Source: an uncultured candidate division Zixibacteria bacterium
GTDB lineage: Bacteria; Zixibacteria; MSB-5A5; SM1-73
Assembly: GCA_903908285.1 (NCBI GenBank)
Contig: CAIVRH010000014.1
Coordinates: forward strand, 57,991 to 121,990
Direction: 5' to 3'
DNA: 64,000 nt
Shown: positions 1-64,000 of the stretch, in pieces
How the letters are laid out: each line of letters opens with the position of its first letter
Numbering within the stretch: the first letter of the stretch is position 1
Program-made: the position numbers and the translations under genes
Notes under the pieces: generated by a model
What the model saw: only the letters and a program-made list of their open reading frames with translations
Databases searched by the model: none
Told to the model about the DNA's origin: nothing

Positions 1-76
1 TTTAATACCTTTAGTGCGCTTCACTCAATTCCACATTTTTTTAGCGGTTCTCTAGCCCAAAATAATAGGGGAAATA

Positions 77-103
77 CCCACAAGGTGGGTTTTTTGTTTT
101 TCT
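77..103 (+). terminator. Rho-independent terminator: GC hairpin cccac/gtggg with loop aag, followed by a T-run
   Basis: Sequence acccacaaggtgggttttttgtttttc. It would terminate a + strand gene lying upstream of the window. Confidence 0.45.
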
Positions 104-309
104 AACCCGATCAAAACCATCCGTTTAATCCGTTTGTTCTCAGTTAAGTCAAATGACTGTTGACCGGTTTTATCTGTTCCTTTTAATGGTTAAACATTTA
201 TTTTTTGGTTGGCAGCGGACTGCCTACATCTTGTCACCTGTTTAATTCTCAATCCTTTGACCGATTTTGATTTCTTGCGGTGGACGGTGGAATATCGACT
301 GTGGACGAA

Positions 310-1098
310 TTACACCTTCCGTTTCGCCTCCTCCCATAACGAATCCAAAAGTGGCAGCCCCGCTTTTTGGAGCGGAACCTTTCTTTTTTTTAACTGTTTT
401 TCGATATAGCTAAATCTTTTGATAAATTTATCGATGGTTCTTCCCAAGGCAAATTCCGGGTTGATTTTTAAGTGACGGCACAAATTCACCCACGAAAAAA
501 GTATATCTCCCATCTCGTCCTCTATCTCGCTTGGCTTTATCCTTTTCTTATGTTGAGCTAATTTCAGTTCCCGTATTTCCTCTTCGATTTTCAAGAAAAC
601 ATCATCCGGATTTTTCCAATCGAAGTCCACCCTCGAAACCTTTTCCTGCACCCGATAAGCTTTAAGCAGGGCCGGTAGATGTTTGGGGATGCCGGATAAA
701 ACAGACTTATCCCTTCCTTTTTGGGTGCTGAGTTTGATGTGCTCCCAATTCTTCAACACTTCTTCGGATGAAGCGGCTTTCTTCTTTCCGAATACGTGGG
801 GGTGTCTGGCCTTGAGCTTGGCATCTAAGTGTTCTATAACTGCATTTATATCGAACTTCCCTCTTTCTTGGGCGATCTGGGCATGAAAGATTATTTGCAG
901 AAGCAAATCTCCCAGCTCCTCCTTCAATCTCTCATCGTCTCCGGCTTCAATGGTATCTAAAACTTCGTATGCTTCCTCAATTAAATATGGAAGAAGAGAT
1001 TTATGGGTCTGCTCTCTATCCCAGGAACAACCATCTTCAGATCTGAGTTGGGACATTAATTTGACCAGATCGGCAAAGTAATCCTTTTCTTTTTTCAT
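310..1098 (-). CDS. mazG: Nucleoside triphosphate pyrophosphohydrolase MazG (two tandem MazG domains)
   Basis: The ORF translation contains GCSWDREQTHKSLLPYLIEEAYEVLDTIE and a second EEMGDILFSWVNLCRHL repeat, both typical of MazG. The start is placed at the internal Met (MKKEKDYFADL), which lies about 20 aa before the GC(S/P)WD motif as in E. coli MazG. Upstream GTG and ATG codons at 1140 and 1137 are possible alternative starts. Confidence 0.85.
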   Translation of the reverse strand: MKKEKDYFADLVKLMSQLRSEDGCSWDREQTHKSLLPYLIEEAYEVLDTIEAGDDERLKEELGDLLLQIIFHAQIAQERGKFDINAVIEHLDAKLKARHPHVFGKKKAASSEEVLKNWEHIKLSTQKGRDKSVLSGIPKHLPALLKAYRVQEKVSRVDFDWKNPDDVFLKIEEEIRELKLAQHKKRIKPSEIEDEMGDILFSWVNLCRHLKINPEFALGRTIDKFIKRFSYIEKQLKKRKVPLQKAGLPLLDSLWEEAKRKV

Positions 1099-1215
1099 GG
1101 AGTATCCGGTTTTGATAAGTTTGGTCGAGGTGGTCATCACCTCGAGCTATAAGCTATATGGATAGACAAAATCGAGTGATCAGATCTTAATTTACGCTGT
1201 CATGAAATTTAAAAG

Positions 1216-1533
1216 TCATGCAAACTCGCTCTGCAAACCCTGTTTTTCAAAAAGCATCACCAAAGCTTTCTTTTGGGCTGCGGATTTATGCCAGGTATTC
1301 TTGGGAACCAAAAACGCCTCTCCCGGTTTTAGGGCTATGGTCTCCCGGTCCATTACCAGTTCCACCAATCCGGAGATCACATAGAAGAACTCGTCATAGG
1401 GATGCCGATGTTTACGATAGTCCCCATCGAAAAGCCCTAAAAATACGTGGAAGTTGTCCACGTCCACCAGTTGAAAAGGGTTGAAGGATTTTTTGATCTT
1501 TTCCGCCTCTTTTAGAATATTGATTTTAGTCAT
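1216..1533 (-). CDS. Cupin-domain protein (small, 105 aa)
   Basis: HxH...E and PxxxxH cupin-like motifs (HRHPYDEFFYVISGLVELV and PKNTWHK). A GGAGG Shine-Dalgarno precedes the ATG. Confidence 0.55.
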   Translation of the reverse strand: MTKINILKEAEKIKKSFNPFQLVDVDNFHVFLGLFDGDYRKHRHPYDEFFYVISGLVELVMDRETIALKPGEAFLVPKNTWHKSAAQKKALVMLFEKQGLQSEFA

Positions 1534-1623
1534 TCATTCCTCCATTTGAAGATATTGAATTCGCCTTTATAGAGCCAAGAAATCGCTGTGGTTAATTTTT
1601 GAATTACTATTCAACGAACCGAG

Positions 1624-2301
1624 TTAAAAGAGCTTCATATGATTCTTTCCATAATTACAATTATTCAGCAATACGCATTCTCTGCATAAGGGATTTGTTG
1701 CCTTACAGATCTTTCTACCATGCTCGATTAAATTCAAATGAAATTGATAGATTTGCTGGGGGGGAACCAATTTCTCCAAGATCAGCTCCGCCTTCCCAGC
1801 GTCCGTTTTTTCGGAAACCAAACCCAATCTTCTGGATAATCTCAGAACATGGGTATCGACCGGCAAAGCAGGTCTTCTAAGGGAGAAAAGCAAAACGCAG
1901 GCAATGGTCTTCTCTCCCACCCCCTGGAATCGTCTCAGATACTCTCTTATCTTTTCCGTCGACCATCTTTTTAGAAAATTTAGATTTGTCTTGCCATTCT
2001 CTTCATAAATCTGATTGAGAATAACTTTTATTCTATTGGCTTTTATGTCTGCCAGTCCCCCTGACTTTATGGCGTTGGTAATAATTCTTACATGGGCTTT
2101 TCTCACCTGGTCCCAGGTTTTGAATCTGGATCTTAAACTTAAGTAGGCTCTATGACTGTTGAAATCGGAGGTGTTCTGAGAAAGAATGGTGGCGATCAGC
2201 TCGGAAAGCGGATCGGAATGAACTACCCATCTCTTCTTTCCGTAAGATTTCTCTAATTTTATGAAGATGACCCTGATCTTTGCTGGTAGATTTGATTTCA
2301 C
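1624..2301 (-). CDS. nth: Endonuclease III (HhH-GPD base-excision DNA glycosylase/lyase with [4Fe-4S] cluster loop)
   Basis: HhH-GPD core LRRFQGVGEKTIACVLLFSL...PVDTHVLRLSRRLGL and C-terminal Cys cluster CKATNPLCRECVLLNNC. Confidence 0.85.
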   Translation of the reverse strand: MKSNLPAKIRVIFIKLEKSYGKKRWVVHSDPLSELIATILSQNTSDFNSHRAYLSLRSRFKTWDQVRKAHVRIITNAIKSGGLADIKANRIKVILNQIYEENGKTNLNFLKRWSTEKIREYLRRFQGVGEKTIACVLLFSLRRPALPVDTHVLRLSRRLGLVSEKTDAGKAELILEKLVPPQQIYQFHLNLIEHGRKICKATNPLCRECVLLNNCNYGKNHMKLF

Positions 2302-2426
2302 TTCGATTTTTGTCCTGGAGGCCGGTAAGAAAATTCGATATTATCGACTTTGAATTTTAAATTGCGATTTTGTTTTGAAATTTTGCATTACCCTTATTTA
2401 CCCTGGTTCGTTTCTTGGTCAATTAG

Positions 2427-3806
2427 TTAGAATCTCAAAATCGATTTCAGCACCGGGATGGCGAAATTGACGGCAAAGGCAAAAGATATCAAATACATCA
2501 GCCAGTGAACCTCTCTTCCTTTTCCGCTCATCAGCTTGATCAAAGTGAAAGTGATGAAACCGAAGCCGATGCCGTTGGTTATGGAATTGGTCAAAGGCAT
2601 GACGATCATGATCAGAAAAGCGGGAAAAGCCTCTTCAAATCTCTCGAACGGGAATTCTTTTAAGGTGGAAATCATCAGAAAGCCGACGATTATCAGAGCC
2701 GGGGCGGTTGCCTGTTTGGGTACCACCCCCGCAATGGGAGAAAGAAACATGGAGAGGAGAAAGAGGAACCCCACCACTATCACGCTGAGCCCCGACCTGC
2801 CTCCGGCTGAGATTCCGGCGGCACTCTCGATATAAGTGGTAACCGAGCTGGCGGAGCAGGCGCCGCCGGCGACCGCCGAGAGAGAATCCACCAGAAGCAC
2901 CCGGTTAATCCGCGGGAGCCTTCCCTCGGAATCCAAAAACTTTGCCTCACCCCCCAACCCGATCACCGTCCCCAGGGTATCGAAAAAATCGGAAAGCATG
3001 ACCGAGAAGATCAATATCCCGGCGCTTACTACCCCTAATCTGGAGATGGCGCCAAAATCGAATCTTCCTATTTTGGAGAAATCCGGGAGGGTTAATAGGG
3101 TGGTGGGGAAGCGGGCAGTATCGGGACCAGAAAAAGCAGAAAGCCCGGATGCATAATTGATCAGGATAGCCAAAACAGTAGAACCCAATATACCGATCAA
3201 CAGCGCCCCCCTAACCCGTACCTTAATGAGAATAGCGGTCAGCAGAAGACCGAAAATCGCCACCACCACCGCCAGGTTATCGAACTTGCCCAAAGTTATC
3301 AAGGTAGCATCACTTTTCTGCACAAACCCGGCGTCAACCAGGCCGATGAATGCGATGAAAAGGCCTATCCCCACGGAGATGGCTTGCTTTAGAGAGAGCG
3401 GGATGGCGTTCATCACCGCCTCTCTGAATCCGGTGACAACCAGGATAGTGATTATTATTCCCTCCAAAACGATTACTCCCATAGCCGACGGCCAGGAGAG
3501 ACCCATCCCCACCACCATCTGATAAGCCACGATAGCATTCAAACCCAGTCCCGGAGCAAGAGCAAAGGGATAATTGGTAAATAATCCCATGGCGATGGAC
3601 ATAATGCCTGCAGCCAGACAGGTGGCAGTTAGGGCTGCAGATATAGGAAGACCTTTACCCAGCCAATCTGGATTACCGACCAGACCCAGAATATTGGGAT
3701 TGAGAAAAATGATATATGACATGGTCAGGAATGTAGTTATTCCTGCCAACACCTCGGTTCGAACATTTGTTCTCAGATCATTTAATTTGAAGTAATGATT
3801 CAGCAT
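2427..3806 (-). CDS. NCS2-family purine (adenine/guanine/hypoxanthine) permease, AzgA/PurP-like
   Basis: N-terminal signature YFKLNDLRTNVRTEVLAGITTFLTMSYIIFLNP and multi-TM hydrophobic profile. Start chosen at MLNHYFKL, which has a GGAGGG Shine-Dalgarno 7 nt upstream. Confidence 0.8.
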   Translation of the reverse strand: MLNHYFKLNDLRTNVRTEVLAGITTFLTMSYIIFLNPNILGLVGNPDWLGKGLPISAALTATCLAAGIMSIAMGLFTNYPFALAPGLGLNAIVAYQMVVGMGLSWPSAMGVIVLEGIIITILVVTGFREAVMNAIPLSLKQAISVGIGLFIAFIGLVDAGFVQKSDATLITLGKFDNLAVVVAIFGLLLTAILIKVRVRGALLIGILGSTVLAILINYASGLSAFSGPDTARFPTTLLTLPDFSKIGRFDFGAISRLGVVSAGILIFSVMLSDFFDTLGTVIGLGGEAKFLDSEGRLPRINRVLLVDSLSAVAGGACSASSVTTYIESAAGISAGGRSGLSVIVVGFLFLLSMFLSPIAGVVPKQATAPALIIVGFLMISTLKEFPFERFEEAFPAFLIMIVMPLTNSITNGIGFGFITFTLIKLMSGKGREVHWLMYLISFAFAVNFAIPVLKSILRF

Positions 3807-4005
3807 TGGATCACCCTCCAAAATTATCTTAAGGAAACATACAATATGCTATGGAATATTTCCCATACCTTTGTCATTGATAAGGAAATGAAGTGATTAC
3901 TATTTTTGATGTTCAGTTTATTAACATCCCCTAATCTATTATAGATAATCGAATTACAAGATTTCAACCTCTTCCGTAAAAAAGCTGACGGATCAGGCAA
4001 AGGAT

Positions 4006-4308
4006 TTGCAAAACACTCTGTTGGAAAATACAATCCTGTTCCATCAGAACAAGGGGGTTAAAGTGAAAGTCAAATTCACTTTGAATATGGAAAATCTTAC
4101 CGTCTCTTCCCAAAAGAAAAACGAGGGTGAAGAGCAGATCGACCGTCTCACCATCTCCTGGATCAGCGATATTTCCGAGGAAGAGGTTTTGAACATGTCG
4201 GGCAGATGGATCGGCACCAAGGATTTTTTGACCCAGAGGATGACCGATTTAAAGAGAGTGGGCGAATCGAGCTTGACCATTGAACCGGTCGAGGAGATGA
4301 AGGTATGA
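4006..4308 (+). CDS. Hypothetical protein (100 aa)
   Basis: Only an open frame; no recognisable motif. Confidence 0.25.
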   Translation: MQNTLLENTILFHQNKGVKVKVKFTLNMENLTVSSQKKNEGEEQIDRLTISWISDISEEEVLNMSGRWIGTKDFLTQRMTDLKRVGESSLTIEPVEEMKV

Positions 4309-4378
4309 AATTCATAGTTCAAAGGTTCAAGAGTTCAAAAGTTCAAGGGTTCTCCGCCTTCGGCGGAAAGGATTAAAT

Positions 4379-4684
4379 ATGATGGTGACAAATTCCGTGA
4401 GCGAAATTCTGGCAGTACCAGTCCAATGGTTTAAGGCGGCGAATGGGTTTGTATATGGTTACCTTGGTTTTTGGGGCCAGCTCGCCTTTGATCTTTTTCT
4501 CCTCTATTTGCTTTTTTTGATTGTCTTCAAAATCACCAAAACCGCCGTTCGATGTGTATTGTTTATAGCGATTCCATCCATGGTTTTATCTTTCGCTTCT
4601 TCCTATTTTCTTCCTTTCAGTTTCTCCATCATCCTGCCGGTTTGCGTGGCGCTGATGATCGCCATTAATATCGTCAGGTCGTAG
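4379..4684 (+). CDS. Hypothetical small membrane protein (101 aa, 2-3 predicted TM helices)
   Basis: ORF preceded by a GGATTAAAT Shine-Dalgarno-like sequence and a UUCG hairpin. The translation is hydrophobic. Confidence 0.3.
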   Translation: MMVTNSVSEILAVPVQWFKAANGFVYGYLGFWGQLAFDLFLLYLLFLIVFKITKTAVRCVLFIAIPSMVLSFASSYFLPFSFSIILPVCVALMIAINIVRS

Positions 4685-4892
4685 CGCCGACGAGAAGTAA
4701 AGCAATTTCAATTAAACTTGTCAATAAAAATATCTGCCCTGTTCTTCAGATACCCAATACCTATCATAAACTACTGGCAAAATCCAAAAACAACCGTGAG
4801 AATTGGTGAAAACTCTTGCCAAAAGCGCCTTCTCTTACTATATTATTATTGTTCAAAATCGAGAAAACACCTTCGGGCTATGGGAGGTTAAA

Positions 4893-6674
4893 ATGAGAAA
4901 GATCGCAATAACCATTGTTCTTTTGCTTTGCCCTATTTATTCCTTAGCTGATACCCACTATGTCTCTCCTCATGGCAATAACACTCCACCTTACACCTCG
5001 TGGGCAACCGCGGCGGATTCCATTCAAAAGGGGATAAATGCTTCTTCTTCCGGTGACACGATCAAAGTAGGAGAAGGGACTTACAGAGAGACTATCACGA
5101 TGATTCCGGGAATAATTTTACTGGGGAGCGGCATGGATGTTTGTACCATTTATCCGGGGAACCTGAGTGTTCGGGATATAGTTTTTGGTGCGGATAGCGC
5201 TGATATTGAATATTTTCACATAAAAGGATGGCAACCAGGTCGAACGGAATTTTGTACTGGTATTAGAAGTGCTGTCGACTCCAAGTTGAAAAGGATATCC
5301 AACAACAAAATTACCAACTGCGATGACGGTATTTATATGGATTGGGTGAATACGGAAGTTTCAAATAATATTATCATGAGTAACGAAGTTGGAATTGATC
5401 TTTTCATAATGTATACCGGTTTAATCATCAACAATACCATATCCCAAAGTAACTTGGGAATAAATTTGTGGAGCACAGCATCCCCTAAAATAATCAAGAA
5501 TGTCATTACCAACACCACTGATAAAGCGATCGCAGGAGAATTCACTGACTCTATGTTCTTTGAGAACAATCTGGTAATAGTAGGTAAACATTATGGTATT
5601 GCCCTGGATAGTTATGGCGGGTTCAAAAGGGCTCCTATAAGGAATAATACGCTAATAGGTGATACTACCGGTATTGGAGGAGGATATTTTCCACAGGTAG
5701 TAGGAATTGAAGACTTCAGCAATGAGATCAAAAACAACATAATATCTAAAGGCTACTATGGGATTGCGACTTCAAATTATCATGGTTACAACAGTAATTC
5801 ACAGGTTTCCTATAACGATTTATGGAATAATGTGATCAATTATGATGTGTATGGTTCTGCCAGCATTGATACCTCGCTGGGTGGTAATATTTATCTGGAT
5901 CCCATGTTTGTGGGAGGAGATGATTATCATCTGCAATATGGCTCTCCTTGCATTGATGCGGGTGATCCAAATATCAAAGACCCCGATTCTTCCAGATCGG
6001 ATATGGGCTGTTATGGGGGAGCTTATGGAGAAACTTACTCCTATTTGGATTATCCACCAAAGCCACCCGACAGCTTATCTGCTGTATCAGAATCAACCAT
6101 AATTATCCTCAACTGGAAACCCAATACTGAATCTGATCTTTCTCATTACTTAGTCTATAAGGATACCATAGCTGGATTCATTCCTGATACTTTCAAAATT
6201 GTCGGGAATATCCCCAAAGATAGCTCCGTCTTCAGAGATTATGATTTTGTCTTAGGAAAGACTTATTATTATCGGGTAGCTGCATGGGATATTATCGGCC
6301 ACAAGAGTGAATATTCGGATGAGCTGGAAGTCGAAGCAACTTCAGTGAATGAACATATCGAACAAGAGAATCGACCCCCCATGTATCAATTATCTCAAAA
6401 CTATCCCAATCCTTTCAATTCTGAGACAGTGATCTGGTATTTCTTACCGGATGTGGGTTATCAACCGGCAGAGGTTGAGATTACCATCTATAACCTTTTA
6501 GGTAAGAGAGTAAGAACTCTGGTCAATGAAAGAGAATATCCGGGGGAACATAAAGCTCGATGGGATGCAAAGGACGATTCAGAAAATGAGGCAGCATCAG
6601 GAATATACTTTTATCGTTTGAAGGTAAGCGGCTTGGAATTAGTCAAGGCAAAGAAGATGGTACTACTAAAATGA
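4893..6674 (+). CDS. Secreted right-handed parallel beta-helix (pectate-lyase/NosD-fold) protein with FN3-like module and T9SS C-terminal sorting domain
   Basis: Signal peptide MRKIAITIVLLLCPIYSLA after a GGGAGG Shine-Dalgarno. Beta-helix repeats (NNIIMSNEVGIDL, NNTISQSNLGINLW) and DPMFVGGDDYHLQYGSPCIDAGDP. C-terminus LSQNYPNPFNSETVIWYF...IYNLLGKRVRTLVNE...GIYFYRLKVSG...KKMVLLK matches the Por-secretion tail (T9SS type A CTD). Confidence 0.8.
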   Translation: MRKIAITIVLLLCPIYSLADTHYVSPHGNNTPPYTSWATAADSIQKGINASSSGDTIKVGEGTYRETITMIPGIILLGSGMDVCTIYPGNLSVRDIVFGADSADIEYFHIKGWQPGRTEFCTGIRSAVDSKLKRISNNKITNCDDGIYMDWVNTEVSNNIIMSNEVGIDLFIMYTGLIINNTISQSNLGINLWSTASPKIIKNVITNTTDKAIAGEFTDSMFFENNLVIVGKHYGIALDSYGGFKRAPIRNNTLIGDTTGIGGGYFPQVVGIEDFSNEIKNNIISKGYYGIATSNYHGYNSNSQVSYNDLWNNVINYDVYGSASIDTSLGGNIYLDPMFVGGDDYHLQYGSPCIDAGDPNIKDPDSSRSDMGCYGGAYGETYSYLDYPPKPPDSLSAVSESTIIILNWKPNTESDLSHYLVYKDTIAGFIPDTFKIVGNIPKDSSVFRDYDFVLGKTYYYRVAAWDIIGHKSEYSDELEVEATSVNEHIEQENRPPMYQLSQNYPNPFNSETVIWYFLPDVGYQPAEVEITIYNLLGKRVRTLVNEREYPGEHKARWDAKDDSENEAASGIYFYRLKVSGLELVKAKKMVLLK

Positions 6675-6749
6675 AATAAAATGACGAATGCTTTATAACG
6701 AATGACGGATCTGTCTATGACAGATAACCTAAGAGAGGAGGAGTATAAG

Positions 6750-8654
6750 ATGAAAGCGAATTGGATTTACATAATATTGTCTTTTTTGATTGGTTGTTCA
6801 ACTTTCTCGATCAGCCAAGGGGCAGGCAGATTCTATTATGGCACATACAGCGGGCATGAAGGGCAGAATTTTCCCTTCATAAGCGATAGCCTGAAGTTTA
6901 ATATTGTTTATGATAGTATAAGCATAGATAATGTGCAATTATATGTTAACAATTCCCTCAGAGCCATAGTTTCAAATCATGCGGAAGGCACACCTGCTTA
7001 TTACGCAACTTACAGCCATTATACTTTATGGGACCCAGAAAGTTATCAGGAATCGTATTTCCACCTAACTCCTATTGGTGGGGATACAGTTTTGGATGCT
7101 TCTGCTTACGGAGGAAAAGCAATGTACTTTAATCATCCTCCTGATTCTGCAGGATTCATTCAGACTGGCCCAGGTTATGATCAGGAGCTTGGTTCATCTA
7201 GTAACCCTATCCAATACACTGCTGAATTCCGGTTAAAATCACCACTTTATTTTCCTAATGTTATGAGTGGTAAGAGTGGTAGTGGCCCTGTGAAACTTTG
7301 TAGACTTATGGTGGTAGGGAATGGACAAGTTTTAGGTGACTCGACAGTGTATGGAAGAGAATTTAATAATTTCAATGGTTATAAGTCTTATAAAATCACT
7401 TATCACGCCACTCAAAATCATATCGAGTTTAAAATATACTGGTATGGCAACAGACAGCTATACGTCGACTATGTCAAAGTCTATGATTATAGTGGAAATA
7501 GGCTAATGACTGGACAAGTGGATCAAGCCATAAAAGATTATGTTAGCCAGTCTTGGGTGCATGACTACAGACTTACCAATGGAGACACGGTGGTTTATCG
7601 CTGGTTTTTGGTGGACGAGCCTTACTACATTGACTGTTTTGAGCCAAGCAGATATATTGATAGTTTGCTCCGGGAGAAAAGCACTGAAAGGGTAGGTTTC
7701 CAGGTATTCAATCAGTGGGGAAGTGATCTGGAGCATGAATACTTTATAAGGCAAAACCCGAAGGAATATAGTATCGACATTTACCCTACCCGGTGGTGGT
7801 TGGGGGAGACCACGGGTGCGACATATCAAAATGGCATCGACACCTATGTGCATCACCTAAATGCAGAGAAACAAAAAGCGATAGAAGAAGGGAAGGATTT
7901 CTGGGTAACCATACAAGGGCATTACTATGGCAAGTTGTCACCAGATAGTTTTTGCGTAGACACTCTGGATTATCCTCTGTGGGTCTCTGACAGTCTTGTT
8001 CCGGGTGTCACATATCCTGGATGGTATTGTTATTATCTTAAACGACCACCTACTCCAAATGAGGTAAGATTTCAAACCTTTTTAGCTCTCTGTTATGGTG
8101 CTAATTCCATTCTTAACTATTGCTACTATACGTATAATCATCCTGTACCGGAATATGGCGGAGACACGATCTTGAATTTCGGGTTATACAATGACTTGGT
8201 GAATCAACCTACTGATAGGTGGCGAGAAATTAAGAACTTCACTAGCCCGAGGGTTGTAAAGCTCGGACCATTGCTTAACCAGTTGACTTGGGAGGGTGCT
8301 TGCTTTGGTGACAGCGTTGGTGACTTCTACTTACGTAATGGCCCGCACAGCTACATCGACAGCATTGTTGGAATAATACATCCTGATTCCACCTATGTGC
8401 AGGTGGGATTTTTCTCTCCGCCTTACGGTGACACAATGTTTTTCATGCTGGTCAACCGAAGAACATTACCTTCAGAGAATGATACGTTTGAAGTTTATTT
8501 CAATTTCTCTGATGGACCATATGTGGTAATTGATATGTATAATTCTCCAGTACCAGAAGGCAAGATTTCTGGATTAAATCGGTATAAGATATTTCTACAA
8601 CCGGGGGAAGGACGGCTTTTCAGGATAGAAGGGAATGCAAAAAGGGAGGGCTAG
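6750..8654 (+). CDS. Hypothetical lipoprotein (about 634 aa), possibly a glycan-active enzyme
   Basis: Lipobox MKANWIYIILSFLIGCS. Large and Trp/Tyr-rich, with no confident family assignment. Lies 75 nt downstream of the beta-helix T9SS protein, so may be co-transcribed. Confidence 0.55.
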   Translation: MKANWIYIILSFLIGCSTFSISQGAGRFYYGTYSGHEGQNFPFISDSLKFNIVYDSISIDNVQLYVNNSLRAIVSNHAEGTPAYYATYSHYTLWDPESYQESYFHLTPIGGDTVLDASAYGGKAMYFNHPPDSAGFIQTGPGYDQELGSSSNPIQYTAEFRLKSPLYFPNVMSGKSGSGPVKLCRLMVVGNGQVLGDSTVYGREFNNFNGYKSYKITYHATQNHIEFKIYWYGNRQLYVDYVKVYDYSGNRLMTGQVDQAIKDYVSQSWVHDYRLTNGDTVVYRWFLVDEPYYIDCFEPSRYIDSLLREKSTERVGFQVFNQWGSDLEHEYFIRQNPKEYSIDIYPTRWWLGETTGATYQNGIDTYVHHLNAEKQKAIEEGKDFWVTIQGHYYGKLSPDSFCVDTLDYPLWVSDSLVPGVTYPGWYCYYLKRPPTPNEVRFQTFLALCYGANSILNYCYYTYNHPVPEYGGDTILNFGLYNDLVNQPTDRWREIKNFTSPRVVKLGPLLNQLTWEGACFGDSVGDFYLRNGPHSYIDSIVGIIHPDSTYVQVGFFSPPYGDTMFFMLVNRRTLPSENDTFEVYFNFSDGPYVVIDMYNSPVPEGKISGLNRYKIFLQPGEGRLFRIEGNAKREG

Positions 8655-8846
8655 TTCGTAAATCCCAAAGCCCGAATTCTACGAACTTTCCGAATTATAT
8701 AATCCCTGTTTTTGTCAATAAACCTATCTCCTCTAGTTTCTGATATCTGCATATCTACTTCGGGAATTTTCTCGATTAGTTAAAATCAAATAATACTAAA
8801 CGAATGGTGTTGATAAAGTGAAGACAGTTCTTAGAAGATTACTCTA

Positions 8847-11537
8847 TCATTCACAAGGTGCCGGTCCGCTTTTGAAAAGATAGTTGATTAAGGAGATCAC
8901 ATCTCCAACGTCCACTATCCCATCACAATTGGCATCACCAACGGTCAAAGGATAAGGCGGAATGCCGTTTTTGTAAAGATAGTTGGTCAGAAAAACGACA
9001 TCCGATATATCTACGGAACCGTCACCATTGACATCACCAGGAATATAATAAAGAGTGTCACTGTTGTTGATTGCGAACATAAGCTCCCATACTGCCATGG
9101 GACGCTGGTACTGGTTCGGATATCCGGAGGAGATATCCTCTCCTTCTTTCGGCTCCGATTTCTCATCGGCGAGGGTGTGATCATTTCTCCAATTTGAAAC
9201 AAAATTGGGGCGGGGACTATATCCTCCATCCCGCCAGGCCTCGGGAGTGTTGAACCAGTAAGCCAGATGATTTGCGACATATACCGGATAGTAGGCTCCA
9301 TAGGCGGTATTCAGCGCCTCGTTGATCAAACCCGAACGATACATCATGGCGGCCAGGTAATAAGTGGTTCCCACCCAGTATTCATAAGATTCCCGTTCAC
9401 CGCTGGGAACAGTTGCACCGCTGGGCATTCTCTCCAATTTAGCACCGTAATTCGAATTAGGAGCTACATTGACATTATATACCTTTCTCATGTGCGAGGT
9501 CAGCTTCCAGCGGGGCAGAATGTCGGGCAAACCGTATTCCTCGCAGTAGCGCTGACCACACAGGGCATCGCTGAAGACGGCAGTGGTATAGCTGCTTTTA
9601 GTATCGATATGGTAATAAAGTCCAGCGGTGTCCCACAGCTCTGCATCCAGATTTCTCCGAGCCACCTCCAACCAGGCTTGTACTTCCCCCCTTACCGGTT
9701 TGTTCAAAATGGCAGCCATGGTATCCATTGCTTCCAACGCACCTACCCAGAATCCGCCGTCGTACATATCCGTTCCCCACATGCCCAGACAGTCATGAGC
9801 GTTGTCATATCCTTTAGATTCCGGCAGTGAATCTTTGGGTTCATCTTCACAATCATAATCCTTCATAAACTGATATGTGCTCTCTATGGCGGGCCAAACA
9901 TAGTTTAAAAAATCGACATCATTAGAGAGAGAAAAATATCTCCAGCATTGTTGAATGAACTTACTGGAATTGTCGATCAAGACGTGAATGTGACCGCTGT
10001 CACAGGGAGCCAGCCGGTTCTCGTAACCATGCGGGCTCAGCACAAAGAACGGATCTCCATGATCGCAAGCCTCACCGGAAAAATCTCTGGGCGAACCGAT
10101 CTCCGGCGAGGTTTGGTGGGGAACGGAGGGATTGCACTGGTCATAATATAAAACATAATCCGCATGACATCTTAACAGGTCTCTTTCCATCTCCGGCCAG
10201 AATCTGGCAAAAACCACCGAACTATAATGGCCCACGTTGATATTGCCGGATAAAGTGTACGCCTGGGATTCCATGATGAAATTTTTGTGATCTTCCGGAT
10301 GCAGACCCATGAATTCCTCGGGATAGCCGGATCTTAATCCCGATTCCCAAAAAGACCCGCCGAACTGGTTATAATACAGTTCATTGAAAGCCGCACAGAT
10401 GAGCCAATCCGGGTAGCGGTTGTCGTCAATATATCTGGACATCCAAGCATCGATTTGCGCCTCCCAGACCGGATAGTTTTGGAGGGCTTCTTGGGCTATC
10501 TGGAAGGAATTGTCACTTGAAGTATCGAAATATTCGCAATACCTTTTCCACCACTGTGTGGAGTGTTCCAATCCGAAGATGTTTTTGAATTCGACTACCG
10601 GAAAATCCCAGGAAAGCACCAGTGGCACTGTTATTTTTTCTCCGGGAGCCAGCACTGCCTTTACCGCAATGGCGGAAGCAGAATCGAGGGAGTTGATGTT
10701 GTTTGACAATATCCCATCATCGGAGAATTGGTTCCAAATATCCGAACCGTCCCCCCCTCTATCCCAACTGGCATAGGAAACCGTCACTCTTTCGGTAGCT
10801 TGGGTGGCAATGCACCATTCGGAATTTTCAGTTTCAACCGTATTGGAAGGGTTATTTGCCTTTAACACGATTCCTATATTTCCGGAATCCGAAACCAAGG
10901 TATTGGAAAAACCGGTTCTGACTCTCTTCCCGCCATTAAAAGGAGGATTAGGCCAGGTAAACATGACTGAAACTTCAGCAATTTCCGAAGTGGGATTGGA
11001 AAATTCAAATTGCCAGACCGCTACCGGATAGGAGGTTTCCCGATAATTATTGGGTATGATCGGACTAAAAAACTCAGAAGATACGTCACACTTGAAGCAG
11101 TTATAAACACACCACCCTTTGGGCTGGAGCGCATAATAGGAGCCTTCGCCTTGAGCCATTTTATTCCAGGCCGGCATCATCGTATCCCGGGAGAGACATT
11201 TGACCTTTTTCCCCCCCTCGCATTCTTCGTAAATATGGAAAGCTCCCTCCTTCAGCCAGGTACTGCTGTATTCTCCGACTTCATCCGCCCAGGGTCCAAA
11301 AGAGCCGCTGATATTATACATGAAAGCGCCGGCGCCGAATCCTCCCAGAACTATACCTCTCTTGGGACAATTGCTCTGACAACCGGTCGGAACGTCACCG
11401 ATGGTCCTTTGCCATGCTCCTCTTGGTATCTCCAATGTTTTCCGGACATCCGCAGCAATATCGGTAATCCAAAATGAAAACAGAAGCATTACGAAACCAT
11501 ATATCAACCAACTGTGGCATATCCGATTATAGCGCAT
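8847..11537 (-). CDS. Secreted glycoside-hydrolase-like protein (GH116/DUF608-like (alpha/alpha)6 family) with C-terminal type-I dockerin
   Basis: N-terminal hydrophobic signal. RGIVLGGFGAGAFMYNISGSFGPW resembles the GH116 N-terminal PLGGIGTG motif. C-terminus GDVNGDGSVDISDVVFLTNYLYKNG...GDANCDGIVDVGDVISLINYLFKSGPAPCE is a duplicated dockerin Ca-binding repeat. Confidence 0.65.
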   Translation of the reverse strand: MRYNRICHSWLIYGFVMLLFSFWITDIAADVRKTLEIPRGAWQRTIGDVPTGCQSNCPKRGIVLGGFGAGAFMYNISGSFGPWADEVGEYSSTWLKEGAFHIYEECEGGKKVKCLSRDTMMPAWNKMAQGEGSYYALQPKGWCVYNCFKCDVSSEFFSPIIPNNYRETSYPVAVWQFEFSNPTSEIAEVSVMFTWPNPPFNGGKRVRTGFSNTLVSDSGNIGIVLKANNPSNTVETENSEWCIATQATERVTVSYASWDRGGDGSDIWNQFSDDGILSNNINSLDSASAIAVKAVLAPGEKITVPLVLSWDFPVVEFKNIFGLEHSTQWWKRYCEYFDTSSDNSFQIAQEALQNYPVWEAQIDAWMSRYIDDNRYPDWLICAAFNELYYNQFGGSFWESGLRSGYPEEFMGLHPEDHKNFIMESQAYTLSGNINVGHYSSVVFARFWPEMERDLLRCHADYVLYYDQCNPSVPHQTSPEIGSPRDFSGEACDHGDPFFVLSPHGYENRLAPCDSGHIHVLIDNSSKFIQQCWRYFSLSNDVDFLNYVWPAIESTYQFMKDYDCEDEPKDSLPESKGYDNAHDCLGMWGTDMYDGGFWVGALEAMDTMAAILNKPVRGEVQAWLEVARRNLDAELWDTAGLYYHIDTKSSYTTAVFSDALCGQRYCEEYGLPDILPRWKLTSHMRKVYNVNVAPNSNYGAKLERMPSGATVPSGERESYEYWVGTTYYLAAMMYRSGLINEALNTAYGAYYPVYVANHLAYWFNTPEAWRDGGYSPRPNFVSNWRNDHTLADEKSEPKEGEDISSGYPNQYQRPMAVWELMFAINNSDTLYYIPGDVNGDGSVDISDVVFLTNYLYKNGIPPYPLTVGDANCDGIVDVGDVISLINYLFKSGPAPCE

Positions 11538-12078
11538 AAGAGTGGATCCTAAGATTATTCGACATTATAATCTTTGCCATATAATATAATCAATCTGTCG
11601 CAAAAAACAAGCAATATTTATCTGGGGGAAATATGCTTACCGGATTTACCTAAAAGAACCGAACAACTGACCGGGAAGATTATTCCCGCTTTCCATCAAA
11701 GGTCATCTGTCATTATCAACGTTGACCGGTGAAACTTTCTTCGGTACAGCTTTGTGCAGAATCAACAACAACTGAAACTCCTCATTTTATTTTATGCTTG
11801 ACAAATTGTAACCGGGCTTCTTACATTCCTGAAAGTTATGCAAAACTTATCCCGGAGCTTATACCGCAGTGAGGAGAACTCACCTTGATCCTGCCAAAAA
11901 TTAATCAAAAACTGCCCCGGATGGGATCGCGGTTTATCTATCTAATGGGATATATACCCACCAGACGATAGAATATTTAATATATCGACGGGAAAAGCGT
12001 AAATATTGAAATGGATGGTAACAAGTATTTGATCGTGCAAAAACAGAGAGGGAATCATTTTTTCCTACAGGACCATGA

Positions 12079-13161
12079 ATGGAACTATTTTTCGATAAAA
12101 AACACATCCTGAAAGGTATCCGCTTATTCATCTTTTTGACCATTCTCGGATTTGCCGTAATAATCTTCTTCACCACCAGCCGGGAGAGTTTACAGGCGCT
12201 GCAATCGCTAAAGGTGCAATTTTTGTTTTTGGCGCTGCTTTTAGTATTTGCAGATATCTTTTTGGGCGGCTTGCGCATTTATATTTTCTTTACCAAAGAG
12301 ATTTTAAAAAAAGTCCGCTTTGTCGATTGTGCCAAAGCCAATTTAACCAACTATTTTCTTTCCGCCATCACCCCCGCCAGTACCGGCGGAGGACCAGGTC
12401 AATTGTATAGCCTCACCCGCCGGGGGGTTCCAATCTCCGGTGCAGTCTCCGTGTTAGCGATAAACTTCTTCTCCACCCTTCTCTTTTTTCTTTTGACCTA
12501 TGTTTTGGTTTTCTTTTTGACCCAACAGGGTATTTTTGCCAAGGGGTTGACCTACTTAGTCAGATTCAGCTTTTTGGCCTTCTCTGCCGCCTTCCTGGTG
12601 ATGACGATTATGCTGGTAAAGCCCAAGTCCCTGCATATCCTGTTCCGCATATTCTCTTTTTTCACAAAAATTATCTGGAGGAAAAACATCGAGAAACGGA
12701 AACAGCTGTTAGAGAAGATCGAAGATCAGGTGGTACAACTGCGGTTCTATCTTCAGCATTTTTTCCACAAGGAAAAGCTCACCTTGTTGTTCAGCTTTCT
12801 TTTAACCGTTATGTATTATTTGAACAAGTACCTGATGGCTTACGTGATTTTAAAGGGTTTGGGATTGAACATAAATTTCCTGCAGGTGATGTATCTTCAG
12901 ATCATCCAGTTTTTCATTATATATTTCTCCCCCACTCCAGGAGCTTCAGGTATTGCCGAGGTCAGCTCCGCCTCTTTGATGTCTGCTCTCATGCCTAAAG
13001 CATACCTCCCGATTTTTGCCATTCTGTGGAGGATTTTTAGCAATCACCTGGGGGTGGCTTTGGGGGGGTGGGTTACACTTAAGGATTTGAACCAGCATTT
13101 CAAGGAAAAGCAAGAGAAAGGGGAAGAAGTTAGTAAGGAAGTTCAATTAACTGAACCTTGA
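12079..13161 (+). CDS. Lysylphosphatidylglycerol-synthase-TM-region (UPF0104, flippase-like) family membrane protein
   Basis: 8 or more TM helices. Family motif YFLSAITPASTGGGPGQLYSLTRRGVPISGAVSVLAINFF. Confidence 0.65.
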   Translation: MELFFDKKHILKGIRLFIFLTILGFAVIIFFTTSRESLQALQSLKVQFLFLALLLVFADIFLGGLRIYIFFTKEILKKVRFVDCAKANLTNYFLSAITPASTGGGPGQLYSLTRRGVPISGAVSVLAINFFSTLLFFLLTYVLVFFLTQQGIFAKGLTYLVRFSFLAFSAAFLVMTIMLVKPKSLHILFRIFSFFTKIIWRKNIEKRKQLLEKIEDQVVQLRFYLQHFFHKEKLTLLFSFLLTVMYYLNKYLMAYVILKGLGLNINFLQVMYLQIIQFFIIYFSPTPGASGIAEVSSASLMSALMPKAYLPIFAILWRIFSNHLGVALGGWVTLKDLNQHFKEKQEKGEEVSKEVQLTEP

Positions 13162-13222
13162 GCAGATTTCAAAAATATCGTAACAAGATGTTTAACTAAC
13201 TATTGCTGAGAGGGGGATAATA

Positions 13223-14890
13223 GTGAAAAGAGTAATTGAAGCTCTGATAATCGGAATCATAGCTTCATTGATCGCTGGCATCATACTGGCACCTTACCTC
13301 ATTCCTATCTTTTGGCAAACTTACAAAACGGAAATTTATATCTCTGCTATTTTCGTTTTAGTTCTATGTGTGCTTTATTTGATTCTGGATAGAATAATAA
13401 GTATTAAAAAAAGATTGTCTGGGGCTTTTGAAGTTTCCAAACCGGTTAAAAAACTCACTCCCGATGACTTTCATATTACTAACTATATCGAATTCTATAT
13501 AAATAGGGAAAGCGACAAGGATATAGAAGATTTGTTGAGCAAAGGGGAATACATTTTCATAACCGGAATCCCCATGCTGGGTAAAACCCGTATGGCTTAT
13601 GAGGCAACAAAGAAGCTAACTGATTTTTATTTGTTGAAACCCAAATATGAGATGATAGATATCGAGAAACTTAAGCTCCCATTATTTAAAAGGAAAATTG
13701 TTTTGTTTTTAGATGACATAGATAAATATGTGGGGAAATTCAACATAGATGCTTTGATTAGAAAGATAAAAGAAAAGGCAACAGATATTATTGTGATTAC
13801 CACCTGCAGAAGCGGAAAGGAGTTTGAGCAGGTTTTCGCAGAGAAGGAGATGGAGAACTTATTGACTCAATGCCAGAAAAACAAAATCGAACCAAGACTC
13901 TTAGAAATGGATGAGGAGAAAAGATTAGCTACTGAAGTGGGTAAAGATTTAAATCAGATTGCATCCGACAGAACCCCGGGTTCTATTACCATCGACCTTC
14001 GATATATGAAGGAAAGGTATAATCAATTAAAAGAAGAGAAAAGCATTTTAAAATGCATGAAACTCCTAAGGAGCGGAAACATCTTTGTATGGAAAGAAGA
14101 ATTCTTAAAACAGATAAGTAAGGAAATATTCAATTTAGACACTAATAGATCAAAGTGGGATGATTATATAGAATCTCTTTTGAGCGCTGGATTTATTAAA
14201 AGATCGAGTGATCAGATTAACATTTCTCACGATGCATATCTGGATGACAGGTTCCTAGATGATTATATTGTGTCAGATAACGACTTAATTCAACTTAAGA
14301 ATATTTTATTTAAACTAAAAGACACAGAAAACCTCTTTTATTTAGGCAATGGTTTTATAACGATAAAAAACATGAGCGAAGCAGAAGATTGCTTCAGAAA
14401 GTCAATAGATATCATACCATATTATGCCGAAGTGCACTACAATCTGGGAACTTTGCTTTCTAAAGCTAAAAGATATGAGGAAGCGGAAAAAGAATTCAAA
14501 GAAGCTTTGTGGATCAATCCAGATTTTGCCGAGGTGCACTACAACCTTGGGACATTGCTTTCCGAAGTAAAAAGAAATGAGGAGGCAGAAAAAGAGTATG
14601 AAGAGACTCTGCGCATCAATCCGGACTATCTTGATGCACACAACAATCTGGGTATTCTGTTTAAAAAACATAAAAGATATAGAGAGGCGGAGAAGGAATA
14701 CAGAGAAACGTTGCGGATTGAACCGGATTATGCCGAAGGTCATGGTAATTTGGGGATTTTACTGTCGGAATTAAATCGACATGAAGAAGCAAGGAAGGAA
14801 TTTGAGATAGCACTAAACCTTTTCCGAAAACAGGGAAAAGTAGATGATATGAAAAAAACAGAAAAATTCTTGAAAGATATAAATTCTTGA
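13223..14890 (+). CDS. Membrane-anchored P-loop NTPase (STAND/AAA-like) with C-terminal TPR repeats
   Basis: GTG start after an AGGGGGAT Shine-Dalgarno. Two N-terminal TM helices. Walker A GIPMLGKT and Walker B IVLFLDDID. At least four C-terminal TPR units (AEVHYNLGTLLSKAKRYEEAEKEFKEAL and similar). Confidence 0.6.
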   Translation: MKRVIEALIIGIIASLIAGIILAPYLIPIFWQTYKTEIYISAIFVLVLCVLYLILDRIISIKKRLSGAFEVSKPVKKLTPDDFHITNYIEFYINRESDKDIEDLLSKGEYIFITGIPMLGKTRMAYEATKKLTDFYLLKPKYEMIDIEKLKLPLFKRKIVLFLDDIDKYVGKFNIDALIRKIKEKATDIIVITTCRSGKEFEQVFAEKEMENLLTQCQKNKIEPRLLEMDEEKRLATEVGKDLNQIASDRTPGSITIDLRYMKERYNQLKEEKSILKCMKLLRSGNIFVWKEEFLKQISKEIFNLDTNRSKWDDYIESLLSAGFIKRSSDQINISHDAYLDDRFLDDYIVSDNDLIQLKNILFKLKDTENLFYLGNGFITIKNMSEAEDCFRKSIDIIPYYAEVHYNLGTLLSKAKRYEEAEKEFKEALWINPDFAEVHYNLGTLLSEVKRNEEAEKEYEETLRINPDYLDAHNNLGILFKKHKRYREAEKEYRETLRIEPDYAEGHGNLGILLSELNRHEEARKEFEIALNLFRKQGKVDDMKKTEKFLKDINS

Positions 14891-14995
14891 ACTCACCCCC
14901 TTTGCTCCCCCTCTCTTCGAAAGAGAGGGGGATAGGGGTTGAGTTATGGTGCGCCACGAGAAAAACACATAACACAGCTTTAAGAGGATAATAAC

Positions 14996-16249
14996 GTGAA
15001 AAATCTCATTATATTTTTGTTGGTCTTGTTATTTTCAATAGCACCTTCATTAGTTCAAGCCAACACATGGTATGTGGTTGACTGGAAAGATGGAATGGTT
15101 GGACTGGGTACCAAAGATGAACCTTTCCGCGATCTGCAAGTCGCCCTGGATTATGCTTTCGATCAGGACAAGATCATAATTTTATCAGGAACCTACGAAG
15201 CCCGACCGGATTCGTTTCCTGAAGTTCTCTGCGGGAACTGCCTGGAACATAGAACCTATGTCAAAGCCACCCGAGGATTTTTGATCAAGGATAAAGCGCT
15301 AGAGATCGTGGGAAGCGGAACCGACAAAACCACTCTGGTTACCAAGGCGGGATATGGAGTTCTGTTCGATCACAGCCGCGGCTCTACCATAAGTAACTTG
15401 ACCATCACCGGCGGGGTTCGCGATCCGGATGGTAACGCCACCGATGCCGGGTTGGTGGCAAAGTTTTCCACTGTGACCATAAAAAACGTGCAGATCAGCG
15501 GTAACAATCATCAGCTCGAAGACGTAGTGGTGGGGATTGGCGGGATCTTCGGAAGGGAAAATTCAGAGCTTTTCATATTTAACAGTATTATCGAGAAAAA
15601 TGGTTGGGATGGGGTGGCTTTGTACCGGGGGGCAAATGCTTATATTGCTGACAATGTGATTTGTGATGGCCGGGGAGCAGGAATCGGAATTACCTGGGAT
15701 GCTACCGCTATCGTTTACCGCAACCAGATATCGGGCTACTGGAAAGGAATTGGTACTTTCGGGGATTCCCGGGCAGTGGTCAGGAACAATTCTGTGTATG
15801 ACAATTTGGGCTGGGGAATTATCGTCACCGGCAACTCCTTCATGGAAGCTTCTAACAACGTGGTCACTAGAAATGGCAACTGCGGCATGGCTCCCTGGAG
15901 CGAGACCGCGCATGCGGTTTTCATGAACAACATCGTCACCGAAAACGGCTGGAGAAAAGAATGGGTCTGCCCTTGCGTGGGAATATGGATGAACGGCAAA
16001 CCGGAGAATTTTGTGATCTCACATAATGACATCTGGGAAAATAAGGAAGGAAACTACAAGGAGATGGAAGATCTGACCGGGAAAGATGGAAATATCTCGA
16101 CCGATCCCCTTTTTGAAGGCAGAATGGATTTCCATCTCAAACCAAATTCTCCTTGCATAAACTCTGGTGATTCCACCTTCACCGATCCGGACGGGAGTAA
16201 CTCCGATATGGGGGTATATGGCGGTCCCGGTGCTACCCCAGCTAAATAG
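14996..16249 (+). CDS. Secreted right-handed parallel beta-helix repeat protein (paralogous fold to 4893..6674, no T9SS CTD)
   Basis: GTG start with an AAGAGGA Shine-Dalgarno. Signal peptide MKNLIIFLLVLLFSIAPSLVQA. Beta-helix repeats (NVICDGRGAGIGITW, NNSVYDNLGWGIIVTGNS). The C-terminal TDPDGSNSDMGVYGGPG resembles DPDSSRSDMGCYGG in the first beta-helix protein. Confidence 0.7.
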   Translation: MKNLIIFLLVLLFSIAPSLVQANTWYVVDWKDGMVGLGTKDEPFRDLQVALDYAFDQDKIIILSGTYEARPDSFPEVLCGNCLEHRTYVKATRGFLIKDKALEIVGSGTDKTTLVTKAGYGVLFDHSRGSTISNLTITGGVRDPDGNATDAGLVAKFSTVTIKNVQISGNNHQLEDVVVGIGGIFGRENSELFIFNSIIEKNGWDGVALYRGANAYIADNVICDGRGAGIGITWDATAIVYRNQISGYWKGIGTFGDSRAVVRNNSVYDNLGWGIIVTGNSFMEASNNVVTRNGNCGMAPWSETAHAVFMNNIVTENGWRKEWVCPCVGIWMNGKPENFVISHNDIWENKEGNYKEMEDLTGKDGNISTDPLFEGRMDFHLKPNSPCINSGDSTFTDPDGSNSDMGVYGGPGATPAK

Positions 16250-16484
16250 ACTTTATTTCTGCTATTTTGGATTAAAGGAAGCTATTGAATTAGATTTACT
16301 GTAGCTTGGGGCAAGGAATCCTGAACCAACGTGCGACTGTAGGTGTTAGGTGTTAAGTGTTAGGTGTCAGGAAGCGGGTGTCAGGTTCATGGGCTGAATT
16401 CTATATTTTGCAGTTTGCAATCTTCAATCTGCAATCAAAGTTTTCATTTTCCCATTACCTTTCCGAACAAACCGGATAATCAAC

Positions 16485-16516
16485 AAAAAAGCCCCGCCAT
16501 AGACGGGGCTTTTTTG
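16485..16516. terminator. Bidirectional rho-independent terminator between convergent genes
   Basis: Sequence aaaaaagccccgccatagacggggcttttttg: 6-bp GC stem flanked by an A-run and a T-run. Confidence 0.75.
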
Positions 16517-16536
16517 AGCGTGCATTCCTTCCTTCG

Positions 16537-18630
16537 CTAATCTTCAGATATTGATACTTTGACTGCTATACAGACTCCTCCACGAGGATCTTCATCACAG
16601 AATGATACCATACCGGCTTTTACCGCGGCATCCGTGGTGGAGGTATAAGTAAAGCCGGTAGCTTCCCCATATTCATTGGTGTAATCGCTTCCGGTAACCG
16701 TTCCACCGGAGGTGTTTGTGGGATCAGCTACCACGTAATGCCCCCCTAACGGATTACCATATCGATCCCGGATGATTACCACCACCGGAACCGTGGCGCC
16801 ATGGGGGATGGTGGCTTCGATGTCTATATCGCAATTCTTGCTGTAAGTCGGTCCGGTTAAGTAGGTAATATAGACGGAATTGGATACGAATCCCGATTTG
16901 GCGGAGAGAACGTTGATCACCCCGATTCCGTCATCCTGGTCGGAATAAGTCATGGAATAATCTTGAGCCAAAACCTCGCTTACCAATTCGGTTTCATACA
17001 AGCTGGCATGACATCCATCCGTGGTCGTTCCGGAGACAACCGATCCGAATTTCGTTTTCATCTCCACCGGAGTAAGATTAAGGACAAAATTATCATTCAC
17101 ATCCAGCACCTCCACCACCACATCCCCCTTGGAGATTCCGTCGGCCAGAAGAGAATGAGGGTAAGTGAGGAAAGTGACACTGGCTGGCGGTCCGGATACG
17201 ATCAATATGGTGGTATCGGCTATCATGCCGTTTTCTCCCCAGGTCTCCGCCCATATTTTGGCTTTGCCGTCGTTTCGGGGATCAGCCGAAAGGTAGGTGG
17301 AATAAGCACAACCATTCTTGGTATTGTCGCAGCAGTGAACCGATCCCTCTTCGGTTCCGAAATGAACCGAGGTGGAATCGGGCACGGGATTACCATACAC
17401 GTCCACTACGCAGGCACATAATTCGGCTTCTACACAATTGACGTCCCACCCCCGGATATTACAGGGAGTGACCCCGACGGAGATATCGTACGGAGGTCCG
17501 GAACAGATGGAAACCAAAGTGGAGTAAGAAAGAACCATTCCGGTTTTTGCCCGCACCCTCACCGGACCCGATTTGGTGCCGCTGGAAAGAGTAACGGTTG
17601 CCTCGCCGTCGGAATTGGTCTTGACCGTGATGGAGTCGGCAACTACTCCATTTAAACCCTCGCCGCCATCCGGACCGTTTATTATATAGAACTCCACCGG
17701 AAAGTCAGCTCCCACCCGGTTGCCATAGTCATCGTAACAAACCGCTCGGATCTGGGTGGCTTCCATCCCACCGGTACCCTGTACTTGTATTTTCGCCTCA
17801 TCCGGCGTGAGAACGATATATGCTACGCTGTCGGTGGGGATCAATAGCAGGTCGGCATCCTCCTGCAGGAAGTTTCCTTCCGGTTCCGCGGTAACTTTTA
17901 TGTAACTGGTTCCGGTTCGAAGCCCGGCCACATAAGTTACTGTAACTTCTCCATCGTTGGTAAGGGCGTAAGCAGGTATGAAACCGATCTGGTTCCAATT
18001 GCCATCATGGTTCACATCGAACTCCAACTGATCGATTCCAGTAGTGAAGTAACCATCCAGATCGACATCCACGAATTTTTCTCCGGCGGCAAATTTAACC
18101 ACCGTCCCGTTGGGTGCCAGATTGCCAAAAGAATCGCTCACCGAGACCGTTACCTCGCTGGTAGAGATCCCATCAGCAGGCAACAAGGAGGGGATGATTT
18201 GAATTTGCAGGGGCTTGGCGGTGGTACCGGAGGAAACCACGTCCACCTGGATACTTTGGGCAGCGGTTCCGGCCAAGCTGACTTCAATGGTGGCAGTACC
18301 AAAATCGGTGGCTTTAAAGATGGTAGCCGAAGTGCCGTTTGCATCGGTGGTATCCACCGAAGGAACGCAGTACCCGATAGTGCCGGGGTTCACCGAAAAA
18401 GCAACCTGGACTCCGGAGACTGCCCGGTTGGCATCATCCTCCACCACCACATCCACCACTGCTGTCTGCCCCTTTTGCACCTCCGAAGGTACGACGGAAA
18501 GTGATTTCACCATAATCACCTTCTGGTTATCCTTGGTCGTATTCTTGGAGCACCCCAAAAGCAAAAGCGAAACTAAAATCATACTCCCCACTAACCAATA
18601 GATAGAATGGGAAAAACATTTCTTTTCCAT
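16537..18630 (-). CDS. Lipoprotein with tandem bacterial Ig-like (Big_1, invasin/intimin-type) domains
   Basis: Start chosen at MEKKCF, giving lipobox LLLLGCSKN. Repeated modules with VVDVVVEDDANRAVSGVQVAFSV...TDANGTSATIFKATDFGTATIEV patterning. The longer upstream ORF extension has no Shine-Dalgarno or signal peptide. Confidence 0.65.
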   Translation of the reverse strand: MEKKCFSHSIYWLVGSMILVSLLLLGCSKNTTKDNQKVIMVKSLSVVPSEVQKGQTAVVDVVVEDDANRAVSGVQVAFSVNPGTIGYCVPSVDTTDANGTSATIFKATDFGTATIEVSLAGTAAQSIQVDVVSSGTTAKPLQIQIIPSLLPADGISTSEVTVSVSDSFGNLAPNGTVVKFAAGEKFVDVDLDGYFTTGIDQLEFDVNHDGNWNQIGFIPAYALTNDGEVTVTYVAGLRTGTSYIKVTAEPEGNFLQEDADLLLIPTDSVAYIVLTPDEAKIQVQGTGGMEATQIRAVCYDDYGNRVGADFPVEFYIINGPDGGEGLNGVVADSITVKTNSDGEATVTLSSGTKSGPVRVRAKTGMVLSYSTLVSICSGPPYDISVGVTPCNIRGWDVNCVEAELCACVVDVYGNPVPDSTSVHFGTEEGSVHCCDNTKNGCAYSTYLSADPRNDGKAKIWAETWGENGMIADTTILIVSGPPASVTFLTYPHSLLADGISKGDVVVEVLDVNDNFVLNLTPVEMKTKFGSVVSGTTTDGCHASLYETELVSEVLAQDYSMTYSDQDDGIGVINVLSAKSGFVSNSVYITYLTGPTYSKNCDIDIEATIPHGATVPVVVIIRDRYGNPLGGHYVVADPTNTSGGTVTGSDYTNEYGEATGFTYTSTTDAAVKAGMVSFCDEDPRGGVCIAVKVSISED

Positions 18631-19119
18631 GGTATTCTCCCTGTCTGAATTTGAACTTAGCCAGTTATCGTTATGATCGTTTTCTATTTTATCTGAACCT
18701 TCAGTTCTAAGAATTGGTATCGGCAAAATTCTCCAATAATTTAGAAAACCATACCTTTTATTGAACTCAAAGCCGGTTCTCGGTTCAAATGAAAATTCAT
18801 CTGATTCGCAAGTTCAACAGATAGAAACCATCCAAATGACCGAAACCCATGTGATTCGTTATTGCAGTGGTCTGTCAACCGAATATTCAGCAGGTTAAAT
18901 TAAATTTGCAGGAGAACGAAAAAACAGTGAGCATATAATCCGCCACTATAAATTGCCCTAACTGTATGGGAAAAAATAAATAAGGGTAGGAAAGGCAGGG
19001 TTAGTTTATTGGTTTATAATTCGGAGATTTCAGAGGATGACCCAAAGAGGTCATCGAGAGATCAAATGAGAATATCTTTTTATCGATTTTTCCGTGAATG
19101 TAAGAGTGGAAGAAGGGAT

Positions 19120-19166
19120 AAAAAATCAGCGGATGAAACATTATTTTATCTCATCCGCTGATTTTA
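19120..19166 (-). terminator. Rho-independent terminator of the C25 peptidase gene
   Basis: 12-bp inverted repeat atcagcggatga...tcatccgctgat with a T-run on the minus strand. Confidence 0.65.
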
Positions 19167-19206
19167 TAGTGCCATACCAAATATTTTTCTGTTTCCTGAT
19201 CTGAAT

Positions 19207-21453
19207 TTATCCTGAACAGGGGGCGGATCCGCTTCTGTAAAGGTAATTGAGCAAGAAAATCACGTCCGTGATATCAACCAGGGTGTCCATGTTGACATCC
19301 CCCAATCCTATCGGATCCGGCGGCGAGCCTGCTTTGTACAGGTAATTGATAAGATAGATTAAATCCGCTACATCAATCTGTCCGTCCCGATTAGCATCCC
19401 CGCACGCAAAGGAGATATCCACTTCTTTCTGAGAAGGGATGTAGTTCTGTTTGGTAACGGTTACGTACATATACCCTTCCGTCGAGGAGGGGGAAGGTGT
19501 AAAAGTGACATCTCCACCGGCATCGGTAAAAGCCGTTAGATAGACCTCGTTGGACTTCCACAAACAAACATACGCCTGGTCTACCGGAACACCGGCAGTA
19601 GCATCCTCCACATGCACCGGAAAGGATGAACTTCCCCCGGGAGCAGTGGAAGCACAGGTGACCGTAAAACTATCCAGCGAATCAGTCCAAACCGGCATCT
19701 CCGGCTCGCCCAAGAGATTGAACTCCCATTCACAGTATCTCATATAATTATCGGTATTGGCATAATGATGCTTGGCATCCGCTAAGGTTTGACCCAGGTG
19801 GTGCATGCTGCGGCTGAACAGGCTCACCCACCACTGCTTGTCCAAGCCGGCAGAAAGACTAAAGGGTTGTCCGGAATAGAATAGCCCGTTACGGGTATTG
19901 CCGTTGAATGCCACCCCAGCTTGATTGGAGTTGTACATGACAAAACGTTCCGAAATACAATCACTGGCATCCATATGATTGACTTCACAGGCGAGGGAAA
20001 CTAATATGGACAACTGGTTATCGTTGGTCAGCGCATCCACATCGCTAATACCGATGGACCAGGTATGGTGATAGTCGCCGGTACACATAACGGTGATATT
20101 GCCATGGTCGGCGTGATTTACCAGATTTTGACCGGCATTGAGGGCGTTGATGACCGCGGTTCTGTGGTTGGTAGATTGGCTGTCATAGACTTTGGTTACG
20201 TTAAACTGGGCTGGAATATACGCGTCGATACTGTCCTTTAACATTTCCTCCCGGGTAGAGCCATCCACATCCATTCCGATAAGTAAAACATCCAATGAAA
20301 AATCGGTTCGAGGAGGATCTTTTTCATACTTAAGAACCTTGTTTACGAAGAGAGTAACCTCGGCAGTGCTCCCGACTGTAGCTCTACCCACGAAAACCTC
20401 GTTGGTCCAATCATTGTCATAGTCGGAGTAATACTGATCGCTGGGCGCGCTTTGGTCGTAATATAAACGGTAGCCAAACGGAACCGTCGCAGTTTCACCA
20501 CCGAGGAGAAAATAAGTGGTTCCCCAGTTAGTGGCAGCATCCATGACAAAGGCACGCACTTTCTGGGTGTCTGCACCGGTGTAGTTGGCGTAGATCCATG
20601 CCTTGGTTATGACCGTATCTCTTACCCCTTTCTGGTTATGCCAATCGACCAAAGGTTGAAAGGAGGAAGCATAAGCGGAGTCTGTAATGATGACATGGGC
20701 AAAAGGTCCTCCCGGGGGTATCATGGAAGTAGCCATTTTCAAACCTTGGACCAATTGAACTGCCTCGGGGTTATTCACCATTCCCTTTACCATCTGCTCG
20801 TAGGTTCTCCTATCACTTTCCGGAAGTTTGGATGAAAGGTAATCTCCGCATTCGTATCCGCTAACTCCTTCGATCTCGATGGTGATGGAGGAAAAGTAGC
20901 TAAGCTGTTTTTGGCTGGGAATGTAACTGAGAGGAAATATCTCCACCACTGCCATGCTTTGACCGGCTAAATCCGTCTGGTTGACAAACTGCACTAATTC
21001 TGCAGGATATGGCTGGGAAGAAGAATAGGTCTGGGCGTCAGGTGGAATGAAATCTGCATTGGTTGGGGATTGGCTGGTTAGCAACGGAAGTTGGGCTGGA
21101 TAGATATTATACACACCAGGGATTTGCACTTCGGTCTGGCTAACCACCCGTACACTATTAACCGCCATTCCGGAGGGGAGGGCAATTATGATCTCCTTGG
21201 TTGGCAACATCGGTTTTCCCAGCTCTGAGAGCCAGTTACCGTCTTTGAGATTTACCATATCATAATCATTCAGCTGGCTGAATGAAAAGTCGTCTTTAGA
21301 AAACTGGGCAGTATACCTAACGGAAAGTGCATCTTTACCGTCGGCAGCTACGGCTTGTGCCGAGACAAGATCAACCCACAATAGAGTGGATACAAACAAC
21401 AACAGCAGAGAAACAAAAATCGCCCCGGTAGAAAATGATATGGATTTATTCAT
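19207..21453 (-). CDS. Gingipain-like cysteine peptidase (family C25) with C-terminal type-I dockerin
   Basis: Start at MNKSISF after an AAGGAGA Shine-Dalgarno, with signal peptide. Catalytic His/Cys context HADHGNITVMCTGDYHH...LVSLACEVNHMD. C-terminus GDANRDGQIDVADLIYLINYLYKAGSPP...GDVNMDTLVDITDVIFLLNYLYRSGSAPC. Confidence 0.7.
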   Translation of the reverse strand: MNKSISFSTGAIFVSLLLLFVSTLLWVDLVSAQAVAADGKDALSVRYTAQFSKDDFSFSQLNDYDMVNLKDGNWLSELGKPMLPTKEIIIALPSGMAVNSVRVVSQTEVQIPGVYNIYPAQLPLLTSQSPTNADFIPPDAQTYSSSQPYPAELVQFVNQTDLAGQSMAVVEIFPLSYIPSQKQLSYFSSITIEIEGVSGYECGDYLSSKLPESDRRTYEQMVKGMVNNPEAVQLVQGLKMATSMIPPGGPFAHVIITDSAYASSFQPLVDWHNQKGVRDTVITKAWIYANYTGADTQKVRAFVMDAATNWGTTYFLLGGETATVPFGYRLYYDQSAPSDQYYSDYDNDWTNEVFVGRATVGSTAEVTLFVNKVLKYEKDPPRTDFSLDVLLIGMDVDGSTREEMLKDSIDAYIPAQFNVTKVYDSQSTNHRTAVINALNAGQNLVNHADHGNITVMCTGDYHHTWSIGISDVDALTNDNQLSILVSLACEVNHMDASDCISERFVMYNSNQAGVAFNGNTRNGLFYSGQPFSLSAGLDKQWWVSLFSRSMHHLGQTLADAKHHYANTDNYMRYCEWEFNLLGEPEMPVWTDSLDSFTVTCASTAPGGSSSFPVHVEDATAGVPVDQAYVCLWKSNEVYLTAFTDAGGDVTFTPSPSSTEGYMYVTVTKQNYIPSQKEVDISFACGDANRDGQIDVADLIYLINYLYKAGSPPDPIGLGDVNMDTLVDITDVIFLLNYLYRSGSAPCSG

Positions 21454-21631
21454 CCAGTTCTCCTTGGAGGTTAGGTTGGTGAATAGGAACAAAAAAAAGA
21501 GATTTCGAGAAGGGTCATAGGGAATTTCTTCCAAATAATGAACAGCCTTAATTAATACGTTAATACTCTTAAATATAATTTAACTAAATTCCTGAATTTG
21601 TCAAAGGTTTTCTAATACTAAAATCACTCGA

Positions 21632-21903
21632 GTGCTTGGTTTCAAAGATGTAAATGTCAAACGCCTAAAGGCTTCTGATCTAAAACTGCGGTGCGTACTC
21701 TACATGCCCACCCTGGTGGCGGTCCAATTCAACCCCCTGCTTAAAAGATTCTATCAACGCCTGCTGGAAAAAGGCAAAGCCAAAAAAGTAGCTCTGATTG
21801 CTTGTATGCGAAACTCCTCAACATCATCCGGGCTATACTCATCAAACGCACTCCCTTCAATCCTAATTATCAATTCTTGACATGAAGGAAAGTATCCACC
21901 AGT
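21632..21903 (+). mobile_element. Remnant of the 3' end of an IS110-family (IS116/IS110/IS902, DEDD) transposase gene, frameshifted
   Basis: Translation LRCVLYMPTLVAVQFNPLLKRFYQRLLEKGKAKKVALIACMR matches the conserved IS110 transposase C-terminus ([42 protein letters not shown]). The continuation KLLNIIRAILIKRTPFNP is in the +1 frame after a short A-run. No N-terminal catalytic part is present. Confidence 0.6.
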
Positions 21904-22604
21904 TACCGGCTGATATTACTGATGTTACTGGCCTTTCTGATGATCGTTTCAATTTCCCTCCAGATATCTCACAGCATGAGATAAGTCATTCATAACAAAG
22001 GAATAGCGGATTTGCCATGCCGGTGTTTCTGATGTTTCTGATGTTTCTGACGTTTGTTTTTGATTTTTTTCATTTTTCGAAAGAGTGATTGAGGTTTAAG
22101 GCTCTCCATCATAGGCGGAACCGCTTATGGCGGAAAGGGTTCAAGGATTCAAATTTAAATTTATAAGTACATATCAGAATAAAGGTTTTTAACATATAGG
22201 AGATCCTCGACCAAAGGGAGAGATTCCCGAATACTTTTCGTCAACATTGACTCTCACCTATAAGGGGGATATCATTTTCAACACCGAAGTGGTATCAATT
22301 TTGTAATTGGGGGTAGGGAAGGAAAAGGGTTAGGTTTTTCCATTTGATCATATTGTCAGGAGCCTTAGGGCTCCTGACCGACCGGCTACCGTCTGAAAAC
22401 AGAAGAAAAGAATTATGCAGGCAAGTAATTTATGCGGTCTATTTCAAGCCTTCCTATAGTTTGCCTTCTCCCTAAACCAGGGAGAATAGTTGATTACATG
22501 AGAAATTCAATTGATTACCCCCTTTTGTTGATATGATGTGAAGATATGATTAAAGTTACATTAAGCCTCCTTTGTTCAAATGTTTGGGAATGAATAATGT
22601 TGTT

Positions 22605-23697
22605 TTATTTCTTTTGTTTCGATGGCTTAGATTTAGTAATAGGTATTTTCTCACTCACCCATATATCACCGCTCCCTACCCCGCCAGGCCTGCCGCCAAC
22701 AAAATAAAGTCTTCTTCCATCAGCAGTGATATAAGACCATCCGGCTCCAATTGAATCATTTATCTGCGGTCCTAAACGTCTTGCTCTACCCCAACCAGTG
22801 CCAGTCCACTGAGAAACACATATATAATAAGTATGGTTAGGGCCTCCCCATCGGGTGAAATAGATCGTTTGGTTGTCTGCTGTCACGCTGGCATGTTTTT
22901 CATACAGGGTAGAATTAACCGTGGTATCTAACCAGACCGGTGTGTCCCATTCTGAACCATTCCATTCCGAAACCCAAATGCCCCAACCATTGCTAAAGTA
23001 AAGTTTCGAGCCATCCGGAGATACAAAGAGGCTCCGCTCCGGTGGCGTTGATGATCGGTCCCAAATTGTTTAAAACACCCCACTCATGGTGAACACTATC
23101 CCAGGTGGAAACCCAGATCTCCCATCCTCCATTTCCGCCGGGCCTGGCAAACTCAACGCAATAAAGCTGCTTGCCGTCCGGTGAAAGACAAGGTCCTAAG
23201 TCTTCAAGCATGGTGTTCACATTAGGTCCGCAATTCTGCGGCTCCGACCAGGAACCGGATACGCTGTCCCAGAAAGAATACCAGATGTCGTTGTTGCCAT
23301 AACTTCCGGGTCGGTTTGATGACCAGACCGCCATCCTTCCATCCGGGGTGGTGCGAAATGATTCCTCGCCATTATGACTATTAATCGGCAGTCCCAGGTT
23401 CACCGGCTCGCTCCAGCCACAATCCACTATATCCGGCTTTTTTCCTTCTTTAAAAAGATAGTCAATCAAATACACCACATCCCCCACATCAATCACACAG
23501 TCGGCGGTGGGGTCGCCACACTCATAAACCATCGGTGGCGGTCCATTCTTAAAAAGATAGTTGATCTCATACACCACGTCCCCCACATCCACCAAGCTGT
23601 CATCATTCACGTCGCCCGGCAACTGTGCCTGGGTGACAGATATTGACACCAAAAGGATGAAACTGAAGAGCAACAAGGAATTGACCAATCTCAGCAT
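22605..23697 (-). pseudogene. Frameshifted paralog of the dockerin-PD40 protein at 55075..56226 (signal peptide, N-terminal dockerin, TolB-like PD40 beta-propeller)
   Basis: ORF 22993..23697 (signal, GDVNDDSLVDVGDVVYEINYLFKNG dockerin, PD40 repeats) and ORF 22605..22886 align to the N- and C-terminal parts of the 55075 protein. The middle (SPDGSKLYFSNGWGIWVSEW) is readable only in the frame of the downstream ORF. That implies a single 1-nt indel near 23035-23050. Confidence 0.55.
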
Positions 23698-24009
23698 AAG
23701 ATTCCCCTCGTCTTTTATCTATGTTTACCAATTATAGTATAACTTACCGACATATTTTGTCAACTACTTATTTTGATATTTTGGGGAGGGAAATGGGTAT
23801 GAGGATAGCTAAATTGTATTATCTTATTGTCAATCACTATGTCAGGAGCCTAAGGGCTAATAACCTATTCGGCTGTCGAGTCTAAAGCTACATTTGTCAG
23901 GCAAAATCCGCTTGCTTTTTAAGAAACTATAACTATATTGGGACTGCAAAATAAAAACTTTACAATTCGGAATACCTCTTTTTGCCTACTCCAAAAACCG
24001 GAGGTTCCT

Positions 24010-25551
24010 ATGCGTTCTCTAACGATTATAATTTGCACTATCCTCATTCCCTGCTCTTTTTATCATGCACGATCAACCGAAATCCATGCCGGATCAGAGG
24101 CGACTCCCCAGATACTCTGGTGGTACGATTTGAATGCTCCCTCTTTCGGGTCATCCGCGGTTGGTGATATCGATCATGATGGAAAATTGGAAATCGTTTT
24201 CGGAACCTATTTCAATGACGAATATATTTATGCCTTGAATGCCGACAGCGGCACTCTTCTGTGGAGATATAACACCGGGGGCTGCAATGATGCTTCTCCT
24301 GCAATAGCTGACGTCGACTTAGACGGTGCTTTAGAAGTGATCGTGCCCGCATCCTCCCCTTGCAGGATTTATTGTTTCAATGGAGCCAACGGAGCAGTCA
24401 AATGGTCAATTTCCACCAGCTCAAACTCCATCGACTCTCCGCCAGCGGTCGCAGATGTGGATAACGATGGTAAACCAGAAGTGATTTTTGGCACCTTCTA
24501 TGGCTACGTTTACTGCCTTAATGGTGAGGATGGAAGCCAATGCTGGCGCATCAACCTGGGAACCAGCAGTTACATTCAGTCCGAACCTAATATCCTCGAC
24601 GTTAATCAGGATGGGCAGTTGGATGTGGTAGTGGCTCAATGGGCCGGCAATAACCGGGTCTATGCCTTACGAGGAAACAATGGCTCCACTTTGTGGTATT
24701 CCGACTTGCCCAACGATGATATGTATCATGGCGGTTCCTTTGCGGATATTGACGAAGATGGCAAACCGGAGATCGCCATTGGCTGTTACGATAATAATCT
24801 TTATGTGTTAAATGGTGAAGATGGCAGTCTCAGGTGGCAATATACCGCACCTTATTACATCGGTGCACCTACCTCCATGGCTGACCTCAATAATGACGAT
24901 CACCTGGAGATAGTCATCGCTTCCTACAATATCATAAGAGCTTTATCTCATACCGGGAGCATGCTCTGGAGCTATACTGCGGGTGGTGGTTCATTTCGCG
25001 GATCTGCCATCGCGGATATCGATGGCAACGGCATTCTCGATGTCGCATTCGGTGCAGACGATGGCATTCTTAGAGTGTTAAGAGGTGATAGTGGTCAGGT
25101 AGTCTGGACTTATAATCTGCAAGCCCATTATGGAAGAACTTTTGAGATGGACCATGCGCCGGTGATTGCAGATTTTAATAATGATGGCAAACTGGATATT
25201 TTCATCATAGGCGGATATGGAACTTCCTCTCCGCCCAGTTCGAACCATGGGCGGGCTTATGCGCTTTCTGCCGGAAATGGCACAGGTCCCGGTTGGCCTA
25301 TGTTTCGACACGATCTCAGGCACAGCGGTAACTTTTATGGTTTCGTCTCTTTCATCCGGGGTGACGCTAACGGCGATAGTATTGTAACTGTCAGCGACGT
25401 GGTTTATCTGATTAACTATCTTTTCCATGGTGGCACACCGCCTGAACCGTTGGATGCTGGAGATGCCAATTCCGATCACACGGTTGACATTACGGATGTG
25501 GTATATTTGATCAACTACCTCTTCAAAGGTGGTCCACCTCCATGCAAATAA
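24010..25551 (+). CDS. Secreted FG-GAP/integrin-alpha-like beta-propeller protein with C-terminal type-I dockerin
   Basis: GGAGG Shine-Dalgarno and signal peptide MRSLTIIICTILIPCSF. Eight blades of D(I/V)DxDGKxE(I/V) (DIDHDGKLEIV, DVDNDGKPEVIF, DFNNDGKLDIFI and others). C-terminus RGDANGDSIVTVSDVVYLINYLFHGGTPP...GDANSDHTVDITDVVYLINYLFKGGPPPC. Confidence 0.75.
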   Translation: MRSLTIIICTILIPCSFYHARSTEIHAGSEATPQILWWYDLNAPSFGSSAVGDIDHDGKLEIVFGTYFNDEYIYALNADSGTLLWRYNTGGCNDASPAIADVDLDGALEVIVPASSPCRIYCFNGANGAVKWSISTSSNSIDSPPAVADVDNDGKPEVIFGTFYGYVYCLNGEDGSQCWRINLGTSSYIQSEPNILDVNQDGQLDVVVAQWAGNNRVYALRGNNGSTLWYSDLPNDDMYHGGSFADIDEDGKPEIAIGCYDNNLYVLNGEDGSLRWQYTAPYYIGAPTSMADLNNDDHLEIVIASYNIIRALSHTGSMLWSYTAGGGSFRGSAIADIDGNGILDVAFGADDGILRVLRGDSGQVVWTYNLQAHYGRTFEMDHAPVIADFNNDGKLDIFIIGGYGTSSPPSSNHGRAYALSAGNGTGPGWPMFRHDLRHSGNFYGFVSFIRGDANGDSIVTVSDVVYLINYLFHGGTPPEPLDAGDANSDHTVDITDVVYLINYLFKGGPPPCK

Positions 25552-25608
25552 CAGAAGACAAAACAAAATGTTCTTGATCCATTAACCCCAAAACCGGAGG
25601 TATGCAAA

Positions 25609-27600
25609 ATGAAAGCCTCACGTTCGCTTTCGTGCCTTATTGGAGTTTGTATTCTCTTGGCAATCGGTTTTTTCATTTTCCCGATTGCAAGCTCCTTCGC
25701 TGCCGTGCCGCAGCTGATTAACTACCAGGGTAAGCTGACCAAAGCTTCTGGTGCACCAGTAGACACGACCATCTCAATGGTCTATACTATCTATTCAGAC
25801 TCAAATGGTATAACTTCTAAGTGGAGCGAAACGCAAACATCAGTTAAAGTAGAGAAAGGAATATTTAATGTTTTGTTGGGGAGTACGATTGCTATTCCCG
25901 ATTCGGTTTTTGATGGCAATATCCGATATCTGGGTGTGAAAGTTGGAAGCGACCCGGAGATAACACCAAGAAAGGCGATGGTGAGCGTGCCTTATGCTTA
26001 TCGTGCAGCATCAGGTGGAGGCGGAAGTGATAATAAATGGATCTTCCGGATAACTGATACTGCCGACACAAGTATAACAACCGGCGGTAACTGGGGCATT
26101 GCCCGGCGCGGTGCAACTTTGTTCGGGGATATGGACTCCACGCATGTTAATCTTGGAGTTTCCTGCACCACAGGTGTAAGTACCCATAGTAACAAGTATT
26201 GCACTGTTGCAGGAGGACTCGCTAACACAGCCAACGAATCAGCTACAACTGTGGGAGGGGGATATCGCAATATGGCCAGTGGTTTTATTGCAACGGTGGC
26301 AGGAGGTGACAGCAATGTTGCTAGTAACAACTTTACAACTGTAGGAGGTGGGCATGTAAACACCGCCAGCGGTCCGTATTCGTTTGTAGCAGGTGGATTT
26401 CGTAACACCGCCAGTGGTTATGCTGCAACCGTGGGAGGTGGAAACGGCAACATCGCCAGCAGCTGGGATGCAACGGTGGGGGGTGGACAGGGCAACTTTG
26501 CCAGCGGAAGTCATGCAACCGTGGGAGGTGGATTTTCCAACACCGCTAGCAACCCTTTTGCAACGGTAGGAGGTGGATTTTGGAACACTGCCAGTGGTGA
26601 TTCCTCAACCATAGGCGGGGGGGTGTGGAACACCGCCAACCGCCCTTATGCCATGGTAGGCGGTGGAAGTCACAACACCGCCAGCGGAGACTATGCAACG
26701 GTGGGAGGTGGATATTGCAACACTGCCAACCGATCCTATGCAACCGTAGGAGGTGGATATTCCAACACCGACAGCAGCGATGGTGGAACGGTGGGAGGTG
26801 GAATTAGCAATACTGCCAGCGGACAATATGCAACCGTGGGAGGCGGAGTGATGAACACCGCCAGCAGCTATCATGCAACCGTAGGAGGTGGAATTTTTAA
26901 CACCGCCAGCGGGTATGAGGCAACCGTAGGAGGTGGAGATCACAACACCGTCACCGGAAGCGATGCAACCGTGGGAGGTGGTAATTATAACTCCAATAGT
27001 GGCGATGGTTCCGCTATCCCAGGAGGAGGTTATGATACTCTGACCGTAGCAGCAGTGAATTCTATGGCATTTGGTTATATGGTTTATGTCAACAACTCCT
27101 ATAGGGTGATATTCTTTGACGGAACTATCAGTGGTAGGCTCGGCATAAACCGGGACGACCATGATGGCGGAATCTCTTATCCCATCCACGTTGGAACTAG
27201 CACCGCCAACGGTAACGGAGCCTATCTGACCGCTGGTGGTGTCTGGACCAATGGCTCTAGCCGCACATTTAAAGAAAAGTTTCAGACACTGAATAACCAG
27301 GAGCTTCTGGAGAAAATCTCCAGCTTGCCGGTAGAATCCTGGAATTATAAGAATTCGACGGAACGACATATCGGACCGGTGGCAGAGGATTTTGTGTCTG
27401 CTTTCGATGTAGGCGCTGTTAGAGAGGATGGCACCCGTGACAACAAATATCTCTCAACCGAGGACATAGCAGGTGTAGCTCTGGCAGGAGTAAAAGAGCT
27501 GATCAAGGAGAACCAAGAGCTAAAGCAAATGATCGAGCAACTCCAAAGGAACAATACCTTGTTGGAAGATAGATTAACCCATGTGGAAAAAACAAGATGA
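25609..27600 (+). CDS. Secreted fibre protein: N-terminal domain, about 14 Hep_Hag/YadA-head-like 20-aa repeats, C-terminal intramolecular-chaperone autoprocessing domain (Peptidase_S74-like)
   Basis: Signal peptide MKASRSLSCLIGVCILLAIGFFIFPIASSFA. Repeats of consensus (Y/H)ATVGGG(x)NTASG. C-terminus SSRTFKEKF...SWNYKNSTERHIGPVAEDF...coiled-coil LIKENQELKQMIEQLQ matches the endosialidase/tail-fibre chaperone domain, with a Ser...Lys spacing compatible with the catalytic dyad. Confidence 0.7.
   Translation: MKASRSLSCLIGVCILLAIGFFIFPIASSFAAVPQLINYQGKLTKASGAPVDTTISMVYTIYSDSNGITSKWSETQTSVKVEKGIFNVLLGSTIAIPDSVFDGNIRYLGVKVGSDPEITPRKAMVSVPYAYRAASGGGGSDNKWIFRITDTADTSITTGGNWGIARRGATLFGDMDSTHVNLGVSCTTGVSTHSNKYCTVAGGLANTANESATTVGGGYRNMASGFIATVAGGDSNVASNNFTTVGGGHVNTASGPYSFVAGGFRNTASGYAATVGGGNGNIASSWDATVGGGQGNFASGSHATVGGGFSNTASNPFATVGGGFWNTASGDSSTIGGGVWNTANRPYAMVGGGSHNTASGDYATVGGGYCNTANRSYATVGGGYSNTDSSDGGTVGGGISNTASGQYATVGGGVMNTASSYHATVGGGIFNTASGYEATVGGGDHNTVTGSDATVGGGNYNSNSGDGSAIPGGGYDTLTVAAVNSMAFGYMVYVNNSYRVIFFDGTISGRLGINRDDHDGGISYPIHVGTSTANGNGAYLTAGGVWTNGSSRTFKEKFQTLNNQELLEKISSLPVESWNYKNSTERHIGPVAEDFVSAFDVGAVREDGTRDNKYLSTEDIAGVALAGVKELIKENQELKQMIEQLQRNNTLLEDRLTHVEKTR
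26200..27030 (+). repeat. In-frame 60-nt tandem repeat array (about 14 units) inside the fibre gene
   Basis: Periodic ...caaccgt(g/a)ggaggtgg...aacac(c/t)gccagcgg... units visible in the DNA. They encode the TVGGGxxNTASG protein repeats. Confidence 0.8.
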
Positions 27601-27617
27601 TCACAGAGAGGTGTAAG

Positions 27618-28175
27618 ATGATAAGAACAAAATTTGTCTTTTGGGTGTGTTTGATCTTGATTCTTCTCCTCAATTTCGCTTTAGCGGTGAGTCTGGAAAG
27701 GACTTCAACTCAGATAAAGCCAAAGGAAGAACCAAAGACCAGAGATTTCTCCAATGCCAACCCCATAACGACTACCGAGGTGAATCAGACTCCCAGTAGT
27801 CTACCAACGTCAACCAATTTCATTATGGTTACAGATGTCTTGGATGGTTTTGGTGGTCAGAAGCAAGGTAATGCCTGCGATCTCTCCTTTTTTGCAGGTG
27901 GTCAATCTTCACCTATCGGTATGGGATCAAGCACAAATTTCAAGCTCTATGCTGGATTTGTCTATCCGGCAGTGGTGAATTGCGGCGATGCTAATGCGGA
28001 TGGGGTGATAGACGTGGGAGATCTGGTATATCTGATCAACTATCTTTTCAAAAGCGGACCCCTTCCCAAACCCTACCAGGCGGGTGATGCCAACTGCAGC
28101 GGAACTGTCGATATAGGTGACGTGGTATATTTGATCAATTACCTGTTCAAAGCCGGACCGCCACCAACCTGTTGA
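27618..28175 (+). CDS. Small secreted dockerin-only protein (about 185 aa)
   Basis: GAGAGGTG Shine-Dalgarno before ATG 27618. An ATGA overlap start at 27597 is also possible. Signal peptide MIRTKFVFWVCLILILLLNFALA. C-terminus CGDANADGVIDVGDLVYLINYLFKSGPLP...GDANCSGTVDIGDVVYLINYLFKAGPPPTC. Confidence 0.65.
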   Translation: MIRTKFVFWVCLILILLLNFALAVSLERTSTQIKPKEEPKTRDFSNANPITTTEVNQTPSSLPTSTNFIMVTDVLDGFGGQKQGNACDLSFFAGGQSSPIGMGSSTNFKLYAGFVYPAVVNCGDANADGVIDVGDLVYLINYLFKSGPLPKPYQAGDANCSGTVDIGDVVYLINYLFKAGPPPTC

Positions 28176-28206
28176 TTATAGAATAATATCCAGATCCAAA
28201 AGAACG

Positions 28207-28244
28207 AGCCGAATCTCTGACTTCAGAGGTTCGGCTGTTTTTCT
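28207..28244 (+). terminator. Rho-independent terminator
   Basis: agccgaatctctga cttc agaggttcggct followed by gtttttct. Confidence 0.65.
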
Positions 28245-28411
28245 GTGCTGGAAACTTGATTATCGTACTTTAAGTTGTACTATCAGGAGTTACGCTGTTG
28301 ATACGACTCTGTAAATATAACATTTAGATCGATTAAACTGACACAATTCTTTGTTTCACCCCATTTGGACAATTGCTCTCTCTTTTGCTTATAATTTTCT
28401 AAAAAAAACCG

Positions 28412-28440
28412 TTGACAAAGAAAAATTAATGTTTTAATAT
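28412..28440 (+). promoter_or_regulatory. Sigma70-type promoter (TTGACA-N17-TAATAT) upstream of the outer-membrane barrel gene
   Basis: Sequence gttgacaaagaaaaattaatgttttaatat, about 140 nt upstream of ATG 28579. Confidence 0.5.
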
Positions 28441-28578
28441 TGGAAAACCTCTGCGGGATTTTTATCCTTTCCCGTTAGATGAGGAAATGAATGGTCTTGG
28501 TTTGTACCGCATAAACAAACCAAAACCTTTAAGAGACTATAATGTCGTGTTAAACCTATAAAGAGTAAGAGGTGAAAA

Positions 28579-29970
28579 ATGAAGCATGGTTTTGTTTTTC
28601 TTGGTGTGATTCTTTTTATTCTTATATTGTCTTGTTTTTCCTACGCCGGAGGCGGCTTTGCTTTCCCCGGGGTGGGTTCCAAAGCCCTGAGTATGGGAGG
28701 GGCTTTCCGGGGTCTGGCTGACGATTGGAGTGCTGCATTTTGGAACCCGGGCGGACTGGCATACCTGTCCAACACCGAAATCAGCTCTAGTTTCTATGTC
28801 CTCAACTTCAGACCCGAGTATACTCCCAGCATGAAACTTGGAGAATCGGATTATACTTTCGGATATCCCGCGGTTACTTCCTATCCTGAAGATCGGGCGT
28901 TTTTCCTTCCCAATATTTCCGGATTTTATAAATTTACCCAATTGAATGGATTTACCGGGGGAGTGGCATTTTATGCCCCATACAAGATGCAATCCCAATG
29001 GAATCTCTACAAGCCTCCCATGGGGTATAATAATACCATCGAATATCCCAAATATGATCATGTTACCAACATCTTGATTTGGGATATACATCCCAGCGTG
29101 GCGAAAAGTTTCATGGAAGGTAAACTCGGCTTGGGTCTTGGGATTTCCATCGAAAGAGCGGATTTCGAACTGCGCCGAACGGTTTTGGTTCCCACCACAT
29201 ATCCTCGACCTTACGATTTCTTCCCCTATGATGCCCGGATGAAAACCGATGGCTGGGGCGTGGGATTCAATGCCGGAGTTCTTTACAAATACAGTCCGAA
29301 ACTACAATTCGGGCTTTCATATCGCAACCCGATTGATCTCAACCTTTCCGGTAGCATGAAACTGGAGATGTATTATCCCAGGATCACCGGCTCCCAAATT
29401 CTGGGAGGAATCACCAGCTATAAAGACAACAACTTCGAAACCACGCTATCACTTCCGGGTGAGATAGGTTTTGGGGTGATGTACAAACCGATAGAAAAAC
29501 TCACCCTTACATCCGACATCAGCTCGGTCAACTGGTCCTGTCTTGAATCCATCGATACCAAAGATTTCACTCTTACCCAAAGCCAAAACGACACCCTCTA
29601 TCTGGACGTAAGGGATGCCAAGATTCCATTTAACTGGGAAAATATAATCAGATTCAGTCTGGGTGGGGAATATATGTTAAAAGAGAATCTTAACGTCCGG
29701 GGAGGATATTTCTTCGAAAAGACCCCCATCCCCAACTCCACCTTTACCTTGCTTATTCCCGACGTGGGTGACAAACACAGCATCAATCTGGGTCTTTCAT
29801 ACAAAATCAATTCCGTTGAATTGGGTTATGATTATCAACTGGTAACATATAAAAAGAGAGACGTAAAGGATTTTGAAGATGTGAACGGAGATGGTCGTTT
29901 TGACAACATGCCGGGAAGCTACAAGATGATTTACCATTGTTCCGGATTATCTTTCTGCTATCATTTTTAA
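28579..29970 (+). CDS. Outer-membrane beta-barrel of the FadL/OmpP1/TodX family (the same family as the T9SS component PorV/LptO)
   Basis: Signal peptide. N-terminal family signature GVGSKALSMGGAFRGLADDWSAAFWNPGGLAYL. Alternating amphipathic strands. C-terminal aromatic CYHF. Confidence 0.7.
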   Translation: MKHGFVFLGVILFILILSCFSYAGGGFAFPGVGSKALSMGGAFRGLADDWSAAFWNPGGLAYLSNTEISSSFYVLNFRPEYTPSMKLGESDYTFGYPAVTSYPEDRAFFLPNISGFYKFTQLNGFTGGVAFYAPYKMQSQWNLYKPPMGYNNTIEYPKYDHVTNILIWDIHPSVAKSFMEGKLGLGLGISIERADFELRRTVLVPTTYPRPYDFFPYDARMKTDGWGVGFNAGVLYKYSPKLQFGLSYRNPIDLNLSGSMKLEMYYPRITGSQILGGITSYKDNNFETTLSLPGEIGFGVMYKPIEKLTLTSDISSVNWSCLESIDTKDFTLTQSQNDTLYLDVRDAKIPFNWENIIRFSLGGEYMLKENLNVRGGYFFEKTPIPNSTFTLLIPDVGDKHSINLGLSYKINSVELGYDYQLVTYKKRDVKDFEDVNGDGRFDNMPGSYKMIYHCSGLSFCYHF

Positions 29971-30046
29971 TCCAGGGTAATTTTACACCCCGGGTGTAAC
30001 CACACCCCGGGTGGGATTGAGCTTTAAACCGAAAAAAGGAGTTACG

Positions 30047-31300
30047 ATGAAAAAGATTTTATTCGGACTGATTTTAGTCGGGTTGATTATTTCGCTTTTT
30101 ATCGGTTGCGGGAAAAGAGAAAACCCCATCCGGACCACTTATAGCTATCGCGATCCCTGGCGATTAGAGAGGGTTTTTAGTTCTCTTCAGGGGAATAAAG
30201 TCAACGATCCTGCTACCAGGGAGGTATATATTTATCTGCCAGCCATATATAATCCTAATTTGCACACCCCTCAGCTGTTGCAGCAGGGTTTTTCCGTCCT
30301 CTACCTTCTGCATGATTTTGGTGAGGATTATTCTACCTTCGCGTCAGTTTATAAAATCACCCAGATTGCAGATCGTCTGATTGACCGGGGGGAGATTCAA
30401 CCGATGATAATCGTTATGCCGGATGCTTCATCTATGGCCCTGGCCACCGATCCTCTGAAGGAAAATGTCGGAGGGACATTTTACGTTAATTCGAGTCTGT
30501 TAGGCCGTTATGAAGATTACATCACGCAGGAACTGCCGGCAGTAATAGATTCGAATTTTCACACCTACCTCAACAAAATCAATGAAGTGTATGTTCCAGA
30601 TCCGAGCTACCGGGCGATAAGCGGCTTGGGAATGGGAGGGTATGGCGCCCTTCGAATTGCCATGGATCATAGTGATCTGTTCGGATCGGTAAGTGCGATG
30701 AGTCCGTATACTTCCTTCGAGTCGTTTTTTAGCACCGAGATAATAAACCAGATGTTCGAAGAGAATGGCATCGGCTCAAGCGATTACTCCTATGCCAGCT
30801 ATAAAAGCCTCAATCCGTGGACCAACGAGCAACATCTCAACAAACCATACAGTCAACTCGTTTTCTCCATGGCTGCCGCTTTTTCACCCCACGATCCCTC
30901 GAATCAGGATAGCACGCATTATTTCACCCTGGTGGATATCAACGGGACAAAATACGGAGTGGATCTGCCTTTCGATCAGACCAGAACTATCCCGCCAGGC
31001 TCGGCTATCTGGAATAAATGGCTGCTCAATGATCTTAAGACAAAATTGAATAACGCTCCTGGTATTTTCGGAGATTTAGCCATCTACATGGATTGTGGTA
31101 ATCAAAACACGCTGAAGTTATATGAAGGCACGCGGGCATTCGACCAACTTCTATCTCTGTATGGAAAGGAGCATAGTTACGTGGAATATGCCGGATACCC
31201 GAATTATCCAACCCAACAAGACAACTTTACCTATGACCGCTTGGTGGAGATTCTGAAATTCCATTCGCAGCACTTCCCTCCACCCGCATACCGACAATAA
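30047..31300 (+). CDS. Lipoprotein of the esterase-D/putative-esterase (PF00756-like alpha/beta hydrolase) family with atypical active-site motif
   Basis: Lipobox LIISLFIGCGK. Family blocks REVYIYLPAIY, YLLHDFGEDYSTF, MIIVMPDAS. The nucleophile elbow reads AISGLGMGGYGAL, where the family consensus is GHSMGG, so Gly replaces the Ser. Confidence 0.6.
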   Translation: MKKILFGLILVGLIISLFIGCGKRENPIRTTYSYRDPWRLERVFSSLQGNKVNDPATREVYIYLPAIYNPNLHTPQLLQQGFSVLYLLHDFGEDYSTFASVYKITQIADRLIDRGEIQPMIIVMPDASSMALATDPLKENVGGTFYVNSSLLGRYEDYITQELPAVIDSNFHTYLNKINEVYVPDPSYRAISGLGMGGYGALRIAMDHSDLFGSVSAMSPYTSFESFFSTEIINQMFEENGIGSSDYSYASYKSLNPWTNEQHLNKPYSQLVFSMAAAFSPHDPSNQDSTHYFTLVDINGTKYGVDLPFDQTRTIPPGSAIWNKWLLNDLKTKLNNAPGIFGDLAIYMDCGNQNTLKLYEGTRAFDQLLSLYGKEHSYVEYAGYPNYPTQQDNFTYDRLVEILKFHSQHFPPPAYRQ

Positions 31301-31383
31301 CGGGTCGAGGATATATCACCCCATGGTTAGAGGGGCAGTTAACCCGTCTAATATCAGGGGAAAAAGGTTTTGAAAAGAGAAAA

Positions 31384-31421
31384 ACAGCAGGAAAATTTTA
31401 CTCCCCCCTGCTGTTTTTTAT
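31384..31421 (+). terminator. Putative rho-independent terminator
   Basis: acagcagg...cctgctgt followed by tttttt. The loop is long (15 nt). Confidence 0.45.
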
Positions 31422-31787
31422 TGAATAAGTAGTGGTTTATCGGTTTGCTGGAAAACCACCAAAGAACGGTTTATCATATCCAACCTGGTTCTATTAAGGA
31501 GAAGACGCCAAATAGGCTGAACCCAAAGATACACCACCCGCTCCAAGTGTACCGATTTGTTGCTTCCACCGGATTGAGAATAACCATCCAAGGTGGGAAT
31601 CACTTAAGGAAATCAATGATCCCAATAAATCAAAACCTGCCGGAATTCCCAAATAGCAAATCTTCCGTTTACCTGTGGGAATTTTTATTAAACGATTTTT
31701 TATAATCAGAACCAACGGGTTTTGATATGGTTGGCAAAGATCGTCCGAAATATACCGATGATACTCAAAAAGGGGTTATCTAACTTT

Positions 31788-34016
31788 ATGCACACAATCT
31801 CTCGCCTGATCAAAAAATCCATCTTTTTCTGGGTGTTATGCATTTCCCTGGTCAGTTTTTCATCCATCGGGCATGCGGGAACCGGTCCCTCCTGGGTTCC
31901 GCTGGTTCCTGTTGCAGATAAAACTCCCCGGGTGAATATGTTACGATCCGATCCCGCTCAGTTTACTTTTGAAATCCTGGTGCCGGGAATATGGTCGGAG
32001 GAAATCTCCACCCCGGGGGGAACTTACTCCTTGCTTTCCATACCTTCTGCCGGGGTAACTTCGGTGGTTAGCGAACCCAATTTGCCAGTATTGACCAGGA
32101 TGGTGCAAATTCCGTTTGGTGCAGTGGTGAATTTAAACGTGGAAAGTTATGAGGTCACAGAGAAAAGTCTAACCGATATGAAACTCACCCATCCGATAGC
32201 TCCGGTTCAACCTTCTATACCTAAGATAGCCGGAGCAGAGAAACAAGTCCGATTCACCATCAGCCAGAAATATTATCAGCAAAACTCATTTTTACCGGGA
32301 AATCTGGTCAAGCTGGGAAAAACCGGAATCATCCGGGGACATCGATACGTAACTGTCTTAATCTACCCGGTAAGTTATAATCCGCAGTTAGGGAAATTTA
32401 AAATATACTCCGATATAAGGGTGAAGTTGATCCTTTCGGGGTCGGATATGAGCACCACTCAAAACCAGCTTTTGCGTTATGCCTCCCCCCCGTTCGAGGA
32501 GCTTTGTTCGAAGTTATTCATAAATTATCAGTTCTATACACCCCTGGTCAAAACCAGCGCGGAATTGCCCATGAGCTATCTGATCATCTCCCCTCAGGAT
32601 TTTTATCCGAGCCTGGCTTTGCTGGTAGACTGGAAAACCCGAAAAGGATTCCATGTGACTGTGGCGCAGACTTCGGAAATAGGCTCAACCAAAGAAGAGA
32701 TAAAAAGTTATATTCAGAACGCTTACGACACCTGGACCATCCCCCCCACCTATGTTTTGCTGGTGGGGGATGTCGAATATATTCCCAACTGGATCGGGTC
32801 TTCCAGTTCCACTGCCACGGATCTTAATTACGTCAAGATGGATGAAGATGATTTTGCCGATATATTCCGCGGCAGATTGCCGGCGAAAAGTTTGTCGGAG
32901 GCGGAAGAGATGATAAACAAGATATTATATTACGAGAAGCCAACGTTACCCGATCTGGACTGGATGAAAAAGGCAAGCTTCATCGCCGCTTCCGATTTGA
33001 GCGGTTTTGCCGAAAGAACCCACGATTATGTGATGTTGAATTACTGCAATCCCACCGGGATGATCTGTGATACCATCTGGCAGAGATTGGGCGGATCGAC
33101 CGCCATGATCACCAGCAGCGTCGATGAGGGGAGAACTATCCTGTGTTATTCCGGGCATGGCAGTGAAACCGGCTGGACCAGCGTTCCTTTCAATCAGACT
33201 AATGTGGCGAATCTAACCAATGCAGATGAGTATCCTTTTGTCCTTTCCCATGCCTGTTTGACCGGGAGATTCAGCGTTTCCGAAAGCTATGGCGAAACCT
33301 GGGCCAAGGTGGCAAATAAAGCCGGCATCGCTTTCTGGGGAGCATCCAACTATACCTACTGGGACGAGGATGACATCCTGGAAAAACGGATGTTTCAGGC
33401 GGCATTTGCCGAAACCTGCTTTTCCATCGGCAGCATGACCGACAAAGCTTTGTGGTATCTTTACCAGTACTATGGAGGGGAAGGCTACAGCCAGTATTAT
33501 TTAGATATTTATAATATCATGGGAGACCCCTCCTTAGATCTGTGGACTAAGGTGGCTGATTCCCTCGTAGTAGCTTTCCCACACTTCATTTACCCCGGAA
33601 CAAATTCAGTCACCATCACCGTGCGGGATATCGATTCAGTTGCGGTTTATGGAGCTTTGGTATGCTTAGAAAAGGGGGATGAGATTTTAGAAACCGGTTA
33701 CACCGATCCTTCGGGTCAGTTAACTTTATATCCTTCTCCCCTCACCTCAGGGGCAATAAATGTGACCGTCACTGCCCATAATTTCCTGCCTGTGTTAGAT
33801 TCCATCCTGGTATCATCCGGGAAGGGTGATGTTACCGGCGACGGCGAGATCAATCTGGGGGATTTGGTCTTTCTCATGAACTATCTTTACAAGAATGGAC
33901 CTGCCCCCGCTCCTTTGACCAACGGTGATGTAAACTGTGACGATAAGATCAATTTGGGAGATTTGGTTTATCTGATCAATTATCTGTATAAGGGAGGCTC
34001 CTCTCCCTGTTCTTAA
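31788..34016 (+). CDS. Gingipain-like cysteine peptidase (family C25) with C-terminal type-I dockerin (paralog of 19207..21453)
   Basis: Signal peptide MHTISRLIKKSIFFWVLCISLVSFSSIGHA. Catalytic region ILCYSGHGSETGW...FVLSHACLTGRF. C-terminus GDVTGDGEINLGDLVFLMNYLYKNGPAP...GDVNCDDKINLGDLVYLINYLYKGGSSPC. Confidence 0.75.
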   Translation: MHTISRLIKKSIFFWVLCISLVSFSSIGHAGTGPSWVPLVPVADKTPRVNMLRSDPAQFTFEILVPGIWSEEISTPGGTYSLLSIPSAGVTSVVSEPNLPVLTRMVQIPFGAVVNLNVESYEVTEKSLTDMKLTHPIAPVQPSIPKIAGAEKQVRFTISQKYYQQNSFLPGNLVKLGKTGIIRGHRYVTVLIYPVSYNPQLGKFKIYSDIRVKLILSGSDMSTTQNQLLRYASPPFEELCSKLFINYQFYTPLVKTSAELPMSYLIISPQDFYPSLALLVDWKTRKGFHVTVAQTSEIGSTKEEIKSYIQNAYDTWTIPPTYVLLVGDVEYIPNWIGSSSSTATDLNYVKMDEDDFADIFRGRLPAKSLSEAEEMINKILYYEKPTLPDLDWMKKASFIAASDLSGFAERTHDYVMLNYCNPTGMICDTIWQRLGGSTAMITSSVDEGRTILCYSGHGSETGWTSVPFNQTNVANLTNADEYPFVLSHACLTGRFSVSESYGETWAKVANKAGIAFWGASNYTYWDEDDILEKRMFQAAFAETCFSIGSMTDKALWYLYQYYGGEGYSQYYLDIYNIMGDPSLDLWTKVADSLVVAFPHFIYPGTNSVTITVRDIDSVAVYGALVCLEKGDEILETGYTDPSGQLTLYPSPLTSGAINVTVTAHNFLPVLDSILVSSGKGDVTGDGEINLGDLVFLMNYLYKNGPAPAPLTNGDVNCDDKINLGDLVYLINYLYKGGSSPCS

Positions 34017-34046
34017 GAGGTAATCTAAGTATCAATATTCCGAATA

Positions 34047-34075
34047 CCCCGGCTAATTTAGCGGGGTTTTTGTTT
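34047..34075 (+). terminator. Rho-independent terminator
   Basis: ccccggctaatttagcgggg followed by tttttgtttt. Confidence 0.55.
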
Positions 34076-34283
34076 TATAAGCTATTATCCTGATGTTCAT
34101 ATATGGCAATGTATTCTGAATATTTCTCTTGACAAGTAAATTACTGACCTTATATTGTTAGTGGCAGAATCTAAATTCTTTATAGATAAAATGGAGCTAG
34201 GTTCACCTGTTAAGTGAGGGGATTGCTTGACAGAGGAAATTATTTATGAAAAAACCAAACGCCCCCAAAGGAGGCGAGGTAAA

Positions 34284-34622
34284 ATGAAATTGAGCATAGC
34301 GAAATCCGTAGGAAAGAAAATAATCCTTATAGTTGCTTGTGCTGTTTTACTTCTGATTTTTGCTTCTTCAGGGTACGGAGGGGGTAATGGAAAATATCAA
34401 TATATAAACCTCGAACACCCATGGAGTGATCCCTGTCTATCACCATCAGTTAATGGTACTGTTACAAACGCACTGATAATTCTGTTTGGCCATGATATGA
34501 TATTAGGATTTATGTTAAATGGAGACAAACCAACAACCCAAAATATCGATCAATCAAATACAAATCAAGGAATATGGATAAAATACCCTCAAAAGTCGAC
34601 CAAGAGATCGCATCAAAGATAG
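34284..34622 (+). CDS. Hypothetical small secreted/membrane protein (about 112 aa)
   Basis: AAAGGAGG Shine-Dalgarno before ATG. N-terminal TM/signal segment KIILIVACAVLLLIFASSGYG. Overlaps the next gene by about 49 nt, so uncertain. Confidence 0.3.
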   Translation: MKLSIAKSVGKKIILIVACAVLLLIFASSGYGGGNGKYQYINLEHPWSDPCLSPSVNGTVTNALIILFGHDMILGFMLNGDKPTTQNIDQSNTNQGIWIKYPQKSTKRSHQR

Positions 34623-36937
34623 AGTCGATTGAATCTTTAGTTAAACAGAAGAAGTTCAGTGAGGCGTTAGCTGAGATTCGGGACTTAGAATGTCAGAAGA
34701 TCGTAGACCGTTTCTCTCAAGAGGAAGGAAATATTCATTTCCTCTTGTCTTCGATTTATCACTATTTAGGTCGGTATCAGGAGGGTATAGAAGAATGCAG
34801 AAAAGCATTTGATTGCTTAAAAAACACATCGGAGAATGATAAGATCGCACAAATTCAGTTTACTTTAGGTTGCATTTATGTCGCATTAGGAGATTTTGAA
34901 AAAGCTGAATTAGAATTGAGGGATGCACTCGCCAGTCATAGACGTATTGGAAACAAACAAGGGATGATAAATATCTATAGCAAGCTTGCTAACATTTGTT
35001 TTATTAATTCTGATTTCGATATAGCGATCAAGCATCTTAAAGAAGGTATTAAATATTGTGATGAAAATGATGGGGAAACAACAAAAGCAATATTATCTGC
35101 AAATATGAGTAGAATTTTTATACTGAAAGGTATGTGGCGCGATGCACAAGAGACTCTCGTTTCATCCATCAAGATTTTTCAAGAAAAGGGTTGCAATTTG
35201 TATCTCGGTCAGGCTTACCTTTCTTTAGGTTATGTATGTCATTTGCAACGAGATTTCCAGAGAGCAAAAAGGTATTATGAGCAAGCTTTAAAAATCATCT
35301 ATGAAAATAATTACTTGCGGGAGATGGCAATCTACTATGAATACTATGGAGAGTTAGCTTTCACCCAAGGGAATTACTTCTTGGCTAAGGACCATTGTAG
35401 AAATGGGATCAAGATAGGGGAAGAGATTGCTCCAGATAGTGGAATCGTTAGTCAGACTTATCGGCTCTTGGCAGAAGTTCAAATTGCAGAAAAGCAGTAT
35501 GATGAAGCTTTGTCATCCTGTGAGAAGGCATTAAAGGTTGCGACATCTTTGGGAGAAAGAATCGAGATCGGAGCAATTCACCGGGCATTGGGGCAGATTT
35601 ATACTGCTAATAAAGATAAGAGTAAAACCAAAGAGAATTTTGAGAAGAGCATCTCCATCTTAGAAGAGATCGGAGCGAAGTTCGAATTAGGTAAGGCTTA
35701 TTTGGAGGCGGGAAAATCAGATGGATTTGAATATTTCGTTCGCTTGAAGTTTTTGGGCATTGCAGATGACTTGTTCAAAGAGCTTGGAAGCGCCTATTAT
35801 CAAGGCTTGGTGAATCTCTCATTAGCTCATCTTCTCTTTGAGCACAATGAACTTGAAAGGTCTCTCCTCTTTCTAAATTCAGCCGAGAAGATATTCCGGG
35901 AATTATCTGAAGAGAAGGAACTGAAACAGGTTTCTGATCTGAAGAAGAGACTTTCTTCCACTCCAATAGCTTTATCGTTCCCCCAAAAAGTCTCCTTTAT
36001 CCATGTAATCGCCCAAAGTCCTGAGATGCTCTCCGTAATTGACAAAGCCAAGCAGATCAAGGATTCAATTCACACCATTCTGTTGGAGGGGGAGACCGGA
36101 ACCGGCAAGGACCTTTTAGCCCGGACCATTCATGGTGAGAGCCGTTACAAAGACAAACCCTTCGTTCCGGTCAACTGTGCCGCTATACCTAAGGATTTGG
36201 TGGAGAGTGAGCTATTCGGGTATAAGAAGGGCGCATTCACCGGCGCTAATACGGATAAGAAGGGATTAGTGGAGGCGGCGGAGGGAGGGACCCTGTTTTT
36301 AAACGAGATCGCGGATTTGCCGCTTTTGACTCAAGCCAAGCTATTGGGGGCGATTGAGGACAAACAGATCACCAGATTAGGTGATACCAAGCCGCGGCAG
36401 GTCGACTTCAGGATTATTGCCGCCAGTAATAAGGACTTGCAGGAGCAGGTGAAATCCGGGAATTTCCGGGAGGATCTGTATTATCGTTTGAGTGTAATCA
36501 AGTTAGTCCTTCCGCCCCTCAGAGACAGAAAAGGGGACATTCCTGTTTTGCTCGATCATTTTCTTAGGAAACATTTTGGTGATGACGGGAACGAGCTTTC
36601 CAGCATTCATCCCCAAATATTGAAAATATTTGAAAGCTATCATTGGCCCGGAAATGTGCGGGAGCTGCAGAATGAGATCATAAAACTCATCACCTTGAAC
36701 GGGGAAGAATGCAGGGATGGGTCCGCGAATCTACCGGATAAGTTTTTATCTTCACCGTATATCTCCGAAACTGTTGGTTCTTTATATGATCAGGTGACAC
36801 AATTTGAGAAGAACTTGATTTTGAAAGCACTCGAAGAGAATAATTGGATAAAGATAAAGGCAGCCAGGACCCTCAAGATGCCTGCTATGACTCTGAATAA
36901 CAAAATCAAGAAATATCAAATAGAGATACCAATTTAA
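34574..36937 (+). CDS. Sigma54-dependent transcriptional activator (bEBP) with N-terminal TPR-repeat sensor region and C-terminal Fis-type HTH; no receiver domain
   Basis: About 470 aa of TPR-like repeats, then an AAA+ core: GETGTGKD (Walker A), [15 protein letters not shown] (GAFTGA sigma54-contact loop), [11 protein letters not shown] (Walker B, with Asn in place of the usual Asp), [25 protein letters not shown] near the end ([21 protein letters not shown]). Confidence 0.8.
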
Positions 36938-37113
36938 GTAGTCTGCTACCATTTCTGGTAGATTTTCATAATCCATTCATTCGCAACTGAATAGATCAGG
37001 ATTCGAGGTCTATTACATCATCTCCCCTACCAAATCTGGTATATCTGTTATTCGTTAGCCCGAGGAGATTGAGGATATAACAAGAAGCTGTTGAAGTTAC
37101 TTCCTTATATCAC

Positions 37114-37148
37114 AACCACTTGCCAAAAGGTAAGTGGTTTTTTGTTTT
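37114..37148 (+). terminator. Rho-independent terminator of the sigma54-activator gene
   Basis: aaccacttgccaaaaggtaagtggtt (8-bp stem) followed by tttttgtttt. Confidence 0.7.
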
Positions 37149-37493
37149 CTGGCATGCTTCTTGTAGATGCTCTCACCGTGGTGGACCAATTTAGTGAGCA
37201 ATCTTAATTGGTTTTACCCCTTCCTGTTGAAAGGAAAGCCCTGTCCCGCTTCTGTGCCGTCCCCGGAGGCGGGATGGGGTAGAAAGAAAGAAGATGACCA
37301 GGTTTAAAGTTTGACGGAAAATACATTTTTTACTCCTTTTCCCGCCAAAGGCGGGATCCCGACTCTTATCGGGACAAGTAAGTAGTTGGTTTGTGCCCAA
37401 AAAACGCTCCGCCCCTTCAACAATATTGACAATTGCCAAAAGGGGTGGAGCGGGAGAAAAGAGGAAGTAAAATGAAAATATGATAACAATCCC

Positions 37494-37580
37494 CATCTTA
37501 ATCGTTGACAAGGAGGTGATCTCATCTTATTGTTAAGAATAAGAAATTTCAAGAATTGCAAAAAAACAGGAGGAGGTAAG
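37494..37580 (+). promoter_or_regulatory. Conserved 87-nt promoter/5'UTR element, copy 1 (TTGACA-N17-TATTGT, AGGAGGAGG Shine-Dalgarno)
   Basis: About 95% identical to 40411..40503. Contains cgTTGACAaggaggtgatctcatctTATTGTtaag and aggaggaggtaagATG. Confidence 0.6.
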
Positions 37581-38599
37581 ATGAAAGCCCCAGGACTAAT
37601 CTTTGGGTTGTTTGTGTTCTTCTTTGTTCATGTGGTTTGGTTTCTGCCCAGCCTTTTGAGACTATTGAGATTGGTACTGGTGCTCATCCTCGATGGTCGC
37701 CTGATGGAACAAAAATAGCCTTCATTTCCAATGAGTGGATGTGGATGCGAAATGCGGATGGCACTGGAGAGACTACGAAATTGCTTAAAATCCCGGAGTA
37801 TGCCTACCATTTCTACTGGTTGGATTCTTCTGTATTTATGTTCCAAGACACCGGTGGTATTGCCACCATAACATTAGATGGTAAAAGAAGTGTGATAGCA
37901 AAAACCAAGAATGGAGAGACAGCCTCCTTCTATGTTCTTGGACCAATACTTTTGGCTGACGGAACAGTTGGTTATTATGAAGCCCCTCAAGGGAAAATGA
38001 TTTGGGAAACAGAAAAACGGATATTCAAAGTGATAAAACATGGCATACTTCCTCCAGACTCAAGCTTGAAACAGATGATAGCACTGGAGCACGTTCGAAA
38101 TCTGCCAGAATATGTGAATGAAGGTATTTGGCTCGAATCTCTTGACGGAACCATAAAGAAAAAGATAAGTAGCTACAGATACTATGATTCCCCTGTATTG
38201 TCGCCGGATGGAAGGAAAATCTTAGTGGTTGGTGGCACAAGGTGTGATGTTAGTGTCCTTGATTTGGGTGGTGAAGGGTTCTGCGTTGGCAAGAAATCAA
38301 TTATCCCTGTAAATCCGAAAGATACTACATTCATTCGGGGAGAAGTTGATGGTATACCCCTTTGGTCACCGGACAGTAAACGAATAGCTTATGCCTATGT
38401 AAGATATAGATCAGTTAGCGAGGATAACGTGGAAATTGTCGGCTCCGAACTATATATAGAAAATCCCGATGGCACAAACAGGGTACAGATAAACATCCCT
38501 GATGGAAACCCAACTGGACCGGTCTGGTCTCCGGATGGATCAAGGATCGCATGTACTGACCGCTTAACTACGAAGATATTTGTCATAGAACTAAAATAG
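37581..38599 (+). pseudogene. Secreted PD40 (TolB-like) beta-propeller protein, paralog A; apparent frameshift between signal peptide and mature domain
   Basis: The signal peptide MKAPGLIFGLFVFFFVHVV is in one frame from ATG 37581. The mature part (VSAQPFETIEIGTGAHPRWSPDGTKIAF...WSPDSKRIAYAY...WSPDGSRIACTD...KIFVIELK) is in the +2 frame from about 37640. Paralogs B and C have both parts in one frame. An indel lies in ggtttggttt. Could be an assembly error. Confidence 0.55.
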
Positions 38600-38772
38600 T
38601 AGTAGCCCTTTGCTACTTGCCTCATACATCGTCATTCTCCAATTTCAGGCTTTGGCTCGGCCTGAATAGGAAGTAAAATAAGGTAAAAATATCTATCGAC
38701 AAAAAGAGAATTAATGTTATTATAAATGTGCAAAATAGGAAAATAGCAGGTAATAATTCAGGAGGAGCTTAA

Positions 38773-39882
38773 ATGAGAACCCCAATACTGATCTTCGGGT
38801 TAATTGTGTTTTTCTTTGCTTCATGCAGTTTAGTTTATGCCCAGCCATTTGAGGAGATTGAAATCGCCACAGGAGCGGATCCGCATTGGTCACCGGATGG
38901 AACCAAGCTTGCTTATGTTTATCATGCTGCGCTTTATGTAGCAAACGCAAATGGGGAAGGTGAGCCACAAAAAATCGAAGAGCTTCCGGAAAATGCTGAA
39001 GGTTTTGCCTGGTTGGATTCAAATGAATTTCTGGTGTGGGGGAGGGATTACGGAAGGGAAGAAGGGGGTATGTTAAACAAAAGCAACTGGATCCAAGCGA
39101 TAAATAAAAACGGAGAGAAACGATCCATTGCCAGAGATAAGGAGATTGCTGAAGATAGTAAGCCGCATGAAATTCCCCTCATCTCCGGGCTTACGATTTT
39201 AAATGATGGGACAATAGGTTATTGGGAGACACCGATGGGGGTGGAGGACGAATGGGAAAATACCAACAAAGTATTCCACATAATAAAACAGGGAAAGCTC
39301 CCACCGGATTCTGCGGTGAAGCAACTTCAAGCAGTTTGGCATTATGGAGGGATATACAGCCGCGGAGGTAAACAAGTATACCCGGAACAAGGTATTTGGC
39401 TGGAGAGCGTAGATGGAACCATAAACAAAAAAGTCAGCTCGTGCGATCACTGCTCATTTCCAGTTTTATCTCCTGATGGAACCAAAATTCTTGTAGTGTG
39501 TGGTGCAAAATGCCCTACATGTATACTAGACCTAAATGGAAACGAATCATGTGTCGGGAAGGAACCAATTGATCCTTCTGATCCTATGGATACGGTCTTT
39601 ATCAGAGGTAATGTGAATGGATTGCCCGTTTGGTCTCCAGATGGGGAAAAAATAGCCTATGGGTATCACTGGTATAAACCTGTAATGGAGGGTTATGATG
39701 ATGTTGACATTATTGAGATTACTTCTGATATATACATAGAGAACTGGGATGGCAGTGGTAGAATTCAGGTAACCGATACCCCAGATATAGCCGAAGGTGG
39801 ACCGGTATGGTCGCCAGATGGATCAAAGATTGCCTGCACAGACAGTAAAACGGCTAAGATATTTGTTATAAAACTAAGATAA
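38773..39882 (+). CDS. Secreted PD40 (TolB-like) beta-propeller protein, paralog B
   Basis: AGGAGGAG Shine-Dalgarno. Signal peptide MRTPILIFGLIVFFFASCSLVYA. Motifs QPFEEIEIATGADPHWSPDGTKLAY, VLSPDGTKILVV, VWSPDGEKIAYGY, VWSPDGSKIACTD. C-terminal KIFVIKLR. Confidence 0.7.
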   Translation: MRTPILIFGLIVFFFASCSLVYAQPFEEIEIATGADPHWSPDGTKLAYVYHAALYVANANGEGEPQKIEELPENAEGFAWLDSNEFLVWGRDYGREEGGMLNKSNWIQAINKNGEKRSIARDKEIAEDSKPHEIPLISGLTILNDGTIGYWETPMGVEDEWENTNKVFHIIKQGKLPPDSAVKQLQAVWHYGGIYSRGGKQVYPEQGIWLESVDGTINKKVSSCDHCSFPVLSPDGTKILVVCGAKCPTCILDLNGNESCVGKEPIDPSDPMDTVFIRGNVNGLPVWSPDGEKIAYGYHWYKPVMEGYDDVDIIEITSDIYIENWDGSGRIQVTDTPDIAEGGPVWSPDGSKIACTDSKTAKIFVIKLR

Positions 39883-39914
39883 AGAAGCTAATATATTTAA
39901 TAGGGAGGCTAAAA

Positions 39915-40457
39915 ATGAAAAAGAACATAATATTTTCTGTTGTGCTTCTAATAGTTGCATTTTCACCGTCCATAATTTTCGCCGATTGGGTTGTTTGCAT
40001 TGATGCGGGACATGGGGGACCGGGCGCAGATAAATATACTAATGGTGGAGATTTGTCGGGGACTGCTGGAAAATGTATCAAAATCGCAGAGCAGTGGGTT
40101 AACTTCAATGTAGCTTGTGAGTTAAGATATGCTATACTTCAAACAACGATGTACAATGTTGTTATGACCAGGCAATCTGAGGCTGATCCCTATTATGGGT
40201 ATGGTATAAATGAGTGGGACCGGAACTTATGGAAACGTGCCCGAATAGCAAATTACGCTAAAGCAGGTCTAGGGGATATTTATGCTCGTCATGCTGATCA
40301 ATTCATTTCTATCCATCATAATGGCTGGGACGATTCGCTTACACAAGGTATAGAAGTATTTTGGTGTTCCAAACAAACAACAGACAGTGGTTATTCGCGT
40401 TGCTATGTACCATCTCCTTTAATCGTTGACAAGGAGGTGATCTCATCTTATTGTTAA
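39915..40457 (+). pseudogene. N-acetylmuramoyl-L-alanine amidase (Amidase_3) gene, 3'-truncated where the 87-nt conserved element begins
   Basis: Signal peptide. Catalytic-domain motifs CIDAGHGGPGADKY, IAEQW, FISIHHNGWDD, QGIEVFW. The last 15 codons (PSPLIVDKEVISSYC-stop) are encoded by the repeated promoter element. The C-terminal part of the domain, containing the catalytic Glu, is missing. Confidence 0.55.
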
Positions 40458-40503
40458 GAATAATAAATTTCAAGAATTTCAAACAAAACCAGGAGGAGGT
40501 AAG
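40411..40503 (+). promoter_or_regulatory. Conserved promoter/5'UTR element, copy 2
   Basis: catctcctttaatcgTTGACAaggaggtgatctcatctTATTGTtaagaataataaatttcaagaatttcaaacaaaaccaggaggaggtaagATG. Confidence 0.6.
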
Positions 40504-41511
40504 ATGCGAACCCAAAAACTAATTTTAGGGTTGTTTATGCTCTTATTTGTTTCTCACAGTTTCATTTTTGCCCAGTCGTTTGAAACCATTCAGATTGGGA
40601 ATGGCACTCAAAAGTTCAGCAAGCCAGTTTGGTCACCTAATGGAGAAAATTTAGCATTTTGGGGACATGGGGGAATCTATGTTTGCAAGTGGGATGGATC
40701 GGAACAACCCAAGAAGATATTCGATACCTTTGGTGAGGATTTAATGTGGGCATCGGATTCTGAATTGGTTTATTGGCAAAGAAAATATTGGGAAGAAAAG
40801 CAGGAAGGGAAAAGACCAAAGCGAATGGAAAGGGATTTTATAAAACTGGTAAATCTAAAAGGAGAGGAACAAACTATAACGGAAGGTAACAACTTGCAAG
40901 CCCCCTGTAAACTGCCCGATGGAGCAGTAATCTTCGCAGGTGAACAAGGATATGAGATAATCCGGGAAGGTAATTTGGGCAAAGATGCTCTCAAAGAACA
41001 GTTTGGCGTTACTTCCCATTACCCACCTATTTATGATTCAAGGAAAAAAGGGCCAGAGTACGAAGACACGGACATATGGATTAGCTCATTGGATGGAAAC
41101 TTTAAAAAGAGGGTAACTTATGGCAAAGAATATTATACTCCCAGAATTTCGCCTGATATGACGAAAATATTAGCCAGTGATTTTATCGTCTTAGACCTAA
41201 ATGGTAATGAGTTAGCTAATCTGAATCCCGGGACCAAAATGATTTCTAAGTATGTTAGTTCCATCCCCTGTTGTTCTAAATGGTCACCAGATAGTAAAAG
41301 CATCGTTTACACGATGGAAGTGGACAATGACGAAACACAGATGATTGAAGGATCAGAACTGTGCATCATAAATGTTGACGGTCCCGGTAGAACAGAAATT
41401 ACTTCTACTCCAGCTGAAATTGAGTTGAACCCGGAGTGGTCACCAGATAGTGAAAAAATAGCCTGTAATTCGCTGAATACAGGAAAAATATTCATTATCA
41501 AGTTAAAATGA
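40504..41511 (+). CDS. Secreted PD40 (TolB-like) beta-propeller protein, paralog C
   Basis: Signal peptide MRTQKLILGLFMLLFVSHSFIFA. Motifs QSFETIQIGNG...VWSPNGENLAF, KWSPDSKSIVYTM, EWSPDSEKIACNS. C-terminal KIFIIKLK. Confidence 0.7.
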   Translation: MRTQKLILGLFMLLFVSHSFIFAQSFETIQIGNGTQKFSKPVWSPNGENLAFWGHGGIYVCKWDGSEQPKKIFDTFGEDLMWASDSELVYWQRKYWEEKQEGKRPKRMERDFIKLVNLKGEEQTITEGNNLQAPCKLPDGAVIFAGEQGYEIIREGNLGKDALKEQFGVTSHYPPIYDSRKKGPEYEDTDIWISSLDGNFKKRVTYGKEYYTPRISPDMTKILASDFIVLDLNGNELANLNPGTKMISKYVSSIPCCSKWSPDSKSIVYTMEVDNDETQMIEGSELCIINVDGPGRTEITSTPAEIELNPEWSPDSEKIACNSLNTGKIFIIKLK

Positions 41512-41553
41512 AAGCATTTTACTACTATGCATTCATTCTTCAAGGGGGATCAG

Positions 41554-44500
41554 ATGAAAGGAAAATCACTTCTTAAATGTGTTTTATTGGTTTTGATTGG
41601 AATTACGTTTTTTTATTCTACATGTGTAGCTATTATCTACGTTTGTATAGACCCCGGACATGGCGACAATAAGCATGGATCTGAAGGTCAACATTTCCAC
41701 AGTTTAGAGAAAAATGCCAATCTTAAAGTCGGATTGGCATTAAGAGATTCTTTGAACACACTTGGATATCCAGATTCAACAGTAAGAGTGATTATGACTC
41801 GAACTGGTGACACAAACCCTAGTTTCCAACAACGAGCTGCCTGTGCTATGGGTGATAATCCTGATAGTGCAAGAGCAAGTCAGTTCATTATTATTCATCA
41901 TAACGGCGATACTTCTGATGTTACTAATTACATCATGTCTTATGTTTGCACTTATGTGGATCAAATTCCTGGTGACACTACTGAGAGGGACATAAGCATA
42001 AATCTGGTAGACAGGGTTCAGGCAAAGATGGTTGATATTTTGGGATATAAAGAGGCTTCTCAGAGACTAAAAGATAGCTGTTGGTACGTCTTAGAGTATA
42101 CTAGCATGATTTCTGCTTACCCAGAAGTATCTTTTATGACATGTAGGAAGATAGATTCTCTTTTTCATTACGATACTACCTATGCAAGAAAAGAAGCAGG
42201 GAGTATATACCGTGGATGGCGTGCATATATGGGAGATGATCCCATTATAGTCGTAAGGAATCACTTTGACGGAGGTTATGTTTTGGTGGATAGTATCTCC
42301 CGTGAGTCCCCCTTTCACGGAGCTTGGATGAATGGTGAATCACATCGCATCGGAGCTTACAATCAAACTGGCTATGGTGCAGATGGCTACTATCGATGGT
42401 ACGAGTTTTGCCGATGGCAAGACCAAATATCCCAGCAAGAGCGGAATATCTATGTTGGTAATGACGATGAGGTATATACAGCTTATTTCTCTTGGGACAA
42501 TTCAGGCTCTCATCCCTATTACATAATAGTGCAAAGTCCAAATGGAGATGAGAGTTACGGCATGGGACAAATCATGCCCATTTGTTGGTATGCCGACCCG
42601 GGTATTATCGACCCTGATGGAAATTGTAATGGAACTTTTCTGGATATTTATCTTTCAAGAAACGGAGGTCAAAACTATGATGAAATTATTCAATCGGATT
42701 GGCCAACTTCCGGAAACGCATACGGCTGCTATGAATACTGGCATGTCACAGGTCCCCCGTCTGGTCAATGTAAAATCAAGATATTAGCACATGATGATAT
42801 TTGTAACAATGATTATGATGTCTCAAATTATAATTTTGCTATATTGTGTGCTCCCCAGCCTAATTCTCCTTCTAATCTGATTGCAACGAATTATGGATGT
42901 GATGCACGCATTTCCTTATACTGGCAAGATAATTCTACAACTGAGGATGGTTTCAATATTTATCGGGATGGGCAACTTACCGGTTCCGTGGGAGCAAATG
43001 TTACCACGTTCACCCAAACGGGACTTCATCCGGGTCAAAGTTATTCTTATTATGTCAAAGCACAAAGACAAGGGTGTGAATCCGCACCCACCAACACGGT
43101 GAGTTCGGTTCCGGGACTCCTTACCCCAACCGCTCCTACGAATCTTCAGGTGGTGAACGTTGGGCCGTGCGAATTCCGAGCCACATGGCAAGACAATTCA
43201 TCCAACGAAGATGGTTTTGTCATAAAAAATGGAACTTTTTTACATGCAAGGGTTGATCCCAACATTACCAGCTATCAGGGATACTATTTCCCGGAAGCAG
43301 AATGGAAGCAAACTGGTGATTTCTACGTGTATGCTTATACCGACGATCCTGGCAGTGGTTGTAAATCTTACTCCAATCATGTGAACCTTGACCCACCTGG
43401 TGGTTTAATGCTCTGGCCTACTGACATTCAATTCCACGGCTCTGATTGCTATTGGTATATCACCTGGCATAAAAGAGACAACTACGACCGGTGCCAGGTC
43501 AAAATCAAGTACACCGATTATACTACCACCACCGGCTGCGATGAACAATACAACTTTTGGTATACCCAGCTTTCATCCCCGGATAGTTTCCGGTTTCTGC
43601 CCAGTGTGGGCGATCATTGTTATCAAGCGCAGGTTCGTGGGGGCAAGTGGGTGGATTGTGGGTCCTACGGAGATATGAAATGGTCGGAATATCCCCCACC
43701 TACTTACTGGGTGCGGATTATCTGCAACAATCCACCCTGGGGTTGCCCTTACCTTTTTGTACCCGATGGAGAAAAATACGTTGGCGAGAATACCATTTTG
43801 GCGCCGGCAGAAATGTCAACGGAGAGGGACTTAGACATCAACGATTACTATCTCATACGTCAATCGTTAACTCCAATAGATAGTCTGTATAAGCTTCGTA
43901 TAGCTGAATTCGAAAGTGAACACTCCTTCTTTGACCAAGTAAAGCTTTTGGCGGTAGATCATGATCTTAGCACGAAAGCGGCGGTGTCTGCAAAAGGCGA
44001 AGTATTCGTTTATAATCCCACCGACTATTTCGAGCCTATCTCCTGCAGTGATAGAAACGGGGTAAATAAAGACTCCCTCCTCCAATTAGAACCCGAAGAT
44101 AAAGTTTTTCTTTCTGGATCGGGTTCTCTGACTTTAAATTTCGGATCGATTCCCTCGGATACCGGAAGTCTGATTATGCTCGCTCCCTGCTGCGGGAGCC
44201 CCAAGTTCCCCAAGGCTATTACCAAGATTGCATCCGGGGCAGAACCAACCCAGCAAATCGGCTTGTTGGTTGAGACGGAGGGGAATGGGGTTTGGCAGAA
44301 AGTCGACTCGCTTCCGCCAAGAATGGAACAGCAGGAAGTTCTGGTAAATCTCTCCGATCACACCTCCCCGGAGCGGGCGCTAAAAATAAAACTGAGCTGG
44401 GACGAAAGAGGTTATACCTTTTCCAAAGTTCGCTGCTTGCGGGCGCAAAGGTTTAATCAACCGGTATCTCTACCGTTGATTTCCGCTTACCATTCCTCGG

Positions 44501-44958
44501 CCGGTGAGGTGAAGCAGAAACTAACCTCGAATGACAATGACTATGCGGAAGTTTTGCCCGGACAAAATATCGATTTATCTTTTTCCTATCAGCCAGTCGA
44601 GCCGAATAAAGTCAGGGATTTGGTATTCGAGTGTAACGGGTATTATTTCACGGAAAATACGGCTCCGGACAGCAGCAGTGATACCAGCGAGATCTCGCAG
44701 AATTATCCCAACCCTTTTAATCCGCAGACTCAGATCAAATTTACCGTAATCAAAACTGCACCGGTAAATCTGGCAATTTATAATATTCTCGGACAAAAAG
44801 TCGCCACTTTAATGGACGAAACATTGCCGGTGGGAAAACATGTGGTAATTTGGAACGGCGAAGACGATTCCGGTCAAAAAGTGGCAAGCGGTATTTATTT
44901 CTATCGTCTTCAAGTAGGGGAGTTTAATGAAGTAAGGAAGATGATACTGATGAAATAA
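41554..44958 (+). CDS. Giant secreted protein: N-terminal Amidase_3-like domain, central region, two FN3-like modules, C-terminal T9SS sorting domain
   Basis: AAGGGGGAT Shine-Dalgarno and signal peptide. Amidase motifs CIDPGHGDNKHG, LEKNANLKV, FIIIHHNGDT. FN3-like NLIATNYGCDARISLYWQDNSTTEDGFNIYRDG and NLQVVNVGPCEFRATWQDNSSNEDGFVIKNG. CTD ISQNYPNPFNPQTQIKFTV...IYNILGQKVATLMDE...GIYFYRLQVGEFNEVRKMILMK. Confidence 0.75.
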   Translation: MKGKSLLKCVLLVLIGITFFYSTCVAIIYVCIDPGHGDNKHGSEGQHFHSLEKNANLKVGLALRDSLNTLGYPDSTVRVIMTRTGDTNPSFQQRAACAMGDNPDSARASQFIIIHHNGDTSDVTNYIMSYVCTYVDQIPGDTTERDISINLVDRVQAKMVDILGYKEASQRLKDSCWYVLEYTSMISAYPEVSFMTCRKIDSLFHYDTTYARKEAGSIYRGWRAYMGDDPIIVVRNHFDGGYVLVDSISRESPFHGAWMNGESHRIGAYNQTGYGADGYYRWYEFCRWQDQISQQERNIYVGNDDEVYTAYFSWDNSGSHPYYIIVQSPNGDESYGMGQIMPICWYADPGIIDPDGNCNGTFLDIYLSRNGGQNYDEIIQSDWPTSGNAYGCYEYWHVTGPPSGQCKIKILAHDDICNNDYDVSNYNFAILCAPQPNSPSNLIATNYGCDARISLYWQDNSTTEDGFNIYRDGQLTGSVGANVTTFTQTGLHPGQSYSYYVKAQRQGCESAPTNTVSSVPGLLTPTAPTNLQVVNVGPCEFRATWQDNSSNEDGFVIKNGTFLHARVDPNITSYQGYYFPEAEWKQTGDFYVYAYTDDPGSGCKSYSNHVNLDPPGGLMLWPTDIQFHGSDCYWYITWHKRDNYDRCQVKIKYTDYTTTTGCDEQYNFWYTQLSSPDSFRFLPSVGDHCYQAQVRGGKWVDCGSYGDMKWSEYPPPTYWVRIICNNPPWGCPYLFVPDGEKYVGENTILAPAEMSTERDLDINDYYLIRQSLTPIDSLYKLRIAEFESEHSFFDQVKLLAVDHDLSTKAAVSAKGEVFVYNPTDYFEPISCSDRNGVNKDSLLQLEPEDKVFLSGSGSLTLNFGSIPSDTGSLIMLAPCCGSPKFPKAITKIASGAEPTQQIGLLVETEGNGVWQKVDSLPPRMEQQEVLVNLSDHTSPERALKIKLSWDERGYTFSKVRCLRAQRFNQPVSLPLISAYHSSAGEVKQKLTSNDNDYAEVLPGQNIDLSFSYQPVEPNKVRDLVFECNGYYFTENTAPDSSSDTSEISQNYPNPFNPQTQIKFTVIKTAPVNLAIYNILGQKVATLMDETLPVGKHVVIWNGEDDSGQKVASGIYFYRLQVGEFNEVRKMILMK

Positions 44959-44978
44959 ATATGACCGTTTTACGAATC

Positions 44979-45021
44979 TGCCCCGGTCTTTGTCCGCAGG
45001 AAAGGCTGGGGCATTTTTTTT
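44979..45021 (+). terminator. Putative rho-independent terminator
   Basis: tgcccc...ggggca with a structured loop, followed by tttttttt. Confidence 0.5.
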
Positions 45022-45238
45022 GGTTTAACTCGTTTGGCTGTTTTGATGGAGAGTGGTTTTTAGTCCGAAACCAGCCATATACTGCATAAGCCAACGCAAA
45101 TTCCAATGAAACATTAATATTTCCGGAACATTTCCTTTTAAGCTACAGTATAAAAAATTGTATCGAATTGACTTGGTCTTTATGACCATCAATTGTTCTT
45201 CTTTATAACAATTGCTTCTTCTTGCCCCGGAGGCCGCC

Positions 45239-47671
45239 ATGCTGACTTGGAAATGGATTTTGATCTCTGTTCTGATATCCTTCTGCTTTTTTCTTCTAAA
45301 CAATTCTGAACTGTTGGCTCAAAAAACGGATGAGGACACCATAAAAAGCATTACTGCAGTTAAAGTAAACGGAGGGGCAAAAATCGATGGGGTGCTGGAT
45401 GAGGATTTCTGGCAGAAAGCGCCCCGCTCTGGGGATTTTACTCAATTTCAGCCGGATGAAGGCAAACCCGCTTCCGAATCCACCTTTATCCGGGTGGCAT
45501 ATGACGATGAAGCCTTGTATGTCGGAGCTGAGATGTATGATAATGAGCCGGATAAAATCATCAGCCGTCTGACCCGAAGAGACCGCTATGTCGAGTCCGA
45601 CCTGCTCAATGTAATCATCGACAGCCATCATGATCATCAGACCGGTTATGCTTTCGTGATCACCGTAGCGGGAACGCAAAGGGACGGTTATTATTACAAT
45701 GACACCTGGAACGATGAAAGCTGGGACGGAGTCTGGGAATCGGCCACTAAAAGAACCAACTGGGGATGGACTACCGAATTGAGAATTCCTTTTCACTGCC
45801 TCCGCTTTGCCCGGGAGGAAAACCCGGTCTGGGGGATTTATTTCAGCCGCCGCATCACCCGTAAGAATGAGTTGGACCGCTGGATCTATATACCGGAAAG
45901 CGCCAGTGGCTTCGTTTCCCGCTTTGGCCACCTGAAGGGAATGCAGAACATTACTCCACCCAGGAGTTTGGAAGTTTTACCCTATGTGGTATCTTATGAG
46001 AAATCTGAAATCAAAAGTTTGGGTAATCCGGACGGAAGGGACTTTTTTGGAAATATCGGATTTGACTTGAAATATGGAATCACTTCAAACATTACCCTCG
46101 ATGCTACGGTTAATCCCGACTTTGGTCAGGTGGAAGCGGACCAGACCACATTGAATCTATCCACCTTCGAGACCTGGTATCAGGAGAAACGCCCCTTTTT
46201 CATTGAGGGATTCAAAATTTTCGAAACCCCCTTCAACCTCTTTTATTCCCGGCGGATTGGTAGAGAACCTTCTATTTGGCCAAGTGACACGAGTTATTAT
46301 ATTAACCGCCCTACCGCCTCCTCCATCCTGTTTGCTGGAAAAGTAAGTGGAAAAACCAAAAACGGAACCTCTATCGGTATTCTCGAAGCAATCACACAGA
46401 GAGAAACAGCTGAATATATGGATACAAGCGGTGTCCGCAGAAAGGAAGTAATAGAACCTGAAGCCAATTACTTTGTGGCGCGGGTTATGCAGGACATCTG
46501 GAAAAATTCATACTTAGGCATTATGGCAACCGCGGTGAACCAGAAATATTCTATTCCAGCTTACATTGGTGGTGTGGATTGGACTCTGCGTTTTAAAAAC
46601 GGCGACTACCGGTGCAGTGGACAGGCGGTGGGTTCCAGGATCGGACCGGATAATCACGGCTGGGGTGGAATGATGACCTTTCAGAAGGAAGGAGGAGAGC
46701 ACCTCCTCGGTTCTTTTAGTGCAGAGTATTTGGATCGGGGATTGGATTTGAATCGCTTGGGATACTTAAGGCGTCCAGATTTTAAGGAAATCTCAGCCTG
46801 GCTGCAGTACAAGACCACGAAAAATAAGTGGATAGTAAGAAAAACCTGGAATAATCTCAATCTGGACATTTGCGATAACTTATCGGGACTCAAACTGACC
46901 CGGGGGGGAAATTTCAACACTTCCATCGAGCTGACCAACTTCTGGAATGTGGGAGGAGGAATCTGGTCGGATTTTGAGAATGTATATTCCGACCGCGAAA
47001 CCCGGGGCGGACCACCCGCTCCCATACCGATGGGGCAAAGCTGGTGGACCTGGTTCAATACCGACAGCCGAAAATGGTGGCAGGTTAACCCATCTTTGGA
47101 AGGTGGGGATAACTGGGACGGGCATTACAATTATTACAGCCTCTGGCTTAATCTGCAACCCAGAACCAACATCGAGTTCAGCGGAGGTCCCGGATATTAT
47201 CACAGCCACGGCATCTCCCGATGGCTCACCTATCTGGAAGACGAAAATGATAATAGAACCGATGAGATTTTCGGTGAAGAGAACATGAAGCGTTTTGACA
47301 TGACCATCCGGGGGACTTACATCTTCGAAAAGAACTTGACCCTGCAAATCTATGCGCAACCATTCCTGGCAGCAGTAGACTATCGAAATTTCAAGAAACT
47401 TGTTCCCCCAGACAAGTTTGAATTCGTAGATACTACCGTATACAATGAAAGAGACTACCAGCCGGATTTCAACTGGAAATCCTTCAACTCTAATGTGGTC
47501 TTGCGCTGGGAATACCGCCCGGGAAGCACCCTGTTCGTGGTCTGGACTCAGAACCGGGACACCTGGGAGGGGGTGGGCGATTTCAGATTCAGACATGATT
47601 GGAATAACCTGTTTGAAACCATCCCCGGAAATACGTTTTTGATCAAACTTAATTACTGGTGGAATATTTAA
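45239..47671 (+). CDS. Secreted CBM9-like domain plus large beta-barrel (DUF5916-type) protein
   Basis: Signal peptide MLTWKWILISVLISFCFFLL. N-terminal ITAVKVNGGAKIDGVLDEDFWQKAPRSGDFTQFQP...YDDEALYVGAEMYD resembles the carbohydrate-binding family-9-like module. The remainder is rich in beta-strand-like alternating patterns. Confidence 0.55.
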   Translation: MLTWKWILISVLISFCFFLLNNSELLAQKTDEDTIKSITAVKVNGGAKIDGVLDEDFWQKAPRSGDFTQFQPDEGKPASESTFIRVAYDDEALYVGAEMYDNEPDKIISRLTRRDRYVESDLLNVIIDSHHDHQTGYAFVITVAGTQRDGYYYNDTWNDESWDGVWESATKRTNWGWTTELRIPFHCLRFAREENPVWGIYFSRRITRKNELDRWIYIPESASGFVSRFGHLKGMQNITPPRSLEVLPYVVSYEKSEIKSLGNPDGRDFFGNIGFDLKYGITSNITLDATVNPDFGQVEADQTTLNLSTFETWYQEKRPFFIEGFKIFETPFNLFYSRRIGREPSIWPSDTSYYINRPTASSILFAGKVSGKTKNGTSIGILEAITQRETAEYMDTSGVRRKEVIEPEANYFVARVMQDIWKNSYLGIMATAVNQKYSIPAYIGGVDWTLRFKNGDYRCSGQAVGSRIGPDNHGWGGMMTFQKEGGEHLLGSFSAEYLDRGLDLNRLGYLRRPDFKEISAWLQYKTTKNKWIVRKTWNNLNLDICDNLSGLKLTRGGNFNTSIELTNFWNVGGGIWSDFENVYSDRETRGGPPAPIPMGQSWWTWFNTDSRKWWQVNPSLEGGDNWDGHYNYYSLWLNLQPRTNIEFSGGPGYYHSHGISRWLTYLEDENDNRTDEIFGEENMKRFDMTIRGTYIFEKNLTLQIYAQPFLAAVDYRNFKKLVPPDKFEFVDTTVYNERDYQPDFNWKSFNSNVVLRWEYRPGSTLFVVWTQNRDTWEGVGDFRFRHDWNNLFETIPGNTFLIKLNYWWNI

Positions 47672-47750
47672 ACCCTCCACCCCGATAGACCAAAGCAAAG
47701 AGAAGGGTCAAAAACAACGGGATAAGACAATTGAGCAAAGTACCCTAAAG

Positions 47751-47793
47751 ATGCCTGTCGGGTTCCCCCCACCCGGCAGGCATTTACTATTTT
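47751..47793 (+). terminator. Rho-independent terminator
   Basis: atgcctgtcgggttccccccacccggcaggcat (12-bp stem, one mismatch) followed by ttactatttt. Confidence 0.6.
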
Positions 47794-47885
47794 ATGGTGG
47801 AGCCTGAATAGGGAATCGAGTGCTTCACAATTCTCTAAATTCCGATGACTTTCATGTCTTACTGACTATCCTGCCATTTTATAGC

Positions 47886-47914
47886 TTGACAAAAAGGGGT
47901 TGCCGGTTATAATT
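47886..47914 (+). promoter_or_regulatory. Sigma70-type promoter TTGACA-N17-ATAATT upstream of miaB
   Basis: cTTGACAaaaaggggttgccggttATAATTcaa. Confidence 0.55.
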
Positions 47915-47962
47915 CAAATGAAACTATTAAGTTGCCCGTGTAATCTGATTCAAAAGATACCT

Positions 47963-49276
47963 ATGAGTAAGAAAGTATACATACAGACCTTTGGCTGCCA
48001 GATGAACGTCTACGATTCGGAACGTTTAATGGGCTTGCTGAATGCCGAAGGACATGCCATAACCAGGAATGAAAAGGAAGCGGACGTCATCGTTTTAAAC
48101 ACCTGTTCGGTCAGGGAAAAGGCGGAAAGGCGGGCTTTGGGTCGACTTTCGGATTTTTATCGATACAAGCAGAACAATCCTGAGGTTATGCTGGTTGTGG
48201 CTGGATGCATGGCGCAAAGAAAGGGAAAGGATTTACTAAAGGAGCAGCCTTACCTGGATTTAGTTTTGGGTCCGGACCAGATATTTAAACTTCCCCAATT
48301 GATCGGCAATCACCGGATTACCAACCGTGTGGAGACGTACGCTTCGCGGGAGGATTTCGAATCTAAGGACATCTGGGAAAAGGAGATGCTGCCCAAACGA
48401 AAGACCCCCTACACCTCGTTCGTTGCCATCTCCCGGGGATGTGATAATTTTTGTTCCTATTGCGTGGTTCCCTATGTCCGGGGACCGGAAAGAAACCGCC
48501 CATTTGACCAGATAATCCGTGAGGTTCAGCAAATTGCCGAATCAGGAGCTAAGGAAGTATGCTTGTTGGGGCAAAATGTCAACTCCTACCAGTGCAAAGG
48601 AAAGGATTTTGCCGATCTGCTACGAATGGTTAACGACCAGACCAGCATCGATTGGATTCACTTCATGACCTCACATCCCAAGGATTTATCCGGCAAATTG
48701 ATCGATGAAATTGCTTCCCTCCCGAAAGTTTGCGAACATATTCATCTGCCTCTGCAATCGGGTTCCGATAGGATTCTTGAGATTATGAACCGGGGATATA
48801 ATTCCGCGGATTATCTGAAGCGAGTAGAGCGAATCAAAGAGAAAGTTGAAAACGTAAGCCTCACCACCGACTTGATCGTCGGTTTTCCCTCGGAAAGCGA
48901 AGATGATTTCCGGAAGACATTGGAAATGATGGAGAAGGTTGAATTCGATGCTGCTTTCTTGTTTCGCTATTCGGTTAGAGAGGGAACCCAGGCGGCATCT
49001 TTAAAGGACGATGTGCCGGAGGAAGAAAAGCTCAAGCGACTTTATACCCTAATCCATCTGCAAAAAGAGATTTCCAAGAAGAGGAATCAAAGATTTTTAG
49101 GCAAAATCCTGGAGGTTTTAATTGACGGAAAAAGCAGAAGGGATAAAAATAAATGGAAAGGAAAAGCCCGAACCAATCAAACGGTGATCGTCGACTCAAA
49201 AGAGGATATTTTGGGGAAGATCGTCCCTGTGAAAATCAGCGAGGTGGACAGTTTCACACTATTCGGAAAACTGTAA
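47963..49276 (+). CDS. miaB: tRNA-i6A37 methylthiotransferase MiaB (radical SAM MTTase with TRAM domain)
   Basis: KVYIQTFGCQMNVYDSERLMGLL (N-terminal cluster). CDNFCSYCVVPYVRGPERNRP (radical SAM CxxxCxxC). Family-like C-terminus ending FTLFGKL. Confidence 0.85.
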   Translation: MSKKVYIQTFGCQMNVYDSERLMGLLNAEGHAITRNEKEADVIVLNTCSVREKAERRALGRLSDFYRYKQNNPEVMLVVAGCMAQRKGKDLLKEQPYLDLVLGPDQIFKLPQLIGNHRITNRVETYASREDFESKDIWEKEMLPKRKTPYTSFVAISRGCDNFCSYCVVPYVRGPERNRPFDQIIREVQQIAESGAKEVCLLGQNVNSYQCKGKDFADLLRMVNDQTSIDWIHFMTSHPKDLSGKLIDEIASLPKVCEHIHLPLQSGSDRILEIMNRGYNSADYLKRVERIKEKVENVSLTTDLIVGFPSESEDDFRKTLEMMEKVEFDAAFLFRYSVREGTQAASLKDDVPEEEKLKRLYTLIHLQKEISKKRNQRFLGKILEVLIDGKSRRDKNKWKGKARTNQTVIVDSKEDILGKIVPVKISEVDSFTLFGKL

Positions 49277-49334
49277 AAAGTAAACAATACACCGTAAACG
49301 CCATGTGATTACGGCTAGGGGAAACGAGAGTGAT

Positions 49335-50411
49335 ATGCAAAAAATATTCGAAATTGCGGTTAAACCATTGATTGACTATTTCAAAATACGACACTGGGTC
49401 ATCTTTCAGATCGATCCTTTAAGTACAAAATGGAAAATGGCTTATACATCAGGTTTTTCGAAAGATTCAATCCCGCATTTACAGGAATTGAAAGATACGG
49501 CAGATTTCTTTAAACGGATAGTGGATAAAAGAATTCCTCAAATGGTAAACGATATCGCAGAAACCGAAAGGGGATTGTTTCCATTGGTGGAAGTGGAAAA
49601 GGTTAATTCCTTGATTGCCGTTCCTCTCTGCTCTAAAGAAAATTTGTGCGGAATTCTGATCGCATTTAGTCCGGAGAAGTCCAGGTTCAATCAAGAGGAT
49701 GCAAGAATCATCGCTCTCTTTGGCCATCAAATCGTAGAGATGCTGGATTTCTTCTCCCAACTATTAGGTGAAAACACGGATGAGCTGTTGGTTCAAATAT
49801 TGGGGACTTTGGAACTTTTGAATTTCAGGTATAAGAACAGAGAAGTTGTCCCGGCAGCCGAGATTTTATCCGCACATGAGCGTTTTAAGAACAGGATTCT
49901 GTCATCTATAGCCGGTATGGAACCGTGCTATTTGAACCGGGCTCTTAAGCCGGAGATGCCGAAAAACGAACCGATAAAACTGCCCTCAGGAGAGGAGTTG
50001 AATATAGAAGAGGTGATTACCATTCAAGGAAAAAAGAATAACCCTTCCCCTGTCAAAAATATCCTGATCATAGACGACGAGCCGCTGATAACCGAGCTAT
50101 TAGCCAGTATTTTAGAGAGATTAAACTACAAATCCAAAGTAGCTACCTATGGAAAGCAGGGTTTGGAGATGTTTGAGAAGGAAGCTTTTGATCTGGTGAT
50201 AACCGATCTGGGGATGCCGGATATATCAGGCTGGGACGTCTCCAAAATAGTGAAGCAAAAAAAGCCGGAAGTTCCGGTCATAATCATCACCGGTTGGGGA
50301 TTAGATCCGGATCCCAACAAGATGAAGGACTCGAAAGTCGACCAGATCATCACAAAGCCATTCCAGATCGACCAATTGGAAAAGACCATAAGAGACCTAT
50401 TGGAAAAGTGA
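49335..50411 (+). CDS. GAF-domain protein with C-terminal response-regulator receiver (REC) domain
   Basis: C-terminal REC: NILIIDDEPLITELLASIL...FDLVITDLGMPDISGWDV...VIIITGW...QIITKPF (phospho-acceptor Asp in DLVITDLGMP). The N-terminal approximately 200 aa are GAF-like. Confidence 0.65.
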   Translation: MQKIFEIAVKPLIDYFKIRHWVIFQIDPLSTKWKMAYTSGFSKDSIPHLQELKDTADFFKRIVDKRIPQMVNDIAETERGLFPLVEVEKVNSLIAVPLCSKENLCGILIAFSPEKSRFNQEDARIIALFGHQIVEMLDFFSQLLGENTDELLVQILGTLELLNFRYKNREVVPAAEILSAHERFKNRILSSIAGMEPCYLNRALKPEMPKNEPIKLPSGEELNIEEVITIQGKKNNPSPVKNILIIDDEPLITELLASILERLNYKSKVATYGKQGLEMFEKEAFDLVITDLGMPDISGWDVSKIVKQKKPEVPVIIITGWGLDPDPNKMKDSKVDQIITKPFQIDQLEKTIRDLLEK

Positions 50412-50559
50412 GTATTTTTGTTCAAGGGATAGGAAATTTAGTGCGCAGGCTGGTCACCTTGCCCACCATTAAAATAATGCGCCGGGGCTGGGAGCCTCGG
50501 CTACGGAAATGACAGCATTATTAAGATTATCGTGAGTGAAGATTAGAGGGGAGAAAATT

Positions 50560-51528
50560 ATGCTTAGAACCACGGGAGTGGGGAATTACCCCAAAATAAC
50601 TGAGGACAAAACCTGCCTTGGCCTCCGGCAAGCGAGAAATCAATTCGATCAGAAGAAAATCTCCGCTGAGGAACTGGAACAAGCTTATCAAGAGACCATC
50701 AAAAGGGTAATAAGAGAGCAGGAGGAAACGGGTTTGGATTTGATCACTGATGGACAGATCCGCTGGGATGATCCAGTTACACCTTTTGCCAAACACATTC
50801 ATAGCTTTGAAATTGGCGGGCTTCTGAGATTCTTTGATAACAATGTCTATTACCGCCGACCGATCATCAAATCAAAACTGTCTTTTAAGGAATATTTCGT
50901 AGTCGATGAATTTAAATTTGCTAAAGCTTCATCCAAAAAGGAAATCAAACCGGTTATTGTTGGTGCCTTTACCTTTGCTCAATTATCCTTGGATGAATTC
51001 TATCATGACGAGGAGAAGCTGGTTCTCGAATTAGCCGGTATTCTGCACAAAGAAGCGGAAAAGTTGGAACAGGAGGGGGCGAAGATAATTCAGATAGATG
51101 AACCATCCTTATGTTTTTATCCGGAGAAACTCAAGCTGGTGCACGAGTCTTTGAAAATAATCACCCAGGATATAAAAGCTAAGTTTGCCCTGTATCTTTA
51201 TTTCGGATCGATCAGAAAACTTGCCCCCGAATTATTCGATCTTCCGGTGGATATACTGGGTGTGGATGTGGTAAGCAAAAGCGAGAATTTGGATTTGCTA
51301 TTGGAATACGATGGAAAAAAGGAGATCGGTTTAGGTTGTGTGGATGCGCGGGATACCAAGATGGAGACCGAATCTGAGCTTTTGACAATTTTTGAGAAGA
51401 TTACAAAGGTAATCCCTTCAGAGAAAATCTATATTAATCCTTCCTGCGGACTCGAATTCCTCCCGCATGCTGAAGCGCAGAAAAAGCTTAAGAATATGGT
51501 GCAGGCGGTAAGGAAGTTCAACCGATAA
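50560..51528 (+). CDS. Short cobalamin-independent methionine-synthase-like (MetE C-terminal-domain/UroD-fold family) protein
   Basis: MLRTTGVGNYPKITE resembles the MetE LPTTTIGSFPRT motif. Also IQIDEPSL and INPSCGLEFLPH (zinc-ligand region). Length about 320 aa, as in archaeal-type MetE. Confidence 0.55.
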   Translation: MLRTTGVGNYPKITEDKTCLGLRQARNQFDQKKISAEELEQAYQETIKRVIREQEETGLDLITDGQIRWDDPVTPFAKHIHSFEIGGLLRFFDNNVYYRRPIIKSKLSFKEYFVVDEFKFAKASSKKEIKPVIVGAFTFAQLSLDEFYHDEEKLVLELAGILHKEAEKLEQEGAKIIQIDEPSLCFYPEKLKLVHESLKIITQDIKAKFALYLYFGSIRKLAPELFDLPVDILGVDVVSKSENLDLLLEYDGKKEIGLGCVDARDTKMETESELLTIFEKITKVIPSEKIYINPSCGLEFLPHAEAQKKLKNMVQAVRKFNR

Positions 51529-51671
51529 CAGTCAACGGTCATTTGACTCAACTGAGATGAAGCACCCAGAAAGGTGCCCGTCTGGACGGATACAACGGAT
51601 AAAATCTTGAAGATAAACTATGACCGTGAAACTGGTTGTATTTACTTTCGATTAATTCTGCTTAATATGCC

Positions 51672-51699
51672 TTGACAAAGATATTATAAAATATATAAT
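51672..51699 (+). promoter_or_regulatory. Sigma70-type promoter TTGACA-N16-TATAAT upstream of the toxin-antitoxin operon
   Basis: cTTGACAaagatattataaaataTATAATa. Confidence 0.55.
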
Positions 51700-51741
51700 A
51701 TTTTTTAAGATAATAGAATGAGTAAGGAGGTGGAAATTTTT

Positions 51742-51945
51742 ATGATTTCAGTTAAGGAAAAATATGTAGTGGATGAAAAAGGAAAACGGGTAGGAATAAT
51801 GCTCGATATGAAAGAGTACCAGAAGATACTTCTGGCTTTAGAGGAACTTGATTCGATTCGGGCATACGACCGGGCAAAATCATCGAAAGAAAAACCAGTC
51901 CCTTTCAGTCGGGCAGTTATTCAGATAGAGAGAAAACGAAAATGA
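51742..51945 (+). CDS. Type II antitoxin (small, helical; Phd/RelB-like)
   Basis: AAGGAGG Shine-Dalgarno 11 nt upstream. 67 aa. Overlaps the toxin start by 4 nt (ATGA). ELDSIRAYDRAKSSKEKPVPFSRAV is typical of an antitoxin C-terminus. Confidence 0.6.
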   Translation: MISVKEKYVVDEKGKRVGIMLDMKEYQKILLALEELDSIRAYDRAKSSKEKPVPFSRAVIQIERKRK

Positions 51946-52178
51946 GATACTCTCTTTTTATCCTCCCTAGAGCAGTTAAGGAACTAGAGAATCTTGAAAA
52001 AAGGGAATATCAAAAAGTCAAACAAGCCATTTTACAACTCGCTTCTAATTCAAGACCATCCGGCTGCTTGAAATTGACCGGACGCGAGGGGTGGAAAATT
52101 CGAGTGGGTAACTATCGAGTGGTTTACGAGATCAACGATTCAGAAAAGAGACTTATTGTTCTTGACGTTGGACACTGA
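51942..52178 (+). CDS. Type II toxin, RelE/ParE family
   Basis: 78 aa. WKIRVGNYRVVYEINDSEKRLIVLDVGH matches the RelE/ParE C-terminal signature (GNYRIIYxIdDxxkxVyVLrIGHR). Confidence 0.75.
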   Translation: MRYSLFILPRAVKELENLEKREYQKVKQAILQLASNSRPSGCLKLTGREGWKIRVGNYRVVYEINDSEKRLIVLDVGH

Positions 52179-52253
52179 CGGGATGTATATAGATAGGGCG
52201 GGAATTGGTCAGACCATCTCTCGCTTATCACAAGTGCCTAATCCGGTGGAAAT

Positions 52254-52337
52254 GAATTCTTCCTTCATGCTAAAGAACAAAAAAGCTTAAGGATATGGTA
52301 CAGACGGTGAGAGAGTTCAATCGATAGCAGTCAACGG
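52254..52337 (+). repeat. Diverged (about 85% identity) duplicate of the 3' end of the MetE-like gene (copy of 51454..51538, including its stop codon)
   Basis: gaattcttccttcatgctaaagaacaaaaaagcttaaggatatggtacagacggtgagagagttcaatcgatagcagtcaacgg aligns with gaattcctcccgcatgctgaagcgcagaaaaagcttaagaatatggtgcaggcggtaaggaagttcaaccgataacagtcaacgg. Confidence 0.7.
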
Positions 52338-52514
52338 ATGTAACAGATTAAACGGATTAAAACCTTTTGTATAGCTCTTCAGCATTAGTTCTGGGAGAAC
52401 TTCAGGTGAATCCTCCAGGATGAACGCTTACCCTGGAATCATAATTGCTTCGGGGTTAGATTATCCCGCAACGATTAGTGACCTACTCATATTCCATAAT
52501 CTTTAGAATCCCCC

Positions 52515-53504
52515 TCACCCTGCCCTCTCCCCTTGGGGAGAGGGATTTTTGACCAACATCGCTGCACCGATAAAGCCGGCATCGTTACCCAATTTGGCTT
52601 TAACGACTTTCAGGTTTTTTGTGGCAGAGGGAAAAGCCCTTCTTTTCACTTCTTTTTCGATTCGACGAATGAAGCTTTCTCCACCCTGAGACACTCCTCC
52701 GCCAACTACCACTATCTGCGGGTTCAAAAGATTAACCGCGCTGGCAATGCCCGCCCCTAAATAGATACAGGCTTGGTTGATTACTTCAGTAGCAAAAATG
52801 TCACCCTTATTTTCGGCCTTAAAGATGATTTCTGTGGTTAGTAGATTCAAATCCCCTTTAATTAATCTATGGATAATGGATTTTTTGTTACTTAGAAGAA
52901 GCTCTTTAGTATCTTTTACAATGGCGGGTGCCGAAGCATACATTTCCAGGCAGCCGATGCCGCCACAATTGCATTTTCTCCCCTCGTAGCAGATAGTCAT
53001 GTGTCCCAATTCCGCTCCCGCATAATCCGACCCGTGAAATAATTCCCCATTTAAAATTATCCCACCGCCGATTCCTGTACCCAAAGTCAAGCAGAGAACG
53101 TCCCGGTATCCTTTCGCCGCACCGAATTTATGCTCCGCCAAAGCCATGACATTGGCGTCATTATCCGCATAAATGGGAGAATCAAAATAGACGGAGAGCC
53201 ATTTCTTAAGATTTACATTCAACATCTGGGGAAGATTGGGACAGGAGCCTTCGATTTTACCGGTCAAAAGGTTCACCGTCCCGGGTGAACCTACTCCGAT
53301 CCCCCCTATGTTGATCTTATTCTTTTTGGCAAGGGCTAACGTTTGTTCGATGGCCTTAATTATGTTACCCAGGATGGCATCCCGACCCAGATGCGTTTGC
53401 GCCGGCAATAAGCCCTTGTGGATAATCTCCCCCTTTGCAGATACAATGCCGAATTTGATGTTGGTCCCCCCCAAATCGACACCAATGTAATAATCTTTGA
53501 TCAT
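52515..53504 (-). CDS. ROK-family sugar kinase (glucokinase-like)
   Basis: N-terminal YIGVDLGGTNIKFGIV ATP-binding motif. ROK zinc motif CNCGGIGCLEMYAS. Also GTGIGGGIILNGELFHG. Confidence 0.8.
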   Translation of the reverse strand: MIKDYYIGVDLGGTNIKFGIVSAKGEIIHKGLLPAQTHLGRDAILGNIIKAIEQTLALAKKNKINIGGIGVGSPGTVNLLTGKIEGSCPNLPQMLNVNLKKWLSVYFDSPIYADNDANVMALAEHKFGAAKGYRDVLCLTLGTGIGGGIILNGELFHGSDYAGAELGHMTICYEGRKCNCGGIGCLEMYASAPAIVKDTKELLLSNKKSIIHRLIKGDLNLLTTEIIFKAENKGDIFATEVINQACIYLGAGIASAVNLLNPQIVVVGGGVSQGGESFIRRIEKEVKRRAFPSATKNLKVVKAKLGNDAGFIGAAMLVKNPSPQGERAG

Positions 53505-53585
53505 CTGTCTTGTTTTTAAACCTCACCCCCTGATTCCCCCTCTCCACAATTGTGGAGAGGGGGACCAAGGGGGAAAGGTCAAACT

Positions 53586-54782
53586 CTATCTCTTGTTGTA
53601 AGTTTCTATCCCTTTAGCCAAGCATCTCATGGCTTTTTTCAGATCATCCACGTTGAGGACGTAAGCGATGCGGGCTTCGTCCTCGCCTTTACCCGGTGTG
53701 GCATAAAGGCCCGGTCCCGGTGCGATCATGGTGGTTTCACCATCTAAATTGAAATCGGTCAGCATCCAGCGCGCAAAATCTTCGATGTCTTTCACCGGAA
53801 GCTTAGCCATGATGTAGAAGGCACCGCTGGGTTTAAGGCACACCACTCCCGGAATCTTCATCAATTCGTCATAGACGGTATCTCTCCGTCTCTTGTATTC
53901 CGCCGCAATTTTCTCGAAATAATCATCCTGGATAACCAAAGCTGCGGTTGCTCCAACCTGCTCTATGGTGGGAGAGCATAATCTGGACTGAGCCAGCTTC
54001 AAAACCGCCGCCATCACCTCATCATTTTTGGAGACTAAGCAACCGACTCGAGCCCCGCAGGCGCTGTATCTTTTGGACATTGAATCCAAAAGTATGGCCC
54101 GATCCTCTACCCCCGGGATATGCATGATACTGGTGTGTTTTCCCTCATAGATGAACTCGCGGTAGACCTCATCGGACAAAACAAAGAGATCGTGCTCCTG
54201 GCAGATCCGGGCGATCATCTCCATCTCCTGGCGGGTGTACACTGTGCCGGTGGGATTATTAGGAGAGCAGATCGATATAGCCCGGGTTTTGGCAGTGATC
54301 TTCTCCACTATCTTCTCTTGGGGGGGCAGGTGAAAGCCATTCTCCGCCTGGAGGGTTATGGGGACTAATTGCATATCCGCCATTTTGGCAAAACTGTTGT
54401 AGTTGTTATAGAACGGCTCGAATATGATGATCTCATCTCCCACATCCGCCACGCAGATCATGGAAAAGATCATGGCTTCGCTCCCTCCGGTGGTCACCTG
54501 GATGTTCTTTTCCTCCACCAGGATGTTTCTCCTTTTGTAATACTGCACCAAGCCGGTAATGAATTTCTGCAATCCCTTGGAATTGCCGTAAGCTAAAACC
54601 TCTTCATTGAAATTGCGGACAGCATCCATGAACTCATGGGGGGTGGGGATATCCGGTTGTCCTATGTTCAAATGATATATCTTAATACCTTTCTTTTTTG
54701 CCGCATCAGCCAAGGGGACCAGTTTCCTTATGGGTGATGCCGGCATCTCTTTTGCTCTTTGCGAAATCTTTGGGGTTGCCAT
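53586..54782 (-). CDS. Pyridoxal-phosphate-dependent aminotransferase, class I (aspartate/aromatic aminotransferase-like)
   Basis: Start at MATPKISQRAKEM after an AAAGGAGA Shine-Dalgarno. ASPIRKL, SPNNPTGTVY, and SMSKRYSACGARVG (PLP lysine). Confidence 0.8.
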   Translation of the reverse strand: MATPKISQRAKEMPASPIRKLVPLADAAKKKGIKIYHLNIGQPDIPTPHEFMDAVRNFNEEVLAYGNSKGLQKFITGLVQYYKRRNILVEEKNIQVTTGGSEAMIFSMICVADVGDEIIIFEPFYNNYNSFAKMADMQLVPITLQAENGFHLPPQEKIVEKITAKTRAISICSPNNPTGTVYTRQEMEMIARICQEHDLFVLSDEVYREFIYEGKHTSIMHIPGVEDRAILLDSMSKRYSACGARVGCLVSKNDEVMAAVLKLAQSRLCSPTIEQVGATAALVIQDDYFEKIAAEYKRRRDTVYDELMKIPGVVCLKPSGAFYIMAKLPVKDIEDFARWMLTDFNLDGETTMIAPGPGLYATPGKGEDEARIAYVLNVDDLKKAMRCLAKGIETYNKR

Positions 54783-55007
54783 TTTATCTCCTTTGTTCAT
54801 GCACAAATTACCCTTTCCTTGAGACAATAAAGCAGATTGAGGGGGGTTTGTCAAATTTAAAATCAGCTTTATGTGCCTGAGCGGTTGGCTTGTATCTTTG
54901 TTACAGCCGTAAAGTAATGACTGTCTGTCTTTTGGTTTTGATACCTGCGGATAAAGCTAATGAACTCCGGCATGTTGTCCAAAAAGTATGTTATTTGAAA
55001 ATATGGC

Positions 55008-55036
55008 TTGACAAAACGCATTATACTATCTATACT
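55008..55036 (+). promoter_or_regulatory. Sigma70-type promoter TTGACA-N17-TATACT
   Basis: cTTGACAaaacgcattatactatcTATACTa, upstream of ATG 55075. Confidence 0.5.
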
Positions 55037-55074
55037 ATAAGTGGAAATTACATTATTTAAACAGGGATTTAGCT

Positions 55075-56226
55075 ATGAGACGGATAATCTTTCTGCTTGT
55101 AATTGTCTTTTTGCTGTGGTGGATCGATCCGGCTTGGGCAGCTGCCTATCAAGCCGGAGATGCCAACGGTGACAGCGTAGTGGACATTGGGGACGTGGTG
55201 TATGAGATCAACTATCTTTTCAGGAGCGGACCCTCGCCGGTGTTCTACGAATGCGGCGATCCTACCGGGGACTGCGTAATCAACGTGGGTGACGTGGTAT
55301 ACCTGATCAACTATCTCTTCAAAGCGGGCACAACCCCGCAGATAGTGGAATGCGGCTGGAGTGAGCCGGTCAACCTGGGATCACCTATCAATAGTACTAG
55401 AGGTGATGGTTCAATATCTTTTTCATTTAACTTTAAGAAACTTGTATTAGTCTCAGACAGAACTGGAACACATGGTGATGAAGACATCTGGTATATTGTG
55501 AGGGATAGTGTATCACAAGCATGGTCACAACCGATAAATTGCGGCAACAACATAAACACGGACATTCGAGATCCGTATCCCTGTATCTCCGGAGACGGGA
55601 ATAAGATTTATTTTCTCTCCTGGAACAGGCCCGGGGGGTATGGAGGGTGGGATATTTGGGTTTCAAGCTGGGACAGCTCTGCCGGAATTTGGGGTGTGCC
55701 CGAGAACCTGGGAGCGAACATTAATTCCGGAGGGGTCTGGACTCCGTTCGTAACCTTGGATGATACCAAGCTGTATTTCTCCTCCACCCGCTATCCGGGG
55801 GGGATATTCGTCTCGGAGAGAAGTGGAGGTGACTGGGGTGTTCCGGTCTGGCTGGGTCCTAACGTGAATATGTATTTTAACGAAGAAGATCCCAGCGTAA
55901 CAGTGGACAACCAGACGCTTTATTTTGTCCGGTGGGACTTGGAAGACTGCGGAGAAGGATTGCCGCACATCTGGGTTTCCTACTGGACCGGGACGGAATG
56001 GGGACCTTCTTATATGCTGCCATCCGGCATAAACTATCCATGTGCCGGCGCATCGGACCCCTGGATAACGCCGGACGGATCCAAGCTTTATTTCAGCGCA
56101 GGAATAAGACCGGGCGATATGGGTTTGGGTGATATTTGGATGTCTGAGCGGATTCCCGTAGAGAAAGGTAAGAGATTCATTAACCGCGATCAGAAAGTAA
56201 TAATAAGCAGTGGAACCGACCGATAG
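55075..56226 (+). CDS. Secreted protein with N-terminal type-I dockerin followed by TolB-like PD40 beta-propeller
   Basis: Signal peptide MRRIIFLLVIVFLLWWIDPAWA. GDANGDSVVDIGDVVYEINYLFRSGPSP...GDPTGDCVINVGDVVYLINYLFKAGTTP. PD40-like repeats (ISGDGNKIYF, TLDDTKLYF, ITPDGSKLYF). Confidence 0.7.
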   Translation: MRRIIFLLVIVFLLWWIDPAWAAAYQAGDANGDSVVDIGDVVYEINYLFRSGPSPVFYECGDPTGDCVINVGDVVYLINYLFKAGTTPQIVECGWSEPVNLGSPINSTRGDGSISFSFNFKKLVLVSDRTGTHGDEDIWYIVRDSVSQAWSQPINCGNNINTDIRDPYPCISGDGNKIYFLSWNRPGGYGGWDIWVSSWDSSAGIWGVPENLGANINSGGVWTPFVTLDDTKLYFSSTRYPGGIFVSERSGGDWGVPVWLGPNVNMYFNEEDPSVTVDNQTLYFVRWDLEDCGEGLPHIWVSYWTGTEWGPSYMLPSGINYPCAGASDPWITPDGSKLYFSAGIRPGDMGLGDIWMSERIPVEKGKRFINRDQKVIISSGTDR

Positions 56227-56447
56227 ATCGGGGCATAGGTCATGAACCCTATGCTTCTGACAATTTAAACAAAGTATTAGAACCCCGCCAGCCAGCGGTT
56301 TTTTTATATCCTTTTTTTCCTTGACAGGAGAGGAGGATTTGGATATACTTAAGCCAAGGTTTTTGAAAATTTCCAAAATCACCAGGGAAAGGAGGAAACC
56401 ATATAATTCGAGTTAAAGGTTTAGTAAGCAAGGTTGAACTTTAGGAT

Positions 56448-56475
56448 TTGACATTCCTGATTCAAAGAGTATAAT
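56448..56475 (+). promoter_or_regulatory. Sigma70-type promoter TTGACA-N16-TATAAT with long (about 180 nt) leader before the wza-like gene
   Basis: gaTTGACAttcctgattcaaagagTATAATac. Confidence 0.55.
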
Positions 56476-56653
56476 ACATTACTGGTTACAAGGAATTACC
56501 AAACCCAACCTTGCAGGGAAATGTAGCATGATTAAATACCAGGTTTTAACATACCAATTGATAGTTCTGATTTTATTAAAATACGCCGAGTTGAGAGGTG
56601 TTTTGTCCTATAACTAACTCGGCTTTTAAATTATCTAAAGAGGAGTTGGAAGT

Positions 56654-58252
56654 TTGGGAAAAAGACCGAAAATCATTCAAATTACTTCATCCATCATTAT
56701 TTTTATCCTGGTGTGTATACCTTACTTGGTGTATGGGGAGACGATTACCCCGGGGAAAATAGCCGTTTCCACCCCCAACCCGGTGGAAACTACTCCGGCT
56801 CTGGAAAATAGCATCGATCCGGCAGAATATATGCTGGGCGCCGGGGACGAGCTATCCATCGACATCTGGGGTGAGACCAATATCCATAACACTTTGACGG
56901 TAACGCCGGAGGGGGACCTATTGATTCCCGGGGTGGGAAAAGTTTCGGTGGCAGGAATTTACCTGTCCGATGCCAAAAACACTGTCTCAGAGGCTATCCT
57001 GCAATCATATAAGAAAGTCCCGATTACCATTACCCTGACCAAGCTGAAAAAAGTAAAAGTGATTGTAAGCGGAAGAGTCAGATCACCGGGGGTATACTCC
57101 GTCTACGCCAACACCCGTATTTCGGAGGCGGTCGACACCGCCGGGGTTATAGAGGATAGTTCTTCCTTAAGAAACATAGTAATCACCCACATGAATGGGG
57201 AATCTTCCATAGCCGATATCTTCAAGTTTATCCGGATAGGTGATCGGATCAGGAATCCTTACGTCCAAGGAGGGGACATCGTATTTGTGCCCTCCCGGGA
57301 AGAAGATATAAATACTATCGGAATCTATGGAGCAGTGAAATCCGGAGGGGAATTCGAATATTCGGCATTTGACAGCCTTATGGACTTGGTAAACATAGCC
57401 TACGGGTTAACCATGGATGTGGACCTTCTCCGGGGTGAACTGGTCAGGTTCAATCCGGATCACCTCACCACCACCACTCTCCCCATTGATCTACAAGGAT
57501 TGGTAGCGGAACACGCCCCTCTGAAGAATCTCCCTCTTTTTCCGGATGACCGGGTGTTTATCCGAACGATACCGAAGTATCATAAAAGAGACCAGGTGTA
57601 TATAAAGGGAGAAGTGCTCTATCCCGGGGTTTACCAGATAGAAGAGGACAGCACCAGGCTTTCTGAGGTTATTACCAAAGCCGGTGGATTCACACCGTTT
57701 GCGTCACTAGCCGAAGCGGAAATGATTCGAACCTATAATGTAAGCGATCCGGAATTCGAAAGATTGAAAAAAATCCCGGTGGCAGATATGACCACGTCAG
57801 AATATGATTATTACAAACTCAGATCGAGGGAAAAACAGGGCAGAGTGGCTTGCGATTTTGAGAAACTTTTTGAAAGCAAGTTAAACCGCTACGATCTTAC
57901 TTTAAAGAATGGCGATATCATCAACATACCTGCCAAGAGTATGGTGGTGAATGTCTCGGGCAGTGTTATAAATCCCGGACTGGTTCCTTATACTCCGGAT
58001 GAAAATTATAAATACTACATTGATCATGCCGGCGGGTATTCGTGGAAAGCGCGCAAGAATAGCGTAGTGATAATCAAAGGCCAAACCGGAGAGCGAATGA
58101 AACCCTCTCCCGGGCGCAAAATCGATCCCGGAGATACTATTTTGATACCGGAGAAACCGGAAAGGGATTACTGGAAATTCATCAAGGATACGATGCTGGT
58201 TCTGGGGAATGTGGCAACGGTGTATCTGGTGATCCAACAGGCGACCAAGTAA
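56654..58252 (+). CDS. Polysaccharide export outer-membrane/periplasmic protein (Wza/KpsD-like; Poly_export plus SLBB domains)
   Basis: YMLGAGDELSIDIWGE...TVTPEGDLLIPGVGKVSVAGIYLSDAKNTV matches the Poly_export motif. Repeated soluble-ligand-binding beta-grasp modules (KGEVLYPGVYQIEE, GSVINPGLVPY). Confidence 0.7.
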   Translation: MGKRPKIIQITSSIIIFILVCIPYLVYGETITPGKIAVSTPNPVETTPALENSIDPAEYMLGAGDELSIDIWGETNIHNTLTVTPEGDLLIPGVGKVSVAGIYLSDAKNTVSEAILQSYKKVPITITLTKLKKVKVIVSGRVRSPGVYSVYANTRISEAVDTAGVIEDSSSLRNIVITHMNGESSIADIFKFIRIGDRIRNPYVQGGDIVFVPSREEDINTIGIYGAVKSGGEFEYSAFDSLMDLVNIAYGLTMDVDLLRGELVRFNPDHLTTTTLPIDLQGLVAEHAPLKNLPLFPDDRVFIRTIPKYHKRDQVYIKGEVLYPGVYQIEEDSTRLSEVITKAGGFTPFASLAEAEMIRTYNVSDPEFERLKKIPVADMTTSEYDYYKLRSREKQGRVACDFEKLFESKLNRYDLTLKNGDIINIPAKSMVVNVSGSVINPGLVPYTPDENYKYYIDHAGGYSWKARKNSVVIIKGQTGERMKPSPGRKIDPGDTILIPEKPERDYWKFIKDTMLVLGNVATVYLVIQQATK

Positions 58253-58314
58253 AAACGGTTCGCAGTTCATAGCCCATGGTTTAGAATATTATAAGGATTA
58301 TGCAAGGATGAGGA

Positions 58315-59568
58315 ATGGAAAATAAAGAAATCGAACAGGAAAAGGTGGATATTTTCAGTTACCTAACAGTGCTGGTGAGCTATCGCAGGTTCATCTTTTT
58401 AAATATGGTTGGAGTATGCGTGATCGTTGCCATCATCTCCCTATTCCTCCCCAATTGGTATCGTGCTACCACCACCATTCTCCCCCCCCAGAGAGAGACT
58501 TTGAACTTAGGCATGGCTTCCTCCCTGCTTGGCGCAGCCTCCGGAATCAGCTCATCTTTCTCCCTGCCACTAATGGCCACCCCCTCGGATGTTTACGCGG
58601 CAATTTTGAAATCTAGAACAGTCACCGAGGCGGTAACGGAAAAAGAGAATCTGATGTCGGTTTATAAAATCAAATCGAGGGAAGCTACCATAAAAGAGCT
58701 TATCTCGCGGGTATCGGTGAATGTCACTCCGGAAGGTCTGATATCCTTGTCTTATGAGGACCGGGATCGAAACAGAGCCGCGGATGTGACGAATCGTTTT
58801 ATCCAAGAGTTGGACCGGATCAACCGGGAGACCAGCACCTCCAAAGCAAAAAACGCCCGGATTTTTATTGAGGAGAGATTGGCTCAGACCCAAAAGGATT
58901 TAAACTTAGCAGAGGAAAATCTTAAGCGATTCCAGGAGGAAAATAAGACACTGGTGCTGAACGAGCAGATGAAGAGCGCCATTGAAAAAGCGGCGGATCT
59001 CAAAGCGGAGATGGTTTCCTCCGAGATCGAGCTGAATGTACTGAGCAAAACCATGTCCCCCTCCCATCCCCAGATTGCATCTTTGAGAAGCAGGGTAAAT
59101 GAAATTAAAAGACAACTGGGGGTTTTGGAATTGGGAAATCAGGAAGAAAAACCGGAAGATAAAACGGTTTTGGACGTTGCTTTCAACCAAGTCCCCTCGT
59201 TGAGCCTGCAGTTAGCCCGCCTGATCAGGGAAGTCAAAATTCAGGAGACGGTGTTTGAGCTATTAACTCAACAGTATGAACAATATAAAATCGAGGAGAA
59301 CAAAGATACTCCCACCGTCCAGATTCTGGATAGGGCGGTCCCCCCGGAGATGAAAGCCAAACCCAAAAGATCATTTCTGGTGGGAATAGCAGGCATTTTA
59401 AGCCTTTTTGTATCGGCTACTTTCGTTTTTGGACAAGAATATATCAAAAGATCAAGGAAGCGCAACCCGGAAGGTTTTAAAAGACTGGATGCGCTTTGGG
59501 GAGCCTGGCGCCAGGATGTGTATGATTTGAGAAAGAAGCTATCTATCAGATCCGGGAAAAAGGAATAA
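58315..59568 (+). CDS. Polysaccharide co-polymerase/chain-length-determinant (Wzz/PCP-family) protein
   Basis: N-terminal TM (LNMVGVCVIVAIISLFL), long coiled-coil periplasmic region, C-terminal TM (FLVGIAGILSLFVSATFVF). No kinase domain. Confidence 0.6.
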   Translation: MENKEIEQEKVDIFSYLTVLVSYRRFIFLNMVGVCVIVAIISLFLPNWYRATTTILPPQRETLNLGMASSLLGAASGISSSFSLPLMATPSDVYAAILKSRTVTEAVTEKENLMSVYKIKSREATIKELISRVSVNVTPEGLISLSYEDRDRNRAADVTNRFIQELDRINRETSTSKAKNARIFIEERLAQTQKDLNLAEENLKRFQEENKTLVLNEQMKSAIEKAADLKAEMVSSEIELNVLSKTMSPSHPQIASLRSRVNEIKRQLGVLELGNQEEKPEDKTVLDVAFNQVPSLSLQLARLIREVKIQETVFELLTQQYEQYKIEENKDTPTVQILDRAVPPEMKAKPKRSFLVGIAGILSLFVSATFVFGQEYIKRSRKRNPEGFKRLDALWGAWRQDVYDLRKKLSIRSGKKE

Positions 59569-59910
59569 ATAACAAAGTTCGTTCTCCGGTATTAAATCCT
59601 GTATAATAGTCGAAAGTTCGACAGCAAGAAGAAAGTCTTTGGCATACAAAGAAGTTGAAGAGATTAATCCCGTATCCGTAAGGGAACTAACCAACAGTCT
59701 GTAACAGAATCTCGTTAAAAATGACTATAGCGGTTCAGGGTTTAGATGGTGATAATCCGGCCAGGACCAGTAATTAACAGGAAACAGGGATTATTGTAAT
59801 TCCCGACATTCGGATGCTATTATGGAATAGGTGAAGATAGAAAACAACCCGTTTAAATCGAATAATGCCCCTGCAAATTGATATTTCGTATAGCCTGTGA
59901 GGTAAATGCC

Positions 59911-60654
59911 ATGGAAAATTTTATTGACCCATCTGCACAGTTAGAAGAGGGAACCAAAATCGGAAGATATTCGGTAATTGAGAAAGATGTGAAAATTGGT
60001 AAGAACTGCGCTATCGGTAACCATGTGATCATTTATGCCGGAACCCGGATCGGAGACTCTGTCCGGATAGATGACCATACGGTAATCGGTAAACTGTTGA
60101 TGAAGGCAGCTGCCTCCGCCACCACCGTCGAGCAAAAACTCTCCCCGGCTCAAATCGGGGACAACTGTATTATCGGGACCTCGGTGGTGATCTATGCCGG
60201 AGCTACCTTGGGCAAAAAGATTCTGGTGGCGGACCTATCCACCATCCGGGAAAACGTAACGGTGGGGGATTTCACCATAGTGGGAAGAGGAGTGGCTATC
60301 GAGAATTTCTGCAAGATCGGACCATACTGCAAGCTGGAGACTAATGTCTACATCACCGCCTACTCGGAATTGGAGGATCACTGCTTCATCGCCCCCTGTG
60401 TTGCCACCAGTAACGATAACTACATGGCGCGAAACCGGGAGAGATTTAAACATTTCAAAGGGGTGACGGTGAAAAAGGGAGGAAGGATCGGACTGAATTC
60501 CACCATCCTGCCGGGAAAGGTTATCGGGGAAGATTCGCAGGTAGCTGCTGGGGCGGTGGTAACCAAGGACACTCCCCCCAAGAAGATAGTCCTGGGAGCT
60601 CCGGCCAAAGTATGGGGAGATGTTCCGGAGGATCAGCTTTTGGAGAATCAATAA
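59911..60654 (+). CDS. Hexapeptide-repeat (left-handed beta-helix) sugar N-acetyltransferase
   Basis: Repeated [LIV]G hexads: IGKNCAIGNHVIIYAGTRIGDSVRIDDHTVIG...IGDNCIIGTSVVIYAGATLG. Confidence 0.7.
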   Translation: MENFIDPSAQLEEGTKIGRYSVIEKDVKIGKNCAIGNHVIIYAGTRIGDSVRIDDHTVIGKLLMKAAASATTVEQKLSPAQIGDNCIIGTSVVIYAGATLGKKILVADLSTIRENVTVGDFTIVGRGVAIENFCKIGPYCKLETNVYITAYSELEDHCFIAPCVATSNDNYMARNRERFKHFKGVTVKKGGRIGLNSTILPGKVIGEDSQVAAGAVVTKDTPPKKIVLGAPAKVWGDVPEDQLLENQ

Positions 60655-60727
60655 AGAGATTCATCCCCCTCCGAAGGGTAAGGATAGGCTATTCGATTAT
60701 CGGATTAAAAGTCAACGGAGGATATAA

Positions 60728-61825
60728 ATGCAAGTTCCATTGTTGGACCTGAAGAGACAATATAGTGCCCTAAAAAAAGAGTTGGAGCAGGCGGTTTTAT
60801 CCGTTATAGCTGAAACCAAGTTTATCATGGGTCCGGAGGTTGTGATTTTCGAAAAGGAAGCGGCGGAATATTGCGGATCAAAATACAGCATCGGGGTGGC
60901 ATCGGGAACGGACGCCCTCTTATTAGCGCTGCGGGCTTGTGAAGTTGGACCAGGGGACGAGGTGATCACCCCTTCTTTTACTTTTTTCTCTACCGCTGGG
61001 ACCATCACCCGCTTGGGAGCGACTCCGGTTTTCGTGGATATCGATCCGGACACATACAACATAGTACCGGAGCTGATCGAAAGTAAGATTACCCCGAAAA
61101 CCAAGGTAATCATGCCGGTTCATCTTTATGGCCAATGCGCGGATATGGATCCGATCAACCGGATTGCCCAAAAGCATCATCTGAAAGTGGTGGAGGATGC
61201 AGCACAAGCCATCGGGTCGAAATATAAGGGAAAGAAAGCGGGAGCGATGGGGGATTTCGGCTGTTTCTCCTTTTTCCCCAGCAAAAATCTGGGAGCGGCA
61301 GGAGACGGGGGATTGGTGACCACCGATAGTCCGGATATGGCAGAATTCATCCGCATCCTAAGATTCCACGGAGCCAAGCCCAAGTATTTCCATTCTTTTA
61401 TCGGTTACAACAGCAGATTGGATACAATTCAAGCCGCTATATTAAGCGTTAAATTGAAATACTTAGACGGTTGGACTGCCCGAAGAAGAGAACATGCCTT
61501 GGTTTATAATTCCGCCTTCAAAGGTTTGGATATCATTACTCCGCAGGAGGAGGATTTCAATTATCATATATATAATCAGTACACCATCGCGGTCAAAAAC
61601 AGGGATAAGCTTTCGGCAGTGTTAAAGGAGAACCAGATCGGACATGAGATTTATTACCCTGTACCTTTGCACCTGCAGGAATGTTATCGTTCTTTAGGAT
61701 ATAAGGAAGGCGATCTTCCGGTTACCGAGAGAAAGGCTAGGGATGTGATTTCGCTCCCCATATATCCGGAATTGACCACTGAGGAACAGGATTTTGTGAT
61801 CGAAACAGTAAAACGTTCGATCTAG
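60728..61825 (+). CDS. DegT/DnrJ/EryC1/StrS-family PLP-dependent sugar aminotransferase
   Basis: GPEVVIFEKEAAEYCGSKYSIGVASGTDALLLAL...FSFFPSKNLGAAGDGG (PLP-Lys). Confidence 0.8.
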   Translation: MQVPLLDLKRQYSALKKELEQAVLSVIAETKFIMGPEVVIFEKEAAEYCGSKYSIGVASGTDALLLALRACEVGPGDEVITPSFTFFSTAGTITRLGATPVFVDIDPDTYNIVPELIESKITPKTKVIMPVHLYGQCADMDPINRIAQKHHLKVVEDAAQAIGSKYKGKKAGAMGDFGCFSFFPSKNLGAAGDGGLVTTDSPDMAEFIRILRFHGAKPKYFHSFIGYNSRLDTIQAAILSVKLKYLDGWTARRREHALVYNSAFKGLDIITPQEEDFNYHIYNQYTIAVKNRDKLSAVLKENQIGHEIYYPVPLHLQECYRSLGYKEGDLPVTERKARDVISLPIYPELTTEEQDFVIETVKRSI

Positions 61826-61928
61826 TGACATTTTTTGGATCTTAGTTCAATCATATCTCGAAACCTGATACCTTTCCCCTTTTGGGGAGAGGGTTGGGTG
61901 AGGGAAATCTAATATAAAATCGAGTCCT

Positions 61929-63008
61929 ATGAAAATCATCTCTGTAGTGGGGGCACGTCCCCAATTTATAAAACTGGCTGCGCTTTCCAAAGAGCTGAGG
62001 AAAAAACACCGGGAGATCATACTCCACACCGGACAGCATTACGATAAGGAACTGTCCGAAGTTTTTTTCTCTGACCTTTCCATCCCCAGACCGGACTATA
62101 ATTTAGATATAGGTTCGGCTGAACATGGGAAACAGACTGGTAGGATGTTGGAAGCTATCGAAAAAATTCTACTATCGGAGAAACCAAAATTGGTTATAGT
62201 CTATGGAGACACCAATTCTACCTTGGCGGGAGCTCTGGCTGCCGCCAAGCAAAACGTTCCGGTAGCGCACGTGGAAGCAGGACTGCGCAGTTATAAGAAA
62301 TCCATGCCAGAGGAGATCAACCGGGTCTTGACCGATCATATCAGCTCTTTTCTCTTCTGCCCCACTCCCACATCTGTAAAAAATCTGAAAAAAGAGAGAA
62401 TAACCAAAGGGGTACATCTGGTAGGGGATGTGATGTATGATTCGCTTCGGGATCATATCGAAGTGGCAGAGAATAAATCAAAAATAATTAAGAAGCTTAG
62501 CTTACAGAAAAAAGATTATTATTTGGTTACGATTCATCGGGCTGAGAATACAGACATCAAGGAGAATTTACAAAAAGTGATCCAAATCATAGCAAACCTG
62601 GATAAAAAAGTTGTCTTCCCCATTCATCCCCGCACCAGAAAGAAGCTTGCCGGGTTTAGTCTTTGGAACCGGTTGCTTTCCTTATCTAATCTGATCTTAA
62701 TTGACCCGGTTAGCTACTTGGATATGTTGGTTTTGGAGAAAAACGCCAGATGTATATTAACCGATTCCGGTGGAGTACAAAAGGAAGCATATTTTCTGGA
62801 AACTCCCTGCCTTACTTTAAGAGAAGAGACCGAATGGGTTGAGACAATCACAAGTGGTTGGAATTGTATTACTGGTCTGAAGTTAGAAAAGATCAAACAG
62901 AATATAAGCAAGAATTTTCATCCTTTAAGATCAAATAGAGAACTACTACGAAATGCTGGTGCTTCTCAGGCTATTTGTAGAATATTAATAAAGACAGTAA
63001 AAGCATAA
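61929..63008 (+). CDS. wecB: UDP-N-acetylglucosamine 2-epimerase (non-hydrolysing)
   Basis: MKIISVVGARPQFIKLA...HTGQHYD...VIVYGDTNSTLAGALAAAKQNVPVAHVEAGLRS...EEINR. Confidence 0.8.
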   Translation: MKIISVVGARPQFIKLAALSKELRKKHREIILHTGQHYDKELSEVFFSDLSIPRPDYNLDIGSAEHGKQTGRMLEAIEKILLSEKPKLVIVYGDTNSTLAGALAAAKQNVPVAHVEAGLRSYKKSMPEEINRVLTDHISSFLFCPTPTSVKNLKKERITKGVHLVGDVMYDSLRDHIEVAENKSKIIKKLSLQKKDYYLVTIHRAENTDIKENLQKVIQIIANLDKKVVFPIHPRTRKKLAGFSLWNRLLSLSNLILIDPVSYLDMLVLEKNARCILTDSGGVQKEAYFLETPCLTLREETEWVETITSGWNCITGLKLEKIKQNISKNFHPLRSNRELLRNAGASQAICRILIKTVKA

Positions 63009-63036
63009 TCGACTAATCTCATAGAAGGAACATTAC

Positions 63037-64000
63037 TTGATCAAGTCCATCTTAAAAGATACCAGCAAAGATGCATTGAGATATGTTCCCGCCAAAGTTG
63101 TCCCGGCGTTGGTAAACTTTGTCGGGTTAATAGTATTCACCCACATTTTCTCCCCTGAAGACTATGGAAATTATTTTATAGTTTTAACCACAATAACGGT
63201 TTTACACTTAATCGGTTCGAACTGGGCTTCCAGTTCGGTAATGCGATTCTATGCGGAGTTCAATCTTAAAGGTAAACTTAATGAACTTTTCACCAATATC
63301 ATTTTCTCTTTTCTCCTTTGTAATGTAATAATTACCATCATTTACCTATCGGGGCTGGTTATTTTCAAAACTGAAATACCCGGGCAGTTAATCCCTTTTC
63401 TAAAGATAAGTATATTTTGTTACTTGTTTGGAGCTGCATATTTAGTGCTCCTATATTCTTTGAGGGCTGGTTTGCAGGCAACGGCATTTTCTAAGTTTGA
63501 AATCATCTCTTCGGTAGGAAAATTTGCTCTGGTTATGCCACTTGCGTTTCTACTGAAAATGGGATCTATCAGTTTGCTCTGGGGTATGTTGTGCATGAAT
63601 CTCATTCTGGTAGCACTAATCTCCAGAAGATTATCTCTTTGGGGAAAATTGAAGAAGAGCTTGTTCTCCCTGAAGGTCTCTTTGAATTTCTTCAAATATG
63701 GGGCACCTTTGGCTCTTTCCGGATTGTCGGCTTGGTTATTAATATTATCAGATAGATATTTGTTGCAATATTTCGGAACGGCTAAAGATGTCGGGATCTA
63801 TTCGGTTAGTTTTTCGGTAGTGGATGGCAGCTTTGTATTGCTGTATTCCATCTTGATGCTGGCGGCTTATCCGGTCATTGTCTTAACTTGGGAAGAGAAG
63901 GGAAAGGAAATGACCCAGCAATTGATTAGAGAATTCACTCGATACTATTTTATTCTTTGTATTCCGATCTTTGTTGGCATCTCTATTTTAAGCAAAGACA
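63037..64000 (+). CDS. Polysaccharide flippase (Wzx/MOP-superfamily), 3'-partial at window end
   Basis: TTG start. Frame open to the end of the window. Multi-TM translation ...FSPEDYGNYFIVLTTITVLHLIGSNWASSSVMRFYAEF... is typical of a Wzx N-terminus. Confidence 0.55.
   Translation, partial: MIKSILKDTSKDALRYVPAKVVPALVNFVGLIVFTHIFSPEDYGNYFIVLTTITVLHLIGSNWASSSVMRFYAEFNLKGKLNELFTNIIFSFLLCNVIITIIYLSGLVIFKTEIPGQLIPFLKISIFCYLFGAAYLVLLYSLRAGLQATAFSKFEIISSVGKFALVMPLAFLLKMGSISLLWGMLCMNLILVALISRRLSLWGKLKKSLFSLKVSLNFFKYGAPLALSGLSAWLLILSDRYLLQYFGTAKDVGIYSVSFSVVDGSFVLLYSILMLAAYPVIVLTWEEKGKEMTQQLIREFTRYYFILCIPIFVGISILSKD

What the first reader, a model, noticed from the sequence alone, without database searches (positions are those of the whole stretch)
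8847..56226. Dense set of dockerin-bearing secreted proteins in a T9SS organism, with no cohesin partner visible
Seven proteins in 64 kb carry the duplicated Ca-binding dockerin repeat (GDxNxDGxVDxxDVVYLINYLFKxGPxP). They are the GH116/DUF608-like glycosidase (8847-11537), two C25 gingipain-like peptidases (19207-21453 and 31788-34016), an FG-GAP propeller (24010-25551), a dockerin-only protein (27618-28175) and two PD40 propellers (22605-23697 and 55075-56226). In the PD40 propellers the dockerin is N-terminal, directly after the signal peptide, whereas it is C-terminal in the others. The same window has two bona fide T9SS-CTD cargoes and a FadL/PorV-family barrel. This suggests two parallel surface-retention routes: CTD/T9SS attachment and dockerin docking. 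Dockerin-tagged gingipain-type proteases and TolB-like propellers are not standard cellulosome cargo. That points to a non-cellulolytic, possibly proteolytic or predatory cell-surface assembly whose cohesin scaffold must be encoded elsewhere or be unrecognisable.
Basis: partly seen in the sequence, partly recalled or inferred. Interest (0 to 1): 0.7.

Follow-up and report, generated by a model that had tools for sequence, protein, structure and literature searches.

The report
Dockerin protein cluster with hidden cohesin
A Zixibacteria chromosome segment encodes many secreted peptidases, glycosidases and propellers tagged with dockerin modules, and the "missing" cohesin partner is a small protein that Pfam does not detect, encoded just outside the window; this is a non-cellulosomal cohesin-dockerin system of a kind already proposed for a related phylum.

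Summary
Seven ORFs at the stated places carry a duplicated Ca-binding dockerin: six pass Pfam Dockerin_1, and the seventh is a frameshifted paralogue just below threshold. No cohesin is detectable inside the window.

The organism is a member of Zixibacteria (FCB group). Two neighbouring proteins carry a T9SS type A sorting domain above its curated cutoff.

In 13 of 15 evaluable Zixibacteria species this gene is followed directly by an M14 peptidase-dockerin gene. The 67-kb region holds nine dockerin genes.

Its homologues carry either a T9SS sorting domain or a dockerin, so it is cargo.

Dockerin-tagged C25 peptidases with a T9SS-anchored cohesin scaffold were already proposed for Cloacimonadota in 2021. 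My verdict is a new member of a known kind. Binding and cellular location remain inferred.

The parts
8847..11537 (-). Secreted GH116-family glycosidase with a C-terminal dockerin (module about 8850-9047)
   Evidence: Pfam Glyco_hydr_116N 198.9 bits, DUF608/GH116 catalytic region 182.5 bits, Dockerin_1 38.7 bits. Repeat hits at 8889-8939 and 8988-9038.
19207..21453 (-). Gingipain-like C25 peptidase (propeptide, catalytic domain, Ig domain) with a C-terminal dockerin
   Evidence: Peptidase_C25 191.8 bits, Propeptide_C25 44 bits, Peptidase_C25_C 27.7 bits, Dockerin_1 29.1 bits. Repeat hits at 19252-19302 and 19351-19401. The H-G and A-C catalytic motifs are visible in the translation.
22581..23697 (-). 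PD40 propeller with an N-terminal dockerin, a paralogue of 55075-56226, disrupted by one frameshift near 23030
   Evidence: tblastn gives two pieces in different frames, 58% and 46% identical to the paralogue. PD40 39.1 bits, Dockerin_1 19.4 bits, below cutoff. The dockerin is 72% identical to that of the paralogue.
24010..25551 (+). FG-GAP/PQQ-like beta-propeller with a C-terminal dockerin
   Evidence: FG-GAP_3 122.3 bits, Dockerin_1 46.6 bits. Repeat hits at 25360-25410 and 25459-25509.
25609..27600 (+). Trimeric fibre-like protein with a C-terminal intramolecular chaperone; its stop overlaps the start of the small dockerin gene
   Evidence: Peptidase_S74 33.9 bits. NCBIfam Bdello_MAT_N 36.6 bits, below its cutoff of 60. 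ORF coordinates overlap at 27597-27600.
27597..28175 (+). Small secreted protein: signal peptide, low-complexity linker, dockerin only
   Evidence: Dockerin_1 35.0 bits and no other family. phmmer hits solved dockerins.
31788..34016 (+). Second C25 peptidase with a C-terminal dockerin
   Evidence: Peptidase_C25 221.5 bits, Propeptide_C25 65.7 bits, Dockerin_1 42.2 bits. Repeat hits at 33825-33875 and 33924-33974.
55075..56226 (+). PD40 propeller with an N-terminal dockerin directly after the signal peptide
   Evidence: PD40 43.3 bits; Dockerin_1 24.0 bits at residues 27-81. The same protein occurs on the 250-kb ENA scaffold.
4803..6674 (+). Beta-helix protein with a T9SS type A sorting domain (neighbouring T9SS cargo)
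   Evidence: Beta_helix 41.4 bits. TIGR04183 27.5 bits against a cutoff of 23.
6750..8654 (+). Lipoprotein with a GH42/GH164-like TIM-barrel glycosidase fold; a cargo-type module, not a cohesin scaffold
41527..44958 (+). Amidase_3/fn3 protein with a T9SS type A sorting domain (neighbouring T9SS cargo)
   Evidence: Amidase_3 71.8 bits, fn3 37 bits. TIGR04183 38.1 bits against a cutoff of 23.
28579..29970 (+). FadL-family outer-membrane barrel; not shown to be PorV
   Evidence: Toluene_X 135.4 bits. PorV_fam 53.5 bits against a cutoff of 90; T9SS_OM_PorV 17 bits against 250.
16537..18630 (-).
   Evidence: Big_1 94.3 bits in 4 stretches. Cohesin profiles A1 and A3 give best E values of 4.7 and 0.15. 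Not modelled.

Best explanation
The window is part of a Zixibacteria chromosome region of about 67 kb that encodes nine dockerin-bearing secreted proteins. Seven are in the window and two lie just to its left. They form the cargo set of a non-cellulosomal cohesin-dockerin system.

Each cargo protein is exported by a Sec signal peptide. Its duplicated Ca-binding dockerin then plugs into a cohesin. The two repeats are nearly symmetric and much alike across all nine proteins, so one specificity is likely.

The most likely receptor is a phylum-conserved stand-alone cohesin of 216 aa: signal peptide, one cohesin-fold domain, and a short Lys/Glu/Pro-rich tail. It is encoded 7.8 kb left of the window, between thiC and an M14 peptidase-dockerin gene. 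Pfam does not detect it.

Relatives of this cohesin carry a T9SS sorting domain in place of the tail, or occur as two to four cohesins followed by a sorting domain. The system is therefore built for the cell surface, and in relatives it is tied to T9SS.

The net effect would be a cell-bound set of peptidases (two C25, one M14), glycosidases (GH116) and binding propellers for feeding on proteins and glycans. It is not a cellulosome.

Shown here: the dockerins, the cohesin fold, the homology chain to Pfam Cohesin, the conserved gene neighbourhood, and the interchange of sorting domain and dockerin on one cargo family.

Inferred: that this cohesin binds these dockerins, that the complex is on the cell surface, and how the tail holds it there.
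For: - Dockerins: Pfam and solved-structure homology. The nine modules are 39-72% identical. Their Ca ligands are conserved, and the helix D-[VL]-[VI]-[YF]-L-[IM]-N-Y-L-[FY]-[KR] is nearly invariant in both repeats.
- Organism: all named homologues and 18 GTDB loci are Zixibacteria.
- Homology chain: the family profile finds 335 cluster representatives. In long relatives, Pfam Cohesin hits the same stretches: P0135 residues 1677-1813, P0142 residues 771-906 followed by a dockerin, and P0146 at 77 bits. Of 80 short relatives, 5 pass Pfam Cohesin and 15 carry Por_Secre_tail.
- Neighbourhood: thiC, cohesin, then M14-dockerin occurs on the window's own scaffold and in three other contigs. In GTDB genomes, 13 of 15 evaluable loci have the dockerin ORF 130-830 bp downstream of the cohesin, and all 15 have a dockerin ORF within 5 kb.
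- A Zixibacteria protein, KPL02814.1, has two cohesin-profile matches (one scoring Pfam Cohesin), Big_9 and a T9SS sorting domain.
- The 6750-8654 module family occurs with a lipobox, with a T9SS sorting domain, or with a dockerin.
Against: - No binding test was possible.
- The 216-aa protein has no Pfam or NCBIfam hit. Neither of its profiles hits a solved cohesin by sequence. The cohesin call therefore rests on a model of moderate overall confidence (mean pLDDT 62.5, with the tail and the C-terminal strands low) and on transitive homology.
- The protein has no lipobox, no T9SS sorting domain and no transmembrane segment, so surface retention is unexplained.
- The dockerin proteins have no known signal for crossing the outer membrane.
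- The cohesin and the M14-dockerin gene are about 420 bp apart, so an operon is not shown.
- Only about 92 kb of the genome could be read, so other cohesins may be the real receptors.
- Neither T9SS machinery genes nor a sorting-domain-bearing cohesin were seen for this organism.
Confidence: 0.6

Rival explanations
1. The dockerins do dock on cohesins, but the real receptors are multi-cohesin scaffoldins with a T9SS sorting domain encoded elsewhere in this genome. The small stand-alone cohesin would be an accessory or regulator, for example a cap or a dedicated partner of the M14 peptidase only.
For: - Zixibacteria SM23_73_2 encodes an 814-aa protein with two cohesin-profile matches (one scoring Pfam Cohesin) and a T9SS sorting domain. 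About 19 homologues of 660-820 aa were found.
- Three such genes lie in tandem in L028.
- Ca. Stygibacter has a 3755-aa cohesin scaffoldin with a sorting domain (PMC8542988).
- The small cohesin has no evident anchor.
Against: - None of these scaffoldin homologues could be traced to this sample; P0298 and P0307 come from other assemblies.
- That family was found far less often (79 hits, about 19 full length) than the small cohesin (121 close homologues in a constant gene context).
- The small cohesin is the one that is syntenic with dockerin genes across the phylum.
Confidence: 0.3
2. The dockerins are orphans. They bind no cohesin and act as Ca-dependent stabilising or ligand-binding modules, and the neighbouring cohesin-fold protein does something unrelated.
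For: - Dockerin-like modules occur outside cellulosome producers (Peer et al. 2009, as cited in PMC6487960 and PMC8542988). From my own recollection of Peer et al. 2009, which I could not open, many genomes carry dockerins without a recognisable cohesin.
- No binding data exist here.
- Eight of the nine dockerins have an extra Cys close to the end of the module, which suggests a self-contained stapled fold.
Against: - A cohesin-fold gene lies next to a dockerin gene in 13 of 15 species.
- 36 of the 149 listed cohesin-family representatives (150 were listed; the top-ranked one was left out of this count) also carry this type of dockerin in the same protein.
- The helix faces are strongly conserved in both dockerin repeats across unrelated cargo, as expected for a shared protein partner.
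Confidence: 0.1
3. The cohesin-dockerin contact forms in the periplasm and serves export. Dockerin proteins, which lack any outer-membrane targeting signal, would ride through T9SS bound to a cohesin that carries a sorting domain, or would stay in the periplasm as a complex.
For: - The dockerin proteins have only Sec signal peptides.
- Cohesin relatives often end in a T9SS sorting domain.
- PD40 propellers and Amidase_3 proteins are typical periplasmic families.
- From my own knowledge, not tested here: T9SS moves folded proteins.
Against: - This organism's own cohesin has no sorting domain.
- To my knowledge no piggy-back export through T9SS has been described.
- C25, M14 and GH116 enzymes with propeptides fit extracellular digestion better.
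- This is pure inference.
Confidence: 0.08
4. This is an ordinary cellulosome for plant cell-wall breakdown whose scaffoldin and cellulases lie elsewhere.
For: Dockerin_1 modules, one GH116 glycosidase and a GH42-like lipoprotein are present.
Against: - None of the nine dockerin proteins is a cellulase or hemicellulase of the usual families. Three are peptidases and three are propellers.
- No CBM3 or multi-cohesin scaffoldin lies in the 92 kb read.
- The organism is a diderm FCB bacterium, not a clostridium.
Confidence: 0.02

Closest known systems
Cellulosome-like complex proposed for Ca. Stygibacter (Cloacimonadota), Williams et al. 2021, PMC8542988
   Same: An uncultured FCB-group diderm with T9SS-type sorting domains. 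Signal-peptide enzymes carry C-terminal dockerins, including a gingipain-like C25 peptidase and glycosidases. The proposed role is surface-bound breakdown of polypeptides and polysaccharides. The proposal is in silico only.
   Different: Stygibacter has one 3755-aa scaffoldin with tandem cohesins, CBM2/CBM3 and a sorting domain. Here the only cohesin found is a 216-aa stand-alone protein with a charged tail, no CBM and no sorting domain, and Pfam does not detect it. The cargo here also includes FG-GAP and PD40 propellers, two of them with the dockerin at the N terminus, and an M14 peptidase in a conserved gene pair with the cohesin.
Non-cellulosomal cohesin and dockerin modules (Peer et al. 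2009), including the Archaeoglobus fulgidus pair (PDB 2xdh) and the autonomous cohesin of Ruminococcus flavefaciens (PDB 4n2o)
   Different: Sequence identity to these is only 9-11%. The Zixibacteria family has its own conserved features: invariant C37 and C80, a GGIP motif, and a Lys-rich tail. It also has a fixed chromosomal context. Details attributed to Peer et al. come from citing papers and my own recollection, because the paper itself could not be opened.
Clostridial type I cohesin-dockerin pair (C. thermocellum CipA Coh2 with Xyn10B dockerin, PDB 1ohz)
   Different: The host is a diderm. There is no SLH or sortase anchoring, no cellulases and no CBM3. Most dockerins here have an extra Cys close to the end of the module.
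T9SS cargo with a type A C-terminal sorting domain (TIGR04183), as on gingipains of Porphyromonas
   Same: C25 peptidases and other hydrolases destined for the cell surface in FCB bacteria. Two such cargoes lie in the window.
   Different: The seven dockerin proteins have no sorting domain. In homologous cargo families the dockerin occupies the place of the sorting domain, and relatives of the cohesin are the proteins that carry the sorting domain.

Membership tests
Dockerin type I (Pfam PF00404) | Score at or above the Pfam gathering cutoff (22.9 bits) | tested here: met
   Six of seven window proteins score 24.0-46.6 bits. The frameshifted PD40 gene scores 19.4 bits. The two genes left of the window score 31.7 bits or are listed with PF00404.
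Dockerin type I (Pfam PF00404) | Two tandem ~22-residue F-hand segments with Ca ligands at positions 1, 3, 5, 9 and 12, each followed by a helix | tested here: met
   The alignment of all 18 repeats shows D-x-[NT]-x-[DS]-x-x-x-[DNT]-x-x-D followed by the helix. One of the 18 departs from the pattern: repeat 2 of the gene left of the window has an extra residue before the last Asp.
Dockerin type I (Pfam PF00404) | Ca-dependent binding to a cognate cohesin | not testable with these tools
   No complex prediction or assay was available.
Cohesin (Pfam PF00963), for the 216-aa protein left of the window | Score at or above the Pfam gathering cutoff (24.1 bits) | tested here: not met
   No Pfam hit even at E<=10. 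No NCBIfam hit. No hit to solved cohesins with the A1 or A3 profile.
Cohesin (Pfam PF00963), for the 216-aa protein left of the window | Cohesin beta-sandwich fold | tested here: met
Cohesin (Pfam PF00963), for the 216-aa protein left of the window | Sequence homology to accepted cohesins | tested here: met
   Met only through intermediates. The family profile hits P0146 at E 8.4e-21 and P0135 at 1.7e-27. In both, Pfam Cohesin covers the matched regions, at 77 and 24.8 bits.
Cohesin (Pfam PF00963), for the 216-aa protein left of the window | Binds a dockerin | not testable with these tools
   The only support is conserved adjacency to a dockerin gene in 13 of 15 species.
Cellulosome | Scaffoldin with several cohesins and a cellulose-binding module | tested here: not met
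   None in the window or in the 28 kb of flanks read.
Cellulosome | Dockerins carried mainly by cellulases and hemicellulases | tested here: not met
   The cargo is two C25 peptidases, one M14 peptidase, GH116, FG-GAP, two PD40 propellers, a dockerin-only protein and a cohesin-like-plus-dockerin pseudogene.
T9SS type A cargo (TIGR04183) | C-terminal sorting domain above the cutoff of 23 bits | tested here: not met
   Of the seven dockerin proteins, three (C25 at 31788, PD40 at 55075 and the small protein) were scanned with NCBIfam and have no TIGR04183 hit. None of the seven has a Pfam Por_Secre_tail hit. The criterion is met by the neighbours at 4803-6674 (27.5 bits) and 41527-44958 (38.1 bits).
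PorV (T9SS outer-membrane shuttle) | NCBIfam PorV_fam or T9SS_OM_PorV above cutoff | tested here: not met
   The protein at 28579-29970 scores 53.5 bits against 90, and 17 bits against 250. It is a FadL-family member by Toluene_X at 135 bits.

The most novel reading that the evidence does not exclude
Zixibacteria as a phylum use a stand-alone cohesin, invisible to Pfam and carrying a Lys-rich tail, as a common receptor. It would tether a peptidase-dominated set of dockerin proteins (C25, M14, GH116, propellers, fibre adaptor) to the outer surface of a diderm cell. That would be a protein-degrading counterpart of the cellulosome. Its anchoring, whether by charge to LPS or exopolysaccharide or by hand-over to cohesins bearing a T9SS sorting domain, would differ from every characterised cohesin-dockerin system.
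Probability: 0.25. Interest if true: 0.7.

Novelty: new member of a known kind. Interest (0 to 1): 0.45.

Why it matters
Non-cellulosomal cohesin-dockerin pairs are widespread, but almost none has a known role, least of all in diderm bacteria.

This result gives a concrete pair to test: a 216-aa cohesin and the dockerin of the adjacent M14 peptidase, plus eight further dockerins from one locus. It comes from an uncultured phylum for which the held literature mentions neither module.

It also shows that 'dockerins without cohesin' in metagenome bins can be an annotation gap. Of 80 short relatives of this cohesin, only 5 are recognised by Pfam.

If binding is confirmed, the pair would add an orthogonal Ca-dependent connector for surface display on Gram-negative hosts. 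It would also help explain how sediment Zixibacteria feed on detrital protein.

Tried and rejected
- An exact 40-mer from the window was not found in GTDB representative genomes. The organism was instead identified from names on protein homologues and from a profile-based scan.
- Pfam at E<=10 on every unannotated window ORF gave no Cohesin hit.
- phmmer of the 216-aa protein, and hmmsearch with its narrow (A1) and broad (A3) family profiles, against PDB sequences gave no cohesin. Direct sequence evidence is therefore lacking.
- The A1 and A3 profiles run against six-frame translations of the window found no second cohesin.
It has a glycosidase fold.
- phmmer of this candidate and of the Big_1 lipoprotein against PDB gave nothing useful.
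- I tried to find a sorting-domain-bearing cohesin scaffoldin from the same sample through homologues of KPL02814.1. The two ENA candidates came from other assemblies.
- The gene downstream of the M14-dockerin gene is not conserved between species, so I dropped it as a candidate anchor.
- Peer et al. 2009 could not be opened.
- The Omnitrophota giant-gene preprint mentions dockerins but is not comparable.
- The window has no tRNA and no Rfam family. I saw no integrase and no sign of a mobile island.
- The metagenome scan was not used.

Full report
**Observation.**
- Pfam Dockerin_1 passes its cutoff in six of them, at 24.0-46.6 bits. The seventh, the PD40 gene at 22993-23697, scores 19.4 bits.
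- The small dockerin-only protein aligns with solved dockerins from Ruminococcus and Clostridium.
- The nine modules found in the end, seven in the window and two just outside, are 39-72% identical. They keep the Ca ligands and share a nearly invariant helix, D-[VL]-[VI]-[YF]-L-[IM]-N-Y-L-[FY]-[KR], in both repeats.
- The two T9SS cargoes are real. TIGR04183 scores 27.5 and 38.1 bits against a cutoff of 23.
- The barrel at 28579-29970 is in the FadL family but does not reach the PorV cutoffs.
- No ORF in the window hits Pfam Cohesin, even at E<=10.

**Source and organism.**
- The window is bases 57461-121460 of a 250-kb ENA metagenome scaffold.
- Every homologue that carries an organism name is from Zixibacteria.
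- A profile scan of GTDB genomes returned 18 Zixibacteria loci; some are labelled 'uncultured Ignavibacteria' by their depositors. The nearest is 80-83% identical.
- The held literature has no paper that mentions Zixibacteria together with dockerin, cohesin or T9SS.

**The hidden cohesin.**
- I read the 10-kb flanks of the window. The left flank holds two more dockerin genes and a 216-aa secreted protein with no Pfam, NCBIfam or PDB sequence hit. Its sequence pattern looked cohesin-like to me.
- It has at least 120 homologues of nearly constant length at 50-81% identity.
- They share a signal-peptidase I site, two invariant cysteines, a GGIP motif and a variable Lys/Glu/Pro-rich tail.
- An AlphaFold model built on 35 sequences has a core (residues 36-140) with pLDDT 76-92.
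- Foldseek agrees independently: its top 24 hits are all cohesins.
- The family profile, searched against 1.84 billion cluster representatives, finds 335 proteins.
- Nine long hits were scanned with Pfam. In eight of them Pfam Cohesin is listed at E<=0.01, at or above its cutoff in five; where a full-length match could be compared (P0135, P0142) it covers the same stretch that the profile matched. Seven of the nine have a T9SS sorting-domain hit at the C terminus, and BACON repeats are frequent.
- One of these, KPL02814.1, is from Zixibacteria.
- Of 80 short relatives, 5 pass Pfam Cohesin, 15 carry Por_Secre_tail and 3 carry a dockerin.
- Weakness: neither the narrow nor the broad family profile hits a solved cohesin by sequence. 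The assignment therefore rests on fold and on intermediate sequences.

**Gene neighbourhood.**
- On the window's own scaffold the order is thiC, cohesin, then an M14 peptidase with an InhA-like MAM domain and a dockerin.
- The same order is found in three other contigs whose cohesins are 59-64% identical.
- In GTDB genomes, 13 of 15 loci with enough downstream DNA have the ~725-800-aa dockerin ORF starting 130-830 bp after the cohesin.
- The other two of the 15 have dockerin ORFs 2-4 kb upstream, and several loci have two or three more.
- Some of those upstream ORFs (about 300 or 500 aa) match the broad cohesin profile weakly in their N-terminal part (E 3e-11 to 1e-2) and end in a dockerin. 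Part of that score may come from the signal peptide.
- This genome's own copy of that family has an in-frame TAA where homologues have Gln.
- Altogether the dockerin-rich region spans about 67 kb, scaffold positions 46.4-113.7 kb, with nine dockerin genes, two of them disrupted. It is bounded by ordinary genes on both sides.

- Its homologues occur alone, fused to a beta-helix plus a T9SS sorting domain (about 1100 aa, many examples), or fused to Dockerin_1 (three examples).
- It is therefore cargo. This family shows directly that lipid anchor, sorting domain and dockerin are interchangeable on the same module.
- The Big_1 lipoprotein gives no cohesin signal. It was not modelled.

**Mechanism.**
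- Shown: real dockerins on Sec-exported proteins; a cohesin-fold protein in conserved linkage with dockerin genes; relatives of that cohesin that end in T9SS sorting domains; and interchange of sorting domain and dockerin on one cargo family.
- Inferred: each dockerin binds the small cohesin, and perhaps other cohesins elsewhere in the genome, in a Ca-dependent way. The conserved, symmetric helices suggest a single specificity and a dual binding mode.
- Also inferred: the complex sits at the cell surface, where it concentrates peptidases, glycosidases and binding propellers.
- Unexplained: how the tail holds the small cohesin in place, and how the dockerin proteins cross the outer membrane.
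- The Lys-rich tail recurs in many short relatives. A charge-based hold on LPS or exopolysaccharide is my guess.

**Rivals.**
- The receptors may be scaffoldins with sorting domains elsewhere in the genome. These exist in a related Zixibacteria MAG and in tandem arrays in another metagenome, but I could not trace one to this sample.
- Orphan dockerins are unlikely given the synteny, and given that 36 of 149 family representatives combine this cohesin with this dockerin type.
- A periplasmic or piggy-back export role is possible but purely speculative.
- An ordinary cellulosome is ruled out by the cargo.

**Comparison with what is known.**
- The closest described case is Ca. Stygibacter (Cloacimonadota). 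There, dockerin-tagged GH18, GH57, S8 and C25 enzymes and a 3755-aa cohesin scaffoldin with CBMs and a sorting domain were proposed to form a cellulosome-like complex for polypeptides and polysaccharides (PMC8542988).
- A rumen survey also found that about a fifth of dockerin proteins unrelated to carbohydrate degradation act in protein catabolism (PMC6487960).
- Dockerin-tagged gingipain-like peptidases in an organism with T9SS-type sorting domains are therefore not new.
- Different here: the phylum; a stand-alone cohesin that Pfam misses; its fixed pairing with an M14-dockerin gene; and propellers with N-terminal dockerins.

**Verdict.** I class it as a new member of a known kind, of moderate interest (0.45). 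Its main value is the defined, testable cohesin-dockerin pair, and the lesson that 'no cohesin' can be an annotation gap.

Noticed in passing
L003:19351-20004 (+) = L006:10001-10651; scaffold positions 48990-49640, about 7.8 kb left of window position 1: A conserved 216-aa Zixibacteria protein, annotated 'hypothetical' in every source and with no Pfam hit, has a cohesin fold. It lies between thiC and an M14 peptidase-dockerin gene.
   Followed up: yes
L003:16692-17558 (-), stop codon at L003:17412-17414: A gene of a conserved Zixibacteria family (signal peptide, ~215-aa domain with weak cohesin-profile similarity, C-terminal dockerin ending PGCP) carries an in-frame TAA where five homologues have Gln. 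It is probably a pseudogene. Gene callers report only the 165-222-aa C-terminal part.
   Followed up: partly
window dockerin modules, e.g. 8850-9047, 19210-19410, 25350-25548, 27975-28172, 33815-34013: Eight of the nine dockerins have a Cys close to the end of the module, after the second helix (PCE*, PCSG*, PCK*, TC*, PCS*, GCP*, or CGW in the N-terminal modules). Most have a second Cys, either in the second Ca loop or just before a repeat. This suggests a disulfide clasp that clostridial dockerins lack. The M14 dockerin lacks the terminal Cys.
   Followed up: partly
window 25609-27600 (+) and 27597-28175 (+): A fibre-like protein with a Peptidase_S74 intramolecular chaperone and a weak match to the Bdellovibrio mosaic adhesive trimer N-terminus overlaps, by its stop codon, the start of the dockerin-only gene. 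The small dockerin protein could be the adaptor that docks the fibre.
   Followed up: no
window 37637-44958 (+): A run of three PD40 paralogues without dockerins (37637, 38773, 40504) is interleaved with two Amidase_3 proteins. The larger one (1143 aa) has fn3 and a T9SS sorting domain, plus about 750 aa of unannotated sequence.
   Followed up: no
L003:11797-16503 (+), left of the window: A four-gene set of secreted proteins (162, 171, 283 and 942 aa) has almost no Pfam hits. The 942-aa protein has Ig-like/CarboxypepD_reg domains at both ends and a long Tyr/Ser-rich middle. The set may be a pilus or chaperone-usher-like system.
   Followed up: no
window 51743-52179 (+); L001:6668-7104: A RelB-like/ParE toxin-antitoxin pair sits between the methionine synthase-like gene and the ROK kinase.
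   Followed up: no
window 56654-64000 (+), continuing to L002:21080: A large exopolysaccharide locus (Wza-like exporter, Wzz/GNVR, hexapeptide transferase, DegT aminotransferase, UDP-GlcNAc 2-epimerase, then flippase, Wzy, glycosyltransferases) starts right after the PD40-dockerin gene.
   Followed up: no
L028:702-7998 (ENA ERZ27254851, another organism): Three tandem genes of 760-790 aa each combine Pfam Cohesin (weak) with a T9SS sorting domain. This looks like an array of surface-anchored cohesin proteins.
   Followed up: partly
window 45212-47671 (+): An 819-aa protein combines CBM9-like and DUF5916 domains (306.8 bits). It has no NCBIfam name and its function is unknown.
   Followed up: no

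Follow-up and report, generated by a model that had tools for sequence, protein, structure and literature searches.

A predicted small membrane-tethered STAND ATPase with C-terminal TPRs and an exchangeable transmembrane hairpin

A gene of an uncultured Zixibacteria bacterium, located in the window (the whole stretch of 64,000 nucleotides analysed here), very probably encodes a small membrane-tethered STAND ATPase carrying TPRs. The branch nearest to it is nSTAND3, the NTPase module of Avs5, and the protein belongs to a large and uncharacterised family, bacterial and archaeal, which we call STAND-TPR. Its assignment to the STAND class is based on a combination of features (Table 1): a Walker A motif, a Walker B motif of the form hhhhDD, a TxR sensor-1, the predicted order NBD-HD-WHD, C-terminal repeats, and a STAND protein as the closest solved fold. 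These features are far from what would be expected by chance. The family alignments keep the motifs with little or no variation. As the best explanation of the whole, we favor a stand-alone membrane-tethered STAND switch whose output would pass through the transmembrane (TM) hairpin, a reading that we place slightly below an even chance.

Table 1. Features of the STAND-TPR gene and its upstream neighbor (positions in the window)
Feature	Positions	Strand	Residues	Remarks
UPF0104 / LPG_synthase_TM flippase-like gene	12079-13161	+		Upstream neighbor of the STAND-TPR gene
Mosaic DNA segment	13162-13412	+		Intergenic region and hairpin-coding DNA; comparison with L019
Shine-Dalgarno GAGGGGG	13210-13216	+		6 nt 5' of the GTG start; read from the sequence
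Whole gene, predicted STAND-type NTPase with membrane anchor and C-terminal TPR array	13223-14890	+	555 aa	
N-terminal TM hairpin, "type A"	13223-13408	+	1-62	TM1 4-22, loop 23-36, TM2 37-55
Juxtamembrane linker FEVSKPVKKLTPDDFHI	13427-13477	+	69-85	Conserved; 69-74 a beta-strand in the model
Nucleotide-binding domain (NBD)	13493-13897	+	91-225	
Walker A GIPMLGKT	13565-13588	+	115-122	
Walker B IVLFLDD	13697-13717	+	159-165	D164 and D165 invariant
STAND-type sensor-1 "TxR" (T194-C195-R196)	13802-13810	+	194-196	Closes strand 188-196; invariant or nearly so
Helical domain (HD)	13898-14038	+	226-272	Holds invariant TPGS 251-254 (13973-13984)
Winged-helix domain (WHD)	14039-14257	+	273-345	Three helices and beta-hairpin 325-334
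MHD-like "SHD" of the WHD	14225-14233	+	335-337	Just past the wing
TPR array	14324-14884	+	368-554	Five helix pairs and capping helix

Domains, predicted structure and class

The open reading frame begins with GTG at 13223. Two hydrophobic segments lie at its N terminus, at residues 4-22 and 37-55 (Kyte-Doolittle 2.73 and 2.62), and the AlphaFold model (full length, pLDDT 90.2, pTM 0.81) places N-terminal helices at residues 2-22 and 35-68. Lysine and arginine reach 3.8-4.2 per 15 residues past the last TM segment versus 1.1-1.9 ahead of it, and by the positive-inside rule the NTPase and the TPRs lie in the cytoplasm. The two glycines and the lysine of Walker A are invariant in an alignment of 58 diverse family members. 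In the secondary structure of the predicted models, the HD helices span residues 229-267 and are followed by the three helices and beta-hairpin of the WHD; the "SHD" motif, a candidate for the ADP-contacting histidine of STAND winged helices, is kept in relatives down to ∼40% identity and is gone from the most distant ones. The Pfam model TPR_1 matches the protein at E = 2.1e-30 with four repeats scored, the structural model gives five pairs, and two adjacent units (14417-14629) share 76% DNA identity. The order described in an initial annotation, namely two TM helices, Walker A and B, a helical region, and at least four TPRs, is thus borne out by the motifs, the TPR_1 match and the model. The accompanying remark that the protein is about a third the size of STAND/Avs-type sensors is correct for this 555-residue copy, and does not extend to the family, whose members reach ∼1170 residues with longer TPR arrays and a variable number of repeats.

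The best non-TPR Pfam match of the protein was nSTAND3 (PF20720; E = 7.7e-4), at 18.7-19.6 bits and thus below the gathering cutoff of 27.2, which is exceeded by two relatives (L015 with 31.7 bits and L013 with 28.3 bits). The same model was matched by nine of 14 close members (E < 0.01) and 23 of 58 distant ones (E < 0.001), and NB-ARC and nSTAND5 were also matched among the Pfam results of the family. Judged by these scores, STAND-TPR proteins appear to sit at the periphery of the nSTAND3 model. Searches of the NTPase region against the PDB by sequence, both single and profile, returned only marginal P-loop matches (SMUBP-2, DNA2, LptB) and were uninformative. When the TPRs were left out (pLDDT of the NTPase-only model, 86.3), the best structural match was the STAND module of EfAvs5, with ZAR1, NRC1 and a second Avs5 also listed; Foldseek with the full-length model matched SAMD9, the Pyrococcus STAND-TPR protein 6mfv, and EfAvs5. 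The STAND/Avs-like logic suggested by the initial annotation therefore finds support both in the nSTAND3 matches and in EfAvs5 as the best structural match, and the NTPase region does not belong to a housekeeping family, nSTAND3 being its only consistent sequence assignment.

Breadth of the family and exchange of the hairpin

An exhaustive profile search recovered 2523 clusters at 50% identity across bacteria and archaea, including distant phyla of both, and the layout of N-terminal TM segment, NTPase, and TPRs is common to nearly all of them. A hydrophobic segment precedes Walker A in 149 of 170 proteins, the remainder being mostly truncated; a single TM helix is apparent in about one-third of family members, and TPRs were found in 52 of 58 diverse members. 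No relatives were seen on viral contigs, plasmids, or phages; the viral scan worked by peptide patterns and is limited by them.

Two types of hairpin, A and B, occur in the family. They are only 17%-24% identical to each other, and both are present in both NBD clades. The relative L019, at the same locus, has a type B hairpin, yet its NBD DNA is 90%-100% identical to that of the window copy. Compared with L019, the mosaic segment has 13%-53% identity, between flanks of 80%-87% (the 3' end of the UPF0104 gene) and 90%-100% (the NBD from 13563), and the linker marks the 3' recombination boundary. These alignments show the TM hairpin to be an exchangeable cassette, and the cassette-like swap is newly found here. 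Divergence is highest in the hairpin and next highest in the TPRs (47%-67% versus 68%-86%), which evolve faster than the NTPase region. Given this divergence, the variable number of repeats, and the 76%-identical internal units, we infer that the TPR array is sensor-like. Across the family sequences, the hairpin displays no conserved polar or pore-lining pattern; a patternless hairpin with a variable TM count would fit a plain anchor equally well.

Genomic neighborhood and possible output

In the window, the neighbors of the STAND-TPR gene are dockerin-bearing secreted enzymes and housekeeping genes, and no defense genes were found around it. The defense-island setting envisaged initially is thus not what this locus offers, and defense neighbors elsewhere are sparse. 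Most Zixibacteria loci have housekeeping or metabolic genes for neighbors, and in five groups of one Zixibacteria sub-clade the gene has stayed at a single core-genome position (ispG ... NFACT); a stable core-genome position is unusual for defense genes. PADLOC returned no Avs or other defense match for the protein or for 14 relatives, save two weak PDC-S73 matches. Among the relatives, a Type I restriction-modification (R-M) gene adjoins L013, a convergent Type IIG R-M gene follows at a distance of 11 bp in archaeal groups 27, 29, and 40, and a NACHT-LRR gene neighbors L016, all of which hint at a setting of conflict in some lineages. One further Type II REase match by PADLOC among ∼36 groups is not tied to a locus; L070 and L034 were considered as its source and rejected, because the large neighbor of the former is a DUF6035/WG-repeat protein and the upstream pair of the latter is PDH E1 alpha/beta. 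Clear R-M neighbors thus amount to about three or four of roughly 36 groups, from two or three lineages, which against a borrowed background of 1.5% gives P of about 0.02-0.1 and is suggestive at best.

Over 44 non-redundant groups, no neighbor recurs past lineage-level synteny. An apparent cross-lineage recurrent neighbor (seven groups) was rejected, as it reflected TPR-to-TPR similarity: some of its members are pieces from the C-terminal end of the STAND-TPR gene itself, which stops or frameshifts have broken up, and the rest are an archaeal TPR protein that is specific to its lineage and has no P-loop. The survey of neighborhoods shows no conserved client, operon, or other partner gene.

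For the favored stand-alone switch, characterised STAND proteins (Avs, Apaf-1, and plant NLRs) suggest a course of events. The resting protein would have its NTPase bound to ADP and kept closed by the TPR array. A cytoplasmic ligand, most likely a protein, would bind the TPRs; nucleotide exchange would come next, and the NBD-HD-WHD modules would oligomerise. Because every protomer has a membrane hairpin, an oligomer of n protomers would gather 2n TM helices into a bundle, and this bundle would be the output. Most likely, the bundle would permeabilise or depolarise the membrane and thereby stop growth or kill the cell, in a conflict or defense role; this is the weakest step of the scheme. Pore-forming membrane proteins are known from the literature as STAND effectors. 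That the hairpins act by clustering and have a role in conflict is a proposal that we regard as decidedly tentative.

Alternatively, the protein could be a non-defense membrane regulator or scaffold, with the hairpin as no more than an anchor. The TPRs would then bring cytoplasmic client proteins to the inner membrane, while assembly and disassembly would be under the control of the ATP switch. We consider this doubtful, though with a substantial share of the probability. It accords with the mostly housekeeping or metabolic contexts and the stable position in one Zixibacteria sub-clade, with the lack of a PADLOC match for the protein, and with the absence of the family from the phage, plasmid, and viral collections searched, as well as with a hairpin that is poorly conserved in sequence and has one or two TM helices. 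Moreover, an association with defense is seen in only 198 of the 589 clades of prokaryotic STANDs (PMC13581612). However, unrelated hairpins are maintained and exchanged between near-identical genes, which a neutral, point-mutating anchor would hardly explain; the TPRs change more quickly than the NTPase region and vary in number; the family spans distant bacterial and archaeal phyla; R-M and NACHT-LRR neighbors are present in some lineages; and neither a client nor an operon partner is conserved. The design would be that of LapB (YciM), a housekeeping adaptor with an N-terminal membrane anchor and cytoplasmic TPRs, to which a nucleotide switch had been joined; LapB itself lacks a P-loop NTPase and has a C-terminal rubredoxin domain. 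Identity with LapB was rejected, as the NCBIfam LapB models matched at E = 0.012-0.02 and 14 bits, far below their cutoffs of 363-474, and no rubredoxin domain was matched.

Returning to the switch with output through the hairpin, its most far-reaching form seems unlikely to us. The protein would then be the founding member of a widespread bacterial and archaeal family of minimal NLR-like immune receptors that sit in the membrane, in which the TM-hairpin cassette would be the sole effector and, once the TPRs bind their ligand, STAND oligomerisation would assemble the hairpins into a pore. Such receptors would be a prokaryotic counterpart of the plant resistosome, already inserted in the membrane, and cassette swapping would be the mark of selection acting on the effector, for example, for escape from phage-encoded inhibitors. 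Across all domains of life, STAND and NLR proteins serve as central switches of immunity and death, but for most prokaryotic STAND clades no function is known. The present family cuts the STAND plan to a minimum, with only a hairpin in the membrane, an ATP switch, and a short sensor made of TPRs. Should the hairpin be the effector, the family would provide a simple and tractable model of how NLR oligomerisation leads to a membrane lesion, and the exchange of hairpins would add a new case of effector shuffling; a housekeeping role as a membrane regulator would instead make the protein a clear example of a STAND outside immunity.

The gene upstream had been proposed to form, with the NTPase, a two-gene membrane-targeting defense or signaling couple. 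Its product is indeed a UPF0104 protein, similar to the MprF flippase domain (PF03706 LPG_synthase_TM, E = 1.8e-37; TIGR00374 flippase-like, E = 5.9e-33), encoded upstream on the same strand, with a gap of 61 nt rather than the 60 nt originally given. No terminator-like site was seen in this gap, and the two genes are possibly co-transcribed in the window. This arrangement speaks for a couple, as does the retention of the pair in L007, L019, and the P0003 contig. All four loci, however, belong to a single genus-level clade of at least 73% identity, in which GH116 and beta-helix genes are retained on the flanks as well, so that the pairing is plain synteny. The UPF0104 gene is present in three of 26 non-redundant groups (two of the 25 whose upstream sequence extends to 1.2 kb or more, and the P0003 contig; L019, with its shorter flank, is the fourth locus and is counted apart), and it was not found beside any relative at 71% identity or less in the groups with upstream sequence. 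Nor did the UPF0104 protein have a PADLOC match. Linkage in other genomes, on which the initial annotation had made the proposal depend, fails, and we therefore take the couple to be refuted, leaving it a very small probability. By these comparisons the UPF0104 gene is a lineage-specific syntenic neighbor and not a conserved partner, and we are largely confident that the STAND-TPR protein stands alone, uncoupled from it.

Relation to other P-loop NTPases and membrane effectors

That the NTPase is a generic AAA+ domain (ORC/Cdc6- or Trip13-like) and not a STAND is highly improbable, given that the top structural match is the STAND protein Avs5 with ZAR1, NRC1, and a second Avs5 listed, that the consistent Pfam matches are nSTAND3, NB-ARC, and nSTAND5, and that the full-length structural matches are STAND-plus-repeat proteins. 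The hhhhDD Walker B, the TxR sensor-1, the NBD-HD-WHD-repeat order and the C-terminal TPRs are likewise hallmarks of STANDs.

Avs5 (AVAST type 5), an antiviral STAND of the form SIR2-nSTAND3-TPR/Sel1 (EfAvs5 structure 9jap), differs from the present protein in several respects. A 62-residue TM hairpin replaces the N-terminal SIR2 NADase of Avs5, the protein has ∼555 residues where Avs5 has about 800 or more, the aligned core is only 18% identical to that of EfAvs5, and there is neither a PADLOC Avs match nor a consistent defense-island context. The Pyrococcus horikoshii protein 6mfv has the same compact NBD-HD-WHD-TPR plan and aligns structurally over the full length. Together with MalT-type STAND-TPR regulators, it is the basis of the TPR autoinhibition model. 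These proteins, however, are soluble and lack a membrane hairpin, and those of the MalT type have DNA-binding outputs; PDB sequence searches (single and profile) gave no match to any of them.

Tmn (YobI family) and KAP proteins, which are membrane-integrated P-loop NTPases, unite sensing and output in one polypeptide, and both families include defense proteins, some of them active against phages. The present protein, too, is a membrane-bound P-loop NTPase, and it has repeats. The NTPase families differ, however, and so does the place of the TM helices, which in Tmn and KAP proteins lie within or after the P-loop domain: in KAP there are four outside this domain, and in YobI/Tmn two are inserted in it. 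Here every TM segment is N-terminal to Walker A and none lies within the NTPase; no PADLOC Tmn or KAP model was matched, and on TM position, the defining architectural feature, such an identity is excluded with hardly any doubt. The likeness to the ZAR1 resistosome funnel and to the TM effectors of CBASS (2TM), Pycsar, and Cam1 would be one of functional analogy. The ZAR1 helix is part of the CC domain and is soluble until activation; the prokaryotic TM effectors respond to nucleotide second messengers and have no fused STAND.

Domain architecture and class of the NTPase

The gene at 13223-14890(+) starts with GTG, 6 nt downstream from GAGGGGG, and encodes a protein of 555 aa. The domain order given in the initial annotation (two transmembrane [TM] helices, Walker A and B motifs, a helical region and TPRs) proved accurate by Pfam, hydrophobicity and structural modeling. 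Strong hydrophobicity is found at residues 4-22 and 37-55, and the AlphaFold2 model (mean pLDDT 90.2, pTM 0.81) has helices at 2-22 and 35-68, with five helix pairs and a cap over residues 368-554; the TPRs are also strong by Pfam (TPR_1, E=2.1e-30). Two neighboring TPR units of 102 nt (window 14417-14629) share 76% DNA identity, indicating a fairly recent internal duplication, and repeat number varies among relatives at 60-73% identity. Next to the membrane, a motif FxVxKPVxKLTPxDF (residues 69-85; window 13427-13477) is conserved far above the TM helices and recognizable family-wide; it could add a strand to the nucleotide-binding domain (NBD), act as a latch close to the membrane or contact lipids.

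The likeness to STAND sensors proposed in the initial annotation is supported by family-level profile matches, motifs and structure searches, and Pfam and structure searches alike place the NTPase closest to nSTAND3/Avs5; NB-ARC and nSTAND5 were also matched in Pfam. In the protein itself, nSTAND3 (PF20720) is the sole notable non-TPR Pfam match, at E=1.5e-3 when the full protein is searched and E=7.7e-4 with residues 66-365 (18.7-19.6 bits, under the 27.2-bit cutoff). The same profile matched 9 of 14 close and 23 of 58 diverse members, and two distant relatives exceeded the cutoff, one from Methanosarcinales (L015, 31.7 bits) and one from Cryosericum (L013, 28.3 bits); NB-ARC and nSTAND5 each matched 4 of the 14 close members. 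The nSTAND3 assignment is consistent at the family level. In the anti-phage proteins of the Avs5 type, which have a SIR2-nSTAND3-TPR/Sel1 layout, nSTAND3 serves as the NTPase module (bioRxiv 10.1101/2025.07.08.663546). The nucleotide-binding motifs are intact, and the family alignments contain the motifs characteristic of STANDs: GxPxxGKTR; hhhhLDD, in which D164 and D165 never vary; T194-C195-R196, likewise invariant, which closes strand 4 (the sensor-1 "TxR"); and, within the helical domain (HD), a TPGS that is also invariant. A winged-helix domain (WHD) follows, ending in an MHD-like "SHD" (335-337) conserved among closer relatives only.

Foldseek matches spanning the whole protein were SAMD9, EfAvs5 (a solved Avs5 structure) and 6mfv, a STAND-TPR protein from Pyrococcus. 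Because TPRs dominate such searches, we modeled residues 66-345 alone (pLDDT 86.3); the top structural match was the STAND module of EfAvs5, in agreement with the sequence evidence, though by a modest margin. KAP and YobI/Tmn proteins carry their TM helices inside the P-loop domain or following it (PMC13001434); both classes were excluded, since all hydrophobic segments here precede Walker A. PADLOC, including its Avs and Tmn models, gave no match for the protein or 14 relatives, bar two weak PDC-S73 hits.

Family layout and N-terminal hairpin types

A word-indexed search returned 27 relatives, the few named ones being Zixibacteria, and an exhaustive profile search with an NTPase-only alignment returned 2,523 representatives at 50% identity with E≤1e-3 (407 with E≤1e-30). 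The NTPase module starts at residue 60-130 in nearly all of the 2,523. At least one hydrophobic segment precedes Walker A in 149 of 170 proteins, most of the others being N-terminally truncated, and 52 of 58 diverse members have TPRs after the NTPase. Lysine and arginine number 3.8-4.2 per 15 residues after the last TM helix versus 1.1-1.9 before it, which places both the NTPase and the TPRs on the cytoplasmic side. Carriers among species-representative genomes include Zixibacteria, Phycisphaerales, Cryosericota, Verrucomicrobiia, Methanoregula, Methanosarcinales and Heimdallarchaeota, and the longest members reach ~1,170 aa, with longer TPR arrays. The protein thus belongs, as one of the short members, to a large uncharacterized family with a fixed TM–STAND–TPR layout. 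The literature that could be searched contained no account of this TM-nSTAND3-like-TPR family; it may be an unnamed clade of PMC13581612, and is best filed as a new architectural version of the tripartite STAND sensor. Its minimal membrane-inserted design and the swapping of its hairpin are the points most worth attention.

Identity to the protein is lowest in the TM region, with a discontinuity: relative P0003 is 90% identical in the NBD and 18% in residues 1-65, and P0002 (encoded at locus L007) 75% and 65%. Hairpins of type A (the protein studied, P0002, P0004 and P0005) are 17-24% identical to those of types B (P0003, P0006) and B′ (P0008, P0009), and both kinds occur within each of two NBD-WHD clades. 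Locus L019 occupies the same position as the window, with UPF0104 upstream and a beta-helix gene downstream, and carries a type B hairpin; DNA identity between the two changes abruptly (see table), the 3′ breakpoint falling just before the juxtamembrane motif. The window NBD is closer to L019 than to L007, though L007 has the type A hairpin. The N-terminus is modular: the TM hairpin is an exchangeable cassette, with unrelated types at an orthologous locus, near-identical NBDs and sharp DNA breakpoints. Second to the hairpin in divergence comes the TPR array (47-67% versus 68-86% identity), which varies in repeat number.

In P0007 (L006:7270-7275; gene 6001-7272 and ORF 7288-7971), two consecutive in-frame TAA codons stand where relatives have "KE", and the remaining TPR array stays in frame beyond them; the gene may be a pseudogene or encode a truncated form with one TPR, or the stops may be a sequencing artifact. 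The family gene is also split into two ORFs at L005, L016, L034, L040 and L060.

Coordinates of features in the window, the protein and relatives' loci
Feature	Position	Remarks
Walker A	residues 115-122	GIPMLGKT
Walker B	residues 159-165	IVLFLDD
Upstream UPF0104 gene	window 12079-13161(+)	LPG_synthase_TM/UPF0104, E=1.8e-37; TIGR00374 flippase-like
UPF0104 3′ end	window to ~13103	80-87% DNA identity to L019
Intergenic region and hairpin	window 13162-13412	13-53% DNA identity to L019
NBD	window from 13563	90-100% DNA identity to L019
Proteins ending in Dockerin_1	window 8847-11537(-), 19207-21534(-), 23938-25551(+), 27597-28175(+)	
650-aa predicted secreted protein	window 6702-8654(+)	no Pfam match
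663-aa protein	window 25609-27600(+)	sole Pfam match C-terminal Peptidase_S74 (endosialidase chaperone)
Type IIG R-M downstream of archaeal family genes	L052:5694-9164(-), L050:4101-6713(-), L051/L055	
TPR protein 5′ of archaeal family gene, same strand	L052:1129-3102, L037:45-1706, L053:1180-2841	

Genomic neighborhood

Since the 61-nt gap after the UPF0104 gene lacks a terminator-like site, the two genes of the window could be cotranscribed. The functional couple suggested in the initial annotation was not borne out. The UPF0104 neighbor is retained at L007, the P0003 contig and L019 (where its 3′ end is kept, 78% identical), all at least 73% identical to the protein studied; these loci also carry flanking GH116 and/or beta-helix genes, so that the pairing is ordinary synteny. 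It was not found next to relatives at 37-71% identity, including by phmmer of every ORF in 70 loci. At least 1.2 kb of upstream sequence is available for 25 of the 44 nonredundant groups, and UPF0104 occurs in 2 of these (3 of 26 counting the P0003 contig), confined to the ≥73%-identity clade.

All-against-all clustering of 794 flanking ORFs gave lineage-level synteny only, and the gene thus behaves as a stand-alone, single-gene module; one apparent cross-lineage neighbor was rejected as an artifact of TPR similarity. In a Zixibacteria sub-clade of five groups, the gene has a fixed core-genome position, 3′ of trmD-rplS-rnhB-yraN-DUF4296 (with or without ispG) and 5′ of convergent NFACT, which points to long vertical inheritance. 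The loci of this sub-clade (L008, L009/L011/L031, L010, L026, L027, L028) are 44-50% identical to the protein studied. In a second sub-clade (four groups) the genes that come next encode a 206-aa protein, a UbiE-type methyltransferase, NurA and HerA; the window's own clade is the third synteny set.

The defense-island setting also envisaged was not supported. Neighbors in the window are a dockerin-bearing GH116, beta-helix and Big_1 proteins, a C25 peptidase, an FG-GAP propeller, MazG, an HhH-GPD glycosylase and a permease, and those elsewhere are mostly metabolic or housekeeping (purA, acyl-CoA dehydrogenase with HAD hydrolase, methylmalonyl-CoA mutase, IspG, NFACT, PDH E1). Clear defense neighbors comprise, near L013, a Type I R-M methylase/specificity fusion; in three related archaeal groups, a convergent 1,156-aa Type IIG R-M enzyme that lies 11 bp downstream; and one Type II REase match from PADLOC, unassigned to a locus. 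HerA/NurA, a PDC-S27 candidate, a kinase and a NACHT-LRR beside a fragmented copy in Heimdallarchaeota are ambiguous. Clear cases amount to ~3-4 of ~36 groups in 2-3 lineages, a rough binomial P≈0.02-0.1 against a 1.5% background borrowed from PMC13581612, which is not like for like; the excess is suggestive, not established. Scans of viral contigs (by peptide patterns), plasmids and phages turned up no relatives.

The archaeal family gene next to Type IIG R-M is 32-33% identical in the NTPase region, and the TPR protein upstream of it (553-657 aa) has an N-terminal domain of ~200 aa without Walker A or TM helix. On Heimdallarchaeota contig L016 two different STAND genes adjoin, the fragmented family gene (two ORFs, 1524-2912) lying directly 5′ of the 1,134-aa NACHT-LRR (3189-6593). 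Two distant relatives have mobile-element-like neighbors: in Cryosericum a DUF5131 gene (phage Gp37/Gp68 family) lies upstream (L013:5981-7628), and in Phycisphaerales an HNH-AP2 endonuclease gene lies downstream (L012:10982-11560(-)).

Possible mechanism and role

By analogy with characterized STANDs, the TPRs would keep an ADP-bound form closed; a cytoplasmic ligand would bind them, and nucleotide exchange and oligomerization of NBD-HD-WHD modules would follow. As the protomers are already membrane-inserted, clustering of 2n TM helices would be the sole available physical consequence. Membrane pore-forming STAND effectors are recognized in the literature, and we suggest that the putative output is most likely membrane permeabilization or depolarization in a conflict setting, which we favor because the hairpin cassettes are swapped, the sensor evolves fast and the family is spread over distant phyla. 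To have a STAND fold is not enough to decide the role, given that only 198 of 589 STAND clades are defense-associated and these are interspersed with non-defense clades (PMC13581612). Nearly equal weight goes to the main alternative, a non-immune membrane-localized scaffold or regulator with the hairpin as anchor only; it agrees with the housekeeping contexts and with the synteny that one sub-clade keeps stable, and also with the family being absent from mobile elements and the hairpin having no conserved pore-lining pattern.

Several secreted proteins of the window (the GH116 glycosidase, the gingipain-like C25 peptidase, the FG-GAP/PQQ propeller and a 192-aa protein) carry a C-terminal Dockerin_1 domain, which suggests that this genome, probably Zixibacteria-like, encodes a system for surface display based on dockerins. 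The Peptidase_S74 domain of the 663-aa protein is usually found in phage tail fibers.

Follow-up and report, generated by a model that had tools for sequence, protein, structure and literature searches.

Why should a bacterial chromosome carry, one directly after the other, a gene for a protein that ends like a phage tail fibre and a gene for a small protein that ends in a dockerin? The question is raised by two open reading frames on the + strand of a 64-kb stretch of Zixibacteria-like DNA (hereafter the window), which lie at 25609–27600 (663 aa) and 27597–28175 (192 aa) in the ORF listing, where a preliminary description of this DNA had placed them. That description had read the pair as a chromosomal, self-processing, trimeric surface fibre coupled through an ATGA overlap to a partner consisting of a dockerin and little else, and had considered the combination new. 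The core of this reading stands, namely a chromosomal fibre, predicted to process itself and probably trimeric, accompanied by a dockerin-bearing adaptor; the novelty of the fibre, the dockerin-only partner and the ATGA coupling have had to be given up.

The architecture of the fibre protein

The fibre gene (25609–27600, + strand, as are all the features given below; 663 aa plus stop, from the open reading frame and the domain calls) encodes a MAT-like surface fibre terminated by an S74 domain, and the motifs picked out earlier (INYQGKLT, WSETQ, GIFNVLLGS, GSSRTFKEK and RHIGPVAEDF) are all found in it. Its signal peptide (residues 1–32, 25609–25704, ending ...ASSFA/AV) was read from the sequence and is predicted from a K/R-rich N-terminus, a hydrophobic core and an A-x-A-like site; residues 4–28 form a helix in the AF2 model. 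There follows a conserved beta-rich N-terminal domain (residues 33–135, 25705–26013), which opens with INYQGKL and is supported by a distant NCBIfam match, the AF2 model and the family alignment. The NCBIfam model Bdello_MAT_N aligns with residues 22–93 at E = 3.7e-9 and 36.6 bits, below its curated cut-off of 60 and over positions 2–76 of 162, that is, its first half only; this sub-threshold match recurs in 24 of the 27 family members, Y39, Q40, G41 and L43 are invariant in the family alignment, and the pLDDT is 85–93 over residues 40–120. The connector beyond it (residues 136–197, 26014–26199, including DSTHVNLG) is kept in the family alignments and has a pLDDT below 50 in the AF2 monomer model.

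The shaft (residues 198–482, 26200–27054) is a beta-roll of the UspA1 type, as TRF, the register listing, the column consensus, a PDB match and the AF2 model together indicate. Where about 14 near-identical units of 20 aa had been counted, TRF gives a repeat period of 45 nt, or 15 aa, and the register listing 18 clear units plus one degenerate, of the form A-T-V-G-G-G-x-x-N-T-A-S-G-x-x, their mean pairwise identity being 55% at the protein level, with 68–69% matches in the DNA. The likeness to Hep_Hag and YadA heads is borne out by structure and not by the family named: Pfam Hep_Hag has no match in the fibre at E <= 0.1, but the shaft aligns in register with the solved head of UspA1 (3PR7; E = 1.8e-22 with the single sequence, 4.1e-46 with the family profile), the 15-residue GGG/N-x-A repeat being followed over some 215 residues, and the AF2 model folds it as a beta-solenoid with pLDDT up to 92. 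Antisense open reading frames in the repeat region (for example 26605–27369, − strand) were rejected as by-products of the repeat composition.

Between the shaft and the C-terminal domain lies a region of strong family conservation (residues 483–549, 27055–27255), which by its position, immediately before the catalytic Ser, corresponds to the mature tip of Bd3182 (PMC10769870) and would constitute the mature C-terminal tip once autoproteolysis is done. The remainder (residues 550–663, 27256–27597) is an S74 intramolecular chaperone/autoprotease domain, identified by Pfam, Foldseek and AF2. Peptidase_S74 (PF13884) matches residues 550–599 with 33.9 bits, where the gathering score is 22, as the assignment of an S74 C-terminus had foreseen, and the best PDB match by Foldseek is the MyRF ICA domain (7DC3, probability 1.0); the family profile reaches MyRF at E = 0.075, and when just the last 181 aa were searched by sequence against the PDB, nothing above noise emerged. 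The coiled coil expected after the S74 block corresponds to a C-terminal helix at residues 617–662 of the AF2 model. The putative catalytic dyad is contained in S550-S-R-T-F-K555 (27256–27273), where S550, S551 and K555 are each at least 90% conserved (n = 27 sequences), and SSRxFK recurs, some 110 residues from the end of the protein, in about 100 of 120 homologues. This consensus is a variant of SDxxxK, the catalytic motif published for S74-type MATs (PMC10769870), with Asp replaced by Ser throughout the family and the Ser/Lys spacing kept; autocleavage is predicted between G549 and S550. From its homologies to S74 and to the UspA1 head, the fibre is probably trimeric.

A protein so composed is of a kind already described, that of the chromosomal S74-type MAT fibres. 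MAT fibres were first described in 2024, as adhesins by which Bdellovibrio recognises its prey (Caulton 2024, PMC10769870), and it is this description, together with the more than 2,400 homologues of the present fibre (about 100 of the best 120 sharing its architecture), that leads us to count it as a known kind. The published plan of the S74 subgroup comprises a signal peptide, a conserved N-domain, a trimeric shaft and an S74 chaperone (PMC10769870), and so the claim of a combination not previously described fails for the fibre. Like the S74-type MATs of Bdellovibrio bacteriovorus (e.g., Bd3182), it is chromosomal and non-phage, has numerous paralogues that vary in shaft and tip, and passes from a predicted signal peptide through a beta-rich N-domain, probably related to theirs, and a long repetitive shaft to an S74 domain with a Ser-x4-Lys dyad. 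It differs from them in the distance of its N-domain match, which falls below the NCBI cut-off, in its shorter length (663 aa against about 1,000 aa), in the regular UspA1-type 15-aa beta-roll of its shaft, in a motif SSxxxK instead of SDxxxK, in a host that appears Zixibacteria-like, going by the named relatives, which are Zixibacteria, and is without a known predatory lifestyle, and, comparing with the published description, in its downstream module partner, which is unreported for MATs. The N-domain of the MATs presumably binds a surface element, left unidentified in the original paper (PMC10769870), and a 2025 review makes no addition on how the domain is held (PMC12428579).

In 80 fibre loci we found 157 N-domain ORFs, in arrays of up to eight paralogues whose repeats and C-termini vary. 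The genome labels of these loci include Zixibacteria, Ignavibacteria, KSB1, Calditrichota, Verrucomicrobia, Nitrospirota and others, module genes being present in a subset of them, and the MAT-like fibre plan is common in uncultured, apparently non-predatory lineages.

The partner gene and its module

The partner gene, ORF B, has been called from two starts, both of which exist in public data: a conserved ATG at 27618, giving 185 aa (27618–28175), and an alternative, non-conserved ATG at 27597, giving 192 aa. The second of these had suggested translational coupling to the fibre gene through an ATGA overlap. In a relative of 76% identity the stop is TAA, the upstream ATG is missing and the partner starts at the ATG equivalent to 27618, and in the present sequence a Shine-Dalgarno-like GAGAGG (27606–27611), kept in locus L001, precedes the conserved start by 6 nt. 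The overlap is not conserved, coupling through it is unlikely, and the true arrangement is likely to be a start at 27618 after a 17-nt gap. An operon is suggested by this gap with its Shine-Dalgarno-like sequence and by a terminator-like hairpin located only past ORF B (28207–28246; 13-bp stem with seven G-C pairs and a T-run, 32 nt beyond the stop), the same consensus scan yielding nothing comparable between the two genes and a total of such sites in the region not above shuffle expectation.

ORF B begins with a signal peptide or signal anchor (MIRTKFVFWVCLILILLLNFALAVS, 27618–27695), read from the sequence, and AF2 places a helix at residues 2–26 with pLDDT above 90; the whole model, at pLDDT 51.6, is too poor for use. 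It ends, as had been proposed, in a type-I dockerin (27984–28172, terminating in ...GPPPTC), to which Dockerin_1 (PF00404) matches over residues 130–183 with 35 bits against 22.9, and the two Ca-loop/helix repeats with their DxNxDG...D loops are visible. What had been passed over as a linker contains, at residues 67–129 and just before the dockerin, a conserved fibre-associated module of about 63 aa (27795–27983), with three S-x-N-[YF]-x-[LM] motifs and AGGQSSPIG.

The module matched no family in Pfam or NCBIfam, and may be regarded as a new domain family, fit for curation. An exhaustive HMMER search at E <= 1e-3 gathered 3,580 cluster representatives (50% identity); in a word-indexed protein database, a single 63-aa module query returned nothing and a module alignment query 15 short proteins only. 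A dockerin follows the module in 38 of 144 representatives. In other lineages the module proteins are fused to a T9SS Por_Secre_tail, or to cohesins plus a dockerin plus a T9SS domain, cohesins being present in those of loci L068 and L072, and in a few large, Ig-rich adhesins it stands at the N-terminus of the adhesin itself. Judging from these arrangements, the dockerin serves for attachment and can be exchanged, from lineage to lineage, for another device; the partner may still be called a dockerin-bearing adaptor, as it had been, but its defining feature is the module that precedes the dockerin.

Linkage of fibre and module genes

Run over the 80 fibre loci, the module HMM finds 51 ORFs, 50 of them on the strand of the fibre (P ~2e-14), so that a compositional artefact is unlikely; 35 of the 51 directly follow an N-domain ORF. 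The gene order is F(n)M, that is, FM in 24 cases, FFM in six, FFFM in three and FFFFFM in two, and the fibres upstream of modules differ in shaft and tip, the number of GGG repeats ranging over 0–17 and S74 being present in some and absent from others; the N-domain is the part common to all those tested. An adjacent module gene of their own is found for 35 of 122 evaluable N-domain ORFs, arrays sharing one, and the long arrays of L003, L011 and L017 have no module within the DNA fetched. In the reciprocal test, the five module genes examined independently all come after a fibre gene; and in a sample of 42 metagenome loci picked by module patterns alone, an N-domain ORF ends less than 800 nt upstream in 19 of the 23 evaluable module ORFs, and within 2 kb in three more. 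As the synteny of the module is conserved in both search directions, the pairing of fibre and partner is much stronger than the preliminary description could have known.

A proposed role for the pair and its alternatives

The explanation to which we would give an even chance is that of a two-gene unit, formed by a MAT-type surface fibre and an adaptor that tethers it to the surface, for which the identities of the domains, the non-phage surroundings and the two-way gene linkage are shown, whereas trimerisation, autocleavage, binding of module to fibre and anchoring are inferred. The first gene would give rise to a secreted MAT-type protein with a signal peptide, a beta-rich N-terminal base, a shaft of 18–19 repeats and a short tip, whose S74 chaperone would drive the folding of the trimer and afterwards release itself by a cut before Ser550, with Ser550 and Lys555 as the catalytic pair. 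The second gene would give rise to a small secreted adaptor, whose 60-residue module would engage the fibre, most likely via the shared N-terminal domain, and whose type-I dockerin would link the assembly to a surface component that bears a cohesin; elsewhere, other lineages would tether the same module via a T9SS sorting domain. The anchoring role is proposed because the module precedes exchangeable surface-attachment devices, and because the surface element of the MAT N-domain is the one left unidentified (PMC10769870).

The S74 domain, typical of phage fibres, a match to PHROG 1980 'tail fiber protein' (E = 4.3e-8), and the presence in viral structure libraries of proteins that join a beta-roll head to S74, whose models, with a similar shaft, resemble the whole fibre protein, could point instead to the tail fibre or tailspike of a prophage or phage remnant, with the dockerin gene as an unrelated neighbour. 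The K1F endosialidase and the T5 L-shaped tail fibre, as well as the eukaryotic MyRF ICA, indeed share the PF13884 C-terminus, the Ser/Lys dyad and the helical end. However, only the shaft and S74 have viral structural counterparts, and unlike the phage and viral fibres, the present one has a predicted Sec-type signal peptide and, where they have a virion-attachment domain, an N-domain that is MAT-like. Its locus is chromosomal and non-phage: annotation of genes and domains across the whole 64-kb window reveals no phage structural genes, be it for capsid, portal or baseplate, no terminase or integrase and no tRNA gene, which extends to the entire window the earlier remark on the neighbourhood, and the gene content is one of housekeeping, secreted-protein and polysaccharide-export genes. 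Moreover, tblastn found no match to the fibre among 50,697 phage genomes, a search with the N-domain pattern confirmed no relative in IMG/VR, and the relatives form chromosomal arrays with a conserved partner linkage, so that we reject a phage origin as highly improbable. Mere chance, in a neighbourhood rich in dockerin-tailed secreted proteins, could be invoked for the adjacency of the dockerin gene, given the six dockerin proteins of the window (enzymes, as had been stated, in the case of GH116 and two C25 peptidases, but not in that of an FG-GAP propeller and a PD40 protein) and the dockerin genes that also flank the fibre of the closest relative; a literature search on Zixibacteria and dockerin found no papers. 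This is effectively refuted by the fact that the conserved element is the module and not the dockerin, that the module follows fibre genes even in lineages where it carries no dockerin, and that an N-domain fibre lies directly upstream in 19 of 23 cases of the module-selected sample. Scarcely more credible, and likewise rejected, is a classical trimeric autotransporter adhesin (type Vc) or an ice-binding beta-roll protein. The strong UspA1-head match and the JGI label 'trimeric autotransporter adhesin' on two relatives would favour the former, and with Moraxella UspA1 (3PR7, 3NTN) and the YadA-like head the fibre shares the 15-residue repeat in register and a predicted beta-solenoid; but it has no YadA-type C-terminal membrane anchor (Pfam, E <= 0.1), ending instead in S74 and a helix, and its trimer folding would presumably be driven by S74 and not by an autotransporter barrel. 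A literature search on S74 and trimeric autotransporters found nothing relevant. As for ice binding, the matches to LbR_Ice_bind (17 bits against 30) and 3ULT are below threshold, and are explained by the shared geometry of beta-roll repeats.

Gene linkage fits other co-functions equally well as binding, and the partner might act together with the fibre otherwise than as an anchor of the N-domain, as a helper in assembly or secretion, for instance by escorting the fibre over the outer membrane, or as a second surface component that decorates or caps the fibre, a reading that we find somewhat unlikely. The conserved linkage is silent on which part of the fibre is contacted, and the order of a fibre gene and then a small gene recalls the phage tail-fibre assembly or accessory proteins (e.g., Tfa, gp38), which are encoded downstream of fibre genes, the small gene here being likewise immediately 3′ and on the same strand. 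Unlike these, the present partner is predicted to be secreted and ends in surface-attachment domains, and no sequence similarity to them was detected (PHROGs, no match to ORF B). A single module gene serves arrays whose fibres differ in shaft and tip, which speaks against a chaperone specific to one tip; a folding chaperone is already supplied by the S74 domain, and what varies at the C-terminal end of the partner is in every case a domain for attachment or scaffolding. On the other side, the fibre is without a recognisable outer-membrane export signal and partners elsewhere carry T9SS sorting domains, which makes a piggy-back export model possible, and the position of the module at the N-terminus of the Ig-rich adhesins could mean that it is itself an anchor and not a binder of fibres.

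If we return to the fibre tethered by its adaptor, a broader claim, which we advance more tentatively, is that the module represents the missing surface receptor or adaptor for the MAT-type N-domain, within a widespread two-component system of fibre and anchor. In that case, a single adaptor would display whole arrays of fibres with interchangeable tips, and its tether would be the device proper to each lineage, whether dockerin, T9SS C-terminal domain or cohesin scaffold. The MAT-like fibres of these uncultured lineages come with a conserved, uncharacterised partner ending in surface-attachment domains, a candidate anchor, and cohesin-dockerin and T9SS attachment would thereby be tied to the display of fibres and not of enzymes. 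The modular logic would be the same as in cellulosome-type cohesin-dockerin and T9SS C-terminal-domain attachment, ORF B ending in a dockerin, with the differences that what is attached would be a fibre, bound non-covalently via a separate adaptor module, in place of a dockerin-fused enzyme, and that no cohesin is encoded within the 64-kb window. Even if binding were to fail, a correction of annotation would remain, in such a way that what NCBI names 'tail fiber domain-containing protein' among the relatives, together with a 'dockerin', would become a MAT-like fibre and its accessory protein.

A fibre of a known kind in a chromosomal setting

Both genes lie where the preliminary description had placed them, the fibre gene at 25609-27600 (663 aa) and its downstream partner, ORF B, at 27597-28175 (192 aa), both on the forward strand, and every sequence motif that it quoted is present. 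The S74 C-terminus that it recognized is borne out by Pfam (Peptidase_S74, residues 550-599, 33.9 bits, gathering score 22); the domain starts at S550-S-R-T-F-K555, where the motif reads SSRTFK and Ser and Lys are spaced (Ser-x4-Lys) as in the published SDxxxK dyad. Across 27 aligned sequences, S550, S551 and K555 each reach 90% conservation or more, and of the 120 best homologues about 100 carry an SSRxFK-type motif some 110 residues before the C-terminus. The AF2 monomer model of the fibre (mean pLDDT 67.5) is confident in the N-domain, that is, the conserved beta-rich N-terminal domain (residues 33-135), and in much of the beta-roll, and weak at residues 127-199 and 504-557; of the folds in the PDB, that of the MyRF ICA domain matches it best (7DC3, probability 1.0, E = 4.7e-3).

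Where some 14 near-identical units of 20 residues had been described, TRF gives a period of 45 nt, or 15 residues, and residues 198-482 hold 18 clear units plus a degenerate one, with the consensus A-T-V-G-G-G-x-x-N-T-A-S-G-x-x; these units are not near-identical, as their mean identity is only 55%. The likening of this shaft to a YadA-head or Hep_Hag structure stands in part: Pfam Hep_Hag does not match the fibre, but the solved head of UspA1, a Moraxella adhesin, and the repeat block can be aligned in register (3PR7; E = 1.8e-22 with the single sequence, 4.1e-46 with the family profile). The fibre has no YadA-type membrane anchor, and it was therefore rejected as a type Vc autotransporter. 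Antisense and off-frame ORFs of up to 254 aa (25998-26408 (-), 26605-27369 (-) and others) run over the repeat region, and are most simply by-products of G+C-rich, stop-poor repeats, not genes.

These domain identities are established, and so is the chromosomal context. Annotation of the whole 64-kb window returns ordinary chromosome, with housekeeping and regulatory genes (a permease, a lysyl-PG-synthase-like protein, a sigma-54 activator, methionine synthase, a ROK kinase, Wza/Wzz-type polysaccharide export), no tRNA genes and, in agreement with what had been noted around the fibre, no phage structural genes. That parts of the fibre have viral counterparts is nevertheless apparent from a fold search of a viral model library, where shaft-plus-S74 proteins of giant viruses and uncultured phages are found (best E = 2e-12), and from PHROG 1980, which matches it at 4e-8; the shaft and the chaperone are therefore shared with viruses. 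The N-domain is another matter, since its patterns gave no viral match, IMG/VR yielding no confirmed relative. With the fibre as query, tblastn against 50,697 phage genomes gave no match. A 650-aa ORF at 6702-8654 (+), without a Pfam match at E <= 1e-4, is flanked by the GH116-dockerin gene and by a gene for a beta-helix protein that carries a T9SS-type C-terminal domain.

The architecture itself, which had been presented as new, has been published: 21 chromosomal "mosaic adhesive trimer" (MAT) fibres are reported in Bdellovibrio, 13 of which carry at their C-terminus an S74 chaperone/protease whose cleavage at the catalytic Ser was demonstrated for Bd3182 (Caulton et al., 2024, PMC10769870). 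The fibre of the window follows the plan of these S74-ended MAT fibres, and its kind is therefore already described; it is MAT-like, of the S74 subgroup, with a UspA1-type shaft. Residues 22-93 match NCBIfam NF053851 (Bdello_MAT_N) at E = 3.7e-9, although its 36.6 bits fall short of the curated cut-off, 60 bits, and the same sub-threshold match occurs in 24 of 27 relatives. The kind is also common, with 2,455 homologues at E <= 1e-3, the named ones being from Zixibacteria and WOR-3 and labelled "tail fiber domain-containing protein," and with 227 relatives in a scan of one genome per species, whose MAG labels include Zixibacteria, Ignavibacteria, KSB1, Calditrichota, Verrucomicrobia and Nitrospirota, among others. 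The repeats number from 2 to 23 among homologues, so that the length of the shaft varies. A different fibre subfamily occurs in four loci (L084 355-2502, L082 818-1969, L083 2351-3136, L085 135-998); the L084 fibre combines the same N-domain with G-V-Y-G-type repeats as its shaft and with a C-terminal domain other than S74 (DFAEMLP...GYAPLA...GKAL), which is also found in L083 and L085, while L082 has only the N-domain in common. In L083 the fibre is N-terminally truncated and preceded by a transposase-like ORF.

A conserved module linked to the fibre genes

The overlooked module of the downstream gene is more interesting than the fibre itself. ORF B had been read as no more than a dockerin behind a signal peptide and linker, yet its residues 67-129 (192-aa numbering) are a conserved module, marked by three S-x-N-[YF]-x-[LM] motifs and by AGGQSSPIG, which no Pfam or NCBIfam family covers. 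At E <= 1e-3 an exhaustive HMMER search returned 3,580 cluster representatives with the module, of which 424 pass E <= 1e-10; the majority are small, secreted proteins in which the module comes directly after the signal peptide.

A module HMM, built, iterated once and run over 80 loci and the window, found 51 ORFs, 50 of them on the strand of the fibre (P about 2e-14), with 35 of the 51 starting between -150 and +300 nt from the stop of an N-domain ORF. The gene pair is present in 33 of 63 evaluable loci, and its order is one or more fibre genes (F) followed by one module gene (M): FM in 24 cases, FFM in six, FFFM in three and FFFFFM in two, the upstream fibres carrying 0-17 GGG repeats, with or without S74. 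The reverse search leads to the same arrangement. All five independently found module proteins are encoded after a fibre gene, three of these fibres having a clear N-domain (E = 3e-82 to 9e-20) and the other two being truncated, with the C-terminal domain of the L084 fibre; and 42 metagenome loci chosen by module patterns only hold 23 evaluable module ORFs, each preceded by 2.5 kb of DNA or more: for 19 of them an N-domain ORF ends fewer than 800 nt before the module ORF, and for three more there is one within 2 kb. The linkage of fibre and module is conserved in both search directions. The dockerin accompanies the module in only some lineages. In the genome and metagenome loci L017, L003/L004/L011 and L023, paralogous N-domain fibre genes form tandem arrays of 6-8 members, all on one strand; some of these arrays have no module gene within the DNA examined.

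As for the junction of the two genes, the translational coupling that had been proposed from an ATGA overlap is not seen in the closest relative (L001, 76% identical), which has no overlap: its fibre gene ends in TAA with no upstream ATG, and its partner starts at an ATG equivalent to window position 27618, 6 nt after GAGAGG. The overlap is for these reasons probably incidental, and a gap of 17 nt would separate the fibre gene from ORF B. At the level of consensus matches, the scan detects no terminator-like hairpin between the two genes; there is one, with a 13-bp stem and a T-run, 32 nt past the stop of ORF B, and promoter-like sites are found ahead of the following gene. This gene (28579-29970 (+)), past the terminator-like hairpin, encodes a FadL/Toluene_X-type outer-membrane barrel, sub-threshold against PorV/PorQ (53.5 bits, cut-off 90) and not conserved beside the pair in the locus of the closest relative.

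Surface-attachment domains and a possible anchor

The part after the module differs by lineage. It is a type-I dockerin in Zixibacteria-type loci (38 of the 144 best module representatives overall carry a dockerin), a T9SS sorting domain in L067, L069, L061 and probably L074, a dockerin with a T9SS domain in L047, and cohesins, a dockerin and a T9SS domain in L068 and L072; in other MAGs it is an FN3-like tail, so judged by eye and without a Pfam match, and some module proteins, of about 100 aa, have nothing after the module. Every recognizable addition is a surface-attachment or scaffold domain. The module is, then, widespread, uncurated, genetically coupled to fibres and fused to interchangeable surface-attachment domains. 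The L068 and L072 proteins (12464-14920, 819 aa, and 12308-14248, 647 aa, both +), from a MAG labelled Cytophagia and a Zhuqueibacterota MAG respectively, are scaffoldin-like and directly 3′ of fibre genes, and a module-only protein of about 100 aa comes after each fibre of L084, L082, L083 and L085.

By homology, the fibre would be exported through the Sec pathway, its S74 domain would nucleate trimer folding, and self-cleavage between G549 and S550 would free residues 550-663 and expose the conserved tip (residues 483-549). Synteny and domain architecture suggest that the module protein would engage the fibre, most economically via the common N-domain, since a single module gene serves whole arrays in which shafts and tips differ from fibre to fibre, and would then tether it to the cell surface by its dockerin. 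In the words of the MAT paper (PMC10769870), that domain "would presumably tightly bind a surface element," as yet unidentified there; a 2025 review (PMC12428579) adds nothing further. Three points weaken such an anchor: no cohesin is encoded in the 64-kb window, some of the long fibre arrays lack a module gene in the DNA examined, and a few large adhesins bear the module at their own N-terminus.

Five secreted proteins of the window, namely GH116, two C25 gingipain-like peptidases, an FG-GAP propeller and ORF B, share a stereotyped C-terminal double dockerin (genes, in order along the window, at 8847-11537 (-), 19207-21534 (-), 23938-25551 (+), 27618-28175 (+) and 31722-34016 (+)), and at least four finish in ...GPxPC or similar at the extreme C-terminus. 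Here the dockerin occupies the position where Bacteroidota put the T9SS sorting domain, and so in this lineage it may serve generally as a tag for surface sorting or attachment; secreted proteins with T9SS-type C-terminal domains are also encoded in the window (4803-6674 and 41527-44958). A PD40 (WD40-like) repeat protein (55075-56226 (+)) is unusual among the dockerin proteins of the window in that its dockerin match is N-terminal (residues 27-81). In L001 the gene after the partner (3403-4260 (+)), for which the N-domain HMM made no fibre call, encodes a 285-aa protein that opens with the fibre N-terminal motif AEVPKLINYQGKL and closes with a dockerin, a fibre-type N-terminus fused straight to a dockerin.

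Follow-up and report, generated by a model that had tools for sequence, protein, structure and literature searches.

We found that a gene for a secreted seven-bladed PD40 propeller (~340 aa, noncatalytic) followed by a gene for an exported Amidase_3 protein with a dockerin or a T9SS C-terminal domain (CTD) forms a conserved, uncharacterized unit in related genomes. No description of such a pairing was found in the searchable literature. In the window, i.e., the 64,000-nt stretch of DNA from an uncultured Zixibacteria bacterium analyzed here, a type-A module (propellers P1 and P2 and amidase stub A) is joined to a type-B module (propeller P3 and amidase B), and all ORFs of the locus lie on the + strand, placed as in the first-pass annotation. 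We propose, at even confidence, a two-layer model that combines a regulatory cassette with a propeller-amidase array in which the propeller would inhibit the amidase.

The propeller-amidase module in related loci

Besides the window, at least 12 metagenomic loci contained the module, frequently in tandem arrays of intact propeller genes and truncated 5′ stubs of amidase genes. A propeller gene directly preceded an Amidase_3 gene or stub in L005, L008, L089, L090, L091, L100, L103/L110, L106, L107, L108, and L109, and L002 held an orphaned remnant of the module. The first-pass annotation had staked its reading on the conservation of this gene order. PD40-Amidase_3 linkage was tight in every related locus whose sequence extended far enough, and searches started from propellers and from amidases alike found the genes linked rather than scattered. 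The gap between the two genes measures 30 to 45 nt (32 to 42 nt in the window), and in L090 they share a 4-nt start/stop overlap. As in effector-immunity pairs, the two genes are adjacent and co-oriented, and the propeller has a signal peptide to the periplasm, the compartment of the peptidoglycan.

Pairwise distances among propellers correlated with those among the adjoining amidases (r = 0.72, Mantel p = 0.004, 8 pairs), a correlation confounded by organism phylogeny. P3 shared 51 to 56% identity with the propellers of L090 and L108 but, in this comparison, only 30 to 32% with P1 and P2, and amidase B was 46 to 48% identical to the L090 and L108 amidases. This type-specific pairing across L090 and L108, together with the L090 overlap, points to a partnership at the protein level; the propeller probably binds the amidase in the periplasm. 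A reading that we hold to be distinctly improbable is that the propellers act independently of the amidase protein, for instance as binders of released peptides or muropeptides, the locus being a scavenging module. Dockerin- or CTD-tagged hydrolases (C25 peptidases, GH116, and S8) abound in the window and related loci, genes for an OPT transporter and for an M29 peptidase lie close by in L005, and with so many tagged hydrolases in the genome the amidase may simply scavenge peptidoglycan; however, no uptake or peptidase genes were consistently linked across the related loci.

Seven loci, namely, the window, L002, L005, L008 (twice), L089, L106, and L109, contain an intact propeller gene next to a truncated amidase 5′ end. 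L008 P1 is 70 to 73% identical to the L089 propellers, and the stub that follows it resembles an L089-type amidase 5′ end (65% identity over 26 aa to L89_102). Whenever a tandem duplication ends within the amidase gene, a propeller plus a stub results automatically, and young stubs, e.g., that of L005, thus need no selection. P2 and its L002 ortholog are under purifying selection (dN/dS = 0.13), though the adjoining amidase is truncated in both.

These observations bear on the direction in which the propeller may act. Several Amidase_3 enzymes need protein activators, not inhibitors, and the propeller could be an activator, a cofactor, or a folding or export chaperone of an amidase that is inactive until bound. 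The conserved adjacency and co-divergence would be the same in that case, and the best NCBIfam match of amidase B is CwlD-like (32.5 bits, under the cut-off). We nonetheless regard this role as unlikely, as selection has maintained intact propellers beside truncated amidases, the L002 propeller was retained though its local amidase is almost wholly deleted, and diversified multicopy arrays would not be expected for an activator. Moreover, since the propeller has no export tag, an activator would be parted from the exported enzyme. We consider the propeller most likely to be an inhibitor or immunity protein that would spare the producer's own wall.

Organization of the array in the window

Propeller gene P1 (37581..38599) carries a frameshift: for lack of one T after position 37628, the signal peptide, which starts at ATG 37581, and the 320-codon propeller ORF (37637–38599) are in different frames. 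With one T added there, the two join into a 339-aa protein. The same split was called on a contig of another ENA assembly. P2 (38773..39882; 369 aa) has an intact signal peptide, and its AF2 model is a seven-bladed propeller with a pLDDT of 87. P3 (40504..41511; 335 aa) is paired with amidase B. The initial description counted three secreted paralogs at 35 to 40% identity; two of the genes are intact and P1 is frameshifted, and the measured identities ranged more widely, from 30 to 52% (P1-P2, 47 to 52%; P1-P3, 30 to 36%; P2-P3, 32 to 35%). Signal peptides are encoded by the window propeller genes, and export tags and catalytic domains are absent from them. Pfam analysis of the window PD40 proteins (320 to 369 aa) detected the propeller only and no peptidase domain, S9 and S41 included, and the best 120 propeller homologs (~200 to 390 aa, or ~320 to 390 aa at a query coverage of at least 90%) had propeller-type Pfam matches only.

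Between P2 and P3 lies the type-A Amidase_3 5′ stub (39915..40457; 180 aa), rightly annotated as truncated at the outset. It covers profile positions 1 to 95 of 174 and is not a full Amidase_3 domain, as the region of the catalytic Glu is missing. Its last 12 codons are encoded by the second copy (40419..40487, + strand; 69 nt) of a promoter/5′UTR cassette, 96% identical to the first copy (37498..37566, + strand). As the stub ends inside this promoter repeat, the truncation is a recombination junction, and the gene is a recombination scar. Rather than the simple 3-fold propeller expansion assumed initially, the array joins two different module types and shows decay.

Amidase B (41554..44958; 1134 aa) consists of a signal peptide, an Amidase_3 domain, a small beta domain, an Ig-like domain, an fn3 domain, ~430 aa without assigned function, and a T9SS CTD, in agreement with its first description as a fusion of a complete Amidase_3 domain with FN3 modules and a CTD. 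It matched PF01520 with 71.8 bits over profile positions 1 to 170 of 174, and H36, E52, H115, and E191 (the Zn ligands His/Glu/His and the catalytic Glu) were invariant in the alignment. Amidase B is thus a predicted peptidoglycan amidase with intact catalytic residues. Its structure prediction was poor (pLDDT, 59). The CTD scored 38.1 with TIGR04183 (cut-off, 23) and, marginally, 26.2 with PF18962 (cut-off, 27); the hydrophobic N terminus and the Por_Secre_tail are features of a T9SS type-A cargo. A second CTD protein is encoded in the window (4803–6674), which would indirectly support the presence of T9SS machinery in the same genome.

Like TolB, the propellers are predicted periplasmic PD40-repeat beta-propellers with a signal peptide, and weak PD40/TolB profile matches and Foldseek matches to TolB were obtained. 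A housekeeping Tol-Pal-type propeller with a division amidase is nevertheless an extremely improbable explanation. Matches to TIGR02800 reached 40.4 and 45.4 bits, compared with a cut-off of 343, only PD40/DPPIV_N repeats matched in Pfam and the TolB N-terminal domain was absent, and structure comparison placed the propeller model nearest to seven-bladed propellers. The window annotation and the related loci showed no tolQ-tolR-tolA-pal genes. Furthermore, the amidase is tagged with a T9SS CTD or a dockerin, and the propellers are multicopy, some of them decaying. The proposed analogy with TolB and AmiC at cell division is therefore unsupported, and the view that the locus is not housekeeping Tol-Pal holds.

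The regulatory cassette and promoters of the array

A sigma70-like promoter (34129..34158, + strand; TTGACA-16-TATATT, 11/12 matches) precedes an operon composed of a small ORF (34284..34622; 112 aa), with an N-terminal hydrophobic segment, and the gene of a sigma54 activator (bEBP; 34574..36937; 787 aa), whose start it overlaps. As proposed in the first-pass annotation, the bEBP has TPR repeats instead of a receiver domain. TPR_12/TPR_MalT repeats span residues ~50 to 360, and the AAA+ region includes Sigma54_activat (PF00158; 2e-67, residues 479 to 644), a GAFTGA loop in the translation, and AAA_lid_14; a C-terminal Fis-type HTH (PF02954, HTH_8) occupies residues 741 to 781. The AAA+ domain with GAFTGA and the HTH_8 domain are common to bEBPs of the NifA/NorR/PspF type, which have nonreceiver sensors, and the candidate upstream palindromic sites and −24/−12 promoter beside the activator gene would be a further likeness. 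In contrast with them, the sensor here consists of ~440 aa of TPR repeats, and a small overlapping ORF is conserved upstream, being kept before the orthologous bEBP in L002, L109, and L110. This TPR-bEBP family is widespread among Zixibacteria-labeled metagenome proteins, and no study of it was found in the searchable literature.

The bEBP gene is followed by two UAS-like 16-bp palindromes, CTACCATTTCTGGTAG (36946..36961), a perfect 6-4-6 repeat, and CTACCAAATCTGGTAT (37027..37042). They are probable activator sites, and equivalent repeated palindromes were found in L002, L109, and L110. Next come an intrinsic-terminator-like hairpin with a T-run (37114..37139, + strand), predicted to end the bEBP transcript, and a candidate sigma54 −24/−12 element, TGGCATGCTTCTTGT (37150..37164, + strand; GG-N10-GT), which reads TGGCAT-N5-TTGT and thus has a T at −12 (TTGT, not TTGC). 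In both L109 and L110, the orthologous small-ORF and TPR-bEBP cassette is followed by two or three palindromes, a terminator, and a canonical TGGCAC/T-N5-TTGC at the site aligned with the window element, the sole match in 15 to 20 kb of each locus (expected, 0.04 to 0.06). L106 has the bEBP with no recognizable −24/−12 element, five propeller-amidase arrays with 6 to 10 kb of upstream flank have neither the bEBP nor the motif, and the cassette is missing from about half of the arrays elsewhere. Those five flanked arrays indicate that sigma54 control would be a lineage-specific add-on, outside the core module.

Downstream of the candidate element, we identified a conserved 18-bp leader hairpin (GCCCTGTCCCGC...GGCGGGATGGGG; 37238..37280), whose G-U pairing is kept on the + strand, and, by sequence inspection, a second conserved hairpin (GCTCCGCCCC...GGGGTGGAGC; 37406..37451, + strand). 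Sigma70-like hexamers with 10/12 matches occur at 37505, 38696, and 40426. The first belongs to cassette copy 1 (−35 TTGACA at 37505, −10 TATTGT ending at 37533), whose core TAATCNTTGACAAGGAGGTGAT, with the −10 at 17 nt, is invariant across taxa; the second is the promoter before P2 (38696..38723, + strand; TCGACA-16-TATTAT), and the third lies in copy 2. Hexamers thus precede each propeller gene, as annotated, and the P1 and P3 promoters are conserved across taxa, but the number of sigma70-like sites across the region (21 found versus 26 expected) is not above chance. Similarly, GGAGGAG is found 5 to 7 nt before each ATG, in line with the strong Shine-Dalgarno sequences annotated for the three genes, but that of P1, with its ATG, is out of the propeller frame.

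It is possible, though we doubt it, that the bEBP is merely a neighbor, the array being driven only by its sigma70-type promoters and TGGCAT-N5-TTGT being nonfunctional. The GT at −12, the invariant proximal core, the five arrays devoid of bEBP and motif, and the presence of other genes between the cassette and the module in L002 and L110 are in keeping with this explanation. It accounts less readily for a canonical motif that is unique, and at the aligned site, in L109 and L110, for the palindrome-terminator-promoter order conserved in relatives, and for the strand-specific G-U pairing of the leader hairpin. The bEBP-array linkage also recurs at 40 to 67% bEBP identity, and the two reciprocal bEBP look-ups were a biased sample, chosen for their apparent match to propeller-bearing contigs. 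The initial idea of sigma54 control is thus partly supported by the canonical elements behind the same cassette in relatives, and a sigma54 link in the window genome appears plausible.

Comparison with known systems and proposed model

Known partnered Amidase_3 enzymes include AmiA/B/C with EnvC/NlpD, CwlD with GerS, and LytH with ActH, and they have in common with our module an Amidase_3 domain coupled to a noncatalytic partner. Those partners are LytM-type, LolA-like, or membrane TPR activators, and to our knowledge none is a PD40 propeller. The amidases concerned stay in the envelope, and the systems form no arrays.

Effector-immunity pairs and orphan arrays (peptidoglycan hydrolases delivered by T6SS and their periplasmic immunity proteins, and orphan modules of CDI/Rhs systems) offer closer parallels in gene organization: adjacent, co-oriented, sometimes overlapping genes, a partner with a signal peptide to the compartment of the target peptidoglycan, tandem arrays of diversified retained partners with truncated enzyme genes, and recombination at conserved flanks. 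By contrast, a T9SS CTD or a dockerin serves here for the export of Amidase_3, which is not a T6SS, CDI, or Rhs cargo. With a putative immunity gene that comes first, truncation leaves 5′ stubs of the enzyme gene where those systems have 3′ toxin tips. As an antibacterial effector, the exported amidase would need a route into the periplasm of another diderm cell, a point against this reading. A beta-propeller immunity protein, PefE, has been predicted for an unrelated effector (10.1101/2023.03.28.534661).

In our model, a sigma70-type promoter would transcribe the small membrane-type ORF and the TPR-sensor sigma54 activator, which would use the two palindromes to activate the −24/−12-like promoter at 37150, past the terminator. 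This promoter would read through a structured leader of ~400 nt into the array, whose propeller genes would also be transcribed from their own conserved sigma70-type promoters. Each module would supply a Sec-exported propeller, then an exported Amidase_3, and unequal recombination between homogenized promoter/5′ regions would make arrays grow and decay. The amidase would have to fold in the periplasm, beside the producer's peptidoglycan, before its export, and the propeller, remaining periplasmic, would bind its cognate amidase and most likely inhibit it, thereby serving immunity or self-protection. Additional propellers, orphans included, would guard against related amidases. An inter-bacterial or peptidoglycan-handling system, as first suggested, is possible. 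More tentatively, the PD40 propellers might form a new periplasmic immunity family for Amidase_3 toxins exported by Zixibacteria via T9SS or dockerins, their arrays being orphan-immunity islands born of an arms race, switched on in one lineage by the TPR-bEBP, in a contact-independent or surface-displayed antibacterial system.

We know of no characterized sigma54 regulation in Zixibacteria, and the TPR-bEBP cassette, with its palindromes, promoter, and structured leader, offers a tractable handle on it. Even if the role of the locus were only scavenging, the module would be a clear, testable two-protein partnership. If the propellers neutralize the amidases, they would represent a structurally new class of protein inhibitors of peptidoglycan hydrolases, addressing the general problem of moving a folded cell-wall hydrolase through one's own periplasm. 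For an uncultured phylum of sediments, this would be evidence of effector-immunity style conflict, or at least of self-protection while the T9SS exports its cargo.

Gene content of the locus

The window sequence is found unchanged within a 250-kb metagenome scaffold (ENA ERZ18628254, BUCK21-1 scaffold_3), and a 204-kb contig of another ENA assembly gave the same gene calls. No database source among the records of this sequence names the proteins of the array. Where labels exist on close homologs of either the propeller or the activator, they read Zixibacteria, and the taxonomic placement is inferred from them.

The activator and array genes are on the + strand throughout. The activator, a sigma54 enhancer-binding protein (bEBP; 34574-36937, +), consists of TPR repeats over about 440 aa, followed by a Sigma54_activat AAA+ domain that contains GAFTGA and by HTH_8; the receiver domain is absent, as the first-pass annotation had indicated. 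Downstream on the same strand are the expected three PD40 propeller ORFs, P1 (37637-38599), P2 (38773-39882) and P3 (40504-41511), each with the promoter and strong Shine-Dalgarno sequence attributed to it (a sigma70-like hexamer pair matching at 10/12 positions, and GGAGGAG). They had been taken for three secreted paralogs sharing 35-40% identity. The three ORFs are present, but P1 is not intact, as the propeller ORF is in a different frame from its Shine-Dalgarno sequence and ATG (37581). P1 and P2 were measured to share 47-52% identity, and P3 shares 30-36% with the other two. Adding one T after 37628 in silico restores a 339-aa secreted protein. The interleaved truncated Amidase_3 gene proved to be a 180-aa fragment between P2 and P3 (39915-40457; profile positions 1-95 of 174). 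Amidase B (41554-44958), the large amidase reported with FN3 modules and a T9SS C-terminal domain (CTD), does have 1134 aa, a complete Amidase_3 domain, fn3 and the CTD (TIGR04183, 38.1 bits, cut-off 23). The propellers fail the TolB model, in agreement with the earlier view that this is not housekeeping Tol-Pal.

Exported proteins with dockerin or CTD tags are dense in the window (8847-11537(-), 19207-21534(-), 23938-25551(+), 31722-34016(+) and 4803-6674(+)), namely a dockerin-tagged GH116 protein, two C25 (gingipain-like) peptidases and an FG-GAP propeller that also carry dockerin, and a CTD-tagged beta-helix protein. A 383-aa PD40 protein outside the array family (55075-56226) adjoins Poly_export/SLBB and Wzz/GNVR polysaccharide export genes.

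The propeller-amidase pair is the conserved unit

Conservation of gene order in relatives had been proposed as a check, and the adjacency of propeller and amidase recurs from both search directions, making this gene pair the conserved unit. On every long contig found with propeller homologs (loci L005, L008, L089, L090 and L091), one or more propellers are directly followed by a dockerin- or CTD-tagged Amidase_3 gene, with a 4-nt start/stop overlap between the two in L090. Three further loci, L100, L103 and L105, came from a scan for the DNA pattern of the promoter core, and L100 has three propellers before its amidase. When amidase homologs were used for the search, a propeller was immediately upstream in 3/3 contexts (L106, L107 and L108). 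A contig scan for the WSPDG pattern of the propeller alignment returned unrelated PD40 proteins, and loci L009-L088 were left out.

The amidases have in common their N-terminal ~430 aa, made up of Amidase_3, a small beta domain and an Ig-like domain, and differ between loci in their anchors. At the catalytic positions H36, E52, H115 and E191 the alignment shows no variation. An AF2 model of residues 1-432 (17 sequences) reached a pLDDT of only 58.8, which did not permit a fold search or an interpretation of the active site, and neither the amidase extension nor the 524-aa middle region matched Pfam even at E <= 1. The Ig-like part is a repeat frequent in giant surface proteins: in amidase B this ~100-aa domain (residues ~325-430, window 42526-42849; motif W.VTGP.S..C+IKI.A.D, no Pfam match) has 474 representatives at E <= 1e-3, and a single surface protein of 1000-3800 aa can have as many as 23 copies.

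Locus L110 has another pairing of PD40 with an exported hydrolase. Its sigma54 promoter is followed at 11968-16590 by genes for an OMP beta-barrel, a 306-aa PD40 lipoprotein-like protein and an S8 peptidase of 978 aa that ends in a T9SS CTD, after which comes the propeller-amidase pair. The PD40-S8 pair was considered as a possible sign that the same propeller family associates with other hydrolases, and was rejected, as this PD40 protein is a non-member, 26% identical over a fragment.

Growth and decay of the arrays

A 69-nt repeat at 40419-40487, 96% identical to the promoter and 5'UTR of P1 (37498-37566), holds the last 12 codons of the amidase stub. The truncation is thus a recombination junction, its end being within a copy of the promoter repeat. 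Intact propellers followed by truncated amidase 5' ends were found in the window, L002, L005, L008 (twice), L089, L106 and L109. A recent duplication in L005 has a unit of 2471 bp. In the repeats of L005 and L008, the ~300 nt that span each promoter and the start of its propeller gene have for the most part 81-98% identity, and this drops to about 62-85% in the internal and 3' coding parts; 40-codon windows of the L005 and L089 paralog pairs are likewise high 5' and low 3'. Unequal recombination is promoted by this homogenised 5' flank.

The window thus places two module lineages side by side: its stub is of type A, sharing 39-41% identity with the amidases of L008 and L089 but just 27.5% with amidase B, and P3 and amidase B are orthologous to the pairs of L090 and L108 (51-56% identity for the propellers, 46-48% for the amidases). 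When full pairs were aligned globally, propeller distances correlated with those of the adjacent amidases (r = 0.72, Mantel p = 0.004), a relation confounded by organism phylogeny; this superseded a first test on 160-aa local BLAST identities that included stubs and yielded noise (r = 0.09). L002 carries a 70% ortholog of P2, with a dN/dS of 0.13 between the two, and has lost P3 and nearly all of amidase B by a deletion that left a 47-aa stub and the CTD.

Frameshifted or split members, namely P1 of the window, the L008 propeller at 8739-9798 (122 + 232 aa) and the L090 amidase at 9020-11761, split within a conserved domain (366 aa + 529 aa), show ongoing decay; such members are common in these arrays.

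A probable activator cassette directed toward the array

The activator might have been a chance neighbour of the array, since no canonical -24/-12 element stood out in a sigma54 scan of the window with 2 mismatches (40 matches, against 40.6 expected by chance) and the bEBP was absent within 6-10 kb of five arrays. This reading was set aside after comparison of L106, L109, L110 and L002. In L106, a homologous TPR-bEBP (40% identity over the TPR region, 48% over the AAA+ domain) is immediately 5' of a propeller-stub-propeller-amidase array. The arrangement in L109 (bEBP 50% identical) is that of the window, and in L110 (62%) and L002 (67%) 5-6 kb of other envelope genes separate bEBP and array. 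L109 and L110 were selected because their contigs had the lengths of propeller contigs, so frequencies are not derivable from them.

At the aligned position 3' of the bEBP terminator hairpin are TGGCACATCTTTTGC in L109, TGGCATACCCCTTGC in L110, TGGCACGCTTCTTGT in L002, with a second copy, TGGGACACTTCTTGT, and TGGCATGCTTCTTGT in the window. The canonical -24/-12 motif has a single match in all of L109 and of L110 (0.06 and 0.04 expected), and the 64-kb window contains the relaxed motif at a single site; no such motif was found in the arrays without bEBP. Upstream of the promoter site is a lineage-specific 16-bp 6-4-6 palindrome, a candidate activator site (UAS) in 2-3 copies per locus (CTACCATTTCTGGTAG at 36946 and CTACCAAATCTGGTAT at 37027 in the window). 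A bEBP-UAS-sigma54 promoter cassette directed toward the array is thus likely to be ancestral in this lineage, and it is an add-on to the propeller-amidase module. The activity of the window copy of the putative promoter is unproven, because its -12 is T.

A small ORF overlapping the bEBP start (34284-34622) is kept in four loci and may encode a signalling partner of the TPR sensor. Its product, hydrophobic in a segment near the N-terminus, carries an HPW(S/E) motif and has 33-45% identity to counterparts 5' of the orthologous bEBP in L002, L109 and L110.

Leader hairpins and a portable expression cassette

A GC-rich 18-bp hairpin is conserved ~70-110 nt downstream of the sigma54-like promoter (window 37238-37280; L002 3716-3780 and 9622-9680; L109 11686-11730; L110 11676-11720). 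Its one-sided substitutions are C-to-U changes of the 5' arm in 7/7 cases, and since all of them preserve G-U pairs on the + strand, they suggest that the hairpin acts as RNA on that strand. Rfam gave no matches at the gathering threshold over the whole window, this hairpin included. Farther downstream are another hairpin, a tract rich in purines and the promoter core TAATCNTTGACAAGGAGGTGAT.

The latter belongs to a portable expression cassette with 77-96% nucleotide identity across taxa, the encoded propellers being only about 36% identical. The cassette (window 37498-37566 and 40419-40487; L002 9912-10000; L091 7915-8000; L094 9869-9960) consists of TAATCNTTGACAAGGAGGTGAT, a -10 at 17 nt, an A-rich tract, AAGGAGGAGGTAAGATG and a 'MRTxNL' signal-peptide start, and its spacer AAGGAGGTGAT is complementary to the 16S rRNA 3' end. 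In L094 it drives an unrelated 142-aa lipoprotein-like gene. Short intergenic CCCGCC-N4-GGCGGG hairpins (window 37344-37360; L103 ~485-505; L091 7606-7632), one of them right before the propeller Shine-Dalgarno sequence in both L103 and L104, may be REP-like elements.

In L002, a ~340-nt element comprising the terminator, sigma54-like site and hairpin is present twice (3494-3826 and 9400-9740; 91% identity), flanking a 5.6-kb block whose genes are of radical SAM, lipid-A acyltransferase-like, TPR and M50-like type. In the window the element is single and the block is missing, a difference that fits deletion or insertion via recombination between the copies.

A possible role for the propellers

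The component families are all known already. Our literature search brought up no account of the propeller-Amidase_3 module, of its arrays or of the TPR-bEBP cassette, and nothing directly relevant on propeller immunity in connection with amidases, on Zixibacteria amidases, on T9SS peptidoglycan hydrolases that have immunity partners or on TPR bEBPs. We rate the locus as comparable to enzyme-partner or effector-immunity modules under sigma54 control.

Because it bears both a Sec signal and either a T9SS CTD or a dockerin, the amidase would have to cross the periplasm folded, beside the producer's own peptidoglycan. The propeller, with a Sec signal only, would be expected to remain there. A role of the propeller as periplasmic inhibitor or immunity partner of the amidase would best fit these features, because the pairing is tight, type-specific and sometimes overlapping, intact propellers are kept next to destroyed amidases, orphan propellers resemble the cognates of other genomes (P1 of L008 is 70-73% identical to the L089 propellers), and the arrays diversify. 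That the propeller instead activates or chaperones its neighbouring amidase seems to us improbable, and a part as an accessory in scavenging somewhat more so. The amidase itself could serve the degradation of necromass instead of antagonism, as the window is rich in dockerin- and CTD-tagged hydrolases.
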